Origin: Candidatus Saccharimonadota bacterium
GTDB taxonomy: Bacteria > Patescibacteriota > Gracilibacteria > UBA4473
Assembly: GCA_963677105.1 (NCBI GenBank)
Contig: OY781871.1
Coordinates: 90,001-122,000 of the forward strand
Direction of reading: 5' to 3'
DNA length: 32,000 nucleotides
Shown: positions 1 to 32,000 of the stretch, in pieces
Position numbering within the stretch: position 1 is the first letter of the stretch
Layout: the number at the start of each line of letters is the position of its first letter
Notes under the pieces: model-generated
Database searches by the model: none
What the model was told of the DNA's origin: nothing
Seen by the model: only the letters and a program-made list of their open reading frames with translations
Program-made: the position numbers and the translations under genes

Positions 1-27
1 ATCCCGCGAAAATAAAAATTGATTTCA

Positions 28-816
28 TCATGCTGGCGGAATAGAAGCATTTAAAAATTTATCAACAAACGTTCCAAGTGCTGAACGAATTTTTGCCCAA
101 TCTCCCTGAATTGTTTTTAATTCTTCTCGTAATGCAATTAACCAAGCATTTTGTCGACTCGCACTTTCTGCTTCTTGATACCACTGCAGCGACTCCATTA
201 CCGCTTTCTCTGCTCTAAACCGCTCTTCTTGTATTTTTGTTTGTACTGCACCAAAATTTAAATTTCGACTTCCCATTACAATTCCTAAATCCTTTCCCTG
301 ATCACGAAAAGATTCTTCATCCTGCATTTTTGCGTATAAAAATAAATCGTATGCACACCACTCTTGTAATACTGTTTCTGCTACACGACACGCAGAAAAT
401 ATTTGAGATATTTCAGCAATCTCGCTTTTTTCACACTCTGAGACAAATCCATTTGCTTCTTGTTCTCCTTGTACGATTGCAAGAAATTTCGGCTGACAAT
501 CTCCTTCTGGAATAAAAATTTCTATCGGCAAATTTGAGCGAAAAGCTCTTTGTGCTTCCTCTTTTTCATGTTTTATTACTTCTTCTAGCGCACTATCAAA
601 AATACAACCTACTGTTTTATGAAATTTCTGTGGTTGTCCCGTCCATCCATTATCCCATTCCCCAATTGGCTCCTCAAGCGAATAATCTACTCGACTATGA
701 CAATAGTCTTTTACGATATCTGAAAAATTCTCTCTTACTTTTTGAGGCAATTCTGCACGAACCGGAGAAATCACTCCGAGCAAACAAATCCCGAAAACGA
801 AGAATGTTTTTTTCAC
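28..816 (-). CDS. secreted hypothetical protein (262 aa from GTG start)
   Basis: ORF 28..879. I place the start at GTG 816, which overlaps the TGA stop of the upstream glycosyltransferase (GTGA). This gives MKKTFFVFGICLLGVISPVRA/ELPQ, a classical signal peptide. No family recognised. Confidence 0.55.
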   Translation of the reverse strand: MKKTFFVFGICLLGVISPVRAELPQKVRENFSDIVKDYCHSRVDYSLEEPIGEWDNGWTGQPQKFHKTVGCIFDSALEEVIKHEKEEAQRAFRSNLPIEIFIPEGDCQPKFLAIVQGEQEANGFVSECEKSEIAEISQIFSACRVAETVLQEWCAYDLFLYAKMQDEESFRDQGKDLGIVMGSRNLNFGAVQTKIQEERFRAEKAVMESLQWYQEAESASRQNAWLIALREELKTIQGDWAKIRSALGTFVDKFLNASIPPA

Positions 817-1943
817 TTTTTTTTCAAGTGTACTGTCTCTAGCAAAATATTCAATGTCTCTTCTGCCGACTTGTCCCAACTAAATTTTTTTATTCGTTTA
901 AAACCGTTTGCTATGAGTTCTTTTCTACGATTGTCATCATTTAATATGAAAGAAATTTTTTCTGTCATTTCTTCTATATTTTCTGGATCAAAATATTCAA
1001 CTGCATCTCCACATACTTCTGGAATCGCTGAAGAATTTGAAACTATTGCTGGTGTTCCTGCCGCCATTGCTTCCAATGGAGGAATTCCAAAACCTTCATA
1101 TAAAGATGGAAACACATATGCCGTAGCAGCTGAATATAATTTTTGTAAATCTGAAAAATCAACGAGTCCAACAAATTGAACTGCTTTTTCTAATTGTAAA
1201 TCTTTCACCGTTTGAAGCACCTCTGGGTAATGTGGATCTCTTCGCCCTGTAATCACTAATTGAATATCTTTTTGTGATTTTTGAACTTCCGAAAAAGCCT
1301 GTAATAAACGCACCAAATTTTTATGTTCTCTCCAAACCCCAGTGTATAATAAAAAGTTCTTTGAAAGTTTATATTTTTTGCAAACTTCATCGTGTTCTTT
1401 TTCTGTACATGCATGAAAATCAGAAGAAATTCCGTTCCAAATAGCTATAATTTTTTTAGGAGAAATGTTAAATAGTTTCACCACATCTTTCTTTGTATTT
1501 TCTGATACTGTAATTATTCTCTTAGAAGAGCGAACCGCATTTGTAATAACAACTTTATACGCAAGTTTTCTCCACCATTGTCCCATCTTTTTCCCTGGAA
1601 AAAATGAAAGTGTTGTGTCATGAATCGTTACCACACAAGGTCGACGATAAAAAATTGGCAAGTTGAAATGTGTAAACCAAACAAGATCACATTTTTCTTT
1701 TTTTAAAATCGACAAAAATTTTGTTTGTTCTGCCAAAGAATAATGCGAGGCATTTACACAAACTTTTTTTACATTTTCAGGAAACTTGAATTTCGAGAAT
1801 TCTGGTTCGTTTAAAAACAAAACCCACTCTATATCTGGTCTCAAAGAAAAAAATCTTTGTGTTATTTCAAAATTATATCGACCAATTCCCGTAAAAGCAT
1901 CCGAAAACATTCGCACATCGATTCCAATTTTTATTTTTTTCAC
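813..1943 (-). CDS. glycosyltransferase, GT-B fold, GT4 / Glycos_transf_1 family
   Basis: 376-aa ORF with a GTG start. The C-terminal half carries the typical family-1 motif region (FVGLVDFSDLQKLYSAATAYVFPSLYEGFGIPPLEAMAAGTPAIVSN). Confidence 0.85.
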   Translation of the reverse strand: MKKIKIGIDVRMFSDAFTGIGRYNFEITQRFFSLRPDIEWVLFLNEPEFSKFKFPENVKKVCVNASHYSLAEQTKFLSILKKEKCDLVWFTHFNLPIFYRRPCVVTIHDTTLSFFPGKKMGQWWRKLAYKVVITNAVRSSKRIITVSENTKKDVVKLFNISPKKIIAIWNGISSDFHACTEKEHDEVCKKYKLSKNFLLYTGVWREHKNLVRLLQAFSEVQKSQKDIQLVITGRRDPHYPEVLQTVKDLQLEKAVQFVGLVDFSDLQKLYSAATAYVFPSLYEGFGIPPLEAMAAGTPAIVSNSSAIPEVCGDAVEYFDPENIEEMTEKISFILNDDNRRKELIANGFKRIKKFSWDKSAEETLNILLETVHLKKK

Positions 1944-1964
1944 AAAAAAAGTATCGCAGAAAAT

Positions 1965-1992
1965 TTGATTTTTTCCAGAAAAAAAGTACTTT
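1965..1992 (+). promoter_or_regulatory. candidate promoter for tRNA-His
   Basis: TTGATT (1965-1970), 16-nt spacer, TACTTT (1987-1992), about 11 nt before the tRNA 5' end. Weak -10. Confidence 0.35.
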
Positions 1993-2003
1993 GCTCTGGC
2001 TAC

Positions 2004-2079
2004 GGCGAACGTAGCTCAGTGGTAGAGCAGCGGTTTGTGGTACCGCTGGCCATGGGTTCGATCCCCATCGTTCGCCCCA
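2004..2079 (+). tRNA. tRNA-His (anticodon GTG) with encoded G-1 and CCA
   Basis: Manual cloverleaf fold:
- G-1 at 2004
- acceptor GCGAACG/CGTTCGC
- D-arm TA-GCTC-AGTGGTA-GAGC
- anticodon arm GCGGT-TTGTGGT-ACCGC (GTG at positions 34-36)
- variable loop TGGCC
- T-arm ATGGG-TTCGATC-CCCAT
- discriminator C pairing with G-1, then CCA. Confidence 0.9.
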
Positions 2080-2092
2080 TGATAAAATTGAG

Positions 2093-2120
2093 AAATACTC
2101 CCTTGCGGAGTATTTTTTAT
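2093..2120 (+). terminator. rho-independent terminator after tRNA-His
   Basis: Stem AAATACTCC / GGAGTATTT with loop CTTGC, followed by a T-run (TTTTTAT). Confidence 0.6.
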
Positions 2121-2136
2121 TACAAAAAATTCCAAA

Positions 2137-2157
2137 TTTGCAGTTTGTAGTTTTATT
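2137..2157 (+). repeat. short heptamer array (3 units), member of the TTTGTAS family
   Basis: TTTGCAG TTTGTAG TTTTATT. The last unit contains the TAA stop (2153-2155, minus strand) of the CsaB-like gene, in the same register as the 21499-21540 copy. Confidence 0.55.
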
Positions 2158-3025
2158 GCTCCTGTCTCTTCAACCAATTCACAACTTTCTCCGCATACGG
2201 TTTTCCCAATGTTTTCACATCTGGACAACCACATGCTTTTGCGAGAATGAGAAAGTGTAAACGTTGCCCAATAGCTTGTTTGGCTGAAGAAAAAATCTCA
2301 ATCGCCTCTCGAATTGTTTCTGGGAAAATAATTTTTCCATCAAAATTCTCTGGACTCCATTTCGCGTCATTTGGCTCCATCGATAAATAAATATCAGCCT
2401 TCGGCCATTTCCCTTCAAATTTCGCACGCGCATTTACTAAAATAAATTTTTTATTTGTACTTTGTACTTTGTACTTTGTGCTTTTCCCCGCTGAAACCTC
2501 TCTCAGAAAATTTTCCGCAGCATCTCCCACCACTTCTGCTTCTCCACCAAAAGAACGAATTACTTCTGCGCTAGATTCATCTCGAACAGAAATAGAACTC
2601 GCTGCAATAATCACTCTATTAAGCCAAAATTTTTGCCAATCATTTTTGGGAACATCAATTCCTTGCGCTTCCATTTCAATACGAGCTTCTGGAAATAGTT
2701 TTCGTAAACCCCAAACGGTACTTCCCCAAATCCACCACGCACGATCTTTTATTGCTAATAATCCTCCTCCAGGAAAAACAATTCGATCAATTTTTCCTTG
2801 CAACTCACGCAACGTTCCTTCTGGATGAGAAATAAATCGAATCCAACTGCGAAATCCTGTTGGAAATGGTAAAACAGTCTGAAATTTCTGTTCTTGAAAT
2901 CGTTGACTAAACGCTCCATCCGCAGTCACAACAATCGCTTTTGGATACCGTTCAAGTGCTGAAGCAAGAATCATTTCATCTCCTACATTTCGTGCGCCGA
3001 AATTTCCAACTAAAAGTGTTTTCAT
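2153..3025 (-). CDS. polysaccharide pyruvyl transferase family protein (CsaB-like)
   Basis: 290-aa ORF. The N-terminus MKTLLVGNFGARNVGDEMILASALE matches the Y/FGxxNxGDE start of pyruvyl transferases. The C-terminal RLHFLILAKACGCP resembles the conserved RLH motif region. It contains an in-frame heptamer array at 2454-2481. Confidence 0.7.
   Translation of the reverse strand: MKTLLVGNFGARNVGDEMILASALERYPKAIVVTADGAFSQRFQEQKFQTVLPFPTGFRSWIRFISHPEGTLRELQGKIDRIVFPGGGLLAIKDRAWWIWGSTVWGLRKLFPEARIEMEAQGIDVPKNDWQKFWLNRVIIAASSISVRDESSAEVIRSFGGEAEVVGDAAENFLREVSAGKSTKYKVQSTNKKFILVNARAKFEGKWPKADIYLSMEPNDAKWSPENFDGKIIFPETIREAIEIFSSAKQAIGQRLHFLILAKACGCPDVKTLGKPYAEKVVNWLKRQEQ
2454..2481 (+). repeat. heptamer array (4 units) inside a CDS
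   Basis: TTTGTAC x3 plus TTTGTGC in perfect tandem. Translated on the minus strand as ..STKYKVQSTNKK.. within the CsaB-like ORF. Confidence 0.85.
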
Positions 3026-3117
3026 TCTTCTTTTTTTTCAGAAGAAATGGCAACATACACACCAAATCCCATCAACAGAAGAAATCCAAGAAGTATTAAT
3101 ATTGCAAAGAAAGACAT
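3022..3117 (-). CDS. 31-aa hydrophobic micro-protein, translationally coupled to the CsaB-like gene
   Basis: Not in the ORF track because it is under 60 aa. ATG 3117 to TGA 3022-3024 encodes MSFFAILILLGFLLLMGFGVYVAISSEKKEE, one TM helix plus a charged tail. Its TGA overlaps the ATG of the downstream gene (ATGA). Confidence 0.4.
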   Translation of the reverse strand: MSFFAILILLGFLLLMGFGVYVAISSEKKEE

Positions 3118-3256
3118 ATTAGAATTATTACTGCAAACGAAATGTAACACAGACCCTCAGTGCTAACAAACAAGAAATATTTTGTTTTGTTTTTTGACAG
3201 ACCTCTTTCCTTTATCTATTTTCGAATGGTATAAATTTTCTTTACTTCAAATAAAT

Positions 3257-3832
3257 ATGAAAACCTTGCGCAACACAGAAACAGAAAAAAATTTATTAAA
3301 ATCTTTCGCTGGCGAATCTCAAGCACGAATGAGATACGATTATTTTGCAAAACAAGCAAAAAAAGAAGGGCTCGAACAAATTTCTGCTATTTTTGCTGAA
3401 ACGGCACTCAATGAAAAAGAACACGCAAAAAGATTTTTCAAATTTTTAGAAGGAGGACACACAAAAATAACAGCAACGTATCCAGCTGGAAAAATTGGAA
3501 CAACGCTCGAAAACCTAAAAGCGTCCGCTGACGGAGAAAATGAAGAATGGAGTGATCTATATCCGGAATTCGCAAAAACAGCACGAGAAGAAGGTTTTAT
3601 AGACATTGCAACTACTTTCACAATGATTGCGATTGCAGAAAAAGCGCATGAAGCAAGATTCCGAAAGTTATATGCAAATCTTGAAGCTGGAAATGTTTTT
3701 AAACGAGAAGGAAAAATTGTTTGGAAATGTTTAAATTGCGGATATTTACACGAAGGAGATTCTGCACCAGAAAAATGTCCTGCTTGTTTGCATCCACAAT
3801 CTTATTTTCAAATCAAAGAAAATAATTATTAA
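3257..3832 (+). CDS. rbr: rubrerythrin
   Basis: Ferritin-like di-iron helices (ESQARMRY.., EKEHAKRF.., GENEEW.., AEKAHEARF) plus a C-terminal rubredoxin-type CxxC..CPxC (WKCLNCGY...KCPACLHP). The start is moved to ATG 3257 (MKTLRNTETEKNL); the track's upstream extension is hydrophobic noise. Confidence 0.9.
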   Translation: MKTLRNTETEKNLLKSFAGESQARMRYDYFAKQAKKEGLEQISAIFAETALNEKEHAKRFFKFLEGGHTKITATYPAGKIGTTLENLKASADGENEEWSDLYPEFAKTAREEGFIDIATTFTMIAIAEKAHEARFRKLYANLEAGNVFKREGKIVWKCLNCGYLHEGDSAPEKCPACLHPQSYFQIKENNY

Positions 3833-3838
3833 AAAGCT

Positions 3839-4435
3839 ATGAACAATCTGCAAGTGCTCCCTCGTTTGAAGAATCAATACTTCACCCTTCGACATGGAGA
3901 AAGTCAGGCGAATATACAAAAAATTGTTTTAAGCGATCCACGAAACGGAGTTCCTAATTTTGGGCTCACTGAAAAAGGAAAACAACAAGTCAGAGATTCT
4001 GTTTCTACCAATAAATATTTGGATAAAAATATAATAATTTATTCTTCAGACTTTCTCAGAGCTAAAGAAACTGCCGAAATTGCAAAAAAAATATTACACA
4101 CTGACAAGATTCATTTTACTGAACTTTTACGAGAACGATTTTTTGGTGATTTTGAAAAAACAAGTAATGAAAATTATGAACTCGTTTGGAAACATGATAA
4201 AGAAGACCCGAATCATGAATTTAAAAATGTAGAAAGTGTTGCGAGTGTTTTAGCGAGAACAACTGGACTCATTCTTGATCTCGAAAAAAAGTTTCACAAT
4301 AAGAAAATATTACTCGTTTCTCATGGAGATTCGTTACAAATATTACAAACAGGATTTTTAAAAACGTGTTCCTCCACGCACCGTGAAATTCAACATTTAC
4401 ATACTGCAGAAATAAGAGAATTATTACTTGAATAA
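3839..4435 (+). CDS. histidine phosphatase family protein (phosphoglycerate-mutase-like)
   Basis: RHGES catalytic motif near the N-terminus (FTLRHGESQAN) and a second His motif (LVSHGDSLQIL). Confidence 0.75.
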   Translation: MNNLQVLPRLKNQYFTLRHGESQANIQKIVLSDPRNGVPNFGLTEKGKQQVRDSVSTNKYLDKNIIIYSSDFLRAKETAEIAKKILHTDKIHFTELLRERFFGDFEKTSNENYELVWKHDKEDPNHEFKNVESVASVLARTTGLILDLEKKFHNKKILLVSHGDSLQILQTGFLKTCSSTHREIQHLHTAEIRELLLE

Positions 4436-4443
4436 TTTTTTAC

Positions 4444-4482
4444 ATAAAAAAATGCTCCCAACCGAAGTCGGGAGCTTTATTT
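4444..4482. terminator. bidirectional rho-independent terminator (stronger on the minus strand)
   Basis: The minus strand reads GCUCCCGAC-UUCG-GUUGGGAGC followed by AUUUUUUU: a 9-bp stem with one G.U and a UUCG tetraloop. The plus strand forms the same stem with one A.C mismatch, followed by TTTATTT. It lies between convergent genes. Confidence 0.75.
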
Positions 4483-4514
4483 CAGGACACCTCATTAGTG
4501 TGAGCTGAGGGGCT

Positions 4515-4709
4515 CTAACAAGGCATCTCTTGCATAATACACATTCGATTTTTTTGGTATCCATGGCCACATTTTCCACAACCATCACAGCTTAAAAAAC
4601 AATCTTTCTTTTTACCTTGTGGATTAAGATTTCCTTTGCTTAACCGATTCTTGTGTCCTTGTTCTTTCGCTAATGCTAAAATTTCTTCGTTTGTCATTTC
4701 TCGTGACAT
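4515..4709 (-). CDS. small cysteine-rich protein (64 aa, six Cys in the C-terminal 28 residues)
   Basis: ATG is preceded by the best SD in the window (AAAAAAAAGGAAGGAAAAA-ATG) and the ORF is followed by a strong terminator. Sequence: MSREMTNEEILALAKEQGHKNRLSKGNLNPQGKKKD-CFLSCDGCGKCGHGYQKNRMCIMQEMPC, Cys pattern CX3CX2CX2C..CX6C. No family recognised. Confidence 0.5.
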   Translation of the reverse strand: MSREMTNEEILALAKEQGHKNRLSKGNLNPQGKKKDCFLSCDGCGKCGHGYQKNRMCIMQEMPC

Positions 4710-4975
4710 TTTTTCCTTCCTTTTTTTTGTTCTAGTCTATGTCTTGTTACACAGACCGAAACCAAGAAACAACACTATTTCTTAATCTCGATCTGCGCTT
4801 TTAAAACCCTTCTCAGGGCCTGAAATTTCTCACTTCTTATGTTTTACGAACTCGCTTTCGTTCCAGACGGAAGTCAGCCAATATCAGTAACTTTTTTATA
4901 AAAAATGAGGAGAATAAAGCCCTGTGATCCGAAATGTCAAAGAAATACCTTCTGTCTAATAATTTTCTGTCGAGA
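4710..4975 (-). other. long structured 5' leader (or independent small RNA) upstream of the Cys-rich ORF
   Basis: No credible ORF on the minus strand. Minus-strand hairpins:
- 4805-4820: GGCCCU-GAGA-AGGGUU, GNRA-capped
- 4764-4783: AAGAAA..UUUCUU
- 4735-4756: GUCUGUG..CAUAGAC
- 4846-4861: ACGAA..UUCGU
I could not match any riboswitch or ncRNA class. Confidence 0.35.
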
Positions 4976-4977
4976 AA

Positions 4978-5005
4978 CTTATACTGATTTTATAAATTTT
5001 GTCAA
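4978..5005 (-). promoter_or_regulatory. candidate sigma70-type promoter for the leader and Cys-rich ORF
   Basis: The minus strand reads TTGACA (5005-5000), 16-nt spacer, TATAAG (4983-4978). It lies just downstream of the stop of the 81-aa ORF. Confidence 0.45.
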
Positions 5006-5021
5006 CAGTATAAAAAATATA

Positions 5022-5267
5022 TCATTTTTTATTATCTCCAATTATATTATCAACAATTACCATTGGATCCTGATGTTCTATTTCTCCTATTCCTTGAATG
5101 ATTTGTTCAGAAGTTGCATGAGGATTTTTGTTTAAAACCTCTCTCATCTCCTCAGCAAATCTCTCTACAATCGCAATAATTATTGGTGTATTATGCTGTT
5201 CTTTTTTGGGGAGAAGCATTTTTATAGCCTTCGATTGTGCCTCACTCTGTTCTAAAAATGTGTTCAT
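5022..5267 (-). CDS. hypothetical protein (81 aa)
   Basis: ORF 5022..5297 begins at TTG. I prefer ATG 5267 (MNTFLEQSEAQ..), which lies downstream of GAGAGGAG. Acidic, helical, no family recognised. Confidence 0.5.
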   Translation of the reverse strand: MNTFLEQSEAQSKAIKMLLPKKEQHNTPIIIAIVERFAEEMREVLNKNPHATSEQIIQGIGEIEHQDPMVIVDNIIGDNKK

Positions 5268-5310
5268 TTCAAATATTCTACTCCTCTCGAAAAACAAAAA
5301 GCAAGTCTTT

Positions 5311-6435
5311 CTATGACTTTATTAAAAATTCATTTAACTGCTCTCTAAAATGCGCTTCATCAAAAGACATTCCTCTTTTTACTATTTCCTTTTTATCTAT
5401 CGTTTTTTCTATTTTCACAAAATGATCAATCGCTTGTTGTAGCGATTCTCTTGATTGCTCAGCAAAAGAACTTCCCCACTTGCCGACAGATTCTGTCGCA
5501 CCACCTTTGTTGTAGTAAATGACTGGAGTTCCTGCTAACATTGCCTCAATCGGAGTAAGTCCAAAATCCTCTTCTGCTGGAAATAAAAATGCACGCGCAC
5601 CCGCATATAATTCTGCTAATTCTTCATCTGGAACGAATCCAAGAAAATCAATATTCTTTGTGTTTTTTGCGAGTTCTTTACAGCGTTCCCATTCTGGTCC
5701 ACGTCCTGCTAGTTTCAATTTCAATTTATTTTTCGCAAATGTTTCAACAAGTAAATCAAATTTTTTGTAGGGAATAAATCGTCCAACCGCAAGAAAATAA
5801 TCTCGTTTTTTACTTTCTTTTCCAGCTGTAACAAATTTTTGTGTTTCTACTCCAGGATATATTGTTGTCGATTTTTTTCCGTAAAATTGTTGAATACGTT
5901 TTCCCACAAAATCAGAATTTGAAATCCAATGGTCAACATTTTTTGCGGCGCGTTGATCTATTCTCGTAAGCCAATTTAATAACACTGGTAAAATAATTCG
6001 TACTGGTTTTATCCATACAGGAAGCGGAAATGTTTTTATATATTCATCGCGTGCATGATAGAGAAACCGAACTGGCGTATGACAATAGCAAACATGTATT
6101 TGTTCTTTTCTTGTTTTTTTTACACACTTAGAAAACCCCGAACTGCTCGAGGTAATAATCAAATCAAATTCAGAAAGATTCAGTTTTTTAAATGCGTTTG
6201 GAAAAAATGGCAATAAAAACTGATGTTTATTTCGAATAAAAGCTGGAAATTTTTGTAACCAAGTTGTCTTCACTGTTTTTGTATGAAGTTCTGGAAATTG
6301 CGACTTATTATAAACACTCGTGAAAATAATTGCCTCAGGAAACAGTTTCGCTAAAGAAAAAATAACACGCTCTGCCCCACCACGACTCGTAAGCCAATCA
6401 GCAACAATCGCTACTTTCTTTCCTTCTAATTTCAT
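5311..6435 (-). CDS. glycosyltransferase, GT4 / Glycos_transf_1 family
   Basis: N-terminus MKLEGKKVAIVADWLTSRGGAERV is typical of this family, and C-terminal FLFPAEEDFGLTPIEAMLAGTPVI is the GT-B donor-binding region. ATG 6435 is preferred over the track's GTG 6477. Confidence 0.85.
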   Translation of the reverse strand: MKLEGKKVAIVADWLTSRGGAERVIFSLAKLFPEAIIFTSVYNKSQFPELHTKTVKTTWLQKFPAFIRNKHQFLLPFFPNAFKKLNLSEFDLIITSSSSGFSKCVKKTRKEQIHVCYCHTPVRFLYHARDEYIKTFPLPVWIKPVRIILPVLLNWLTRIDQRAAKNVDHWISNSDFVGKRIQQFYGKKSTTIYPGVETQKFVTAGKESKKRDYFLAVGRFIPYKKFDLLVETFAKNKLKLKLAGRGPEWERCKELAKNTKNIDFLGFVPDEELAELYAGARAFLFPAEEDFGLTPIEAMLAGTPVIYYNKGGATESVGKWGSSFAEQSRESLQQAIDHFVKIEKTIDKKEIVKRGMSFDEAHFREQLNEFLIKS

Positions 6436-6481
6436 CTTCGGAATTCTGGCATTTTTTGGAAAAACTGGCAAACTCACAGGG

Positions 6482-7540
6482 ATGAAGAAACTATTGATAA
6501 GCTTATTTCTTGTCTTTCCCTCTCTAACATTTGCGCAATCAAATGTAAGTGAAAATGAATTTCACCGAGGAATTGTGGTCGAAGCACGCGATTCTGTGGC
6601 AGAAGAAGTTTTTGGCGAAAAAAATCTTGCACAAGAATTACGCGTAAAACTCGACGACGGACGAGTCGTTGCTATTCCTGCTGGACAATATCAAATCGTT
6701 GTTGAGTCTCAATTACTGAGTGTGGGAGATAAAGTAATTTTAGCAAGTTCTCACGGAAAAAATTTTCGAATTCTCGAACTTAATCGCACACGAAACCTCT
6801 GGATTATTATTGGAATATTCTTAGTTCTCGTTGTATTAATTGCTGGAAAACAGGGATTTACCGGAATTATTGGATTATTAATTTCTCTCATCGCTATTGC
6901 TGGAATTTTAATACCCCAAGTACTTGCTGGAAAAAATCCTCTCTTCGTAAGCCTCATTGTCTGTGCTGCAATTACTGGAATTTCTATTTGGGTTTCTCAT
7001 GGATGGAAAGCGCGCACACATCTTGCCGTTACTTCCACTTTTTTAACATTACTCATCGCCTTTGGGCTCGCTTGGATATCAATAAATATCACCAGTCTCC
7101 ATGGACTCGGAAGTGAAAATTCGTATTTTTTACAAGTAGCAATTCCTGGTGTAAATTTGTCAGGATTACTTCTTGGAGCAATTTTGCTCGGAACAGTTGG
7201 AATTTTAGACGATGTAACGACTACACAATGTGCAACCATTGATGAACTTTCTCAGGTGAATCAAGGACTTTCTTGGAAAAAATTATTTTCACATGGAATG
7301 TCAGTAGGACGTGAACATGTTGCCTCAATGATCAATACTTTAGCGCTTGCATACGTTGCTGCAGCACTTCCAATGTTTCTTCTTATTGCTCTCGACACAG
7401 AACGCCCTTGGTGGGTTGTATTTAATTCAGAATTTTTCGCAGAAGAAATTGTCCGAACGATGCTTGGATCTGGAGCACTTGTTCTTGCTGTACCAATTGC
7501 AACTCTTTTCTCAGCATTATTTTTTGCTCGTAAAAAATGA
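6482..7540 (+). CDS. polytopic membrane protein, YibE/F-like
   Basis: Start moved to ATG 6482 (MKKLLISLFLVFPSLTFAQS signal/anchor). An N-terminal soluble segment is followed by about 7 TM helices and a GILDDVTTTQ motif reminiscent of YibE/F. The family call is from memory. Confidence 0.5.
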   Translation: MKKLLISLFLVFPSLTFAQSNVSENEFHRGIVVEARDSVAEEVFGEKNLAQELRVKLDDGRVVAIPAGQYQIVVESQLLSVGDKVILASSHGKNFRILELNRTRNLWIIIGIFLVLVVLIAGKQGFTGIIGLLISLIAIAGILIPQVLAGKNPLFVSLIVCAAITGISIWVSHGWKARTHLAVTSTFLTLLIAFGLAWISINITSLHGLGSENSYFLQVAIPGVNLSGLLLGAILLGTVGILDDVTTTQCATIDELSQVNQGLSWKKLFSHGMSVGREHVASMINTLALAYVAAALPMFLLIALDTERPWWVVFNSEFFAEEIVRTMLGSGALVLAVPIATLFSALFFARKK

Positions 7541-7833
7541 ATATGAAAATTTCTCGTGTTCGAAAAGCTCCACAATTTCCTCACCAAAAAGGATTTAGTA
7601 TCACTGGTTTTTTTCAGCTGTTAATTGGAATTTTCATTTGGATAATAATGATCATTCTCTTTGCCATTGGTTCTTGGGCTATTTGGTTTGGAAAGTCATC
7701 ATCATATCTCATTGGAAAATCTCACAACATAGTTCCTTGGTGGTTTAGTTGGATGTGTGTTTTTCTTCTTTTTCCCTTCACTGCCTTAGTTATTTTGGTA
7801 GCTGAGTTTGCAAAAATCGTAAACACAAAATGA
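7537..7833 (+). CDS. small membrane protein (98 aa, about 3 TM)
   Basis: ATGA overlaps at both ends (7537-7540 and 7830-7833) place it in an operon with the YibE/F-like gene and the ABC-F gene. Strongly hydrophobic. Confidence 0.55.
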   Translation: MNMKISRVRKAPQFPHQKGFSITGFFQLLIGIFIWIIMIILFAIGSWAIWFGKSSSYLIGKSHNIVPWWFSWMCVFLLFPFTALVILVAEFAKIVNTK

Positions 7834-9641
7834 TTCGAGTTACACAGCTCACGAAGTTCTTTGGATCACAACTATTGTTTGATAACGTTACATTTCAAAT
7901 TCATCCAGGTGAAAAGATCGGACTTGTTGGAAGAAATGGACACGGAAAAACAACACTTCTTCGTATGCTTCAAGGAGAAGTTCTTCCTGATGAAGGAGAA
8001 ATCTCTTTACCTGAAGATCATAGAATCGGAACACTTGATCAGCATTTACATTTAGAAGAACCGACTATTTTAGAAGCGGCAGCTGTTGGATTACGAGAAA
8101 CTGCGAAAAATGAAACGTGGCGTGCCGAAAAACTTCTTTCTGGATTAGGATTTGAAACAAAAGACTTTAATCGTCCGCCTAGTGAATTTTCTGGAGGATT
8201 TCAAATGCGAGTTGCATTAGTAAAACTTCTTCTTTCTGAACCAGATCTTCTTTTGCTCGATGAACCAACAAACTATTTAGACATCACTTCTCTGCGCTGG
8301 TTGGAAAAATTTTTGAAAAACTGGAACGGAGAATTTGTTCTCATTACACATGATCGGAATTTTTTAGATGCTGTTTGTACTCATACGCTTGCGATTCATC
8401 GTGCTGAATTGAAAAAGATTCGTGGTGGCTGCGTAAACATGTTTAAACAAATCGCCTTGGAAGAAGAAGTACACGAACGAACGAGAAAAAATGCGGAAAA
8501 ACAACGGAATAAAACGGAAAAATTTATTCGAGAATTTCGTGCTGGAGCTCGTTCTGCTGGACTCGTTCAGTCGAGAATTAAAATGTTGGAAAAACAGAGA
8601 GAACTTCACAAGCTTGAAGCCATACCCGAGATTAAGTTCAACTTTCAATCAAAAAAATTTGAAGCCGATCGCATGCTTCAAGTAAATAGTCTTTCGTTTG
8701 GATACACGTCGGATGATATTTTGTTTTCTGGAATTGATTTGAATCTTTCTCCCGGAGATCGAATTGGAGTAATTGGTGCAAATGGAAGAGGAAAATCAAC
8801 ACTTTTGCGTCTTCTCGCTGGAGACGTAAAACCGATCTCAGGAACTGTAAAACCGCATCCGTCATTACAATCTGGAATCTTTGTTCAGGGACATGAATCG
8901 GTATTTGGAAAAGATAAAACAATTGTAGAAGAACTTCACTCGGCTGCCCCTGAATTACCCGAACAACAGATTTTCAATCTCAGTGGTTCACTTATGTTTG
9001 GTGGAGAAGCAATGCATAAAAAAACGGAAATTCTCTCTGGTGGAGAACGCGCACGAGTTTCTCTCGGAAAATTAATGATTCATCCGCACGACATTCTCCT
9101 TCTTGATGAACCGACAAATCATCTCGATCTGGAATCTGTAGACGCACTTATAAATGCATTAGACGAATTTCCTGGTGCGATTATTTTTGTTTCTCACAAC
9201 GAGAAATTATTACAACAACTCGCCACACAACTCGTCGTTTTTGATCGTGGAAACGCAACTGTTTTTAATGGGAATTATAAAGAATTTTTAAAAACTACTG
9301 GATGGAGTGTCGAAGGAGATGTCCTAAAAAAAGAGAAAAAAGAACCAGGTCTCGCTGCAAAAGTTCGTGAACAAAAGAAGCAATTACAACGAGAATTACG
9401 TCCACTTGAGCGCGCACTTGAAAAACAGGAAAACTTAGTATTAAGACTTGAAGAAGAACTCGAAGAAAACCGAGACAAACTCACCACTGCGAAACGGAAG
9501 GGATCACATCTATTAATTGATGAATGTCAAAACAATGACTGGAAATTACAAGAAAAAATTGCTGAAGCGTTTGAAAAAATGGTGGAAATAGAGCAGAAAA
9601 TTGTAACAGTAAAAGAGCAGTTTCCTGAGTTGAATGTTTGA
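7830..9641 (+). CDS. ABC-F family ATPase (two ABC domains, no TMD, C-terminal coiled coil; Uup/EttA-like)
   Basis: Walker A GRNGHGKTT and GANGRGKST. Signatures FSGGFQMRV and LSGGERARV. Walker B LLLLDEPTN in both halves. Basic inter-domain linker and a K/E-rich C-terminal extension. Confidence 0.9.
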   Translation: MIRVTQLTKFFGSQLLFDNVTFQIHPGEKIGLVGRNGHGKTTLLRMLQGEVLPDEGEISLPEDHRIGTLDQHLHLEEPTILEAAAVGLRETAKNETWRAEKLLSGLGFETKDFNRPPSEFSGGFQMRVALVKLLLSEPDLLLLDEPTNYLDITSLRWLEKFLKNWNGEFVLITHDRNFLDAVCTHTLAIHRAELKKIRGGCVNMFKQIALEEEVHERTRKNAEKQRNKTEKFIREFRAGARSAGLVQSRIKMLEKQRELHKLEAIPEIKFNFQSKKFEADRMLQVNSLSFGYTSDDILFSGIDLNLSPGDRIGVIGANGRGKSTLLRLLAGDVKPISGTVKPHPSLQSGIFVQGHESVFGKDKTIVEELHSAAPELPEQQIFNLSGSLMFGGEAMHKKTEILSGGERARVSLGKLMIHPHDILLLDEPTNHLDLESVDALINALDEFPGAIIFVSHNEKLLQQLATQLVVFDRGNATVFNGNYKEFLKTTGWSVEGDVLKKEKKEPGLAAKVREQKKQLQRELRPLERALEKQENLVLRLEEELEENRDKLTTAKRKGSHLLIDECQNNDWKLQEKIAEAFEKMVEIEQKIVTVKEQFPELNV

Positions 9642-9688
9642 ATAAAAATAATACATGTTATATATTTGAATTAAATCATCGTATTAAA

Positions 9689-10243
9689 ATGAATAATGCA
9701 ATCATCATCCATGGAACAGGAGGATATCCTGAAGAAAATTGGTTTCCTTGGTTAAAAGAGAAGTTAGAAAATCTTAATTTCACCGTTCAAGTACCACAAT
9801 TTCCTACTCCAGAAAATCAAGATCCAGAACATTGGTTTGAAGCATTCAAGGAATATGAAAAATATATTAACCAAAACACAATAATTGTTGCTCATAGTGG
9901 TGGTTGTGCTTTTTTACTACGATTATTGGAATCTCTTTCTACAAAAATAAAATTAGCTGCTTTCATTGCTCCACCAATTGGAGTAATGCCAATAAAGTAT
10001 ATTGAAGCGGATCGCCCTTTTCTTACAAAACCGTTTGATTGGGAGAAAATCCGGAACACTTCAGAATACTTTGAAGTATTTCACTCTGAAGATGATCCAT
10101 TTATTTGCATCGAAAATGGAGAAACCGTTGCTAGCAAATTAAAAGTTTCTTTAAACAGATTAACTCATGCTGGTCATTTTAATGAGGCTGCAGGATATTT
10201 AGAGTTTGATTTATTACTCGAGAAAATAAAACCGTTACTGTAA
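9689..10243 (+). CDS. alpha/beta serine hydrolase, YdeN/RBBP9-like
   Basis: Start at ATG 9689 (MNNAIIIHGTGGYPEENWFPW). Nucleophile elbow VAHSGG, then later SEDDPF and HAGHF, consistent with a Ser-Asp-His triad of the small Ser_hydrolase family. Confidence 0.7.
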   Translation: MNNAIIIHGTGGYPEENWFPWLKEKLENLNFTVQVPQFPTPENQDPEHWFEAFKEYEKYINQNTIIVAHSGGCAFLLRLLESLSTKIKLAAFIAPPIGVMPIKYIEADRPFLTKPFDWEKIRNTSEYFEVFHSEDDPFICIENGETVASKLKVSLNRLTHAGHFNEAAGYLEFDLLLEKIKPLL

Positions 10244-10726
10244 ATTTTCATAATTAAAAAACACTCGCTTCCCTGTTCCTGTTTTAGGATTCCAAAGGAT
10301 ATATTTTCCATCTTCAAATAAAGCTCCTGGATTTATAACAACGGAACCATCTTCATTCCGTTCCGCTTTTGCTCGATGAGTATGTCCATGCAACCAAACA
10401 TCTATTTTTTTGTCTGATAATTCTTCTTCTGCTTCTCCCTCAAAATGAGAAATCCCGAACGTTTGTCCTTCGTTTTTGAATGTCAATACATTTGCAATTT
10501 CAACGTTCTCAAGTAGAAAAACTTCTTTCACTAATGCATCATCCGTATCCGCATTTCCTCGTGCGAAATAAATTTTCACATCAGGGAATTTCTGAAAAAG
10601 TTCCACAATTCCGTCCACAATTCCATCTCCTGCATGCGCCATGATCCAACCATTCTTATTACAAGTTTCCAAAACTTGTTCCAGTCTATCTACTGCTCCA
10701 TGAGAATCGGCAACTAATGCAATCAT
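10235..10726 (-). CDS. metallophosphoesterase, YfcE/MJ0936 family
   Basis: Motifs DSHG, GDGIVD, GNAD, HGHTH and NPGA in the canonical order. Confidence 0.85.
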   Translation of the reverse strand: MIALVADSHGAVDRLEQVLETCNKNGWIMAHAGDGIVDGIVELFQKFPDVKIYFARGNADTDDALVKEVFLLENVEIANVLTFKNEGQTFGISHFEGEAEEELSDKKIDVWLHGHTHRAKAERNEDGSVVINPGALFEDGKYILWNPKTGTGKRVFFNYENLQ

Positions 10727-10755
10727 GTTTTTCTTGTTAGCTAAAATGTACTACA

Positions 10756-11034
10756 ATGAGCACAATGCGAAAAGAAAAAGTAAATAAGTTTGCACCAAAA
10801 ATAGAAGCAGAAATTGATCTTCATGGATTTCATGAACATGAAGCAATTGAAGCCATAAGCGAGTTTTTGATGAACGCAGAACAAAAACACATGAAACGAG
10901 TCCGCATTATTACCGGAAAAGGAAGTGGAATTTTACAAAAATCTGTTCGTACTTGGTTGATAAACAATGAATATTTTTTCGAAACAGCCAAAATAACCGA
11001 AGGCGGTTCTGGCGCATTAATTGTAAAATTGTAA
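10756..11034 (+). CDS. Smr domain protein
   Basis: 92 aa containing DLHGFHEHEA...RIITGKGSG, the hallmark of Smr / MutS2 C-terminal nuclease domains. Confidence 0.8.
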   Translation: MSTMRKEKVNKFAPKIEAEIDLHGFHEHEAIEAISEFLMNAEQKHMKRVRIITGKGSGILQKSVRTWLINNEYFFETAKITEGGSGALIVKL

Positions 11035-11037
11035 GAA

Positions 11038-11802
11038 CTATTTGTAGTTTGTACTTTGTACTTTGTAGTTTGAGTAGTGGTTTCCTGCCGCAAGAAGTCC
11101 TTCAAAAGATCCCGTATCAAATCGCTCTCCATCAATAACACACGCACTCAATCGGCGAGATTCTGAAAGCATTTTTTGAAATGTTCCTGAAAGACGAATT
11201 TCTCCATCAGAATGAGCTTCTGTATCATGAAGTAAGTGTAAAACCTCCGGAGTTAATACATATTTTCCAATAACTGCGAGCGTTGAGAACGCTGCTTCTA
11301 CAGTTGGTTTTTCCTGAATAGTTTCAACTTCTTCTTGAGAATTCAAATGAACAATTCCATATTTTGAAACTTGTGCACGCGGAACACTTTGTAGCCCAAT
11401 AACTGACAATTGTGTTTTCTCAAAAGTATCAATTAATTGTTGTGCTGCATTTTTTCCTCCTTCGTTGTCAATTAATTCATCTCCAAATAAAACAAGAACT
11501 GGTTCATCTTCATCGAGTTTTGAAATTGCTTGTGCAATCGCATGTCCATCGCCTTTTGGTTCGTCTTGATATACAAAAGAAATCTGAGAATTTCCAGTAA
11601 AATGATGTCGAATTGATTCTTTTTCCACACTAATAACAAGAATTACGTTTTCAATTCCTGCATCAAGAGCTTCTTGTACAATGAGATCGATCACTGGACG
11701 ATCATACACGGGCAATAATTCTTTTGGTGTTGTACGAGTCAAAGGCATAAGCCTCGTTCCCCTTCCCGCAACAGGAATAATTGCTGTACGAATTTTTTTC
11801 AT
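11038..11802 (-). CDS. galU: UTP--glucose-1-phosphate uridylyltransferase-like nucleotidyltransferase
   Basis: N-terminal AIIPVAGRGTRLMPLTRTTPKELLPV is the GalU/NTP-transferase signature. The last 12 codons (..NYKVQSTNYK*) are encoded by the heptamer array at 11041-11075. Confidence 0.8.
   Translation of the reverse strand: MKKIRTAIIPVAGRGTRLMPLTRTTPKELLPVYDRPVIDLIVQEALDAGIENVILVISVEKESIRHHFTGNSQISFVYQDEPKGDGHAIAQAISKLDEDEPVLVLFGDELIDNEGGKNAAQQLIDTFEKTQLSVIGLQSVPRAQVSKYGIVHLNSQEEVETIQEKPTVEAAFSTLAVIGKYVLTPEVLHLLHDTEAHSDGEIRLSGTFQKMLSESRRLSACVIDGERFDTGSFEGLLAAGNHYSNYKVQSTNYK
11041..11075 (+). repeat. heptamer array (5 units)
   Basis: TTTGTAG TTTGTAC TTTGTAC TTTGTAG TTTGAGT. It lies directly after the Smr stop (11032-11034) and forms the 3' end of the galU-like ORF. 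Confidence 0.85.
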
Positions 11803-11852
11803 CTTTTGGAGTGTATATGAATTTTAAAAAATATGAAATTTCATACGAGCTT

Positions 11853-11882
11853 TTGACAGAGACATAATGAATGCCTTAGAAT
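11853..11882 (+). promoter_or_regulatory. candidate promoter for 11914..12297
   Basis: TTGACA (11853-11858), 18-nt spacer, TAGAAT (11877-11882). Confidence 0.45.
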
Positions 11883-11913
11883 TTAGTTATTCGTTTTCTT
11901 AACCCATTAAAAA

Positions 11914-12297
11914 ATGAATCCTATTATCACGTATTTAGCTCAGCTCCTCGCACCTTTATACCTTATAACAGCAATTATGCTGCTTTTCCGAGGAAAACTA
12001 TTTGATACAATCATTGACGATTACAAAAAAAGCCCGGCTCTTTCTTATTTTTGTGGAGTAATGGCTTTAGTTGTTGGAACGGCGTGGTTATTAGCAATTA
12101 ATTCTTTCGCAAATTTCACAGAAACAATATTTACTATTTTTGGTATGATGGCCGTGTTAAAAGGATTTCTATTATTATTATTCCCTGAAACATTATTAAA
12201 ATTCACTTGCAAATGTCCTATGTATAAGATTATCTCAGGATTAATACTCGCAGCTCTGGGAATTTGGTTCCTTTCTCTTGGATACGGAATGTTTTAA
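11914..12297 (+). CDS. small membrane protein (127 aa, about 4 TM)
   Basis: Hydrophobic ORF with its own candidate promoter and a downstream terminator. No family recognised. Confidence 0.55.
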   Translation: MNPIITYLAQLLAPLYLITAIMLLFRGKLFDTIIDDYKKSPALSYFCGVMALVVGTAWLLAINSFANFTETIFTIFGMMAVLKGFLLLLFPETLLKFTCKCPMYKIISGLILAALGIWFLSLGYGMF

Positions 12298-12325
12298 GAC
12301 TATCTATAATTTTGTTATTTAAAAG

Positions 12326-12353
12326 GAGCTTCGCAATGCGAAGCTCTTTTTTT
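12326..12353. terminator. bidirectional rho-independent terminator
   Basis: Perfect 9-bp stem GAGCTTCGC-AAT-GCGAAGCTC, flanked by AAAA on the left and TTTTTTT on the right. It lies between convergent genes (membrane protein and eno). Confidence 0.8.
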
Positions 12354-12373
12354 ATTATTTTAGAAAAGAACAA

Positions 12374-13603
12374 TCATAACTGTTCTGAAATCTGAAGTAA
12401 TCGATTATATTTTTCAATTCGCTCTGAACGAGAAAGTGAACCCGTTTTAATTTGTCCTGCATCAGTTCCCACTGCAAGATCTGCAATAAATGTATCTGAT
12501 GTTTCTCCTGAACGATGTGAAATCACTGTTGTAAATCCGTTTTCTTTTGCTAAATGCATTGTTGTAAATGTCTCTGTCAAAGAACCAATTTGATTTACTT
12601 TTATCAAAATTGAGTTTGCTAATTTGTCCTCAATCCCTTTTGTAAGACGTTCTGAATTTGTAACAAAAAGGTCGTCTCCCACAAGTTGAACTTTGTTTCC
12701 TAGACGAGATTGCATCAAAGCAAATCCCTCAAAATCGTCTTCATCATGAGAATCTTCTAATGAAACAATTGGATATTTAGCAATTAATTCTTCATAGAAA
12801 TCCACTAACTGTTCTGCTGTTAATTCATTTCCATCTACGCTGTAAAGTTTTGATTCTTTGTTGTAAAACTCAGAAGCTGCTGCATCCACCGCTAATTCTA
12901 TTTTTCCTGTATATCCGGCTTTTTCAATTGCTTCCATAATAACGGCAAATGCATCGTCACATTTTGCTAATCGTGGAGCAAATCCTCCTTCATCTCCTAC
13001 TCCAACCGATTCTCCACGTGAAGATAATATTTTTTTTAGTGTGTGAAAAATTTCTGCTCCAGCACGAAGATTATCAGAAAAATTTTCTAATTTTGGAAAA
13101 AGCATAAATTCTTGAATTGCTAATCCAGCATCTGAATGAGAACCTCCATTTATCACATTCATCATTGGTCGAGGAAGCGAAACTTCTCCTCCAAAGAGAT
13201 TATTCAAATGTTTCCAGAGTGGAATATCTTGTTGCTTCGCTGCAAGACGTGCTGCTGCAAGAGAAACTCCCAAAATCGCATTAGCACCAAGCTTTGATTT
13301 ATTCAGTGTTCCATCTAGATCTAACATCTTTTTATCTAAACTTTCTTGTTCTGCTGGATCCATTCCAAGTACTGCTGGTGCAATTATATCATTTACGTTT
13401 GCTACCGCTTTTAATACTCCTTTCCCAGAAAAACGAGATTTATCTCCATCTCGAAGTTCCAATGCTTCATGAATTCCTGTTGATGCTCCCGATGGAACCT
13501 TTGCAATAACAGTGTGTTGTCCATCAGACATTTCTACTTCTACGGTTGGGTTTCCACGAGAATCTAAAATCTCTCGAGCGAATACGGATGTAATTTTCAT
13601 CAT
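12374..13603 (-). CDS. eno: enolase
   Basis: [24 protein letters not shown].., [10 protein letters not shown], and [21 protein letters not shown] are unmistakable enolase motifs. Confidence 0.95.
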
Positions 13604-13658
13604 ACTAAATAATTAAAAAAAAGTTGAAATCGACGGGATTTTACAGCAAAATCCTATT

Positions 13659-14996
13659 GTGAAAAACTTTTTCTTAATCGGTTTCATATTACTTGCTTCT
13701 CTACAAAATATTGAAGCTCGAGAAGCCTTATTACCAGATCCCTCTGTAGTTATTGATACAGGTTCAATTGAAGAACCTGCTCTTCTTGCTTCTGCTGGAG
13801 GAGAAGCTTTTATTGAATTTTCGAATGCTACTAAATTTGTATTGGAAAACGGTTTTCTTTCTTTTACTGGAGAAATCCTTTCTCCTGTTGTAATTGCTTT
13901 GCCAGATCAACGACCAAAATTGCGAATGAATCCTCTTCTCTCTTTTGAATTAGGCACTGATTCTGGTGAACCAATATTATTTGTTGATCGCTTTGATCTA
14001 CAAAATGCACGAAATAGAATACGTGAAAAATATCTTAATCCAGATGCAATGAGTCGCTCCTCTTGGGTAAAACTTATTATCCCAATTGAAGATAATGCTG
14101 TGGGTCGACCTCGACTCTGGGAATATATTGGACCAGATGAAGGTTGGGCAACTATCGGTGGTGTTCTTGATGATTCAAATCCTGAAAGCGATGTCCGTGT
14201 GTTTTCAGCAATTTTGCATCGCACAGGAACCTATACTCTTTTTGATGAAGATCCTGCTCCAAAATTTCATGATTCAACCGAAGATATTATTGCTTCGTCA
14301 ATCAATATAAATGATGAAGAATTTTGGAATGAATCAAACGGCGAACTACCAGAAGGAGTTACGTGGGAAGAAATACAATCTATCGCACTCGATGGAGGAA
14401 ATTCCCTTCACGAAGAAGAAAATAATTTTGAAGATCTTCCTGAGGCACAAATCGTGGTTAATAATCGAGAAATTACAATTGATGAAGCCGTAGCACTAAA
14501 TGCACGAAAATTGCAACTTATTTCTCAAATAACCCATACGGAAGATCCACAAGAAGCAGCTTTATTACACGAACTCTTAGCCCTCATTAATCGAAAACTT
14601 GAAATTGTCGCTCTCCGGAAAAATCTCATAAATCGAAAAAAACAAATGGAAGTTTTGATGGAAAGTGCTACATCAGAAGAAGGACGATCCACAGCTTCTC
14701 AACAATGGGCAATTATTGAGGCACAATTAAAAAGTTTAGAAGATGTAGTTCTTGAAAATCGTATTCGTAAGATTGAAGATTCTCTTCCCTCAGAAGAGAT
14801 TGTTACTACAGAAACTCCGTCTATCGTAGTACCTGAACCCGAAATAGAAATTCCTAAAGAAGGAAAATTGCCTCAAACCGGAACTGAAACATTGAATGAG
14901 AATCAATCCCCTTCTTTAGTTTTCCCTATTGCACTCCTGTTCGTACTTCTTTTTGTAATCACAAGTGCTGTAATTGCATCACACAAAAAACATTGA
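13659..14996 (+). CDS. sortase-anchored surface protein (LPQTG)
   Basis: GTG start giving the signal peptide MKNFFLIGFILLASLQNIEA. The C-terminal sorting signal is LPQTG (14868-14882), then a hydrophobic stretch FPIALLFVLLFVITSAVIA, then the basic tail SHKKH. There is a central coiled-coil region. Confidence 0.8.
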   Translation: MKNFFLIGFILLASLQNIEAREALLPDPSVVIDTGSIEEPALLASAGGEAFIEFSNATKFVLENGFLSFTGEILSPVVIALPDQRPKLRMNPLLSFELGTDSGEPILFVDRFDLQNARNRIREKYLNPDAMSRSSWVKLIIPIEDNAVGRPRLWEYIGPDEGWATIGGVLDDSNPESDVRVFSAILHRTGTYTLFDEDPAPKFHDSTEDIIASSININDEEFWNESNGELPEGVTWEEIQSIALDGGNSLHEEENNFEDLPEAQIVVNNREITIDEAVALNARKLQLISQITHTEDPQEAALLHELLALINRKLEIVALRKNLINRKKQMEVLMESATSEEGRSTASQQWAIIEAQLKSLEDVVLENRIRKIEDSLPSEEIVTTETPSIVVPEPEIEIPKEGKLPQTGTETLNENQSPSLVFPIALLFVLLFVITSAVIASHKKH

Positions 14997-15047
14997 TTAT
15001 CTCCCTTTCTCTGTTTAAAAAATTTCCAGAACAAGTCAGTTGAAAAT

Positions 15048-15092
15048 AAATAAAATTTGTGATATAATTTTCTGATTTCACAAATTTTATTT
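15048..15092. repeat. perfect 15-bp inverted repeat (AT-rich hairpin)
   Basis: AAATAAAATTTGTGA (15048-15062) and TCACAAATTTTATTT (15078-15092), separated by 15 nt. Possibly a bidirectional terminator for the convergent flanking genes. Confidence 0.55.
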
Positions 15093-15094
15093 GA

Positions 15095-15259
15095 ATGAAA
15101 AAATCATTAACGGCTTTCGCTTCTTCTTATTTTTCTCAAAATAATATCACGTTGGATTGTGCCATTTCTGCGCTCCTCGTAGTAGGATGTGCAATGATTG
15201 GATTTTTATCACGAGCAATGCTTTTGGATCTTCAAACAAATCTTTTTATTTTGACTTAA
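15095..15259 (+). CDS. possible 54-aa small membrane protein
   Basis: Not in the track because it is under 60 aa. ATG 15095 to TAA 15257-15259 encodes MKKSLTAFASSYFSQNNITLDCAISALLVVGCAMIGFLSRAMLLDLQTNLFILT. It fills an otherwise empty 250-bp gap and overlaps the recX 3' end by 14 nt. Weak evidence. Confidence 0.25.
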   Translation: MKKSLTAFASSYFSQNNITLDCAISALLVVGCAMIGFLSRAMLLDLQTNLFILT

Positions 15260-15788
15260 ATAATTCCATTGTCTCAAGCACTATGTGGAAAAAAAATCCA
15301 CGAGACAATAAAAAACGCTGTACTGCGACCTTTCTCTGGGGAGCAGTTTTTTTATGTAATAATTTCCATTTTTCTTGCGCTAATTGTATAGCCACTTCTC
15401 GTTGTATTTCTTCAGGAAAAATTATCTTCAACACGGACTCTGCCATTTCTTTTTCTATTCCTTTTGCTTTGAGTTGTTGCATAATTTTTATTGGTCCCCA
15501 TTTACTATATTGACTTTTTTCTCGTACAAATTCTTCTGCATAACGAATATCTGAAATCCAATTTTTTTCCGAAAACTCTTGAATTATTTCTTGAATACAA
15601 ACTGATTGTTCTGGAAATTTTTCTTCTAATTTTTTTCGTAATTCATATTGGGAATATTCCCGTCTTCCTAAAAAATAAAGTGCTTTTCCGCGAATTAAAT
15701 CACGAGATACTTTACAATTATTGCCAGTATTATTTTGCGCTTTCAACGTACAAAGTCTCGTACATCTCAAGCTGTCGGTCAAGTTCAC
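15246..15788 (-). CDS. recX: RecX-like regulatory protein
   Basis: Repeated three-helix RecX pattern (ALYFLGRREYSQYELRKKL.., ISDIRYAEEFVREK.., GPIKIMQQLKAKGI.., AVQRFLLSRGF). The start is uncertain: GTG 15788 overlaps the upstream gene by 59 nt, and TTG 15746 is an alternative. Confidence 0.7.
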   Translation of the reverse strand: MNLTDSLRCTRLCTLKAQNNTGNNCKVSRDLIRGKALYFLGRREYSQYELRKKLEEKFPEQSVCIQEIIQEFSEKNWISDIRYAEEFVREKSQYSKWGPIKIMQQLKAKGIEKEMAESVLKIIFPEEIQREVAIQLAQEKWKLLHKKTAPQRKVAVQRFLLSRGFFFHIVLETMELFKSK

Positions 15789-16305
15789 GCGGAGAATAAA
15801 GTGTATACTCCCCTTCTGTAAAATCTACTTCAAATGTGTGAGAAGATCCTGGTGTAATTCGACCAAAATCCGCCAATCCTTCTACAGAAAAATCATGGGA
15901 AACTCTTCCATCATTTCGAACGGTAAAGACTACTCGTCCTTCTGGAACAGTTGAATCTGACAAGTCCATTCCTCCATCAAATAAATATACTTTTACCGCT
16001 GATTCAGACAATGAGGTTTTTTCATTTGTTGTTGTAACTCTTTTATTTGTAGTCACAGGAACTGTCTTTTTAGCAGGAACAAGAAGTGTTTCTGACTTCT
16101 TTCGTAATGCACTCAATTGTTCTTCTAAAGATAAATCTGATTCAATATCTAATACTATTTCATCTTCACCTTCTCCTGCTTCAATAACAATATCTTCCCC
16201 TTCTTCCACAAGTGGCATTTCCACCGAATCCCAATGTCGAACAACAAACCATACACCAAACACCATTACCGCAATAATAAGAAGCCGATTGATGAGTTTC
16301 ATCAT
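15730..16305 (-). CDS. membrane-anchored protein with a C-terminal cupredoxin-like beta domain (no Cu ligands seen)
   Basis: N-terminal TM anchor (LLIIAVMVFGVWFVV), an acidic linker, then a beta-rich about 90-aa domain (VVFTVRNDGRVSHDFSVEG..GSSHTFEVDFTEGEYTLYS) resembling the Cupredoxin_1 fold. The family call is tentative. Confidence 0.55.
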   Translation of the reverse strand: MMKLINRLLIIAVMVFGVWFVVRHWDSVEMPLVEEGEDIVIEAGEGEDEIVLDIESDLSLEEQLSALRKKSETLLVPAKKTVPVTTNKRVTTTNEKTSLSESAVKVYLFDGGMDLSDSTVPEGRVVFTVRNDGRVSHDFSVEGLADFGRITPGSSHTFEVDFTEGEYTLYSPRELDRQLEMYETLYVESAK

Positions 16306-16399
16306 GAGAAAAATAGATTATTTTAAAGTCAAGAGGAAAATACAACAACATTTACAAAAGCGCAAGCTTTTTTGACACTTTTTTCAAAAAAATCAAAAA

Positions 16400-16436
16400 A
16401 TAGAACAAAAAGGTGGAATCATACGACTCCACCTTT
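16400..16436 (-). terminator. rho-independent terminator of dnaK
   Basis: The minus strand reads AAAGGUGGA-(10-nt loop)-UCCACCUUU followed by UUGUUCUAUUUUUU. Stem at 16409-16436. Confidence 0.7.
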
Positions 16437-16471
16437 ATTAAATTACAATATTGAATTCTAAAATCTATATC

Positions 16472-18385
16472 TTACTTTTCATCAGCATTAATTTCTTCAA
16501 ACTCTGCTTCTTTAATTTCCTCCTCTCCTGTATTTTCTGCTTTCTTTTCTCCTTCCGCAGCCTGTGGATCAGTTCCCAATTCATGCATTTTCTTTCCCAA
16601 TTCCATCAAAATTTTCTGAAGTTCTTCTGAAGCTGTTTTTAATTCTTCTGCTGTTGCATCTTCTTTTTTCAAAAGTTCTCTAGGCGCTTTAAGACTCTCT
16701 TCTAATGTTTTAATAACATCATCAAGTTCTGATTTTTTCAATTCCTTTGCTTCTGTAATCGTTTTTTCTGATTGATATACTAATGAGTCTAAATGATTTC
16801 GTGCTTCTACTTCTTCTTTTCGTTTTTTATCTGCTTCTGCGTTTTCTTCTGCATCACGTTGCATCTTTGCAATATCATCATCTGAAATTCCTGACGATCC
16901 TTCAATACGGATGTTTTGTTTTTTTCCTGATCCTTTATCTGTAGCAGAAACTTGCAAAATCCCATTTGCATCAATATCAAATTCTACTTCAATTTGTGGA
17001 ACTCCTCGTGGAGCCGCCGCAATTCCATCAAGAATAAATTGTCCTAATGATTTGTTATCAACTGCCATTTCACGTTCTCCTTGTAATACGTGTAACTGCA
17101 CTTGTGTTTGATTGTCCGCATAGGTAGAAAATATTTGAGATTTTTTCGTTGGAATTGTTGTGTTTCGTTCAATAAGTGGCGTACGAATTCCTCCAGCAGT
17201 TTCTATTCCAAGCGTAAGTGGTGTTACATCAAGCAAAAGAATATCATGAACTTCTCCTTGAAGAACTCCTCCTTGAATTGCTGCTCCAAGAGCTACTACT
17301 TCATCTGGATTCTGAGAAGTATTCACTTTCTTTCCAAAAAACTCTTCTACTTTTTTTTGAACAAGTGGCGTACGAGTCATTCCTCCTACAAGAAGAATTT
17401 CATTAATATCTGATTTTGAAAGTTTCGCATCTGCAAGAACTTTTTTACATGGTTCTAAAGAACGTTCTATTAACTTTTCAATCAATTGTTCATATTTTGC
17501 ACGTGTGATTTTTTCATGCAAATGCAATGGTGCACCATCTTTCACAGTTAAATACATTAGATTTACTTCAAACTCTTGCGTACTTGAAAGTTCTTTTTTT
17601 GCTTTTTCTGCTTCCTCTTTTACTCGTTGCATTGCCATTGGATCTTTTTTCAAATCCACTCCATTATCTAAATCAAATTTGTCGACCAAATAGTCGATAA
17701 TTGCGTTATCAAAATCATCTCCACCCAAATGCGTATCTCCATTTGTTGCCAATACTTCAAATGTTCCATCAGAAATTTCTAAAACAGAAACATCAAATGT
17801 TCCTCCTCCAAGATCATAGACAACAATTTTTTCTTCTTTTCCTTTTTTATCTACTCCATACGCCAAAGCTGCTGCTGTCGGTTCATTAATAATTCGTTCT
17901 ACTTCCAGTCCAGCAATTTTCCCTGCATCACGAGTTGCTTTTCGTTGATCATCGTTAAAATATGCCGGAACAGTAATAACAGCTTTTGTTACTGGAGAAC
18001 CAATAAATGCTTCTGCATCCGCTTTCAATTTTGCTAAAACTTTTGATGAAATAACAGCTGGTTTCACAAACTTTCCTCCAAATTTTATTTCTACTGAATC
18101 ACTTTTCCCTTTTCCAAACTCAAATGGCATTTTTTTCATTTCATTCGCCACTTCACTTGATTTTCGTCCAATAAATCTTTTCGCTGAAAAAATTGTATTT
18201 TTCGGATTTGTAAGTGCTTGACGTTTTGCTGGTGTCCCCACTAGCGTCTGGTTATCTTTTTGCGCTACTATTGACGGAGTAGTGCGACCTCCTTCTGCAT
18301 TTGGGATTACAATTGCTTTTCCTCCTTCAATCACCGCAACACAAGAGTTTGTTGTCCCGAGATCAATTCCAATAATTTTTGACAT
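16472..18385 (-). CDS. dnaK: molecular chaperone DnaK (Hsp70)
   Basis: 637 aa containing [24 protein letters not shown] and [11 protein letters not shown] Hsp70 signatures. Confidence 0.97.
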
Positions 18386-18402
18386 ATGTAGTTGTTTTAA
18401 AA

Positions 18403-18429
18403 TTAGCAGTCGAATTATAAGAGTGCTAA
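18403..18429. promoter_or_regulatory. CIRCE operator (HrcA binding site)
   Basis: TTAGCAGTC-N9-GAGTGCTAA against the consensus TTAGCACTC-N9-GAGTGCTAA: one mismatch and exact 9-nt spacing. It lies 18 nt upstream of the dnaK ATG. Confidence 0.9.
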
Positions 18430-18441
18430 GAGTCCTGTCAA
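18414..18441 (-). promoter_or_regulatory. dnaK promoter overlapping CIRCE
   Basis: The minus strand reads TTGACA (18441-18436), 16-nt spacer, TATAAT (18419-18414). The -10 lies inside the CIRCE spacer. Confidence 0.7.
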
Positions 18442-18457
18442 ATATTTTTTTGGTTCT

Positions 18458-18486
18458 TTGACAATAAACATATTTTCCGTTAGAAA
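18458..18486 (+). promoter_or_regulatory. candidate promoter for 18493..19431 (leaderless geometry)
   Basis: TTGACA (18458-18463), 17-nt spacer, TAGAAA (18481-18486), then 6 nt to GTG 18493. Confidence 0.45.
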
Positions 18487-18492
18487 CCGAGC

Positions 18493-19431
18493 GTGACTAT
18501 CAAAACTTTCCTGTATCGGTGTCTCCATGAAACTTCTTCTCCAGAGGGACATGTTGTGAATGGTTTGTTAAGTTTTTTAATTATGTTTTCTATTGCAGTT
18601 ATTCCGCTGCATTTATTTTCAAAAGTACCAGATCATAAATGGATCGAATCGAGCTTATTTCTTTTTGAGCAAATCTCCGTTTCTATTTTCACTATTGAAT
18701 ATTTACTCCGGATTTGGTCAAATAAAAAAAGATTAGGATTTATTCTTTCTTGGGAAGGAGTCGTTGATTTGGTTGCAATTTTACCATTTTATTTTGAAAA
18801 ATTTGGTATTGGATCTTCTCCAGAAATTTTTGTACTCCTACGACTGTTACGTATTTTGAAATTTTCAGTGATGTACGGAAAAGAACAATCTGAAATATTA
18901 TCTCATAATGCAGCTATCAAACATGGAGCATTTTATTTATTGAAACAGGAAAAAATTGAACAAATTGTACAAAAACATCCAATTATTTTTCTCTTAGGAC
19001 TTCTTTTTCCCCTTTTCTTTACCAGTACCGGATTAATTATAGTTCTCTTTACTTATGGCACACCGCACGAAACCATTTGGTTTGCTTTTTCTATTGTTTG
19101 TTTTTCCCTTTCCATAATATTTTTTTACAAAGCATGGCTTGATTATCAATACGACGTAATTTATATAACCAATTTCCGTGTAATTTTACAACAACACGAA
19201 TTGTTTGGATCAGAGACAAATGGATTAACATATGATTCTATAACGAATGTTGTACCGAATAATCGAGGATTTTTCCGTTGGGCGCTGGGGCTTGGACATA
19301 TTGAAATTGAAACGGCAAACAGAGACGCAACATTAGTTTTCCAAAACGTTCAACATCCACATAAGGTAGTAAGTAAAATTTCTGAAAATCGAATCATGCA
19401 CGAACAAGCAAGTGAACGTGAAATGAATTAG
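18493..19431 (+). CDS. voltage-sensor-like (S1-S4) domain fused to a 2-TM bacterial PH (YdbS/YdbT-type) module; no pore domain
   Basis: Ion_trans-like S2 ([11 protein letters not shown]), S3 ([10 protein letters not shown]) and S4 ([13 protein letters not shown]; R117, R120, K123 at every third position). No T-x-G-Y-G filter follows. Instead there are two TM helices and a bPH_2-like segment ([20 protein letters not shown]...DSITNV...[11 protein letters not shown]...FQNVQHP). Confidence 0.7.
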
Positions 19432-21380
19432 CTTCCTGAAGTAAATTTTCTAACAATTTCTTCTTTTGCTTTTTCCATAATTTTTCCTTTTAACGTTGGT
19501 TTTTCTGTTGTTGTTTCTTCTGTTTTTTCTTGTATTACTTCTGCTATATCTTCCCCTTCTTCTATTGATGTATCAGAGGAAAATATTCCCGCCAAAGACT
19601 TCTGTTCATCACGATCAATTTCTTCTTTTCTTTTCCTGTCTATTTCTGCGAAAAAAGCTTCCCGTTCCGGAGCATATTCACCAGCTTCTACTGCTTCTTT
19701 GATCGCTATAAGATATTTTTGTTCATCCGTCAGTACAGCATCAACCATTTCTGATCTCACTTCCGATTTCACTTCTTCCACATCATCACCAAAAAATTCT
19801 CCCAAAGTAGCCATCATTAAATTCATTCTCAATGCCCATTTTCCACCAGCAGTCATTACAATTTGTTTCTTCGTAGTTTTGCTAAGACCACGTGAAAAGA
19901 GTTTTCCTCCTGCTTTTGCTGTTTTTCGTGAGAATAATTTTCCTCCCGCTTTTACAGAATTTTTTGCTACTTGTTTTAGTGCTCCTTTTCGTATTCCACC
20001 TCGAAGAAAAGAACCACCTGCTGTACGTGCAGCAAGTATTGGTGCACTTGCCGTTCCCAATGAAGCAACAATTCCCACAACCGTTGCTACGTCCATTCCC
20101 AACGAAAGTCCAAATTCTGTCCATTTACTCCATGCTGGATTATCATCTTTTTTGAGTAATCGTTGTCCACTTCGAATTGTTCCCCAAATCGGGCACGCAT
20201 CTTTCCAATTGTCGACATCTTTTACTTCTTCCCAAAAAACACCAAGTGCCCTCGAAATCCCACCTCCTTCTGCACCTTCTCGAAGTGCTTTTCCCAGAGC
20301 TGACCCAACTATTTCCACCATCATAAATCCTCCTCGTTGTTTGATAGAAACTCCTGGAAGATATTTTTGAAATCCTTCCATTTTCATAAATTCTGGACCA
20401 AATTGTTTTGTTCCTGCTTGTACTGAATGTCGTGCAATCTTACGAATTTGATTTGCTCGTTCTACAGAAGTGTATTTATCTGCGTTTCGAGTAAGATTCG
20501 ATAATTGTCGCAAATAATTTTTGGAAATCATTACCGCTCCAGGATTTTCTTCAAAAACAGCACTAAATGCTATTTTCTTCGTTTCAATTCCTTGATTTAT
20601 TTTTCCCTCTACTTCTTCATATTCCTGACGACGTTCTTCCAATCTTTCTTTTACCAATTCTCCTTGTTTAATTTTTTCAAGTGCCCCCGTTTTTTTAAAC
20701 TGTTCAAATACTTTCCAACTTTTGAATGTAGAAATTACTGCCGGGAAGAAAGCAAATACTCGCCAAAAAACATTTCTCTTTTTTCTTTCCCCTGTTTCTT
20801 CATCATATTCTATTTCTGTGTTTTTCCATGCTTCTTTTATGGCGTCCATTGTTCCATATTTTTCATATTTTTTTTCTTGTGCCTTAATGTGTTCGAGCCA
20901 ATTATCAACTTTTTCTTTGGGTTCAAATTTCCATTTTTTATCCACTTCTTCGTCCAAGGCTTCCATCTCTTTTTTTGTATTCACTGCCGCCACAATAGTA
21001 TCATTTACTCCTTTTAATTTTTCTTCATCAGTTATTATCTCAACTCCCTGATCGACTGTTTCCGCAACCATTTCTTGTCCTTTTTTTCCTATAAATTTTT
21101 TCCCTAAAAGTAATCCAACTCCTCCTCCAATCACCCACTTCATTCCTCGTCTCCACCATGGTCTTTTTTTTGCCTCTTCTTCTGTTTCTGCTGCAATTTC
21201 ACGTTTTCCAATAAACGATTCGGAAACCGCATCTTTTATCTCCAGTGCTTTATCTGTTTCATGTCTCAAACCAATTGTTTCTGCCAATTTTTCGACTTCA
21301 GGTATTCCTTCTGATTCTTTTAAATCTTTAATTTTTTCCATTACGTCTTTTGCCGCAGTAATTTTTGATGTAATTCCCAT
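19428..21380 (-). CDS. large orphan membrane-associated protein (about 650 aa)
   Basis: Uninterrupted ORF to 21395 (TTG); the first ATG is at 21380. K/E-rich helical regions, hydrophobic segments (WVIGGGVGLLLG; LSLGMDVATVVGIVASLGTASAPIL) and an internal duplicated motif KAGGKLFSR. No family recognised. Confidence 0.65.
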   Translation of the reverse strand: MGITSKITAAKDVMEKIKDLKESEGIPEVEKLAETIGLRHETDKALEIKDAVSESFIGKREIAAETEEEAKKRPWWRRGMKWVIGGGVGLLLGKKFIGKKGQEMVAETVDQGVEIITDEEKLKGVNDTIVAAVNTKKEMEALDEEVDKKWKFEPKEKVDNWLEHIKAQEKKYEKYGTMDAIKEAWKNTEIEYDEETGERKKRNVFWRVFAFFPAVISTFKSWKVFEQFKKTGALEKIKQGELVKERLEERRQEYEEVEGKINQGIETKKIAFSAVFEENPGAVMISKNYLRQLSNLTRNADKYTSVERANQIRKIARHSVQAGTKQFGPEFMKMEGFQKYLPGVSIKQRGGFMMVEIVGSALGKALREGAEGGGISRALGVFWEEVKDVDNWKDACPIWGTIRSGQRLLKKDDNPAWSKWTEFGLSLGMDVATVVGIVASLGTASAPILAARTAGGSFLRGGIRKGALKQVAKNSVKAGGKLFSRKTAKAGGKLFSRGLSKTTKKQIVMTAGGKWALRMNLMMATLGEFFGDDVEEVKSEVRSEMVDAVLTDEQKYLIAIKEAVEAGEYAPEREAFFAEIDRKRKEEIDRDEQKSLAGIFSSDTSIEEGEDIAEVIQEKTEETTTEKPTLKGKIMEKAKEEIVRKFTSGS

Positions 21381-21498
21381 AAAGGAGAGTTTCAAAAAAT
21401 ATCAAGTAATTATACCTCAAAAAGCACTTTTAATCAAGCTTCATCACAATCAAAACAGTAACCAAACACTCCAAATTACAAATTAGAAAACTTCAAAC

Positions 21499-21540
21499 TT
21501 TGATATTTGTTATTTGTACTTTGATATTTGAACTTTTAAA
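21499..21540 (+). repeat. heptamer array (6 units)
   Basis: TTTGATA TTTGTTA TTTGTAC TTTGATA TTTGAAC TTTTAAA. The last unit contains the TAA stop of yebC (21536-21538, minus strand). Confidence 0.8.
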
Positions 21541-22273
21541 GAAGGTTGTCGTCCACATCAAATCCACCAAATACTTCATCCACATCTTCTGCATCTTCTA
21601 CTGCTGCGATGAATTTTTCTATTTTTTCCAAATCTTCTGCTTCTGTGATTTTTACCGGATCTTTTGCATGATATTCTGGTGCAGATTTTGACACTTCTAT
21701 TCCAGCAGAAATAAGAGCATCACGCACTGAACCAAGATTTTCAAATTTCGTAATAATCTCGCTTTCTTCTTCATCGTAAGAAAAATCATCTCCTCCAGCT
21801 TCAATCGCTATTTCAAACAATTCGTCTTCTGTTTTTCCATCATTTTTTACGAGAATAACTCCTACATGATCAAACTGAAACATAACTGAACCTGAACTTC
21901 CCAGATTTCCTCCGTTTTTCCCAAACGCTGTTTTTACTGATGGATATGTACGATTCGTATTATCCGTCAAGGCCGTAACAACAAATGGAACTCCTGCTGG
22001 ACCGAATCCTTCATACACTTGCTCTGAATACACAACGCCATCTTTTCCATCTCCTGACAGTTTTTTCAAAATTCGATCAATATTGTCATTCGGAACATTT
22101 TCTGATTTTGCATTCGCAATCGCTACTTTCAAAGACGAATTCGTATCAGGATTCGGATCACTTCGTCCCACAACCGCAATTATTTTTGAATGTTTCGTCA
22201 AAATCTTCCCACGTCGTGCATCATTTGCTCCTTTTTTGTGTTTAATCGTGCTCCATTTATTGTGTCCAGACAT
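21536..22273 (-). CDS. yebC: YebC/PmpR family DNA-binding transcriptional regulator
   Basis: MSGHNKWSTIKHKKGANDARRGKI.. is the invariant YebC N-terminus. 245 aa. Confidence 0.9.
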   Translation of the reverse strand: MSGHNKWSTIKHKKGANDARRGKILTKHSKIIAVVGRSDPNPDTNSSLKVAIANAKSENVPNDNIDRILKKLSGDGKDGVVYSEQVYEGFGPAGVPFVVTALTDNTNRTYPSVKTAFGKNGGNLGSSGSVMFQFDHVGVILVKNDGKTEDELFEIAIEAGGDDFSYDEEESEIITKFENLGSVRDALISAGIEVSKSAPEYHAKDPVKITEAEDLEKIEKFIAAVEDAEDVDEVFGGFDVDDNLL

Positions 22274-22313
22274 GTTTAAAAAATAAAATTTTCCTGCGAA
22301 GTCTACTCAAAAT

Positions 22314-23009
22314 TTATTTTTGACGCAACTGCTCGACTTCTTTCTCAGTTAATTTCCTCCATTCACCTGATTGCAAATTCCCAATTTCAATTGATTTCAC
22401 TCGCGTACGAAATAAATCTATCACATTCAAATGACAGGCTTCACACATTTTACGAATTTGCCGATTTCTCCCCTCTTCAAGAATAATCTTAAATTTATTC
22501 GACTTCATTTGTTCCACTACACACGGTTTCACTTTTTTATCATTCAAACGAATCGATCCGTTTCCTAATTTTTCTATCTCAACTGAAAACAAGCTTTTAT
22601 CGACTGTAACAACATATTCTTTGCTGTGTTCATATCGTGGATGCGCTAGAAAATTACAGAGTTCTCCATCATTTGTAAGGAGCAAAAGTCCGTGTGAATC
22701 TTTATCTAATCGACCAACTGGAACCACTCGTTCTGGACCAAAATCAAAACTTTTTAATGTTTTTCCTCCATGAGAATTATCAAATGTAACTTCAACTCCA
22801 ATTGGTTTATTCCATGCGAGTACAATCTTTTCTGGATTTCGTACCGTTAATTTTTTTCCTGAAATCAAAATTGTTTCCGTTCCATCTACTTGATCTCCAA
22901 GCGTTGCAATTGTTCCGTTAATTAAAATTTTTCGTGCAACAATCATCGCTTCTGCTTCACGTCGAGAACAAACTCCTTGCTGAGAAAGAAATTTTTGAAG
23001 TCGTATCAT
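22314..23009 (-). CDS. pseudouridine synthase, RsuA/RluB/RluF family
   Basis: N-terminal S4 domain (RLQKFLSQQGVCSRREAE) and catalytic GRLDKDSHGLLLLTNDG. Confidence 0.85.
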   Translation of the reverse strand: MIRLQKFLSQQGVCSRREAEAMIVARKILINGTIATLGDQVDGTETILISGKKLTVRNPEKIVLAWNKPIGVEVTFDNSHGGKTLKSFDFGPERVVPVGRLDKDSHGLLLLTNDGELCNFLAHPRYEHSKEYVVTVDKSLFSVEIEKLGNGSIRLNDKKVKPCVVEQMKSNKFKIILEEGRNRQIRKMCEACHLNVIDLFRTRVKSIEIGNLQSGEWRKLTEKEVEQLRQK

Positions 23010-24253
23010 GCGCGACGACGAGAAGAATAAAGACCAAATATTCCAACTAAAAGAATGGCAATAAATATTCCTGCCATTCCTGCTGGACCAGATTGTGCCA
23101 ATTTCGTAGTGAACGAATACACAGAACTCTCTGAGCGATTTCCAGAAGCATCAACTGTAACGATTTTGTATTCGTAATTTTTTCCAACTTTTATGTCTAA
23201 TTCAATTGTGTTTATCTCTTTCCCAATAGAATATCCTGAATCCCATGATCCCAATCCTTCTTTTACATACAGAATTTGATCCACTACGTCATTTTCTAAA
23301 TCAATTGATTTATCCCAACTCAATTCAGCAATTGCATCTGATGCAATTCTATCCGTATTTACAGTCAGATTCATCGCCTCAATTGGTGGAATAATATCTG
23401 GTGCTACTGGTTTCATCTGCTCTGGTTCTTGTATTGGTTCAATCTTCTTTTCTGGAAGTACTTCTTTCTCTTCTGGTTTAGACGTAATTTCCGATTCTGG
23501 GAACACCATTCCCACACTCAAAATCATACATTGCTTTTCTTCTAATACTTTTTGTAATAAATTTTCTGTATCCTTTCCTTCAGCAATATCACTGTAATAT
23601 TGTCCCATTGATTCTAATTTTTCTAACGGATATCGACATTCCATCCATTCTTTTTGCAACATTGTTTCTTTATAGCGACATGTATCATCTACTATTCCTG
23701 AAATCGTACGCGTAAGAACTTCTTTTGTAAGAGGATGTTTAAACGTACATTCATATTCTTCACAATTTGTTAATTTCTCTGGAAACGCTTCACAATCTAC
23801 TTTTTTTGGTTCTTCAATTGGTGTAACAACTTCTGGCTCTTTTTCTTCTTCCTTGGGCGGAACAATCACTTCTTCATCTTTCGGTATAGTAAATTCAACT
23901 TCAACAGAATAATTCTCTGATTCATTTTCTTCACTGTCTAACGCTGTTACGGCGAAATAATACGTCGTTCCCGGTAAAAGATTTTCAATTACTGTTTCAA
24001 TGCCTCCAGAAACCATTATTTCATCATCATATGTTGCACCAACCTCTTGAACCGAAGTCGTTCCAAAATATACACGATATCCAATAATAATGTCTTCTGT
24101 ACTTTCTGCTTCTTCCCATGTTACTCGCACAGAATCTTCTCCAGCCAATTGAACTTGTACATTTTCAACCTGTGAAGGAAAGGAAAATGCGCTTACTACA
24201 CCAAAAAATACTAATCCAAATATGGAGAGAATCGAACGAAAATATTTTTTCAT
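23006..24253 (-). CDS. surface protein with two fibronectin type III-like domains and a C-terminal membrane anchor / possible variant sorting signal
   Basis: Signal peptide (ILSIFGLVFFGVVSAFS). FN3-like segments (VRVTWEEAE..GYRVYFG..PGTTYYFAVTALD and ELSWDKS..YEYKIVTVDASGN). A central 6-Cys domain. C-terminus LAQSG-PAGMAGIFIAILLVGIFGLY-SSRRRA. The stop overlaps the rsuA-like ATG (ATGA). Confidence 0.7.
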   Translation of the reverse strand: MKKYFRSILSIFGLVFFGVVSAFSFPSQVENVQVQLAGEDSVRVTWEEAESTEDIIIGYRVYFGTTSVQEVGATYDDEIMVSGGIETVIENLLPGTTYYFAVTALDSEENESENYSVEVEFTIPKDEEVIVPPKEEEKEPEVVTPIEEPKKVDCEAFPEKLTNCEEYECTFKHPLTKEVLTRTISGIVDDTCRYKETMLQKEWMECRYPLEKLESMGQYYSDIAEGKDTENLLQKVLEEKQCMILSVGMVFPESEITSKPEEKEVLPEKKIEPIQEPEQMKPVAPDIIPPIEAMNLTVNTDRIASDAIAELSWDKSIDLENDVVDQILYVKEGLGSWDSGYSIGKEINTIELDIKVGKNYEYKIVTVDASGNRSESSVYSFTTKLAQSGPAGMAGIFIAILLVGIFGLYSSRRRA

Positions 24254-24278
24254 ATGTATATTAAATCAATCGTTAAAT

Positions 24279-24309
24279 ATTATAGCATCTAGAGCGGGTT
24301 TCTTGTCAA
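24279..24309 (-). promoter_or_regulatory. candidate promoter for the FN3 gene
   Basis: The minus strand reads TTGACA (24309-24304), a long 19-nt spacer, and an extended -10 TGcTATAAT (24287-24279). Confidence 0.5.
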
Positions 24310-24349
24310 ATTTTATACGCATTACGCTCCTCATAAAAAATAGAAAATT

Positions 24350-24384
24350 TTTGTAGTTTGTACTTTGAAAATTGAACTTTTAAG
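24350..24384 (+). repeat. heptamer array (5 units)
   Basis: TTTGTAG TTTGTAC TTTGAAA ATTGAAC TTTTAAG. On the minus strand it lies 10 nt downstream of the stop of the SLH protein gene. Confidence 0.85.
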
Positions 24385-24394
24385 CAAAACGACT

Positions 24395-26782
24395 CTATCG
24401 ACTAAAAACTTGTGTCACATACCAATCTTCTCCGTCACGCGAAATACCAATTCCTATTTTTTCCCATTTACGAGCAGAAAGGTTTTTAAAATGAGATCCA
24501 GAACTTCGGAGTCCATCGAGTGCGATTTGCAAAGAACTGCCCATTCCTAAGTTTTCTCCAAACTCAACTCCTTCTAAATGTGCTGCTTTTAGACGAGATT
24601 TAAAAGTTTGTCCTGTCGGAGATGTATGAGAAAAGAAATTTTCTTGTGCCATACGATCTGCATAATTTTGTGCAAATTCATTCAATTCTGCACTAGCAAT
24701 TACCGGCGCTAAATTCAATTCATCTCGTACTCTGTTCACCCAAGCACGAACTCCCGGAACGGTATCTGAAGGCAATTTTATACTTTGTGGTGGGAAAACC
24801 GGTAAAACCCATTTTTCGGTACAATACAACTCTCGATTAAATAAAACTTCTCCATCATCCGCAACTACTTCAATCGCATATGCTCCCCATTCTTTTGGAT
24901 TTACAGAAAATGAAAAGTGATCACCATCACGCACATATGAAATCTTTTTCACGTGTCCTCGTGGAGTAGTTACAAATGCATAATCGTCGAGTGTCACATC
25001 TGGAGATAAAACTTTTCCTGATATCGTAAATTCGTTTAAATCACGACGCCATCGAGGGAAATCATGTACTGAAACTTTTTCTGTTTCAACATCTAAAAAT
25101 CCAGGGACAAGATCGAAATTTTTATATGATAATTTCGTCCATCCAGATGTTCGTTGTGGCAATGTTCCATCATTTGATTCTGCTGCATAAATATCTACCG
25201 CTAAATTTTCTTGAGACTGAAACTGTGAAAAAAATGTATATGGCAATTCTAATGTATCAATTCCTCCATAAAGAAACAGTGACTTATGTAATGATTGTTG
25301 TGCAAACGAAATTTTTAATAAATCTGTTGAATCCAATTTTGGCAAATCCCATATTACGGTTTGTCTTTCCGGAAGAATTCGTACATCAAATTCTGTTTCA
25401 AATTCTTTTTTACTCATCGACATCAATGGATGCCTGTTTAACTCAACAACTTCAATCGTTTCAACACGTGATCTTTTTTCATTATCCAATACCGCTCCAA
25501 TTAAAAATTTTCCTGCAGTATCAAATACCACTGGAAACGAAAAATTCTTTCCAGAAATTTCACCCGTAAAAAGATCCTGTTCTCCAATTTTTTCTCCATC
25601 ATTTGTAATTGGTTGCAGAAATACCGTCATTTTTTCGTACTTTCTTTCATGAGTTGATCCTGAAAAATTCAGAACTGTTCCTGCCACAATTTTCTGAGGC
25701 AACGGACGACGCATTGTAAATTTCTCAAAAAAACTCGTCGCAAGCATGGAAACTGTTTCTGTAAAAAGTGGTTTTATTTTTGTTGGTTGTTCTAATTGTC
25801 CGCGTAATTCTGCAATTTTTTCTGAAATAGAATCTGGCAAGGGAGGTTGTACTCTTTTGTCATCTGATAAATTAGGACGAATATATTCTGGCACAGCTGG
25901 TTGCTCATCACTTGGCGTAGAAAAAACTTCAAAAGCAACATTTGTCTTTTGTTGATACTTATCTGCTAACAATAAAAAGGCTTTTTGAGAAAGAACAAAT
26001 GCCAAAGAAGCGTCTTCGGGCAAACGATCATTAATTTTGACTACAATCGAATGATTCTCATTCCATATTCGAACTCGCGTTCCAAACGGAAGATTTTTAT
26101 GTGCTGCGGTCATAGAATTCGGATCAATAGAATCACCGTTCGCTGTTTTCTTTCCATTTAATTCTACTGAATAAGCTGTCACAAAACCTTCTCCAGCAAA
26201 CCGAAATACATTTTCAAACCCGGTTTCTGCTACTTTTCTTGCTCGATATAAAAGTTCTGCAACTTCTCCTCTATTTAAAACTGAATGAACTTCCGCATCT
26301 GTGTCTATAATCCCTAATTTATGTGCTAAATCGAAAAACGGAACTGTCCAATCTTCTTCTTCATTTTCAGATATCGGCGCATGAAAAATACGAAAAGTCA
26401 TAGCCAACATTTCCGCTCGTGTTACGGAACTTGCTGGATAAAATTTTCCATCAGGAAATCCTTCTACTACTTCTAAATTTACTACTGTTTCAATAAACGG
26501 AAAAAACCATTCATTTGATGGAACATCCGAAAAAGATGATTCTTTTGTTTCAATTACATCCACTCCTGAAACTCCTATCAACATTTTTATTGCTGCTGCA
26601 CGTGAAACTTCTTGTTCCGGGCGAAATTCTTTTTTTCTTCCAACACTATATCCTTCCACTAAACCATTCGAATACAACCATTCAATTGCTTGAAAATGAG
26701 GATGTATTTCTGGTACGTCTTCAAAACTTTGTGCAAAACACAACGCAGGAATCGCCACAATCAGACAAAGTATTTTTTTCAT
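24395..26782 (-). CDS. multidomain cell-surface protein: signal peptide, SLH repeats, RlpA-like DPBB domain, C-terminal CAP/SCP (YkwD-like) domain
   Basis: - SLH-like repeats: FEDVPEIHPHFQAIEWLYSNGLVEGY; FSDVPSNEWFFPFIETVVNLEVVEGFPDGKFYPASSVTRAEM
- RlpA-type DPBB: GKKTANGDSIDPNSMTAAHKNLPFGTRVRIWN..VVKINDR
- CAP domain: NYADRMAQENFFSHTSPTG..FGENLG..W.GIGI..YVTQVF. Confidence 0.8.
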   Translation of the reverse strand: MKKILCLIVAIPALCFAQSFEDVPEIHPHFQAIEWLYSNGLVEGYSVGRKKEFRPEQEVSRAAAIKMLIGVSGVDVIETKESSFSDVPSNEWFFPFIETVVNLEVVEGFPDGKFYPASSVTRAEMLAMTFRIFHAPISENEEEDWTVPFFDLAHKLGIIDTDAEVHSVLNRGEVAELLYRARKVAETGFENVFRFAGEGFVTAYSVELNGKKTANGDSIDPNSMTAAHKNLPFGTRVRIWNENHSIVVKINDRLPEDASLAFVLSQKAFLLLADKYQQKTNVAFEVFSTPSDEQPAVPEYIRPNLSDDKRVQPPLPDSISEKIAELRGQLEQPTKIKPLFTETVSMLATSFFEKFTMRRPLPQKIVAGTVLNFSGSTHERKYEKMTVFLQPITNDGEKIGEQDLFTGEISGKNFSFPVVFDTAGKFLIGAVLDNEKRSRVETIEVVELNRHPLMSMSKKEFETEFDVRILPERQTVIWDLPKLDSTDLLKISFAQQSLHKSLFLYGGIDTLELPYTFFSQFQSQENLAVDIYAAESNDGTLPQRTSGWTKLSYKNFDLVPGFLDVETEKVSVHDFPRWRRDLNEFTISGKVLSPDVTLDDYAFVTTPRGHVKKISYVRDGDHFSFSVNPKEWGAYAIEVVADDGEVLFNRELYCTEKWVLPVFPPQSIKLPSDTVPGVRAWVNRVRDELNLAPVIASAELNEFAQNYADRMAQENFFSHTSPTGQTFKSRLKAAHLEGVEFGENLGMGSSLQIALDGLRSSGSHFKNLSARKWEKIGIGISRDGEDWYVTQVFSR

Positions 26783-26880
26783 GTTTGTATATGCAAATGC
26801 TAGCAGGTAAAAAATAAAACTTCAATCTTCAAGCAACTAAAGATTTCTCGAATATGCTAAATTTTTTTCACAATTAATAC

Positions 26881-26916
26881 TTTGTAGTTTGTAATTTGAA
26901 AATTTGTACTTTTAAA
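26881..26916 (+). repeat. heptamer array (5 units)
   Basis: TTTGTAG TTTGTAA TTTGAAA ATTTGTAC TTTTAAA. It lies immediately downstream (minus sense) of the ndk stop and hairpin. Confidence 0.85.
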
Positions 26917-26934
26917 ATTGCGAATCGCAATTTT
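26914..26934 (-). terminator. hairpin overlapping the ndk stop codon
   Basis: AAAATTGCG-AAT-CGCAATTTT: 9-bp stem, 3-nt loop. On the minus strand it is followed by UAAAAG. AT-rich, so termination activity is uncertain. Confidence 0.45.
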
Positions 26935-27406
26935 ATTCCCATTCTTCTGGAGAAAACATTGGCTTCCATGCACGAGTTTTCCATTCAAATAATTCATTTT
27001 TCTTAAAAAAACGCATGATTTCATTTACTGCATTTTCTGAAGAATCCGAAGTGTGAATAAGATTCTTTTTTAGTTGTCCCGGAGAAGTGAATCCCATCAT
27101 GTCCCCTCGAAATGTTCCAATATCCGAAGCTTCAATTCCCGCTGTTTGACGTACTGCTTCAACAGCATTTGGTCCTTCTATTGCCACGACGACAACTGGA
27201 GTTGATTGCATGAATTCCTGTAACGCTGGAAAAAATGGTAAATCCGCAACATGTTTGTAGTGTTCGCATAAAATTTTCTCATCTAGTTGCATCATCTTTA
27301 ATCCAACTATTTTCAATCCTCGACGTTCAAACCGAGATAAACCTTCTCCAACAAGTCCTCGTTGCATTGCGTCGGGCTTAAAAATAACCAATGTTTTTTC
27401 AATCAT
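26933..27406 (-). CDS. ndk: nucleoside diphosphate kinase
   Basis: TLVIFKPDAMQRGLVGE.., with the active-site region NLIHTSDS (the NxxHGSDS equivalent). Confidence 0.92.
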   Translation of the reverse strand: MIEKTLVIFKPDAMQRGLVGEGLSRFERRGLKIVGLKMMQLDEKILCEHYKHVADLPFFPALQEFMQSTPVVVVAIEGPNAVEAVRQTAGIEASDIGTFRGDMMGFTSPGQLKKNLIHTSDSSENAVNEIMRFFKKNELFEWKTRAWKPMFSPEEWE

Positions 27407-27410
27407 ATTT

Positions 27411-27445
27411 TATAAAAAAGAGACGCGTCTATAATGACACGCCTC
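27411..27445 (-). terminator. rho-independent terminator of ssb
   Basis: The minus strand reads GAGGCGUGUC-AUUAUA-GACGCGUCUC (10 bp, two G.U) followed by UUUUUUAU. The plus-strand version has two mismatches, so it is minus-specific. Confidence 0.7.
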
Positions 27446-27472
27446 ATATTTTTTTCAAATGCTTTCTTGTAT

Positions 27473-27880
27473 TTAAAAGACAAGATCTTCTCCCGCTGGT
27501 TCTTCTGGAACTTCTTCCTCAATAACTGTTTCTTCTGCATCTGCATACTGACGAGCAGAAAGAACTATCATATCTTGTGCAACAATTTCTGTACGATAGT
27601 GTTTTATTCCTGATTCATCATCCCAACTTCGAGTTTGTAAACGTCCTTCAAAGAAAACTTTTGTTCCTTTTTTCAAAAGTTGCCCTGCCAACTCTGCCAA
27701 CTTTCCCCAACACACTATGTTGTGAAATTCAGCCTCTTCTCTTACTTCTCCTGAAGAATCACGAAACCGCCGATTTGTTGCTACTCCAATAGTAGTAACT
27801 GACTGTCCTGCCTTTGTTTGTCGGATATCAGGATCCCGAGTTACATTACCGATAACTTGCGCCTTGTTTAAAAAATTCAT
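27473..27880 (-). CDS. ssb: single-stranded DNA-binding protein
   Basis: Start at ATG 27880 (MNFLNKAQVIGNVTRDPD). OB-fold motifs (TFRVATNRRF-like VATNRRFRD, FHNIVCWGKLAE, GRLQTRSWDD) and an acidic tail ending EDLVF. Confidence 0.9.
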   Translation of the reverse strand: MNFLNKAQVIGNVTRDPDIRQTKAGQSVTTIGVATNRRFRDSSGEVREEAEFHNIVCWGKLAELAGQLLKKGTKVFFEGRLQTRSWDDESGIKHYRTEIVAQDMIVLSARQYADAEETVIEEEVPEEPAGEDLVF

Positions 27881-27978
27881 TTTTGATTGATTAGAAAATA
27901 TGAAAGGCATTTTTCATTCTATTATGGTTTTTTTCCGATGCAACCTTTTTTAGATAAATTTTATGTAAATCTTCATAA

Positions 27979-28020
27979 TTTGTAGTTTGGAGTTTGTAGT
28001 TTGTAATTTGAATATTGACA
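27979..28020 (+). repeat. heptamer array (6 units) ending in a -35 hexamer
   Basis: TTTGTAG TTTGGAG TTTGTAG TTTGTAA TTTGAAT ATTGACA. It lies in the divergent ssb / V-ATPase-B intergenic region. Confidence 0.85.
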
Positions 28021-28042
28021 AACCCTCTCAGCTCCGTAAAAT
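28015..28042 (+). promoter_or_regulatory. promoter of the V-type ATPase B gene
   Basis: TTGACA (28015-28020), 16-nt spacer, TAAAAT (28037-28042), 33 nt upstream of ATG 28076. Confidence 0.6.
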
Positions 28043-28075
28043 TTGCGCGAACTTACTTTTTAACCGTTATGTACG

Positions 28076-29458
28076 ATGCAAAAAACGTACGAGAATATCG
28101 AATCCATTGCTGGACCAATTTTGGTGGTGGACGGCGTCGAAGGCGTCAAATACGAAGAGCTTGTTGAAGTAACTACTTCAGCTGGAGACAAACGCATGGG
28201 AAAAGTCCTTGAAGCGGACGGAGACCGTGCAATGGTACAAATGTTTGAGTCTACTCAAGGTTTGGCCACAGATAGCCTGAAGGCTAAATTTACTGGTAAA
28301 GTTGCTCAACTTGGAGTTTCCCCTGACATGTTAGGACGAATCTTCAACGGAGCAGGAAAACCAATTGATGGAGGAGCTGAGGTTTTGGCTGAAAAAACAG
28401 TCGATATTTCTGGAATGGCGATTAATCCTTATTCTCGAAATTTCCCTTCTGACTTCATCCAAACAGGAATTTCATCGCTTGATGTGATGAATACATTGGT
28501 GCGAGGGCAAAAATTACCAATTTTCTCTGGATCTGGACTTCCACATGCAGAACTTGCAACACAAATTGCTCGTCAGGCAAAAGTGAACGACGGATCAAAC
28601 TTCGCTGTAGTATTTGGAGCGATGGGAGTTACGTTTGAGGAAGGAATGTTCTTCCAACGTGAATTTGAACGAACAGGAGCGATTGAGAATGCCACTTTGT
28701 TTATCAATACGGCTGCTGACCCGGTAGTTGAACGAATCGCTGTTCCACGAATGGCACTTTCTTATGCTGAGTATTTAGCATTTGAAAAAGACATGCACGT
28801 GCTTGTTATTTTGACAGATATGACCAACTACGCTGAGGCACTACGAGAAGTGTCTGCGGCACGTAAAGAAGTTCCTGGACGACGTGGTTACCCTGGATAT
28901 CTTTATACTGACCTTTCTACAATTTATGAACGAGCTGGACGAATTAAAGGATCAAACGGGTCTTTGACTCAAATCCCAATTCTTTCAATGCCTGAGGACG
29001 ACATTACTCACCCAATTCCAGATTTGACTGGATATATTACTGAGGGACAATTCGTACTTGATCGAGGATTGTACCAAAATGGTATTTTGCCTCCGGTAAA
29101 TGTGTTAAAATCTCTTTCACGTCTTGCAGGAGCAGGAATGGGAGAAGGAAAAACTCGAGAAGATCACTCAAAATTGAAAGACCAACTTTTTGCGTGTTAC
29201 GCACGTGGTAAAGATGTTCGAGAACTTGCTGTTGTACTTGGAGAAAGCTCATTATCTGACTTGGATAAAACGTATTTGAACTTTGCAAATCGTTATGAAA
29301 AAGAATTCCTTGGACAAGGATTCCAAGAAGAACGAACTATTCTTGATTCATTAGAACTCGGGTGGGAATTATTGAAGATGTTCCCAATCACAGAATTAAA
29401 ACGTATTAACCAAAAAACTTTGGATAAATACCACCCAGAATTGAAAGACAAAAAATAA
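28076..29458 (+). CDS. atpB: V/A-type ATP synthase subunit B (non-catalytic)
   Basis: 460 aa containing [20 protein letters not shown], degenerate P-loop [29 protein letters not shown] and [18 protein letters not shown]. These are typical of NtpB/AtpB of V/A-ATPases, not F1 alpha/beta. Confidence 0.92.
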
Positions 29459-29496
29459 TTTTATTCTGTCATTCTAAACATTCATTAAAGAATATT

Positions 29497-29525
29497 AAAT
29501 CCCTAGGCAATCTGGGGATTTTTTT
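29497..29525 (+). terminator. rho-independent terminator after the V-ATPase B gene
   Basis: AAATCCCTAG-GCAAT-CTGGGGATTT (10 bp, one G.U) followed by TTTT. Confidence 0.7.
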
Positions 29526-29579
29526 ATATGAAAATCTAATTTTTTGCAGAAACTCCAAAAATCTATTAGTGTTTTCTCA

Positions 29580-29978
29580 ATGAAAATTATCATTTTGACG
29601 TCACGTTTTTATCCAGAATTATCTGATGAACTAGAAAGAAATACAGAAAAACATTTAACGGAAGCAGGTGTTGAATTTGAAAAAATTGAAGTACGCGGAT
29701 GTGTTGAGCTTCCACTTGTTGCGCAACATGTTATTCGAACGAAAAAACCAGACGCTGTTATTGCACTTGGAATTGTTATTCAAGGGAAAACAGATCATTA
29801 CAAATGGGTTTGTGAAAGCTGTGAACGTGGACTTACAAAAGTAGGACTGCAAGAACACACTCCTATTGTTCATGGTGTACTTGTTTCTCCGAATCGTGAA
29901 CTCGTAGAAAAGAGACTGAAAAACGGAAAAGAATACGCAATCACAGCACTTTCAATGATAGAACTGTTACAGAAATGA
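29580..29978 (+). CDS. ribH: 6,7-dimethyl-8-ribityllumazine synthase
   Basis: Start at ATG 29580. VRGCVELPLVAQHVIRTKKPDAVIALGIVIQGKTDHYKWVCESCERGL..PIVHGVL parallels the RibH core (VPGAFEIP..YDAVIALG.VIRG.T.H..YV). 132 aa, short for the family. Confidence 0.8.
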   Translation: MKIIILTSRFYPELSDELERNTEKHLTEAGVEFEKIEVRGCVELPLVAQHVIRTKKPDAVIALGIVIQGKTDHYKWVCESCERGLTKVGLQEHTPIVHGVLVSPNRELVEKRLKNGKEYAITALSMIELLQK

Positions 29979-30565
29979 TCTCGCCCCTTTCTCAAATTAT
30001 TTCTGAATTTTCTGCTGGAAAATTTGTACTTGTATTAGATGAACATCGAGAAAAGGAAGGTGATTTCTTTTGTTTGGCAGAAACAGTAACAAAGGAGCAA
30101 GTAAATTTTTTATTTCAATTTGGACACGGACAAATCTGTGTCGCTTGCTCTCCAGAAATTTTGGAACGACTTCAAATTCCGCCAATGGTTGATTCTCCAA
30201 CTGATGTATATGGAACTAATTTCACAGTAAGCGTTGATGCTGCTGAAGGAATCACTACAGGAGTTTCTGCGGGAGATCGCGTTAGTACGATGAAAATATT
30301 GGCAGACAAACATTCTAAACCCTCTGATTTATTAAAACCAGGACACACATTTCCTCTACGAGCAAAAAATCCAAATGAACGCTGGGGACACACTGAAGCT
30401 TCAGTAGAATTAGCAAAAGTTTCCGAGAAAACTCCTGCTGTTGTTATTTGTGAAATTTTGAATGAGGAAGGTGAAAAATCTTCTTTCGAAGAATTATCTT
30501 CTCTCTCAAAAAAATTTAAAATCCCGATGACAACGCTTGAAAATTTACGAGAAATCCTGAAATAG
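29975..30565 (+). CDS. ribB: 3,4-dihydroxy-2-butanone-4-phosphate synthase (stand-alone, no RibA domain)
   Basis: LVLDEHREKEGDFFCLAE, TNFTVSVDA..TTGVSAGDR, PGHTFPL and GHTEASVELA are DHBP synthase motifs. ATGA overlap with ribH. Confidence 0.9.
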   Translation: MISPLSQIISEFSAGKFVLVLDEHREKEGDFFCLAETVTKEQVNFLFQFGHGQICVACSPEILERLQIPPMVDSPTDVYGTNFTVSVDAAEGITTGVSAGDRVSTMKILADKHSKPSDLLKPGHTFPLRAKNPNERWGHTEASVELAKVSEKTPAVVICEILNEEGEKSSFEELSSLSKKFKIPMTTLENLREILK

Positions 30566-30670
30566 AAATTACATCAAAAGTCAACAAAAAATAAACAAAA
30601 AAACGATTGACTTTCATTAAAAATATACTCGACATATTTCACCGGGAAATCAACATCTTTTCTCTTGACC

Positions 30671-30686
30671 ACACTAAATATTGTAG
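30671..30686. promoter_or_regulatory. NrdR box 1
   Basis: ACACTAAATATTGTAG against the NrdR-box palindrome consensus acaCwAtATaTwGtgt. It directly abuts a TTGACC hexamer (30665-30670). Confidence 0.75.
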
Positions 30687-30702
30687 GCAAAATTTAAATC
30701 CA

Positions 30703-30718
30703 ACACAATATATTGTGC
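30703..30718. promoter_or_regulatory. NrdR box 2
   Basis: ACACAATATATTGTGC is a near-perfect NrdR box. It starts exactly 32 bp after box 1 (about 3 helical turns), the tandem arrangement typical of NrdR operators. It lies 66 nt upstream of the nrdD ATG. Confidence 0.85.
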
Positions 30719-30783
30719 TTGGATGATTTGGGAAAAAACAACAATATTCCCATTAAAAACACTTTCATTCCATATATTCTCAG

Positions 30784-32000
30784 ATGATTTTCAAAGTTCA
30801 AAAACGCACCGGTGAGATTGTAGATTTCAATCCAGAAAAAATTCAAAAAGCTCTCTGGGCTGCCGCGCAAGCAATTGGTGGAACAAATGAGAAAATGTCG
30901 AAGGAAATTACGGAACGAATTATAAAATACATTGATAAAAAACATAAAGATCGAGTTCCAAGCGTTGAACAAGTACAAGATGCAGTTGAAAAAGTATTAA
31001 TTGAAGAAGGACATGCACAAACAGCAAAATCTTATATTTTGTATCGAGAACGACGAAGTCAGGTTCGTGAAGATAAAAGTGTTGTGGTAAATGTTCAAAA
31101 TACTATTGGTGAATATTTGAATAAATTAGATTGGCGAGTAAATGCGAATTCAAATCAGGGATACAGTCTTGGTGGAATGATTTTGAATACGTCAGGAAAA
31201 GTAACAGCAAACTATTGGTTGTCACATATTTATTCACGAGAATGTGGAGACGCTCATCGAAATGGAGATTTTCATATTCACGATTTGGATATGTTTTCTG
31301 GATATTGTGCCGGATGGTCGCTCCGAGCATTATTAGAAGAAGGATTTAATGGAGTTCCAGACAAAACAGAATCAAATCCACCAAAACATCTTACAACTGC
31401 AGTAAGTCAAATGGTGAACTTTTTGGGAACATTGCAAAATGAATGGGCTGGAGCGCAAGCGTTTTCAAGTTTTGATACATACATGGCTCCGTTTGTGAAA
31501 AAATTTAAAATAAATCTAGAAAAAGAAATCGATGAATCTGGTCATTTTTGTTTCAAATCTGACAAAGAAAAAGAAAAATATATTTACGACAAAACCTACA
31601 AACACGTATTGCAAAACATGCAATCGTTTGTGTTTAACTTAAACGTTCCCTCTCGTTGGGGAACACAAACTCCGTTTACAAATGTAACACTTGATTGGGA
31701 ATGTCCTGCAGACTTAAAAAAGAAACGATTGAAACTTGGTGGAAAAGCATACGAATACACGTTTGAAGAATGTCAACCAGAAATGGATATTGTGAATAAA
31801 GCATTTATCGAAGTGATGACTGCGGGAGATGCAAAAGGACGAGTTTTCACTTTCCCAATTCCGACATACAACATTACAAAAGATTTTCGATGGAACGATC
31901 CCAAAACAGAACCATTGTTTGAAATGACAGCAAAATATGGAATGCCGTATTTCCAAAACTTCATTAATTCCGAATTAAATCCTGGAGACGTACGATCTAT
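30784..32000 (+). CDS. nrdD: anaerobic ribonucleoside-triphosphate reductase (class III), 5' part; runs off the window
   Basis: Absent from the track because no stop lies inside the window. My own translation from ATG 30784 gives an N-terminal ATP-cone (MIFKVQKRTGEIVDFNPEKIQKAL..AKSYILYRERR), then NrdD motifs (GDFHIHDLD, NEWAGAQAFSSFDTY, FTFPIPTYNITKDF, AKYGMPYFQNFINS). The frame is open to 32000. Confidence 0.93.
   Translation, partial: MIFKVQKRTGEIVDFNPEKIQKALWAAAQAIGGTNEKMSKEITERIIKYIDKKHKDRVPSVEQVQDAVEKVLIEEGHAQTAKSYILYRERRSQVREDKSVVVNVQNTIGEYLNKLDWRVNANSNQGYSLGGMILNTSGKVTANYWLSHIYSRECGDAHRNGDFHIHDLDMFSGYCAGWSLRALLEEGFNGVPDKTESNPPKHLTTAVSQMVNFLGTLQNEWAGAQAFSSFDTYMAPFVKKFKINLEKEIDESGHFCFKSDKEKEKYIYDKTYKHVLQNMQSFVFNLNVPSRWGTQTPFTNVTLDWECPADLKKKRLKLGGKAYEYTFEECQPEMDIVNKAFIEVMTAGDAKGRVFTFPIPTYNITKDFRWNDPKTEPLFEMTAKYGMPYFQNFINSELNPGDVRS

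Follow-up and report, generated by a model that had tools for sequence, protein, structure and literature searches.

To address what the heptanucleotide arrays that recur on one strand of this DNA are, and whether they act as signals at gene ends, we analyzed the window, that is, the whole stretch of 32,000 nucleotides, which is from an uncultured CPR bacterium of the Peribacteria/Gracilibacteria group. A sequence-only reading had described arrays of three to six tandem units at seven loci, and each of the seven sequences is indeed present where it was placed. Six loci carry at least three 7-nt units head to tail, with three to six units each, while the locus at 2137 has just two good units; all seven (six solid, one weak) lie on the + strand. 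TRF found period-7 arrays at 2454, 11041, 21499, 26881, and 27979, and the array at 24350 was detected by regex. A search for (TTTGNNN)≥3 returned six loci on the + strand and none on the − strand, where chance gives about 0.07 (0.05 to 0.08 per window over both strands, maximum 2, in Markov-1/3/5 simulations), which bears out the claim of a non-random, single-strand family. A further two-unit remnant proposed at 12311-12324 was not supportable. Within the units, mismatches are rarer in the TTTG core than in the 3-nt tail (4/120 versus 28/90, p = 2e-8, a comparison partly biased by the array definition itself). The arrays at 21499, 24350, and 26881 have a common unit order, TTTGTAC-TTTGAWA-WTTGAAC-TTTTAAR, and their flanks show no homology.

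The placement of the arrays is largely as it had been described (Table 1). Four of the seven are intergenic, two lie at ORF 3' ends, and one is internal to an ORF. Those at 2137, 11041, 21499, 24350, and 26881 contain the stop codon of a minus-strand gene or lie 0 to 16 nt from it, the array at 2454 is CDS-internal, and the one at 27979 lies between divergent genes. Two descriptions had to be amended: the array at 11041 adjoins a stop codon but is coding as well, and the one at 27979 has five units, the supposed sixth (ATTGACA) being the -35 box of the atpB-like promoter, which is ancestral and kept in relatives without the array. The ndk-to-SLH/CAP spacer contains, in order, a small hairpin (26914-26934), the array (26881-26916), and unrelated sequence.

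Table 1. Arrays and neighboring features in the window.
Feature	Position	Strand	Remarks
Bidirectional terminator hairpin	2095-2118		array 2137 described as upstream of the hairpin
Weak array	2137..2157	+	TTTGCAG TTTGTAG plus degenerate unit; overlaps pyruvyl-transferase stop
Pyruvyl-transferase gene	2153-3025	-	
Array (TTTGTAC)x3 + TTTGTGC	2454..2481	+	within pyruvyl-transferase CDS; minus-strand reading KYKVQSTNK
Smr gene	10756-11034	+	convergent with GalU-like gene; array 11041 begins 6 nt past Smr stop
GalU-like gene	11038-11802	-	
Five-unit array	11041..11075	+	last 11 codons of GalU-like gene (SNYKVQSTNYK), past the Pfam domain
Promoter of 655-aa gene downstream of yebC, TTGATT-N17-TATAAT	21409..21437	-	kept in relatives
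Window-specific insertion, ~90 nt	21456..21545	-	yebC 3' end; holds array 21499-21540
FN3 gene promoter, TTGACA-N19-(TGC)TATAAT	24279..24309	-	kept in relatives
Window-specific insertion, 80 nt	24315..24394	-	SLH/CAP stop to next promoter; holds array 24350-24384
ndk-to-SLH/CAP spacer	26807..26932	-	+92 nt versus L001/L201
ssb promoter, TTGCAT-N16-TAGAAT	27916..27943	-	conserved; 35 nt downstream of array 27979, minus sense
Five-unit array	27979..28013	+	in place of spacer between divergent atpB-like / ssb promoters; no net length gain
V/A-ATPase-B-like gene promoter, TTGACA-N16-TAAAAT	28015..28042	+	ancestral; kept in relatives without array

Several known element classes could be set aside, REP/MITE elements and CRISPR arrays in agreement with the sequence-only reading. 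The arrays form no hairpin (z-scores of -1.7 to +0.2 against shuffles when folded as RNA) and show no homology between flanks; they lack both traits of REP or MITE elements, namely a stable hairpin or inverted repeats at the termini, and homologous full-length copies. A CRISPR array, with repeats of at least 20 nt and unique spacers, is ruled out by the contiguous 7-nt units and the absence of spacers. No Rfam family matched the arrays at the gathering threshold; the sole Rfam match in the window is a tRNA-His at 2005-2076. Scans and folds revealed no intrinsic terminator (G+C-rich hairpin plus U tract) in the arrays, and terminator-like sites were found only at 27445-27420 and 26019-26002. 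The Omega operators of inc18 plasmids are contiguous heptads, with the unit WATCACW, bound by a ribbon-helix-helix repressor that is, to our knowledge, the only well-studied protein reading a 7-bp register; they overlap or adjoin the regulated promoters and are plasmid-borne, with the cognate gene present. The window arrays resemble them as contiguous 7-bp repeats near promoters, but have neither the WATCACW unit, nor promoter overlap, nor a plasmid-borne cognate gene. We rejected this class since the minus-strand -35 boxes follow the arrays at a distance of 35 to 61 nt and Pfam finds no ribbon-helix-helix gene in the window.

As a measure of array age, we compared the window with its closest syntenic relatives, whose proteins are 61-97% identical to those of the window (~65% for the SLH/CAP protein of the nearest ones). 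No arrays were found in these relatives (L001, L015, L200, and L201-203), and in their alignments the stop codons adjoin conserved sigma-70 promoters. The window is longer by 80 to 92 nt in exactly three spacers, all of them array-bearing, while six other spacers have the same length; the array makes up just 35 to 42 nt of each insert. The absence of arrays from the syntenic relatives, together with the additional 80 to 92 nt in the window, points to young insertions or expansions. At yebC, the insertion rewrites the last codons and the stop and is missing from L001, L015, L200, and L201; the promoter of the 655-aa gene begins 5 nt past the yebC stop in relatives, and the FN3 promoter there adjoins the upstream stop codon. 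Two arrays are present without a change in length, that at 27979, where the spacer was replaced, and that at 2454, as compared with the L002 orthologue. Seeds occur at orthologous sites, namely ATACAAA in the IG1 spacer (relatives have ATACAAA/TTCAAA at the edge of the array at 27979) and A-K-Y codons in the pyruvyl-transferase gene. Judged by these alignments, the arrays are recent insertions or expansions in gene spacers, not conserved signals. Three proposed functions, a 3'-end signal, an RNA-binding platform, and iteron-like binding arrays, are not supported: the four closest syntenic relatives lack the arrays, yet in them the same genes and promoters work with the stop adjoining the -35 box, and similar arrays in other CPR genomes lie in 5'UTRs in the opposite sense to the window.

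The 7-nt period itself extends beyond the window and predominates among tandem repeats in this CPR lineage, irrespective of unit sequence. Period-7 arrays occurred at 15.6 per 100 kb in the window, at 8.4 in 406 kb of CPR relatives, and at 1.2 in 800 kb of non-CPR controls (32 arrays in the CPR relatives versus 10 in the controls, p = 2e-8), and AT-rich controls held 5 in 333 kb; no period-7 excess was seen in the non-CPR controls. Among tandem arrays in the window, five have period 7 and none has another period within 2 to 11, and in the CPR relatives the 32 period-7 arrays compare with 2 to 9 for periods 5, 6, 8, and 9, with no enrichment of other periods. Of the 43 arrays in the window and at CPR loci taken together, 33 lie between genes, the genomes being ~88% coding. 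The distribution is patchy, with array-rich genomes (the window, L004, L006, L008, L011, L013, L016, and L019) and array-free ones (L001, L015, L200, L201, L002, and L007). Unit sequences vary among relatives, and several unrelated units occur inside 20 kb in other CPR genomes; a TTYGTAA family is also present in L006, L008, and L078, and arrays of other units lie near start codons in L006, L008, L013, and L016.

On the mRNA sense strand of co-directional spacers at the CPR loci, C exceeded G in 13 arrays and G exceeded C in 3 (totals over arrays G 30, C 80), against a balanced spacer background. This shows statistically that the arrays lie so that their G-poor strand corresponds to the mRNA. 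The two arrays in reading frames, at 2454 and 11041, have a stop-free sense strand read as KYKVQSTN. The lineage is without Shine-Dalgarno sites, an SD-like tetramer being found in 1/35 called genes of the closest relatives, whose leaders are ~10% G. Array polarity is better explained by transcription, given this bias of 13 versus 3, and the replication-polarised motif proposed earlier is not supported; a link to the replication strand may nevertheless exist, as with 6-7 arrays in one window polarity relative to replication is inseparable from gene orientation.

The arrays had been thought to match no described element, but over-represented tandem heptanucleotides between genes have already been described in other bacteria (PMC4679880, PMC4692102). 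They form a poorly understood class, of which the arrays are a lineage-specific set. Heptanucleotide LSSR are over-represented in prokaryotes (Mrazek, Guo and Shah 2007, as summarised in PMC4679880 and PMC4692102), and, as these summaries portray them, share with the window arrays tandem 7-nt units in excess of composition and of other periods, a mainly intergenic location, a sporadic phylogenetic distribution, and slippage as the proposed origin. In contrast to earlier LSSR, comparison with relatives here gives direct evidence that arrays were recently gained in the gap from a stop codon to a conserved promoter. We found no earlier report of heptanucleotide arrays in CPR/Patescibacteria in the literature searched. 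The TAACTGA direct repeats of marine Beggiatoaceae, cyanobacteria, and Bacteroidetes (MacGregor 2015, PMC4679880), for which a binding factor was proposed and of which 169 sets are reported for the BOGUAY genome, are similar in having sets of 2-6 copies among which related variants of the heptamer are scattered, a single dominant unit per genome, a mainly intergenic location, and an SD-poor context. In both systems, ORF-internal copies occur only in the stop-free orientation (here 2454 and 11041), and stop codons in the forward unit cycle through all three frames. The TAACTGA unit differs, however, and its sets are mostly in forward sense and end 1 nt upstream of start codons, whereas the window arrays are in reverse sense, beside stop codons, and ahead of conserved promoters, with the next start codon no closer than 97 nt (97-103 nt); a TAACTGA-like start-proximal layout is seen in L006, L008, L013, and L016. 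The cyanobacterial STRR heptamers of Calothrix/Nostoc (Mazel 1990, as cited in PMC4692102) and the GGGAATC / GGGGAYT repeats of Xanthomonas and Nostoc (Rehm 2015, PMC4692102) are likewise intergenic heptamer arrays whose function is not established, but their units are G-rich and G-quadruplex-capable and their arrays often much longer, whereas a G-quadruplex is impossible for TTTGTAS.

We favor, with a probability of about 0.5, the explanation that the arrays are an STRR-like heptanucleotide LSSR, evolutionarily young and arisen in the lineage of this genome by slippage and inter-locus copying. A short seed, for example TACAAA or AAGTAC, would grow in 7-nt steps by replication slippage; a 7-nt bias of bacterial polymerases was proposed by Mrazek et al., according to the summaries in PMC4679880 and PMC4692102. 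Array sequence may then be copied across loci by template switching or gene conversion, and such copying would give a homogenised family with a common order of variant units. Arrays persist in stop-to-promoter gaps, divergent-promoter gaps, C-terminal tails, and one variable protein loop. Selection may filter their orientation so that leader or read-through RNA stays unstructured and frames stay open in a Shine-Dalgarno-less lineage. On the comparative evidence, the arrays are neither conserved terminators nor conserved operators or replication signals, and any function that they now have would go no further than keeping a gene end apart from the next promoter as a structure-free spacer or insulator. 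Slippage predicts random units per locus, yet there is one family at six loci in 32 kb, and it predicts even decay across the unit, yet the TTTG core is strict; nor does simple expansion explain the two arrays without length change, and the three inserts are alike in size although the array is only part of each. Plain slippage does not explain the strict core or the common variant-unit order of three arrays.

The TTYGTAA family recurs in L006, L008, and L078, and was gained twice independently in the dnaK leader, a recurrence that hints at a factor with sequence specificity. It is conceivable, though rather unlikely, that a genome-specific factor with a 7-nt register binds the arrays, with slippage supplying them and selection for binding keeping the TTTG phase. 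Its target could be DNA, as for the Omega repressor or a nucleoid protein, or RNA, as for the OB folds of cold-shock proteins or S1 with their 6-7 nt footprints. It would account for a near-invariant core beside variable positions 5-7, for the single unit family at six loci, and for the identical order of variant units in three arrays, and the density implied by the window, ~1 array per 5 kb, is comparable in order of magnitude with the 169 TAACTGA sets of BOGUAY. However, the arrays are missing from the closest relatives despite conserved promoters and gene ends, their distance to the -35 box varies and is too great for an operator or UP element, some copies lie within CDSs, 20 kb of another CPR genome can hold several unrelated units, and the window yielded neither an RHH nor a CSD gene; moreover, the unit family is sense in the 5'UTRs of L006/L008 but antisense and promoter-upstream here. 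The three discrete insertions relative to four relatives, a common ordered 35-nt core starting TTAAAAG, and the presence of copies inside two CDSs with the frame intact would instead suit recognisable ends of ~35-90 nt non-autonomous mobile elements, inserted by a putative enzyme beside stops and occasionally in genes, much like the small dispersed repeats of Nostoc or the palindromic elements of Rickettsia. We regard this as improbable: terminal inverted repeats, target-site duplications, and a hairpin are all absent, similarity beyond the arrays is not significant (insert pairs were matched by 21-42/500 shuffles, and pairs with the IG1 spacer by 98-254/500), the window has no transposase gene, and two arrays brought no change in length.

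It is quite improbable that the arrays are hairpin-independent 3'-end signals, with C-rich, G-poor RNA serving as rut-like sites for Rho loading and thereby insulating the next promoter. The sense RNA is indeed G-poor, with C>G, and unstructured, and 5/7 arrays overlap a minus-gene stop or start 0-16 nt past it, but relatives terminate or read through without such an element, hairpins are already present at the ndk and pyruvyl-transferase loci, and the yebC insert is G-rich after the array. Rho prefers YC dimers, which the CUACAAA and GUACAAA units do not have, and in relatives arrays of a similar kind immediately precede start codons within operons, where termination would be harmful. Beyond the window, we consider it unlikely that some CPR genomes encode a putative factor reading or writing a 7-nt register, either a DNA/RNA-binding protein or a copy-paste enzyme, with the arrays as its genome-wide cis-sites or footprints. 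If this is true, ~150-200 arrays would be expected across the 962-kb genome at the window density, the arrays would be G-poor insulators or leaders in a Shine-Dalgarno-less organism, and one principle would lie behind both these arrays and the heptamer families that await explanation in cyanobacteria, Beggiatoaceae, and Xanthomonas.

The repeat (TTTGTAG)n as such is not special. It occurred in 19 viral contigs, compared with 51 and 14 for composition-matched heptamers, and gave more than 120 metagenome matches, in unrelated organisms with 24-68% GC.

All seven heptanucleotide array sequences named in the sequence-only reading are present in the window (35.8% G+C), each at the position given there. 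TRF called period-7 arrays at 2454, 11041, 21499, 26881 and 27979, and a regular expression detected the array at 24350; the site at 2137, listed as a full array, holds just two good units, and the two-unit "remnant" suggested at 12311 was not supportable. Runs of (TTTGNNN)≥3 numbered six on the + strand and zero on the − strand, in line with the proposed shared orientation, and Markov-chain simulations of order 1, 3 and 5 gave 0.05–0.08 such runs per window for both strands summed. We conclude that the heptamer arrays of the window are real and statistically strong. At the gathering threshold the sole Rfam match in the window was tRNA-His, with none for the arrays, and RNA folds of the arrays with their flanks were no more stable than shuffles (z = −1.7 to +0.2), which bears out the absence of hairpins described earlier. 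The one genuine structure near the arrays is a small hairpin 3′ of ndk, ahead of array 26881, of which the array is not part. For the yebC insert, the idea of a terminator made of a hairpin or of inverted arrays was rejected (fold z = −0.1), as was a general 7-nt micro-duplication in spacers, the lag-7 autocorrelation being barely raised and this due to the arrays themselves.

Pfam annotation and ORFs were used to define the gene context of each array, and the positions described before (beside stop codons of minus-strand genes, within one coding sequence and in one divergent promoter region) are right. The possibility that the arrays act as + strand promoters was discarded because the only array next to a strong promoter (11/12) is 27979, where the promoter is ancestral; shuffles moreover contain more sigma-70-like matches than the region itself (22 versus 15). 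A UP-element or operator role on the minus strand was likewise rejected, the −35 boxes being 35–61 nt away from the arrays.

Arrays (by start coordinate) and neighbouring features in the window, with the dnaK-leader arrays of two CPR relatives
Feature	Position (strand)	Context
Array 2137	2137	Overlaps stop of polysaccharide pyruvyl-transferase gene
Array 2454	2454	Within polysaccharide pyruvyl-transferase gene
Array 11041	11041	Codes final 11 residues (SNYKVQSTNYK) of GalU-like nucleotidyl transferase, outside its Pfam domain; begins 6 nt past stop of convergent Smr gene
Array 21499	21499	Overlaps yebC stop codon
Array 24350	24350	10 nt past stop of SLH/DPBB/CAP protein gene
Array 26881	26881	16 nt past ndk stop
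Array 27979	27979	Between divergent V/A-ATPase-B-like (atpB-like) and ssb genes
Smr-domain gene	10756-11034 (+)	Convergent with GalU-like gene; 3 nt separate the stop codons
GalU-like gene	11038-11802 (−)	
V/A-type ATPase B-subunit-like gene	28076-29458 (+)	Orphan, no A subunit nearby, followed by ribH and ribB; the region's most conserved gene (96–97% identity to relatives L001 and L015)
Hairpin + T-run terminators	12325-12353; 2095-2118	A and T runs either side, probably bidirectional; one between convergent genes, the other past tRNA-His; the genome therefore uses intrinsic terminators
CIRCE/HrcA operator	18403-18441 (−)	TTAGCACTC-N9-GACTGCTAA, overlapping dnaK promoter
Retained promoters	21409-21437; 24279-24309	yebC and SLH/CAP junctions
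Stretches orthologous to abutting stop/−35	21396-21535; 24254-24394	In L001, L015, L200 and L201 abutment places the promoters' UP-element zone inside the upstream CDS
yebC 3′ end	21536-21560 (−)	NLL* (DSLC* in relatives); remnants of ancestral end ~85 nt downstream, immediately ahead of promoter
dnaK-leader array, L006	14507-14539	TTCGTAA/TTTGTAA
dnaK-leader array, L008	8628-8651	TTCGTAA/TTTGTAA

A YebC scan of the genome collection groups the window, whose source contig is 962 kb long, with uncultured CPR bacteria that carry the labels Peribacteria, Gracilibacteria or Altimarinota. The gene order atpB-like, ssb, ndk, SLH/CAP, FN3, rluB, yebC, a 655-aa protein, ion channel and dnaK is kept in the comparison loci L001, L015, L002, L003, L006, L008 and L010, and also in L200–L203, which were obtained via homologues of the SLH/CAP protein. 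The standard genetic code suits the window and all syntenic relatives, and genetic code 25 was unnecessary at a coding density of ~0.9 with table 11.

We aligned the orthologous spacers of the window with those of its closest syntenic relatives, L001, L015, L200 and L201. In all four, the stop of yebC lies against the next −35 box (TGA-TAGAGC-TTGATA...TATACT), as does the stop of the SLH/CAP gene (TAA-AAT-TTGACA...TGCTACAAT). Both promoters are retained in the window, where array-containing inserts of ~90 nt (yebC) and ~80 nt (SLH/CAP) separate them from the stops; the yebC insert displaced the final codons of the gene and provides a new stop. Relative to L001 and L201, the spacer from ndk to SLH/CAP has 92 nt more, and six further spacers of the region show no length change. 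In the atpB-like/ssb spacer both divergent promoters are kept and the array substitutes for the sequence between them with no net gain; an ATACAAA/TTCAAA seed lies in the relatives at the edge of the array site, and the ATTGACA previously counted as the last unit of array 27979 is really the −35 box of an ancestral promoter, TTGACA-N16-TAAAAT. Against the L002 orthologue, where A-K-Y occupies the site, the peptide encoded by the pyruvyl-transferase array aligns without gaps. These alignments show that the arrays were gained in the window's own lineage, and the comparison of junctions with and without arrays marks them as recent gains at stop/promoter junctions. On this comparative evidence, the arrays are not conserved signals required by these genes or promoters.

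Plain slippage leaves four features unexplained. First, six loci within 32 kb have one unit family in common. Among 30 units, mismatches fell at 4 of 120 positions in the TTTG core compared with 28 of 90 in the 3-nt tail (p = 2e-8), a comparison somewhat biased by the way arrays are recognized. Arrays 21499, 24350 and 26881 have unrelated flanks and share the variant-unit order TTTGTAC TTTGAWA WTTGAAC TTTTAAR, so that they were copied from each other or from a common template. The TTYGTAA family was found again in L006, L008 and L078, and the dnaK leaders of L006 and L008 carry arrays of this family 9–17 nt before the start codon; the L006 array has the CIRCE element on its other side. L006 and L008 are CPR relatives of different clades, and because their nearer relatives L007 and L003 are without dnaK-leader arrays, these gains look independent. 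(CIRCE is kept in L006, L007, L010, L015, L016, L200 and L201, has a diverged form in L003, and could not be seen in L008 within 130 nt 5′ of dnaK.) We take the shared family, the constant core, the common order and the recurrence to point either to copying between loci, through gene conversion or template switching, or to a factor with sequence specificity, and the data fit both. A genome-specific factor that reads the heptad, for which the constant core would speak, is in our judgment a viable alternative of low probability. A mini mobile element could also have brought one unit order into unrelated surroundings; similarity between the inserts outside the arrays was not significant, and we regard this possibility as more doubtful still.

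The GC skew of the window tracks gene direction, and replication strand and transcription are confounded here. In L006, members of the TTYGTAA family point both ways within a 6-kb stretch of co-directional genes, which counts against strict polarity. In co-directional spacers of the CPR loci, C exceeds G on the mRNA-sense strand of the array in 13 cases and G exceeds C in 3, with 2 ties (10 to 3 without the window's three arrays). The arrays total 30 G and 80 C on the sense strand, non-array spacers show no imbalance, and the sense strands of coding sequences are rich in G. These counts are suggestive of a G-poor mRNA-sense strand as a general rule. An SD-like (Shine-Dalgarno) tetramer (GGAG, GAGG or AGGA within −20 to −3) precedes 1 of 35 called genes in L200 and L201, and leaders are A/T-rich with ~10% G, both in these loci and at the window starts 24253, 26782 and 27880; the lineage of the closest relatives is essentially SD-less. 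The uniform CAAA-sense orientation beside minus-strand genes would be explained by a filter that favors G-poor RNA free of structure and of stops. The same strand composition past stop codons would suit a rut-like 3′ signal; we hold such a signal to be improbable, the least likely of the readings considered. It and the mobile element both rank below the heptad-reading factor and below slippage with copying. We hypothesize that slippage generates heptamer arrays, that copying between loci spreads them, and that they persist solely at sites and in orientations tolerated by a compact, SD-less gene organization; that the arrays are young repeats of this origin, resembling the cyanobacterial heptamer repeats (STRR), is the reading we favor, at a probability of about 0.5. 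HutP-type (UAG-N4)3 sites, NtcA boxes, DGR mutagenesis, primase CTA sites and uptake sequences were dropped, as no feature supported them.

To our knowledge, no other long simple repeats of bacteria are as over-represented as those with heptanucleotide units, and we know of no explanation for their 7-nt bias or for the dominance of one unit per genome. We ran TRF on all fetched loci, scoring at least 3 copies with at least 75% matches as an array and merging overlaps. Period-7 arrays numbered 32 in 406 kb of CPR relatives versus 10 in 800 kb of non-CPR controls (binomial p = 2e-8), with 5 in 333 kb of AT-rich controls. Among the tandem repeats of the CPR relatives period 7 predominates, and in the same loci periods 5, 6, 8 and 9 were not enriched. 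Units vary between and within genomes (TGTTAAT, TACTTCT, AATTTTC, CTTTTAA, ATTCGTA, TTTGTCA and others). Counting the window, 33 of 43 arrays are intergenic, and many lie 0–50 nt 5′ of a start codon or occupy an entire stop-to-start spacer. Their spread is patchy: L004, L006, L008, L011, L013, L016 and L019 are array-rich, and L001, L015, L200–L203, L002, L007, L009, L010, L012 and L014 have none or nearly none.

In most of the genomes that Mrazek et al. (2007) surveyed, the long simple-sequence repeats (LSSR) with heptanucleotide units outnumbered all others, and the authors proposed a slippage bias from the polymerase footprint, according to the accounts in PMC4679880 and PMC4692102. The window arrays have the defining features of this general class, and the earlier statement that they are not a described element does not hold for the class (PMC4679880, PMC4692102). 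The related idea of an undescribed functional element survives in part: the arrays are real and non-random, but they belong to a class already in the literature and are recent gains. TAACTGA repeats of Beggiatoaceae, cyanobacteria and Bacteroidetes have 2–6 copies with variant units and lie mostly just 5′ of RBS-poor start codons, within ORFs in reverse orientation only (PMC4679880). The window arrays differ from this layout in position and orientation, whereas related CPR genomes do have it. Xanthomonas GGGAATC repeats are located between the same gene pairs in relatives and vary in length and sequence (PMC4692102). No paper tying heptamer repeats to CPR bacteria was found in the literature searched. 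The results extend the heptamer phenomenon to a new host lineage, the CPR radiation. Close relatives share these genes and promoters but differ in whether arrays are present, which makes the locus an unusually clear natural experiment. Sense-strand G-depletion and the absence of SD sequences suggest what selection tolerates. We see in this a clear comparative example of a minor puzzle of long standing and not a new kind of system. Such arrays can cause annotation errors, C-terminal extensions among them, can mislead motif discovery in MAGs, and are candidate strain-typing markers.

A metagenome scan for TTTGTAGTTTGTANTTTG matched at least 120 contigs of 24–68% G+C from unrelated organisms; among the matches listed, none was homologous to the window and about one third lay inside ORFs. 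In viral contigs, (TTTGTAG)3 was present in 19, and composition-matched control heptamers in 51 and 14; given these base rates, the metagenome scan is not informative on TTTGTAG specifically. Large collections commonly contain tandem heptamers, whatever their sequence, and TTTGTAG has no special standing beyond this genome. By comparison, (TAACTGA)3 occurred in 107 viral contigs (L288–L367), several times the number for composition-unrelated control heptamers (14–51), and phage or prophage DNA may likewise have an excess of TAACTGA. In two metagenome contigs, L167 and L191, dense mixed TTTGGGG, TTTGAGG, TTTGTAG and TTTGAAG units occupy much of the sequence, again with a constant TTTG and a variable tail.

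Follow-up and report, generated by a model that had tools for sequence, protein, structure and literature searches.

The single-cluster motif of [4Fe-4S] ferredoxins is CX2CX2C ... CP, and structured 5' leaders that occlude a start site are known from the autoregulatory leaders of ribosomal-protein genes and from the fold-back 5' UTRs of type I toxins such as hok and AapA1. Candidatus Peribacter riflensis is among the Shine-Dalgarno (SD)-scarce organisms lacking CCUCC (PMC10783764), and loss of the anti-SD is described in other groups of the candidate phyla radiation (CPR) (PMC9297842).

Here we analysed a small cysteine-rich reading frame, P0001, in a stretch of 32,000 nucleotides (the window). 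The host genome (G000) is closed, 962 kb long, with 36% GC and a completeness score of 100%. Its lineage is Candidatus Peribacteria, ultra-small CPR bacteria with the standard genetic code, and it is an anaerobe that encodes rubrerythrin and NrdG. We give about even odds that P0001 encodes a small, lineage-specific protein that binds Zn or an Fe-S cluster and is expressed from an autonomous module under the control of its leader, and this leader was found to be one member of a covarying RNA family.

The proposed P0001 transcription unit and its setting

An earlier reading of the window from its letters alone (the sequence-only reading) had described a stand-alone reading frame of 64 aa with six Cys residues, and the frame is present as described (Table 1). 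After a charged, helical N-terminal half come a basic linker and a C-terminal tail with the six Cys residues. The Cys residues are located at positions 37, 41, 44, 47, 57 and 64, in exact agreement with the previously given pattern CX3CX2CX2C-X9-CX6C, and all six are encoded by TGT. The tail includes CDGCGKC (CxxCGxC), distal Cys residues and a C-terminal Pro-Cys. A second in-frame ATG is found at codon 5 (4695-4697), and a start there would give a product of 60 aa.

Table 1. Coordinates of the features of the P0001 unit (position 1 is the first letter of the window)
Feature	Position	Strand	Description	Basis
Putative promoter	4978-5005	minus	TTGACA (5000-5005), 16-nt spacer, TATAAG (4978-4983)	read from sequence
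Structured leader RNA element	4796-4949	minus		blastn repeat and covariance models R1, R2
Second leader hairpin	4749-4798	minus	23 bp including 7 G-U pairs, 4-nt loop; -30.5 kcal/mol, z = -6.8	
Purine tract AAGGAAGG	4715-4722	minus	5 nt upstream of the first ATG (ATG1)	read from sequence
ORF P0001	4515-4709	minus	64 aa, ATG to TAG	read from sequence and translation
Intrinsic terminator	4446-4475	minus	GCUCCCGAC-UUCG-GUUGGGAGC then AU7	

The claim of a stand-alone unit agrees with a putative promoter and a terminator of its own. The promoter, of the form TTGACA-N16-TATAAG, was missed by a consensus promoter scan because its TATAAG box ends in G. The terminator consists of a 9-bp stem with a UUCG loop (4454-4475) and a U7 tract, begins 39 nt past the P0001 stop codon and is shared with a histidine-phosphatase gene that runs toward P0001 and ends at 4435. 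Since 69 of 116 intergenic terminators (59%) were found within 60 nt of a gene stop codon, this distance is typical. The UUCG terminator had been called the strongest in the window; it is present and good, but ranks fourth in the window by stem energy and 28th among 317 candidates in the genome. No terminator was found between the leader and the P0001 ORF. The proposed unit would extend over about 525 nt, from its promoter through a 5' leader of some 260 nt, the purine tract and the ORF to the terminator, and the leader would hold both the conserved hairpin RNA and a second, minus-strand-specific hairpin.

A GT4 glycosyltransferase gene is encoded on the same strand 600 nt upstream of P0001. 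Its orthologues were found in four relatives (G002, G003, G006 and G012) at 66-76% nucleotide identity, and P0001 is absent from all four. In G002, which belongs to the same genus, the GT4 gene is kept at 76% nucleotide identity but the genes downstream of it are unrelated, and the P0001 region is without synteny even inside the genus. The upstream neighbour of P0001, an acidic 81-aa ORF at 5022-5297 (81/91 aa in length), is an orphan too, and its stop codon directly precedes the putative P0001 promoter. With P0001 and this ORF removed, the remaining gap of 875 nt is the 11th largest among 611 gaps. Of the signatures of mobile elements, neither flanking repeats nor a compositional shift were found around 3800-6600, nor were mobility genes found near P0001, and the GC content and codon usage around P0001 are native-like.

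Orphan status, coding signal and start signals of P0001

P0001 is an orphan that is unique to its species. A word search over 5.8 billion proteins returned P0001 itself as the sole match, and a HMMER search over 1.84 billion representatives gave five matches, all of which were artefacts of long repetitive proteins. When 60 relatives and 400 genomes of the class were searched in six frames, match counts stayed at chance level and the inspected matches were out-of-frame noise. No homologues were found in genome, metagenome or viral contigs scanned by pattern and tblastn, or in two genomes of the same genus, and no paralogue was found by tblastn in its own genome. That no family was recognisable had been stated from the letters alone, and this was borne out: the only Pfam match at E <= 10 was DUF6587 at 14 bits, PHROGs and PADLOC gave no convincing match, NCBIfam gave only noise, and PDB sequence searches were empty or returned noise. 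Conservation of the Cys spacing in homologues had been named as a test, its absence counting as refutation; zero homologues were found, and on this test the original reading formally fails. Support for coding accordingly comes from signals within the sequence of P0001 and not from conservation or dN/dS.

Structure prediction contributed little on P0001. The best of five AlphaFold2 models, predicted from the single sequence with no alignment, had a pLDDT of 71.9 with a helix at residues 7-16 and four strands, while the other four were poor (pLDDT 44-57). Shape searches with the model (Foldseek against PDB, and ESM Atlas) returned only generic alpha-plus-three-strand look-alikes. ESM recognition of P0001 was in the range of shuffled sequences, and the score of a feature search was below the recognition threshold.

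We then evaluated the reading frame by its codons. Against 1797 out-of-frame ORFs of comparable length, the codon log-likelihood of P0001 (0.174) ranked at the 96th percentile, and it fell inside the range of the host's small ribosomal-protein genes; against windows of real genes it reached only the 16th percentile. The N-terminal half scored 0.31 and the Cys-rich half around 0, and the remaining five frames over P0001 scored from -0.22 to -0.95. At least six Cys residues within 28 residues are found in 1.6% of out-of-frame ORFs of 50-80 aa, and the Cys cluster by itself is not beyond chance; together with coding-like codon usage it is, as none of the 1797 spurious ORFs (0/1797) had at least four Cys within 28 residues and at the same time a codon score of at least 0.17. 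As RNA, the body of the ORF is unstructured (z = +0.82), on which value the candidate of a structured RNA in the ORF region itself was dropped, while the flanks are folded, with z = -4.2 for the leader and z = -3.7 for the terminator in addition to the second hairpin. P0001 is probably a genuine but species-restricted gene, and its intrinsic signals make translation fairly likely.

The sequence-only reading had stated that most genes here lack an SD, that P0001 has one at ideal spacing and that this, together with the terminator, suggests high expression. The first statement holds genome-wide, where SD-like pentamers precede 4.7% of the host ORFs of at least 100 aa with no enrichment over background; GGAGG, AGGAG and AAGGA occur no more often ahead of starts than ahead of random ATGs, and positions -5 to -15 of native starts are depleted in G. 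The tract AAGGAAGG is likewise present as given and does set P0001 apart from other genes, but it does not amount to a strong translation signal. The 3' tail of the host 16S rRNA is GGAAUACCGCCAUU, in which ACCGCC replaces ACCUCC, and the tail has CCGCC instead of CCUCC in all five family genomes aligned (5/5). Because of this replacement, AAGGAAGG is left with no canonical partner in the host 16S rRNA and is not readable as a strong classical ribosome-binding site. We rejected P0001 as a canonical SD-led gene, the tract not being complementary to the host's own 16S tail, and SD-driven high expression is unsupported, since the lineage has no CCUCC anti-SD; in such a lineage, the best SD in a window is not evidence of strong translation. 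In a start-context matrix derived from 558 native ATG starts, ATG1 was at the 15th percentile of native genes and the codon-5 ATG at the 50th.

A covarying leader RNA and the small reading frames behind it

When the intergenic region upstream of P0001 was searched against the genome by blastn, the leader element was found to recur twice more at 70-73% identity, both copies being in large gaps that adjoin tRNA genes. The three genomic copies have a long interrupted hairpin in common with compensatory changes, and covariance models R1 and R2 were built from them. The copy in the window scored 160 and 135 bits with R1 and R2, respectively, being itself a seed sequence, and independent full-length matches were obtained in 10 other genomes. 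By full-length covariance-model matches, the element is found in 11 of 43 family genomes and 7 of 25 genera. It is about 150 nt long and consists of an invariant single-stranded 5' UCUUU motif and the long interrupted hairpin. Among 11 sense copies, compensatory changes were found for 23 of 31 base pairs and standard pairs in 90% of pair cells, in an alignment fitted to the covariance model so that the pair counts lean toward the structure. The leader element of P0001 belongs to this hairpin-leader RNA family of Peribacteria as defined by R1 and R2.

The family was confined to this bacterial family in the searches made. Neither two genomes of the same genus nor, in an R1 search, 24 genomes of other families of the class gave a match, a pattern scan of viral contigs was empty, and 16 pattern matches outside Peribacteria failed the covariance model. 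In the window, Rfam at the gathering threshold matched only tRNA-His, and not the leader; the best sub-threshold matches in 4380-5100 were at most 23 bits against cut-offs of 39-54.

The second hairpin forms on the minus strand only because 7 of its 23 pairs are G-U, and in most of the other leader copies this place is taken by a long hairpin with another sequence. With -14.0 kcal/mol, a value reached by only 0.9% of 784 native start regions, the 5' motif of the P0001 leader can pair across the start codon, and the leader may control translation of P0001. The corresponding pairing was not significant for the other two genomic copies, and start-site pairing as a feature of the family was dropped, being significant for the P0001 copy only.

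A recurring order was seen around the leader copies, namely a TTGACA-type promoter, the UCUUU-bearing element, a variable second hairpin in most copies, an A/U-rich spacer and a small ORF, which starts 20-110 nt downstream of the conserved element in every copy. TTGACA-N17 followed by a -10-like box was found at the equivalent place in the other two genomic module copies and in those of genomes G027 and G035. SD-like purine pentamers were found within 20 nt of the start in 13 of 17 leader-associated ORFs against the 4.7% of native genes given above, a count to be read with the copies being interrelated, the start codons chosen by the analyst and the background taken from one genome.

The cargo ORFs are mostly unrelated to one another and some have no Cys at all, while several are zinc-ribbon or rubredoxin-like. 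The G035 cargo matched the rubredoxin-like domain of rubrerythrin (Pfam RUBY_RBDX) at 26.9 bits, the cut-off being 26.5. Between the cargo ORFs of G027 and G035, 12 synonymous and 17 non-synonymous differences were found over 38 aligned codons, where third-position changes dominate and all four Cys residues are kept; judged by these substitutions, this pair is protein-coding. Additional basic Cys-rich ORFs of 66 and 38 aa in the other two genomic modules had negative codon scores and are not claimed as genes.

Because the same leader family precedes other small ORFs elsewhere in Peribacteria, P0001 would be the local, species-specific cargo of a Peribacteria-wide module of a structured leader and a mini-gene. 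We tentatively extend this to a proposal for which we would claim no great likelihood: leader, SD-like tract and small Cys-rich or zinc-ribbon ORF may form a lineage-wide regulatory module in Peribacteria, which lack CCUCC, with the tract and UCUUU serving either as an RNA switch or as a special signal for initiation. Such a module could govern small metal-binding proteins of fast turnover, P0001 being its newest species-specific cargo.

Alternative readings and comparison with known systems

The layout of P0001, with a charged helical N-terminus and six Cys within 28 residues, had suggested a precursor of a ribosomally synthesised peptide (RiPP) of the SCIFF/ranthipeptide, glycocin or disulfide-stapled bacteriocin type, in which the N-terminal half would be the leader and the Cys-rich part the core, and the GT4 gene on the same strand could be taken to favour a glycocin. 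We consider this reading extremely unlikely and, for practical purposes, refuted. TIGR03973 and the other NCBIfam precursor models gave no match to P0001 even at E <= 10, where the scan returned only a noise match to BA3454 at 14 bits, and the sequence has neither a signal peptide nor a double-glycine motif, with no GG, GA or GS cleavage motif visible. It had been noted that no maturase lies nearby, and indeed none adjoins P0001. The genome-wide check for maturases and exporters that had been advised also came out against the reading: the only radical-SAM enzymes in the closed, 100%-complete genome are MiaB, NrdG, Elp3 and an RlmN/Cfr-like protein, the four PF04055 matches all being housekeeping enzymes, and a C39 exporter domain was not found. 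SPASM (PF13186) had 0 matches in the host genome and was positive in 8 of 14 control genomes; LanC (PF05147), YcaO (PF02624) and C39 (PF03412) had 0 matches each with positive controls. Since the enzymes it would need are missing from the complete genome, the reading can be closed. Neither is the GT4 gene a dedicated partner of P0001, because it is kept in the four relatives that lack the peptide, and the glycocin was rejected on these orthologues.

Two further explanations bear on whether P0001 is a native protein gene. The main rival is a non-coding or purely regulatory transcript, in which the hairpin would be a small RNA and the 64-codon frame fortuitous, with no functional protein. It would account for the absence of any P0001 homologue, for cargo ORFs that are mutually unrelated and in part dubious, for Cys-richness equalled in 1.6% of spurious ORFs and for the low recognition by the language model, and 73 open codons in a 586-nt gap are not very improbable (about 0.4 expected by our own estimate). 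It sits badly with coding-like codons, mostly of the N-terminal half, that were never paired with clustered Cys in spurious frames, with an unstructured ORF body between strongly structured flanks and with the lack of a terminator ahead of the ORF, and the ORFs of homologous modules in genus g2 show substitutions of a clearly protein-coding kind; we hold it to be unlikely, but to be taken seriously. Recent acquisition of P0001 and its 81-aa neighbour from a phage or another bacterium, with AAGGAAGG as a leftover SD of the donor, is compatible with our best explanation and would fit two adjacent orphans, the different genes that occupy the slot downstream of GT4 in G002, the rarity of SD-like tracts elsewhere in the host genome and the tRNA genes next to the other two leader copies. 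On the other side are the native-like GC content and codon usage, searches that yielded neither flanking repeats nor mobility genes, viral contigs without a protein or RNA-pattern match, and the absence of a convincing PHROG or PADLOC match. The leader family, moreover, is limited to the bacterial family, and divergence in place has taken its copies to 70-73% identity; we regard a recent foreign origin as possible but improbable.

For the protein itself, binding of Zn or an Fe-S cluster had been named as the fallback, and it is now the favoured reading, although no Pfam metal-binding domain was matched. The Cys cluster probably binds metal, either Zn or Fe-S via the CxxCxxC core and the distal Cys. 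An Fe-S cluster is conceivable given the CxxCGxC core with distal Cys and a host that is anaerobic and has rubrerythrin and NrdG. P0001 has neither two CxxC knuckles about 10-20 residues apart nor a Pfam match of the zinc-ribbon or rubredoxin-like kind; of the Fer4 motif CX2CX2CX3CP it has only the CX2CX2C part, with no Fer4 Pfam match.

Taken alone, P0001 is of modest interest, being another orphan microprotein from an uncultivated, ultra-small bacterium. The broader lead is the covarying, uncatalogued leader RNA before small, fast-evolving and often zinc-ribbon genes, 13 of 17 of which have SD-like tracts although native genes avoid such tracts. If the module is regulatory, it would offer a handle on translation control in SD-less CPR bacteria and on the roles of the many small Cys-rich orphan proteins in these organisms.

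Among known systems, SCIFF (six-cysteines-in-forty-five, TIGR03973) and other ranthipeptides resemble P0001 in that a hydrophilic N-terminal part is followed by a short C-terminal stretch with six Cys, but differ in Cys spacing, and P0001 lacks both an HMM match and a SPASM maturase. As in the hok/AapA1 mRNAs and ribosomal-protein leaders, a long and strongly folded 5' UTR precedes the tiny P0001 ORF and its 5' end can pair with the start region. Unlike type I toxins, P0001 is hydrophilic and basic, not a membrane toxin, and no antisense RNA or promoter for one was identified; unlike the known start-occluding leaders, its leader has no Rfam match and the start pairing is not conserved in the other copies. 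With single-cluster [4Fe-4S] ferredoxins P0001 shares CxxCGxC, distal Cys and a C-terminal Pro-Cys, but the order of its spacing is reversed, CX3CX2CX2C instead of CX2CX2CX3C, and the 28-residue tail is too short for the fold. From the small zinc-ribbon or rubredoxin-like microproteins (RUBY_RBDX, DZR, Zn_ribbon and HVO_2753-like) it differs by its CX3CX2CX2C block and two distal Cys in place of two CxxC knuckles, and its sequence resembles none of the other cargo proteins. It is nevertheless like these microproteins in its size class of 50-70 aa, in being basic and in its clustered, CxxC-spaced Cys residues, and they are the kind of cargo that is found in sister modules of the same leader family.

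Conserved hairpin RNA and its modules

The conserved hairpin element in the 5' leader of P0001, the orphan 64-aa six-Cys ORF, is an RNA of ~150 nt that has not been described before, and it had no matching family in Rfam. Three mutually diverged copies were found in the closed genome, and the element occurred in 11 of the 43 genomes and 7 of the 25 genera of the family. Compensatory changes were found in 23 of the 31 pairs, as counted in an alignment fitted to the model. Every copy had a putative TTGACA promoter of its own and a small ORF downstream.

Features of the leader modules and of the genome (G000, closed genome; C1, its contig; L039 and L040, loci of its other two modules; g2, another genus of the family)
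Feature	Location	Strand	Remarks
Leader RNA copy 1	window 4796-4949	-	
Leader RNA copy 2	G000:C1:758855-759005	+	
Leader RNA copy 3	G000:C1:888306-888446	-	
Cys-rich frame, very basic	L039:699-899	+	66 aa, 5 Cys
Cys-rich frame, very basic	L040:246-362	-	38 aa, 4 Cys
tRNA-Ser(GGA)	L039:1005-1094	+	
tRNA-Leu(CAA)	L040:38-122	-	
Heptamer array, tandem ACAAA/TACAAAG type	L039:~100-215 (G000 ~758700-758815)		
g2 leader modules	G027:C63:3057-3967 (L048/L055)		also loci in G003, G035, G288
Acidic ORF	window 5022-5297	-	81 aa (91 aa with TTG start); between GT4 gene and P0001 promoter
Intergenic small ORF	G000:C1:411435-411632	+	65 aa, six Cys; outside window
16S rRNA 3' tail	G000:C1:594160-594200	-	outside window; other genomes, L064-L067

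In genus g2, a conserved HxGH cytidylyltransferase-like gene is preceded by one module or by two in tandem, and different species carry different small zinc-ribbon cargo there, which points to fast cargo turnover at a fixed position.

The other two modules of the closed genome lie directly upstream of tRNA genes. For the window copy, the distance to tRNA-His is 2.4 kb. Past, or overlapping, the first cargo ORF of each of these two modules was a Cys-rich frame, the longer of which was followed after 18 nt by a strong terminator. Since the codon scores of both were negative (-0.12 for the 66-aa and -0.20 for the 38-aa frame), they may be chance frames. The 759-kb copy has the heptamer array immediately before its promoter. 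This array reads ...NYKVQ... in spurious frames, and looks like the same repeat family as the repeats noted within the pyruvyl-transferase and galU genes of the window.

Other small ORFs

The acidic ORF had a coding-like codon score (0.227) and was an orphan, with no match among 400 genomes of the class and a single, weak PHROG match (phrog_17498, E = 8e-4, unknown function). The 65-aa ORF had a high codon score (0.283) and showed no sequence relationship to P0001.

SD-like tracts and the 16S rRNA tail

An SD-like purine pentamer (AAGGA, AGGAG, GAGGA or GGGAG) was located within 20 nt of the start in 13 of the 17 leader-associated ORFs (L042-L062), these being related copies with analyst-chosen starts, compared with 4.7% of native genes in the closed genome, the only background used. 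With G-U pairs permitted, AAGGA or AAAGA would be complementary to the leader's invariant UCUUU. These tracts are puzzling because the lineage lacks CCUCC: in the closed genome and four other family genomes, ACCGCC replaces ACCUCC in the 16S rRNA 3' tail. This agrees with the absence of SD enrichment across the genome, and a 16S tail without CCUCC was previously published for Candidatus Peribacter (PMC10783764).

Follow-up and report, generated by a model that had tools for sequence, protein, structure and literature searches.

The window, the 32,000-nucleotide stretch of DNA analysed here, contains a forward-strand gene for a 312-residue membrane protein in which an N-terminal voltage-sensor domain (VSD) is followed by a two-helix transmembrane (TM) hairpin and a bacterial PH domain of the bPH_2 type (Table 1). 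The position, strand and length of this reading frame agree with those given in an earlier note made from the sequence alone, and the four motifs quoted there are all present: FTIEYLLR at residues 66-73, a ten-residue S3 segment at 90-99, RLLRILK at 117-123 and a 17-residue segment at 218-234. The GTG start is supported by residues 1-30, which can be aligned with homologues, whereas the database gene call P0001 comprises 282 aa, a length that fits a start at M31, and by this alignment looks 30 codons too short. Genetic code 25 (TGA as Gly), suspected from relatives labelled Gracilibacteria, was discarded for this gene, whose reading frame has no in-frame TGA; every in-frame TGA in the window precedes a start or sits at a natural protein end, and the standard genetic code applies.

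The flanks of the gene bear on two further claims. Of the leaderless promoter geometry that had been proposed, the spacing stands: the TAGAAA hexamer of the candidate promoter ends 6 nt upstream of the GTG, and three related loci (L006, L007 and L008) have a matching succession of -35 element, 17 nt, TA-AA- hexamer, 6 nt and start. The promoter itself is less secure, as its -10 hexamer is weak and without a final T, and for this reason a consensus scan for promoters passed it over. The arrangement is compatible with a leaderless or near-leaderless mRNA, a reading that is plausible but unproven. At the other end, the overlap between the stop of the gene and that of its convergent neighbour is real and recurs in the relatives' loci L001 and L005. 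The neighbour had been described as a 650-aa orphan; it is a 655-aa gene (19428-21395, minus strand) with fast-evolving homologues in 22 related loci.

Table 1. Features of the VSD-bPH_2 gene and its flanks, in window coordinates
Feature	Position	Strand	Basis or details
Candidate promoter: TTGACA (18458-18463), 17-nt spacer, TAGAAA (18481-18486)	18458..18486	+	Read from sequence
Whole gene, VSD + 2TM + bPH_2 fusion protein	18493..19431	+	312 aa, GTG start, TAG stop
S1, residues 17-43, kink at invariant P38	18541..18621	+	AlphaFold2 (AF2)/DSSP helices 17-35 and 37-43
S2, residues 51-76: outer acid E59, hydrophobic plug F66, inner acid E69, R73	18643..18720	+	AF2/DSSP, alignment
S3, residues 87-103: countercharge D92, invariant P98, motif DLVAILPFY	18751..18801	+	AF2/DSSP, alignment
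S4, residues 110-121, running on to K123; R117, R120 and K123 at every third position	18820..18855	+	AF2/DSSP, alignment
Sensor-effector junction: S4-S5-linker-like helix (residues 122-137), then variable linker (138-152)	18856..18948	+	AF2 helix 122-137
Pre-hairpin beta-strand and K-H-P motif, residues 153-163	18949..18981	+	DSSP strand 155-161, conservation
TM hairpin: TM5 (164-186), 6-residue outer loop, TM6 (193-220)	18982..19152	+	AF2/DSSP
Cytoplasmic bacterial PH domain, bPH_2 type, residues 221-288	19153..19356	+	Profile, AF2, Foldseek, hhalign
C-terminal capping helix of PH fold, residues 289-311	19357..19425	+	AF2 helix 289-311
Convergent stop overlap of 4 nt, TTAG (TAG on +, TAA on -), with the 655-aa gene	19428..19431	.	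Read from sequence

On both sequence comparison and structural modelling, the N-terminal ~125 residues are a bona fide, Kv-type S1-S4 voltage-sensor domain. The Pfam profile Ion_trans (PF00520) matches the protein with 37.4 bits (gathering score 25; E=2e-9) over residues 25-124, where the earlier note had placed the similarity at residues 20-130. The best sequence match in the PDB is Kv4.2 (E=3.4e-7), and the family profile matches Kv4.3 at E=3.8e-20. Taking all 50 PDB matches for the single sequence and the best 60 of 161 for the family profile, the chains found are Kv4, Kv2, Kv1, Kv3, Kv7 and bacterial Nav, all within profile positions ~5-132. An AlphaFold2 model of the 312-aa protein (pLDDT 92.5, pTM 0.87) has the anticipated fold of four N-terminal TM helices, with the bounds given in Table 1 and pLDDT >90 across most of the domain, and Foldseek matches the model to the Kv channels Kv1.3, Kv2.1 and Kv4.3.

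The residues on which voltage sensing depends in such domains, the charge-transfer centre and the S4 charges, are conserved among 132 relatives with identities down to about 30% (about 30-70%). In S2, which aligns with 'FTvEYlLRl' of Kv4.2, the outer acid E/D59 is kept in 127 of the 132, F66 in 128, E69 in 130 and R73 in 126, with the spacing of Shaker E283/F290/E293/R297. S3 likewise aligns with the Kv4.2 motif, and has D92 in 127/132 and P98 in 132/132, while S1 has a near-invariant S33 (126/132) and a conserved N23. S4 reads LLRLLRILK; R117, R120 and K/R123 are each found in 128/132, and a fourth basic residue at position 126, present in 71/132, is absent from the window protein. This pattern suggests that the voltage-sensing residues are under selection across the 132 sequences. 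Voltage sensitivity may be modest, because there are three S4 register charges here, and three or four in most of the family.

As had been proposed, what follows S4 is not a P-loop pore. The Ion_trans match spans profile positions 7-105 of 241, that is, S1-S4 only; PF07885 matches neither the protein nor any family member listed; and the S5, P-loop with selectivity filter and S6 that define a 6TM voltage-gated cation channel are missing. The hairpin contains no P-loop or selectivity filter, and its short outer loop is unconserved. A degenerate S5-S6 pore was considered and ruled out, since the hairpin lies within the region homologous to bPH_2 proteins.

On profile comparison and modelling, residues 148-307 are instead a YdbS/YdbT-type unit, in which a strand and a K-H-P motif precede a TM hairpin and a bPH_2 domain. 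The claim that two TM helices and a bPH_2 domain succeed the VSD holds at the level of the family: hhalign aligns residues 148-307, including both TM helices, with bPH_2 proteins that carry a cyclic-nucleotide-binding domain (CNBD) at 99.6% and E=2.4e-24, setting K161-H162-P163 and the hairpin against the RRHW, hairpin and DWxND of these relatives. For the single sequence the bPH scores fall just short of threshold (bPH_3, 22.2 against 23; bPH_2, 18.3 against 22), and a precomputed PF03703 match is present in 13 of 120 homologues listed. Foldseek matches the model to the solved bacterial PH domains 3dcx and 3hsa with an rmsd of 2.5-3.1 A.

Within this unit, the pre-hairpin segment begins with an invariant E153 and ends in the K-H-P motif of K161, H162 and P163, and its strand, residues 155-161, is the sole DSSP strand outside the bPH domain in the AF2 model. 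Among the elements of the YdbS-type module, this segment comes first. Xu et al. (2010, PMC2817789) noted that beta1 seems to be missing from bPH domains of the DUF304 type, and we infer that the pre-hairpin strand supplies this 'missing' first strand of the PH sheet. Conservation in the C-terminal half is strongest (1.0-1.8 bits) in the bPH domain, where T226, R229 and G268 are invariant, and at the junction next to the membrane; this junction, W215-L-D217-Y-x-Y220-D221 at the end of TM6, has an entropy of 1.0 bit. At 2.2 bits, TM5 and TM6 belong to the more variable segments, and neither keeps a polar or charged residue across the family; this is unlike a selective pore and counts against a conduit. 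The helix and linker between sensor and effector have the lowest pLDDT of the model (76-79) and a high sequence entropy (2.4-2.9 bits).

The fusion is no one-off. Full-length homologues form about 110 clusters at 90% identity, with E down to 1e-139, and occur in 54 species genomes, all of Gracilibacteria/Peribacteria (CPR), which by sequence makes this a conserved, clade-specific family. Its members are labelled 'ion transporter', 'hypothetical protein' or 'YdbS with pleckstrin-like domain' in databases, no NCBIfam model matches the 312-aa protein, and the architecture belongs to no curated or named family. Full-text open-access papers and bioRxiv yielded no description of VSD-bPH or CNBD-bPH proteins, and the VSD-bPH_2 combination appears to be undescribed.

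Gene neighbourhoods offer little by way of partners. The order dnaK, 655-aa gene, yebC is confined to the near clade, the relatives with more than about 40% identity, and the Peribacteria-type loci of the far clade, where HD, M23 and GT1 genes are the neighbours, all lack the synteny with dnaK and the 655-aa gene; a functional partnership with either is thereby ruled out family-wide. No neighbour gene is conserved across the family, including none of any transport family, and no second bPH gene that would make up a ydbS-ydbT-like pair lies adjacent in the window or in the relatives' loci. The fusion protein appears to act alone, with no partner gene conserved. We also ruled out a phage-borne gene, as a scan of viral contigs returned VSD-only (channel-like) matches and no full-length fusion, and an anti-phage defence effector of the Pycsar-like CNBD+TM kind, as PADLOC defence models gave 0 families for the window protein and for the archaeal fusion P0237 and matched CNBD-bPH relatives through the CNBD only.

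Beyond the family, the nearest outside relatives of the C-terminal unit (n=23) all carry bPH_2, and in 16 of them a CNBD lies N-terminal to the bPH_2 unit, so the hairpin-bPH_2 module has repeatedly been placed under a classical channel-gating sensor. These nearest relatives include the CNBD-(TM hairpin-bPH_2)x2 proteins (e.g. P0213, P0222 and P0248; hhalign 99.6%). As in the window protein, their channel-gating sensor is N-terminal to the pre-hairpin strand, but this sensor is a CNBD and is followed by two tandem hairpin-bPH units, in proteins of 400-840 aa.

VSD-bPH_2 proteins with the same domain order and a similar length are also encoded in Woesearchaeota (P0237, P0266-P0268 and P0220; 250-328 aa, P0268 possibly partial), and in P0237 and P0220 both Pfam domains score above threshold. 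Unlike those of the CPR family, their VSDs are 50-59% identical to ordinary Kv channels, and their bPH module has RPSRK and lacks the KHP and WLDYxYD motifs. In BLAST searches, the Woesearchaeota VSD scores 135 bits against ordinary Kv channels, 127-141 within its own group and <=84 against the CPR family; the window C-module scores 55 bits against CNBD-bPH proteins and has no detectable similarity to the Woesearchaeota module. Because the scores of each half differ in this way, the Woesearchaeota fusion likely arose independently, with both halves of different origin, a judgement made from BLAST scores per half, in which unequal evolutionary rates could mimic the result for the VSD half. A predicted model of the archaeal fusion, built on an alignment of 4 sequences only, has a pLDDT of 52, too low to be of use. 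The placement of the bPH_2 unit under a CNBD and, on what appear to be two separate occasions, under a VSD speaks for a switchable effector.

We consider that, as a whole, the gene is best explained as encoding a self-contained membrane-potential sensor-effector, to which we give a probability of roughly 0.45. The more general statement that a functional VSD regulates a YdbS-type module is very probable. A Kv-derived VSD and a complete YdbS/YdbT-type unit are covalently joined by the S4-S5-linker-like helix (122-137) and the 15 residues of linker after it. A change in membrane potential would move S4, and this motion would be passed through the interfacial helix to TM5 and to the pre-hairpin strand, itself a presumed member of the PH beta-sheet, and the TM-hairpin/bPH assembly would thereby switch its conformation or packing. 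By analogy with solved soluble bPH_1 domains, the subunits of this assembly probably form a ring, hairpins in the centre and VSDs at the rim, and the assembled hairpins might open with voltage.

The output that we tentatively prefer, at rather less than even odds, is that voltage in this way opens a conduit or export path without selectivity. Against it, pore formation is not known of any bPH_2 protein, and neither is a molecular mechanism. C5 and C12 rings are formed by solved soluble bPH (bPH_1) domains, and for the TM-anchored families Xu et al. suggested a role as transporters or pores, with oligomerisation through the PH domain (PMC2817789); the YdbS/YdbT-like proteins DdE/DdF are needed for leaderless-bacteriocin export (PMC8657885). 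It is a bolder and somewhat doubtful proposition that the TM hairpin and bPH_2 unit constitute an unrecognised gated membrane conduit, a pore or export module alternative to the P-loop pore, that has been wired to a VSD at least twice independently (in CPR and in DPANN archaea) and to a CNBD.

Voltage might instead control signalling or scaffolding without any conduction, the VSD governing a cytoplasmic domain as in Ci-VSP; here the bPH domain would bind or release a protein, peptide or lipid ligand, and the hairpin would serve only as an anchor. This is unlikely in our estimation. In its favour, interaction is the usual business of PH-like domains, a conserved surface for protein binding was predicted on bPH rings by Xu et al. 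(PMC2817789), and the C-terminal half is best conserved in the bPH domain and junction (1.0-1.8 bits) while TM5 and TM6 have no pore-like conserved polar residues. Such a role would be easier to accept had a partner gene conserved across the family been found. In addition, every relative has the hairpin as an integral, homologous part of its module, beyond what anchoring would require beside four VSD helices, and hairpins are kept in the CNBD-bPH relatives although the CNBD is soluble.

An Hv1-like arrangement, in which the VSD itself is the permeation path for protons or an 'omega' current and the hairpin-bPH part only oligomerises or regulates, like the Hv1 coiled coil, is improbable. Hv1 is recognised by RxWRxxR in S4 and by the Asp selectivity filter in S1 (Asp112). 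The window protein has neither: its LLRLLRILK is without the Trp, and its conserved mid-S1 residue, the presumed counterpart of Asp112, is Ser33 (126/132) and not Asp. The matches are to Kv and Nav sensors, with no Hv1 or VSP chain among those listed (all 50, and the best 60 of 161), and the full set of plug and countercharges typical of non-conducting Kv sensors is kept. Three S4 charges in a pore-less VSD do recall Hv1, which also has three, and the C-terminal domain is likely to oligomerise; the fusion of the hairpin-bPH_2 module to a CNBD would nevertheless go unexplained. We think it quite improbable that the protein is the sensor subunit of a split channel or transporter, conferring voltage dependence on a separately encoded pore: a transport-family neighbour is conserved nowhere, the AF2 model (pTM 0.87) confidently places the VSD against the hairpin of the same chain and no precedent is known to us, even if this VSD is closest to ordinary 6TM Kv sensors (44% identity over 131 residues) and partners need not adjoin in compact CPR genomes. 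The low S4 charge count of the window protein might mark the VSD as the decayed relic of a channel, with voltage sensing lost and a structural role left as membrane anchor for a YdbS-like protein. This is very improbable, given that the voltage-sensing residues are the most conserved positions in the 132 sequences while loops vary, and that the same kind of fusion recurs in archaea.

The protein represents a compact 312-aa prokaryotic case of an intact, strongly conserved VSD wired to an effector other than a P-loop pore. It would add to the ways in which electromechanical coupling is known to occur, and is probably a tractable small system for structural work. Membrane proteins with bPH_2 (YdbS/YdbT, formerly DUF304) are widespread and have been linked to envelope stress and leaderless-bacteriocin export; the fusion provides a handle on their mechanism, in which voltage or cNMP would be the experimental trigger for the hairpin-bPH_2 unit. 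Should the conduit reading be true, ultra-small episymbiotic prokaryotes would possess a class of voltage-gated channel or exporter that is new and theirs alone, and the widespread bPH_2/YdbS/YdbT proteins would receive their first mechanistic assignment. Since genomes are tiny and sensory systems few in both CPR bacteria and DPANN archaea, one may speculate that membrane-potential sensing matters for their host-attached lifestyle.

Among known systems, the VSDs of Kv channels (KvAP/MVP-type 6TM; Kv4, Kv2 and Kv1.2 structures) share with the window family the S1-S4 fold, the acidic/Phe/acidic/Arg pattern of S2, the Asp-x5-Pro of S3 and a basic residue at every third position of S4, and the sensors of prokaryotic Kv channels (236-263 aa) are 35-44% identical to the window VSD. 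The family differs from these channels in having only three or four S4 charges and, after the S4-S5-like helix, a bPH_2 module in place of S5, P-loop, S6 and PF07885.

A parallel in principle comes from Ci-VSP/TPTE (phosphatase), Hv1 (proton channel), SLC9C1 and TMEM266, where the partner of the VSD is likewise not a tetrameric P-loop pore and S4 motion drives a downstream module through a linker. To our knowledge, such non-channel VSD proteins (VSP, Hv1, SLC9C1 and TMEM266) are very few and all eukaryotic, whereas the window family is bacterial (CPR) with an archaeal counterpart. Its effector is a 2TM hairpin with bPH_2 and not a phosphatase, exchanger or coiled coil, and no Pfam match corresponds to the PTEN-like phosphatase and C2 that follow the VSD in Ci-VSP/TPTE. 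Unlike the sensors of Hv1 and VSP, the window VSD is Kv-like by sequence. In SLC9C1, the coupled module is a Na+/H+ exchanger (PMC10620092, PMC6052114).

The effector half finds its counterparts in YdbS/YdbT of B. subtilis, DdE/DdF of E. faecalis and other PF03703 (formerly DUF304) proteins, which have the same pre-hairpin basic-His-Pro/Trp motif, TM hairpin and cytoplasmic bPH_2; DdE/DdF are implicated in a membrane transport process (PMC8657885). The window sequence's own bPH_2 score is sub-threshold, unlike those of PF03703 proteins, and the family has neither a ydbS-ydbT-like gene pair nor bacteriocin or ABC-transporter genes as its context. The window protein is a single unit with its own N-terminal VSD.

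The gene encodes an intact Kv-type voltage-sensor domain (VSD, S1-S4), under selection, that is covalently joined to a complete YdbS-type unit (pre-hairpin strand, KHP motif, TM hairpin and bPH_2 domain) with no P-loop pore. An earlier note had read the sensor from the sequence, and its position and quoted motifs were correct (FTIEYLLR, residues 66-73; S3 motif, 90-99; RLLRILK, 117-123). Ion_trans (PF00520) matches residues 25-124 at 37.4 bits, above its gathering score of 25, and the match is restricted to the S1-S4 part of the profile (positions 7-105 of 241). A PDB sequence search returned almost only voltage-gated K+ channels, led by Kv4.2 (E=3.4e-7), whose S2 (FTvEYlLRl) and S3 (iiDvvAIlPyy) match residue by residue. 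With a profile of the homologues from the candidate phyla radiation (CPR), Kv4.3 came first (E=3.8e-20), followed by Kv2, Kv1.2, Kv3, Kv7 and bacterial Nav; the chains matched always did so at profile positions ~5-132. An AlphaFold2 model built from 44 family sequences (mean pLDDT 92.5, pTM 0.87) has the expected four N-terminal TM helices, and Foldseek matched it to Kv1.3, Kv2.1, Kv4.x and KCNQ structures.

The hallmark S2, S3 and S4 residues are near-invariant across 132 CPR family sequences, and the spacing E59-x6-F66-x2-E69-x3-R73 is that of Shaker E283/F290/E293/R297. A fourth basic residue, at position 126, occurs in 71 of the 132 and is absent from the window protein. Because the N-terminus and loops vary freely (2.8-3.0 bits), this pattern reflects purifying selection on voltage sensing.

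Features of the VSD-bPH gene and protein, its surroundings and the archaeal fusion
Feature	Position	Strand	Remarks
VSD-bPH gene	18493..19431	+	312 aa, GTG start, TAG stop
Candidate VSD-bPH promoter	TTGACA 18458-63; TAGAAA 18481-86	+	17-nt spacer, 6 nt to GTG; by eye
655-aa gene	19428-21395	-	convergent with VSD-bPH gene
P0237	L060 6001-6987		Woesearchaeota (DPANN archaea) fusion
Short N-terminal helix	before S1		AlphaFold2
S1	residues 17-43		AlphaFold2
S2	residues 51-76		AlphaFold2
S3	residues 87-103		AlphaFold2
S4	residues 110-121		AlphaFold2
Helix at S4-S5 linker place of channels	residues 122-137		AlphaFold2
Variable 15-residue linker	residues 138-152		lowest pLDDT of model, 76-79
Pre-hairpin beta-strand	residues 155-161		AlphaFold2
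Conserved motif K161-H162-P163	residues 161-163
TM5	residues 164-186		AlphaFold2
Outer loop	between TM5 and TM6		six residues
TM6	residues 193-220		AlphaFold2; ends in W215-L-D-Y-x-Y-D221
Beta-sandwich	residues 222-287		AlphaFold2
Capping helix	residues 289-311		AlphaFold2
Outer S2 acid	E/D59		127/132
Hydrophobic plug	F66		128/132
Inner S2 acid	E69		130/132
S2 arginine	R73		126/132
S3 acid	D92		127/132
S3 proline	P98		132/132
S4 charge	R117		128/132
S4 charge	R120		128/132
S4 charge	K/R123		128/132

Where a channel would continue with S5, pore and S6, the note had placed two TM helices and a bPH_2-type domain, and this too held. Pfam hits in the window protein fall just below threshold (bPH_3, 22.2 against 23; bPH_2, 18.3 against 22). 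Foldseek paired the beta-sandwich with two solved bacterial PH structures, 3dcx and 3hsa, at rmsd 2.5-3.1 Å over ~85 columns. In a profile-profile comparison, residues 148-307 aligned with the closest proteins outside the family at 99.6% probability (E=2.4e-24); bPH_2 is present in all 23 of these outside relatives. As the aligned region runs from the pre-hairpin strand through TM5, TM6 and the junction motif into the PH domain, the two TM helices are part of the bPH_2 unit; the same homology excludes a degenerate S5-S6. TM5 and TM6 are rather variable (2.2 bits) and have no conserved polar residue; conservation in this half is highest at the junction (1.0 bit) and in the KHP-bearing pre-hairpin strand (1.4 bits). 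As DSSP calls strands only from hydrogen-bonded residues, and all other strands of the model lie within the PH domain, we place strand 155-161, by inference, in the PH sheet, which it would complete. DUF304-type bPH domains seemingly lack beta1 (Xu et al., PMC2817789); on this reading, beta1 would lie across the inserted hairpin from the rest of the domain.

The fusion is not an isolated case. A search of 5.8 billion proteins returned ~110 full-length clusters of ~300-366 aa, with 30-69% identity and E values as low as 1e-139, beyond which scores fall abruptly to 6TM Kv channels (PF00520 + PF07885) matched in the sensor only, at E ~1e-14. No pore domain occurs in family members among the matches listed. 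The few sources that name these proteins use 'ion transporter', 'hypothetical protein' or 'membrane protein YdbS with pleckstrin-like domain'. When 1.84 billion representatives were searched exhaustively with an HMM, the best 150 matches comprised ~40 full-length representatives plus fragments; the others covered either the sensor half (channels of the 6TM or multi-repeat Nav/Cav/TPC-like kind) or the C-terminal half. A family-specific peptide pattern found the family in 54 species-representative genomes labelled Gracilibacteria, 'Altimarinota', Peregrinibacteria or Peribacteria, with a few generic labels (bacterium, Patescibacteria), consistent with a single CPR lineage. No full-length member was found on viral contigs. 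Ten IMG/VR contigs (L062-L071) matched in the VSD part only (query residues within ~9-171); all lack the bPH unit and presumably encode viral channel-like proteins.

Outside the family, the closest relatives of the C-terminal unit place it under the other classical channel-gating sensor: a cyclic-nucleotide-binding domain (CNBD) precedes it in 16 of the 23, joined at the same entry point and usually followed by two hairpin-bPH units. These 16 proteins (P0213, P0222, P0248 and 13 others; 400-840 aa) are uncharacterised, and we found nothing on them in the open-access literature. The order VSD, hairpin, bPH_2 also recurs in five further sequences (P0237, labelled Woesearchaeota; P0266-P0268; P0220), with both domains passing Pfam thresholds in P0237 and P0220. 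The P0237 locus encodes an IF-2 homologue with GTP_EFTU_D4, a domain typical of archaeal and eukaryotic IF5B. When the halves were compared separately by BLAST, the archaeal VSD scored 135 bits against ordinary Kv channels (52-57% identity; 50-59% for its group) and 127-141 within its own group, versus at most 84 against the CPR family; the window VSD scored 78 bits to Kv channels versus 54 to the archaeal fusions. The window C-terminal unit reached 55 bits with CNBD-bPH proteins and had no BLAST match to its archaeal counterpart; the latter is of a different subtype, without the KHP and WLDYxYD motifs. Because each half points to separate origins, the CPR and Woesearchaeota fusions probably arose independently, and such recurrence is a strong argument that sensor and unit are functionally coupled.

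The GTG start is supported by residues 1-30, which align with homologues; the two closest relatives also start with GTG. The public gene call, P0001, gives a 282-aa protein, the length expected from a start at M31, and so seems to miss the first 30 codons (window 18493-18582). The gene has no in-frame TGA and TGA acts as a stop across the whole window, so the alternative code of some relatives has no bearing on it. In a 50%-identical relative, the NCBI record has a single 408-aa TGT protein where the Logan assembly has two of 267 + 140 aa, in what is apparently the same stretch (L001 / L002 1202-2428). This relative therefore probably reads TGA as sense (code 25); if so, the family spans lineages with different genetic codes.

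A 107-bp spacer separates the gene from the divergent dnaK. A consensus scan called a perfect sigma-70 promoter for dnaK (minus strand, 18441..18414; TTGACA, 16 nt, TATAAT) and none for the VSD-bPH gene, whose candidate promoter, back-to-back with it ~28 bp away, has a weak -10. The leaderless geometry proposed earlier is thus only partly borne out: the same spacing recurs in L006 and L007 (TAAAAA, GTG start) and L008 (TAAAAT, ATG start), with ~10 nt in L009, which makes a leaderless or near-leaderless transcript plausible. The dnaK leader also seemingly lacks a Shine-Dalgarno sequence. A CIRCE-like inverted repeat, TTAGCAGTC-N9-GAGTGCTAA (18403-18429), overlaps the dnaK promoter, is conserved in L006 and L007, and is of the HrcA operator type.

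Downstream, the stop overlap with the convergent gene is 4 nt, and is identical in L001 and L005, both of the loci with gene calls examined; yebC and a pseudouridine synthase gene follow. The convergent gene had been called an orphan, but 22 related loci have fast-evolving homologues of it (22-55% identity), in every case convergent to the VSD-bPH gene. Its product matches no Pfam or NCBIfam model; it contains a hydrophobic stretch rich in Gly and Ala and has KAGGKLFSR duplicated internally (x2). The dnaK/655-aa/yebC arrangement is kept in most relatives above ~40% identity and is absent from Peribacteria-type loci (L037-L058; 29-36%), where the VSD-bPH gene is preceded on its own strand by an HD/HD_assoc phosphohydrolase gene and followed by a convergent M23 peptidase gene, with GT1 glycosyltransferase and YfiH-like (Cu-oxidase_4) genes nearby. 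The archaeal locus has yet another neighbourhood, and PADLOC found no defence-system match.

Mechanistically, S4 would move through the F66 plug, interfacial helix 122-137 would hand this motion to the pre-hairpin strand and TM5, and the hairpin/PH assembly would change its conformation or packing in response. We tentatively favour, at a probability of roughly 35-40%, a non-selective conduit or export path gated by voltage as the output, because the unit has repeatedly come under sensors of channel type (a VSD, apparently on two occasions, and a CNBD), because soluble bPH domains assemble into C5/C12 rings and TM-anchored families have been proposed as transporters or pores (Xu et al., PMC2817789), and because the YdbS/YdbT-like DdE/DdF are required for leaderless-bacteriocin export (PMC8657885). 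A ring would also set the hairpins centrally and the VSDs peripherally, the layout of Kv channels. Against this conduit reading, the hairpin has no conserved polar lining, and we know of no bPH_2 protein with demonstrated conduction.

A voltage-dependent interaction or signalling protein is the next contender, possible though less likely than a conduit. Hv1-like permeation through the sensor itself seems unlikely. No partner gene is conserved across near, Peribacteria-type and archaeal loci, so the protein most likely works alone, and we consider a sensor subunit of a separately encoded pore more doubtful still. Least credible is a relic domain, given near-invariant sensor residues beside variable loops.

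At the domain level, the protein belongs to the VSD superfamily and the bPH_2 family; tested against voltage-gated channels, Hv1 and VSP, it fits none, and it matches no curated NCBIfam model. We found no description of the architecture in open-access papers; it is apparently convergent, strongly conserved and experimentally tractable. To our knowledge, characterised non-channel VSD proteins (VSP, Hv1, SLC9C1, TMEM266) are all eukaryotic, and the stand-alone sensor modules noted earlier in prokaryotic genomes came without functional study; here, a VSD is coupled to a new effector in prokaryotes.
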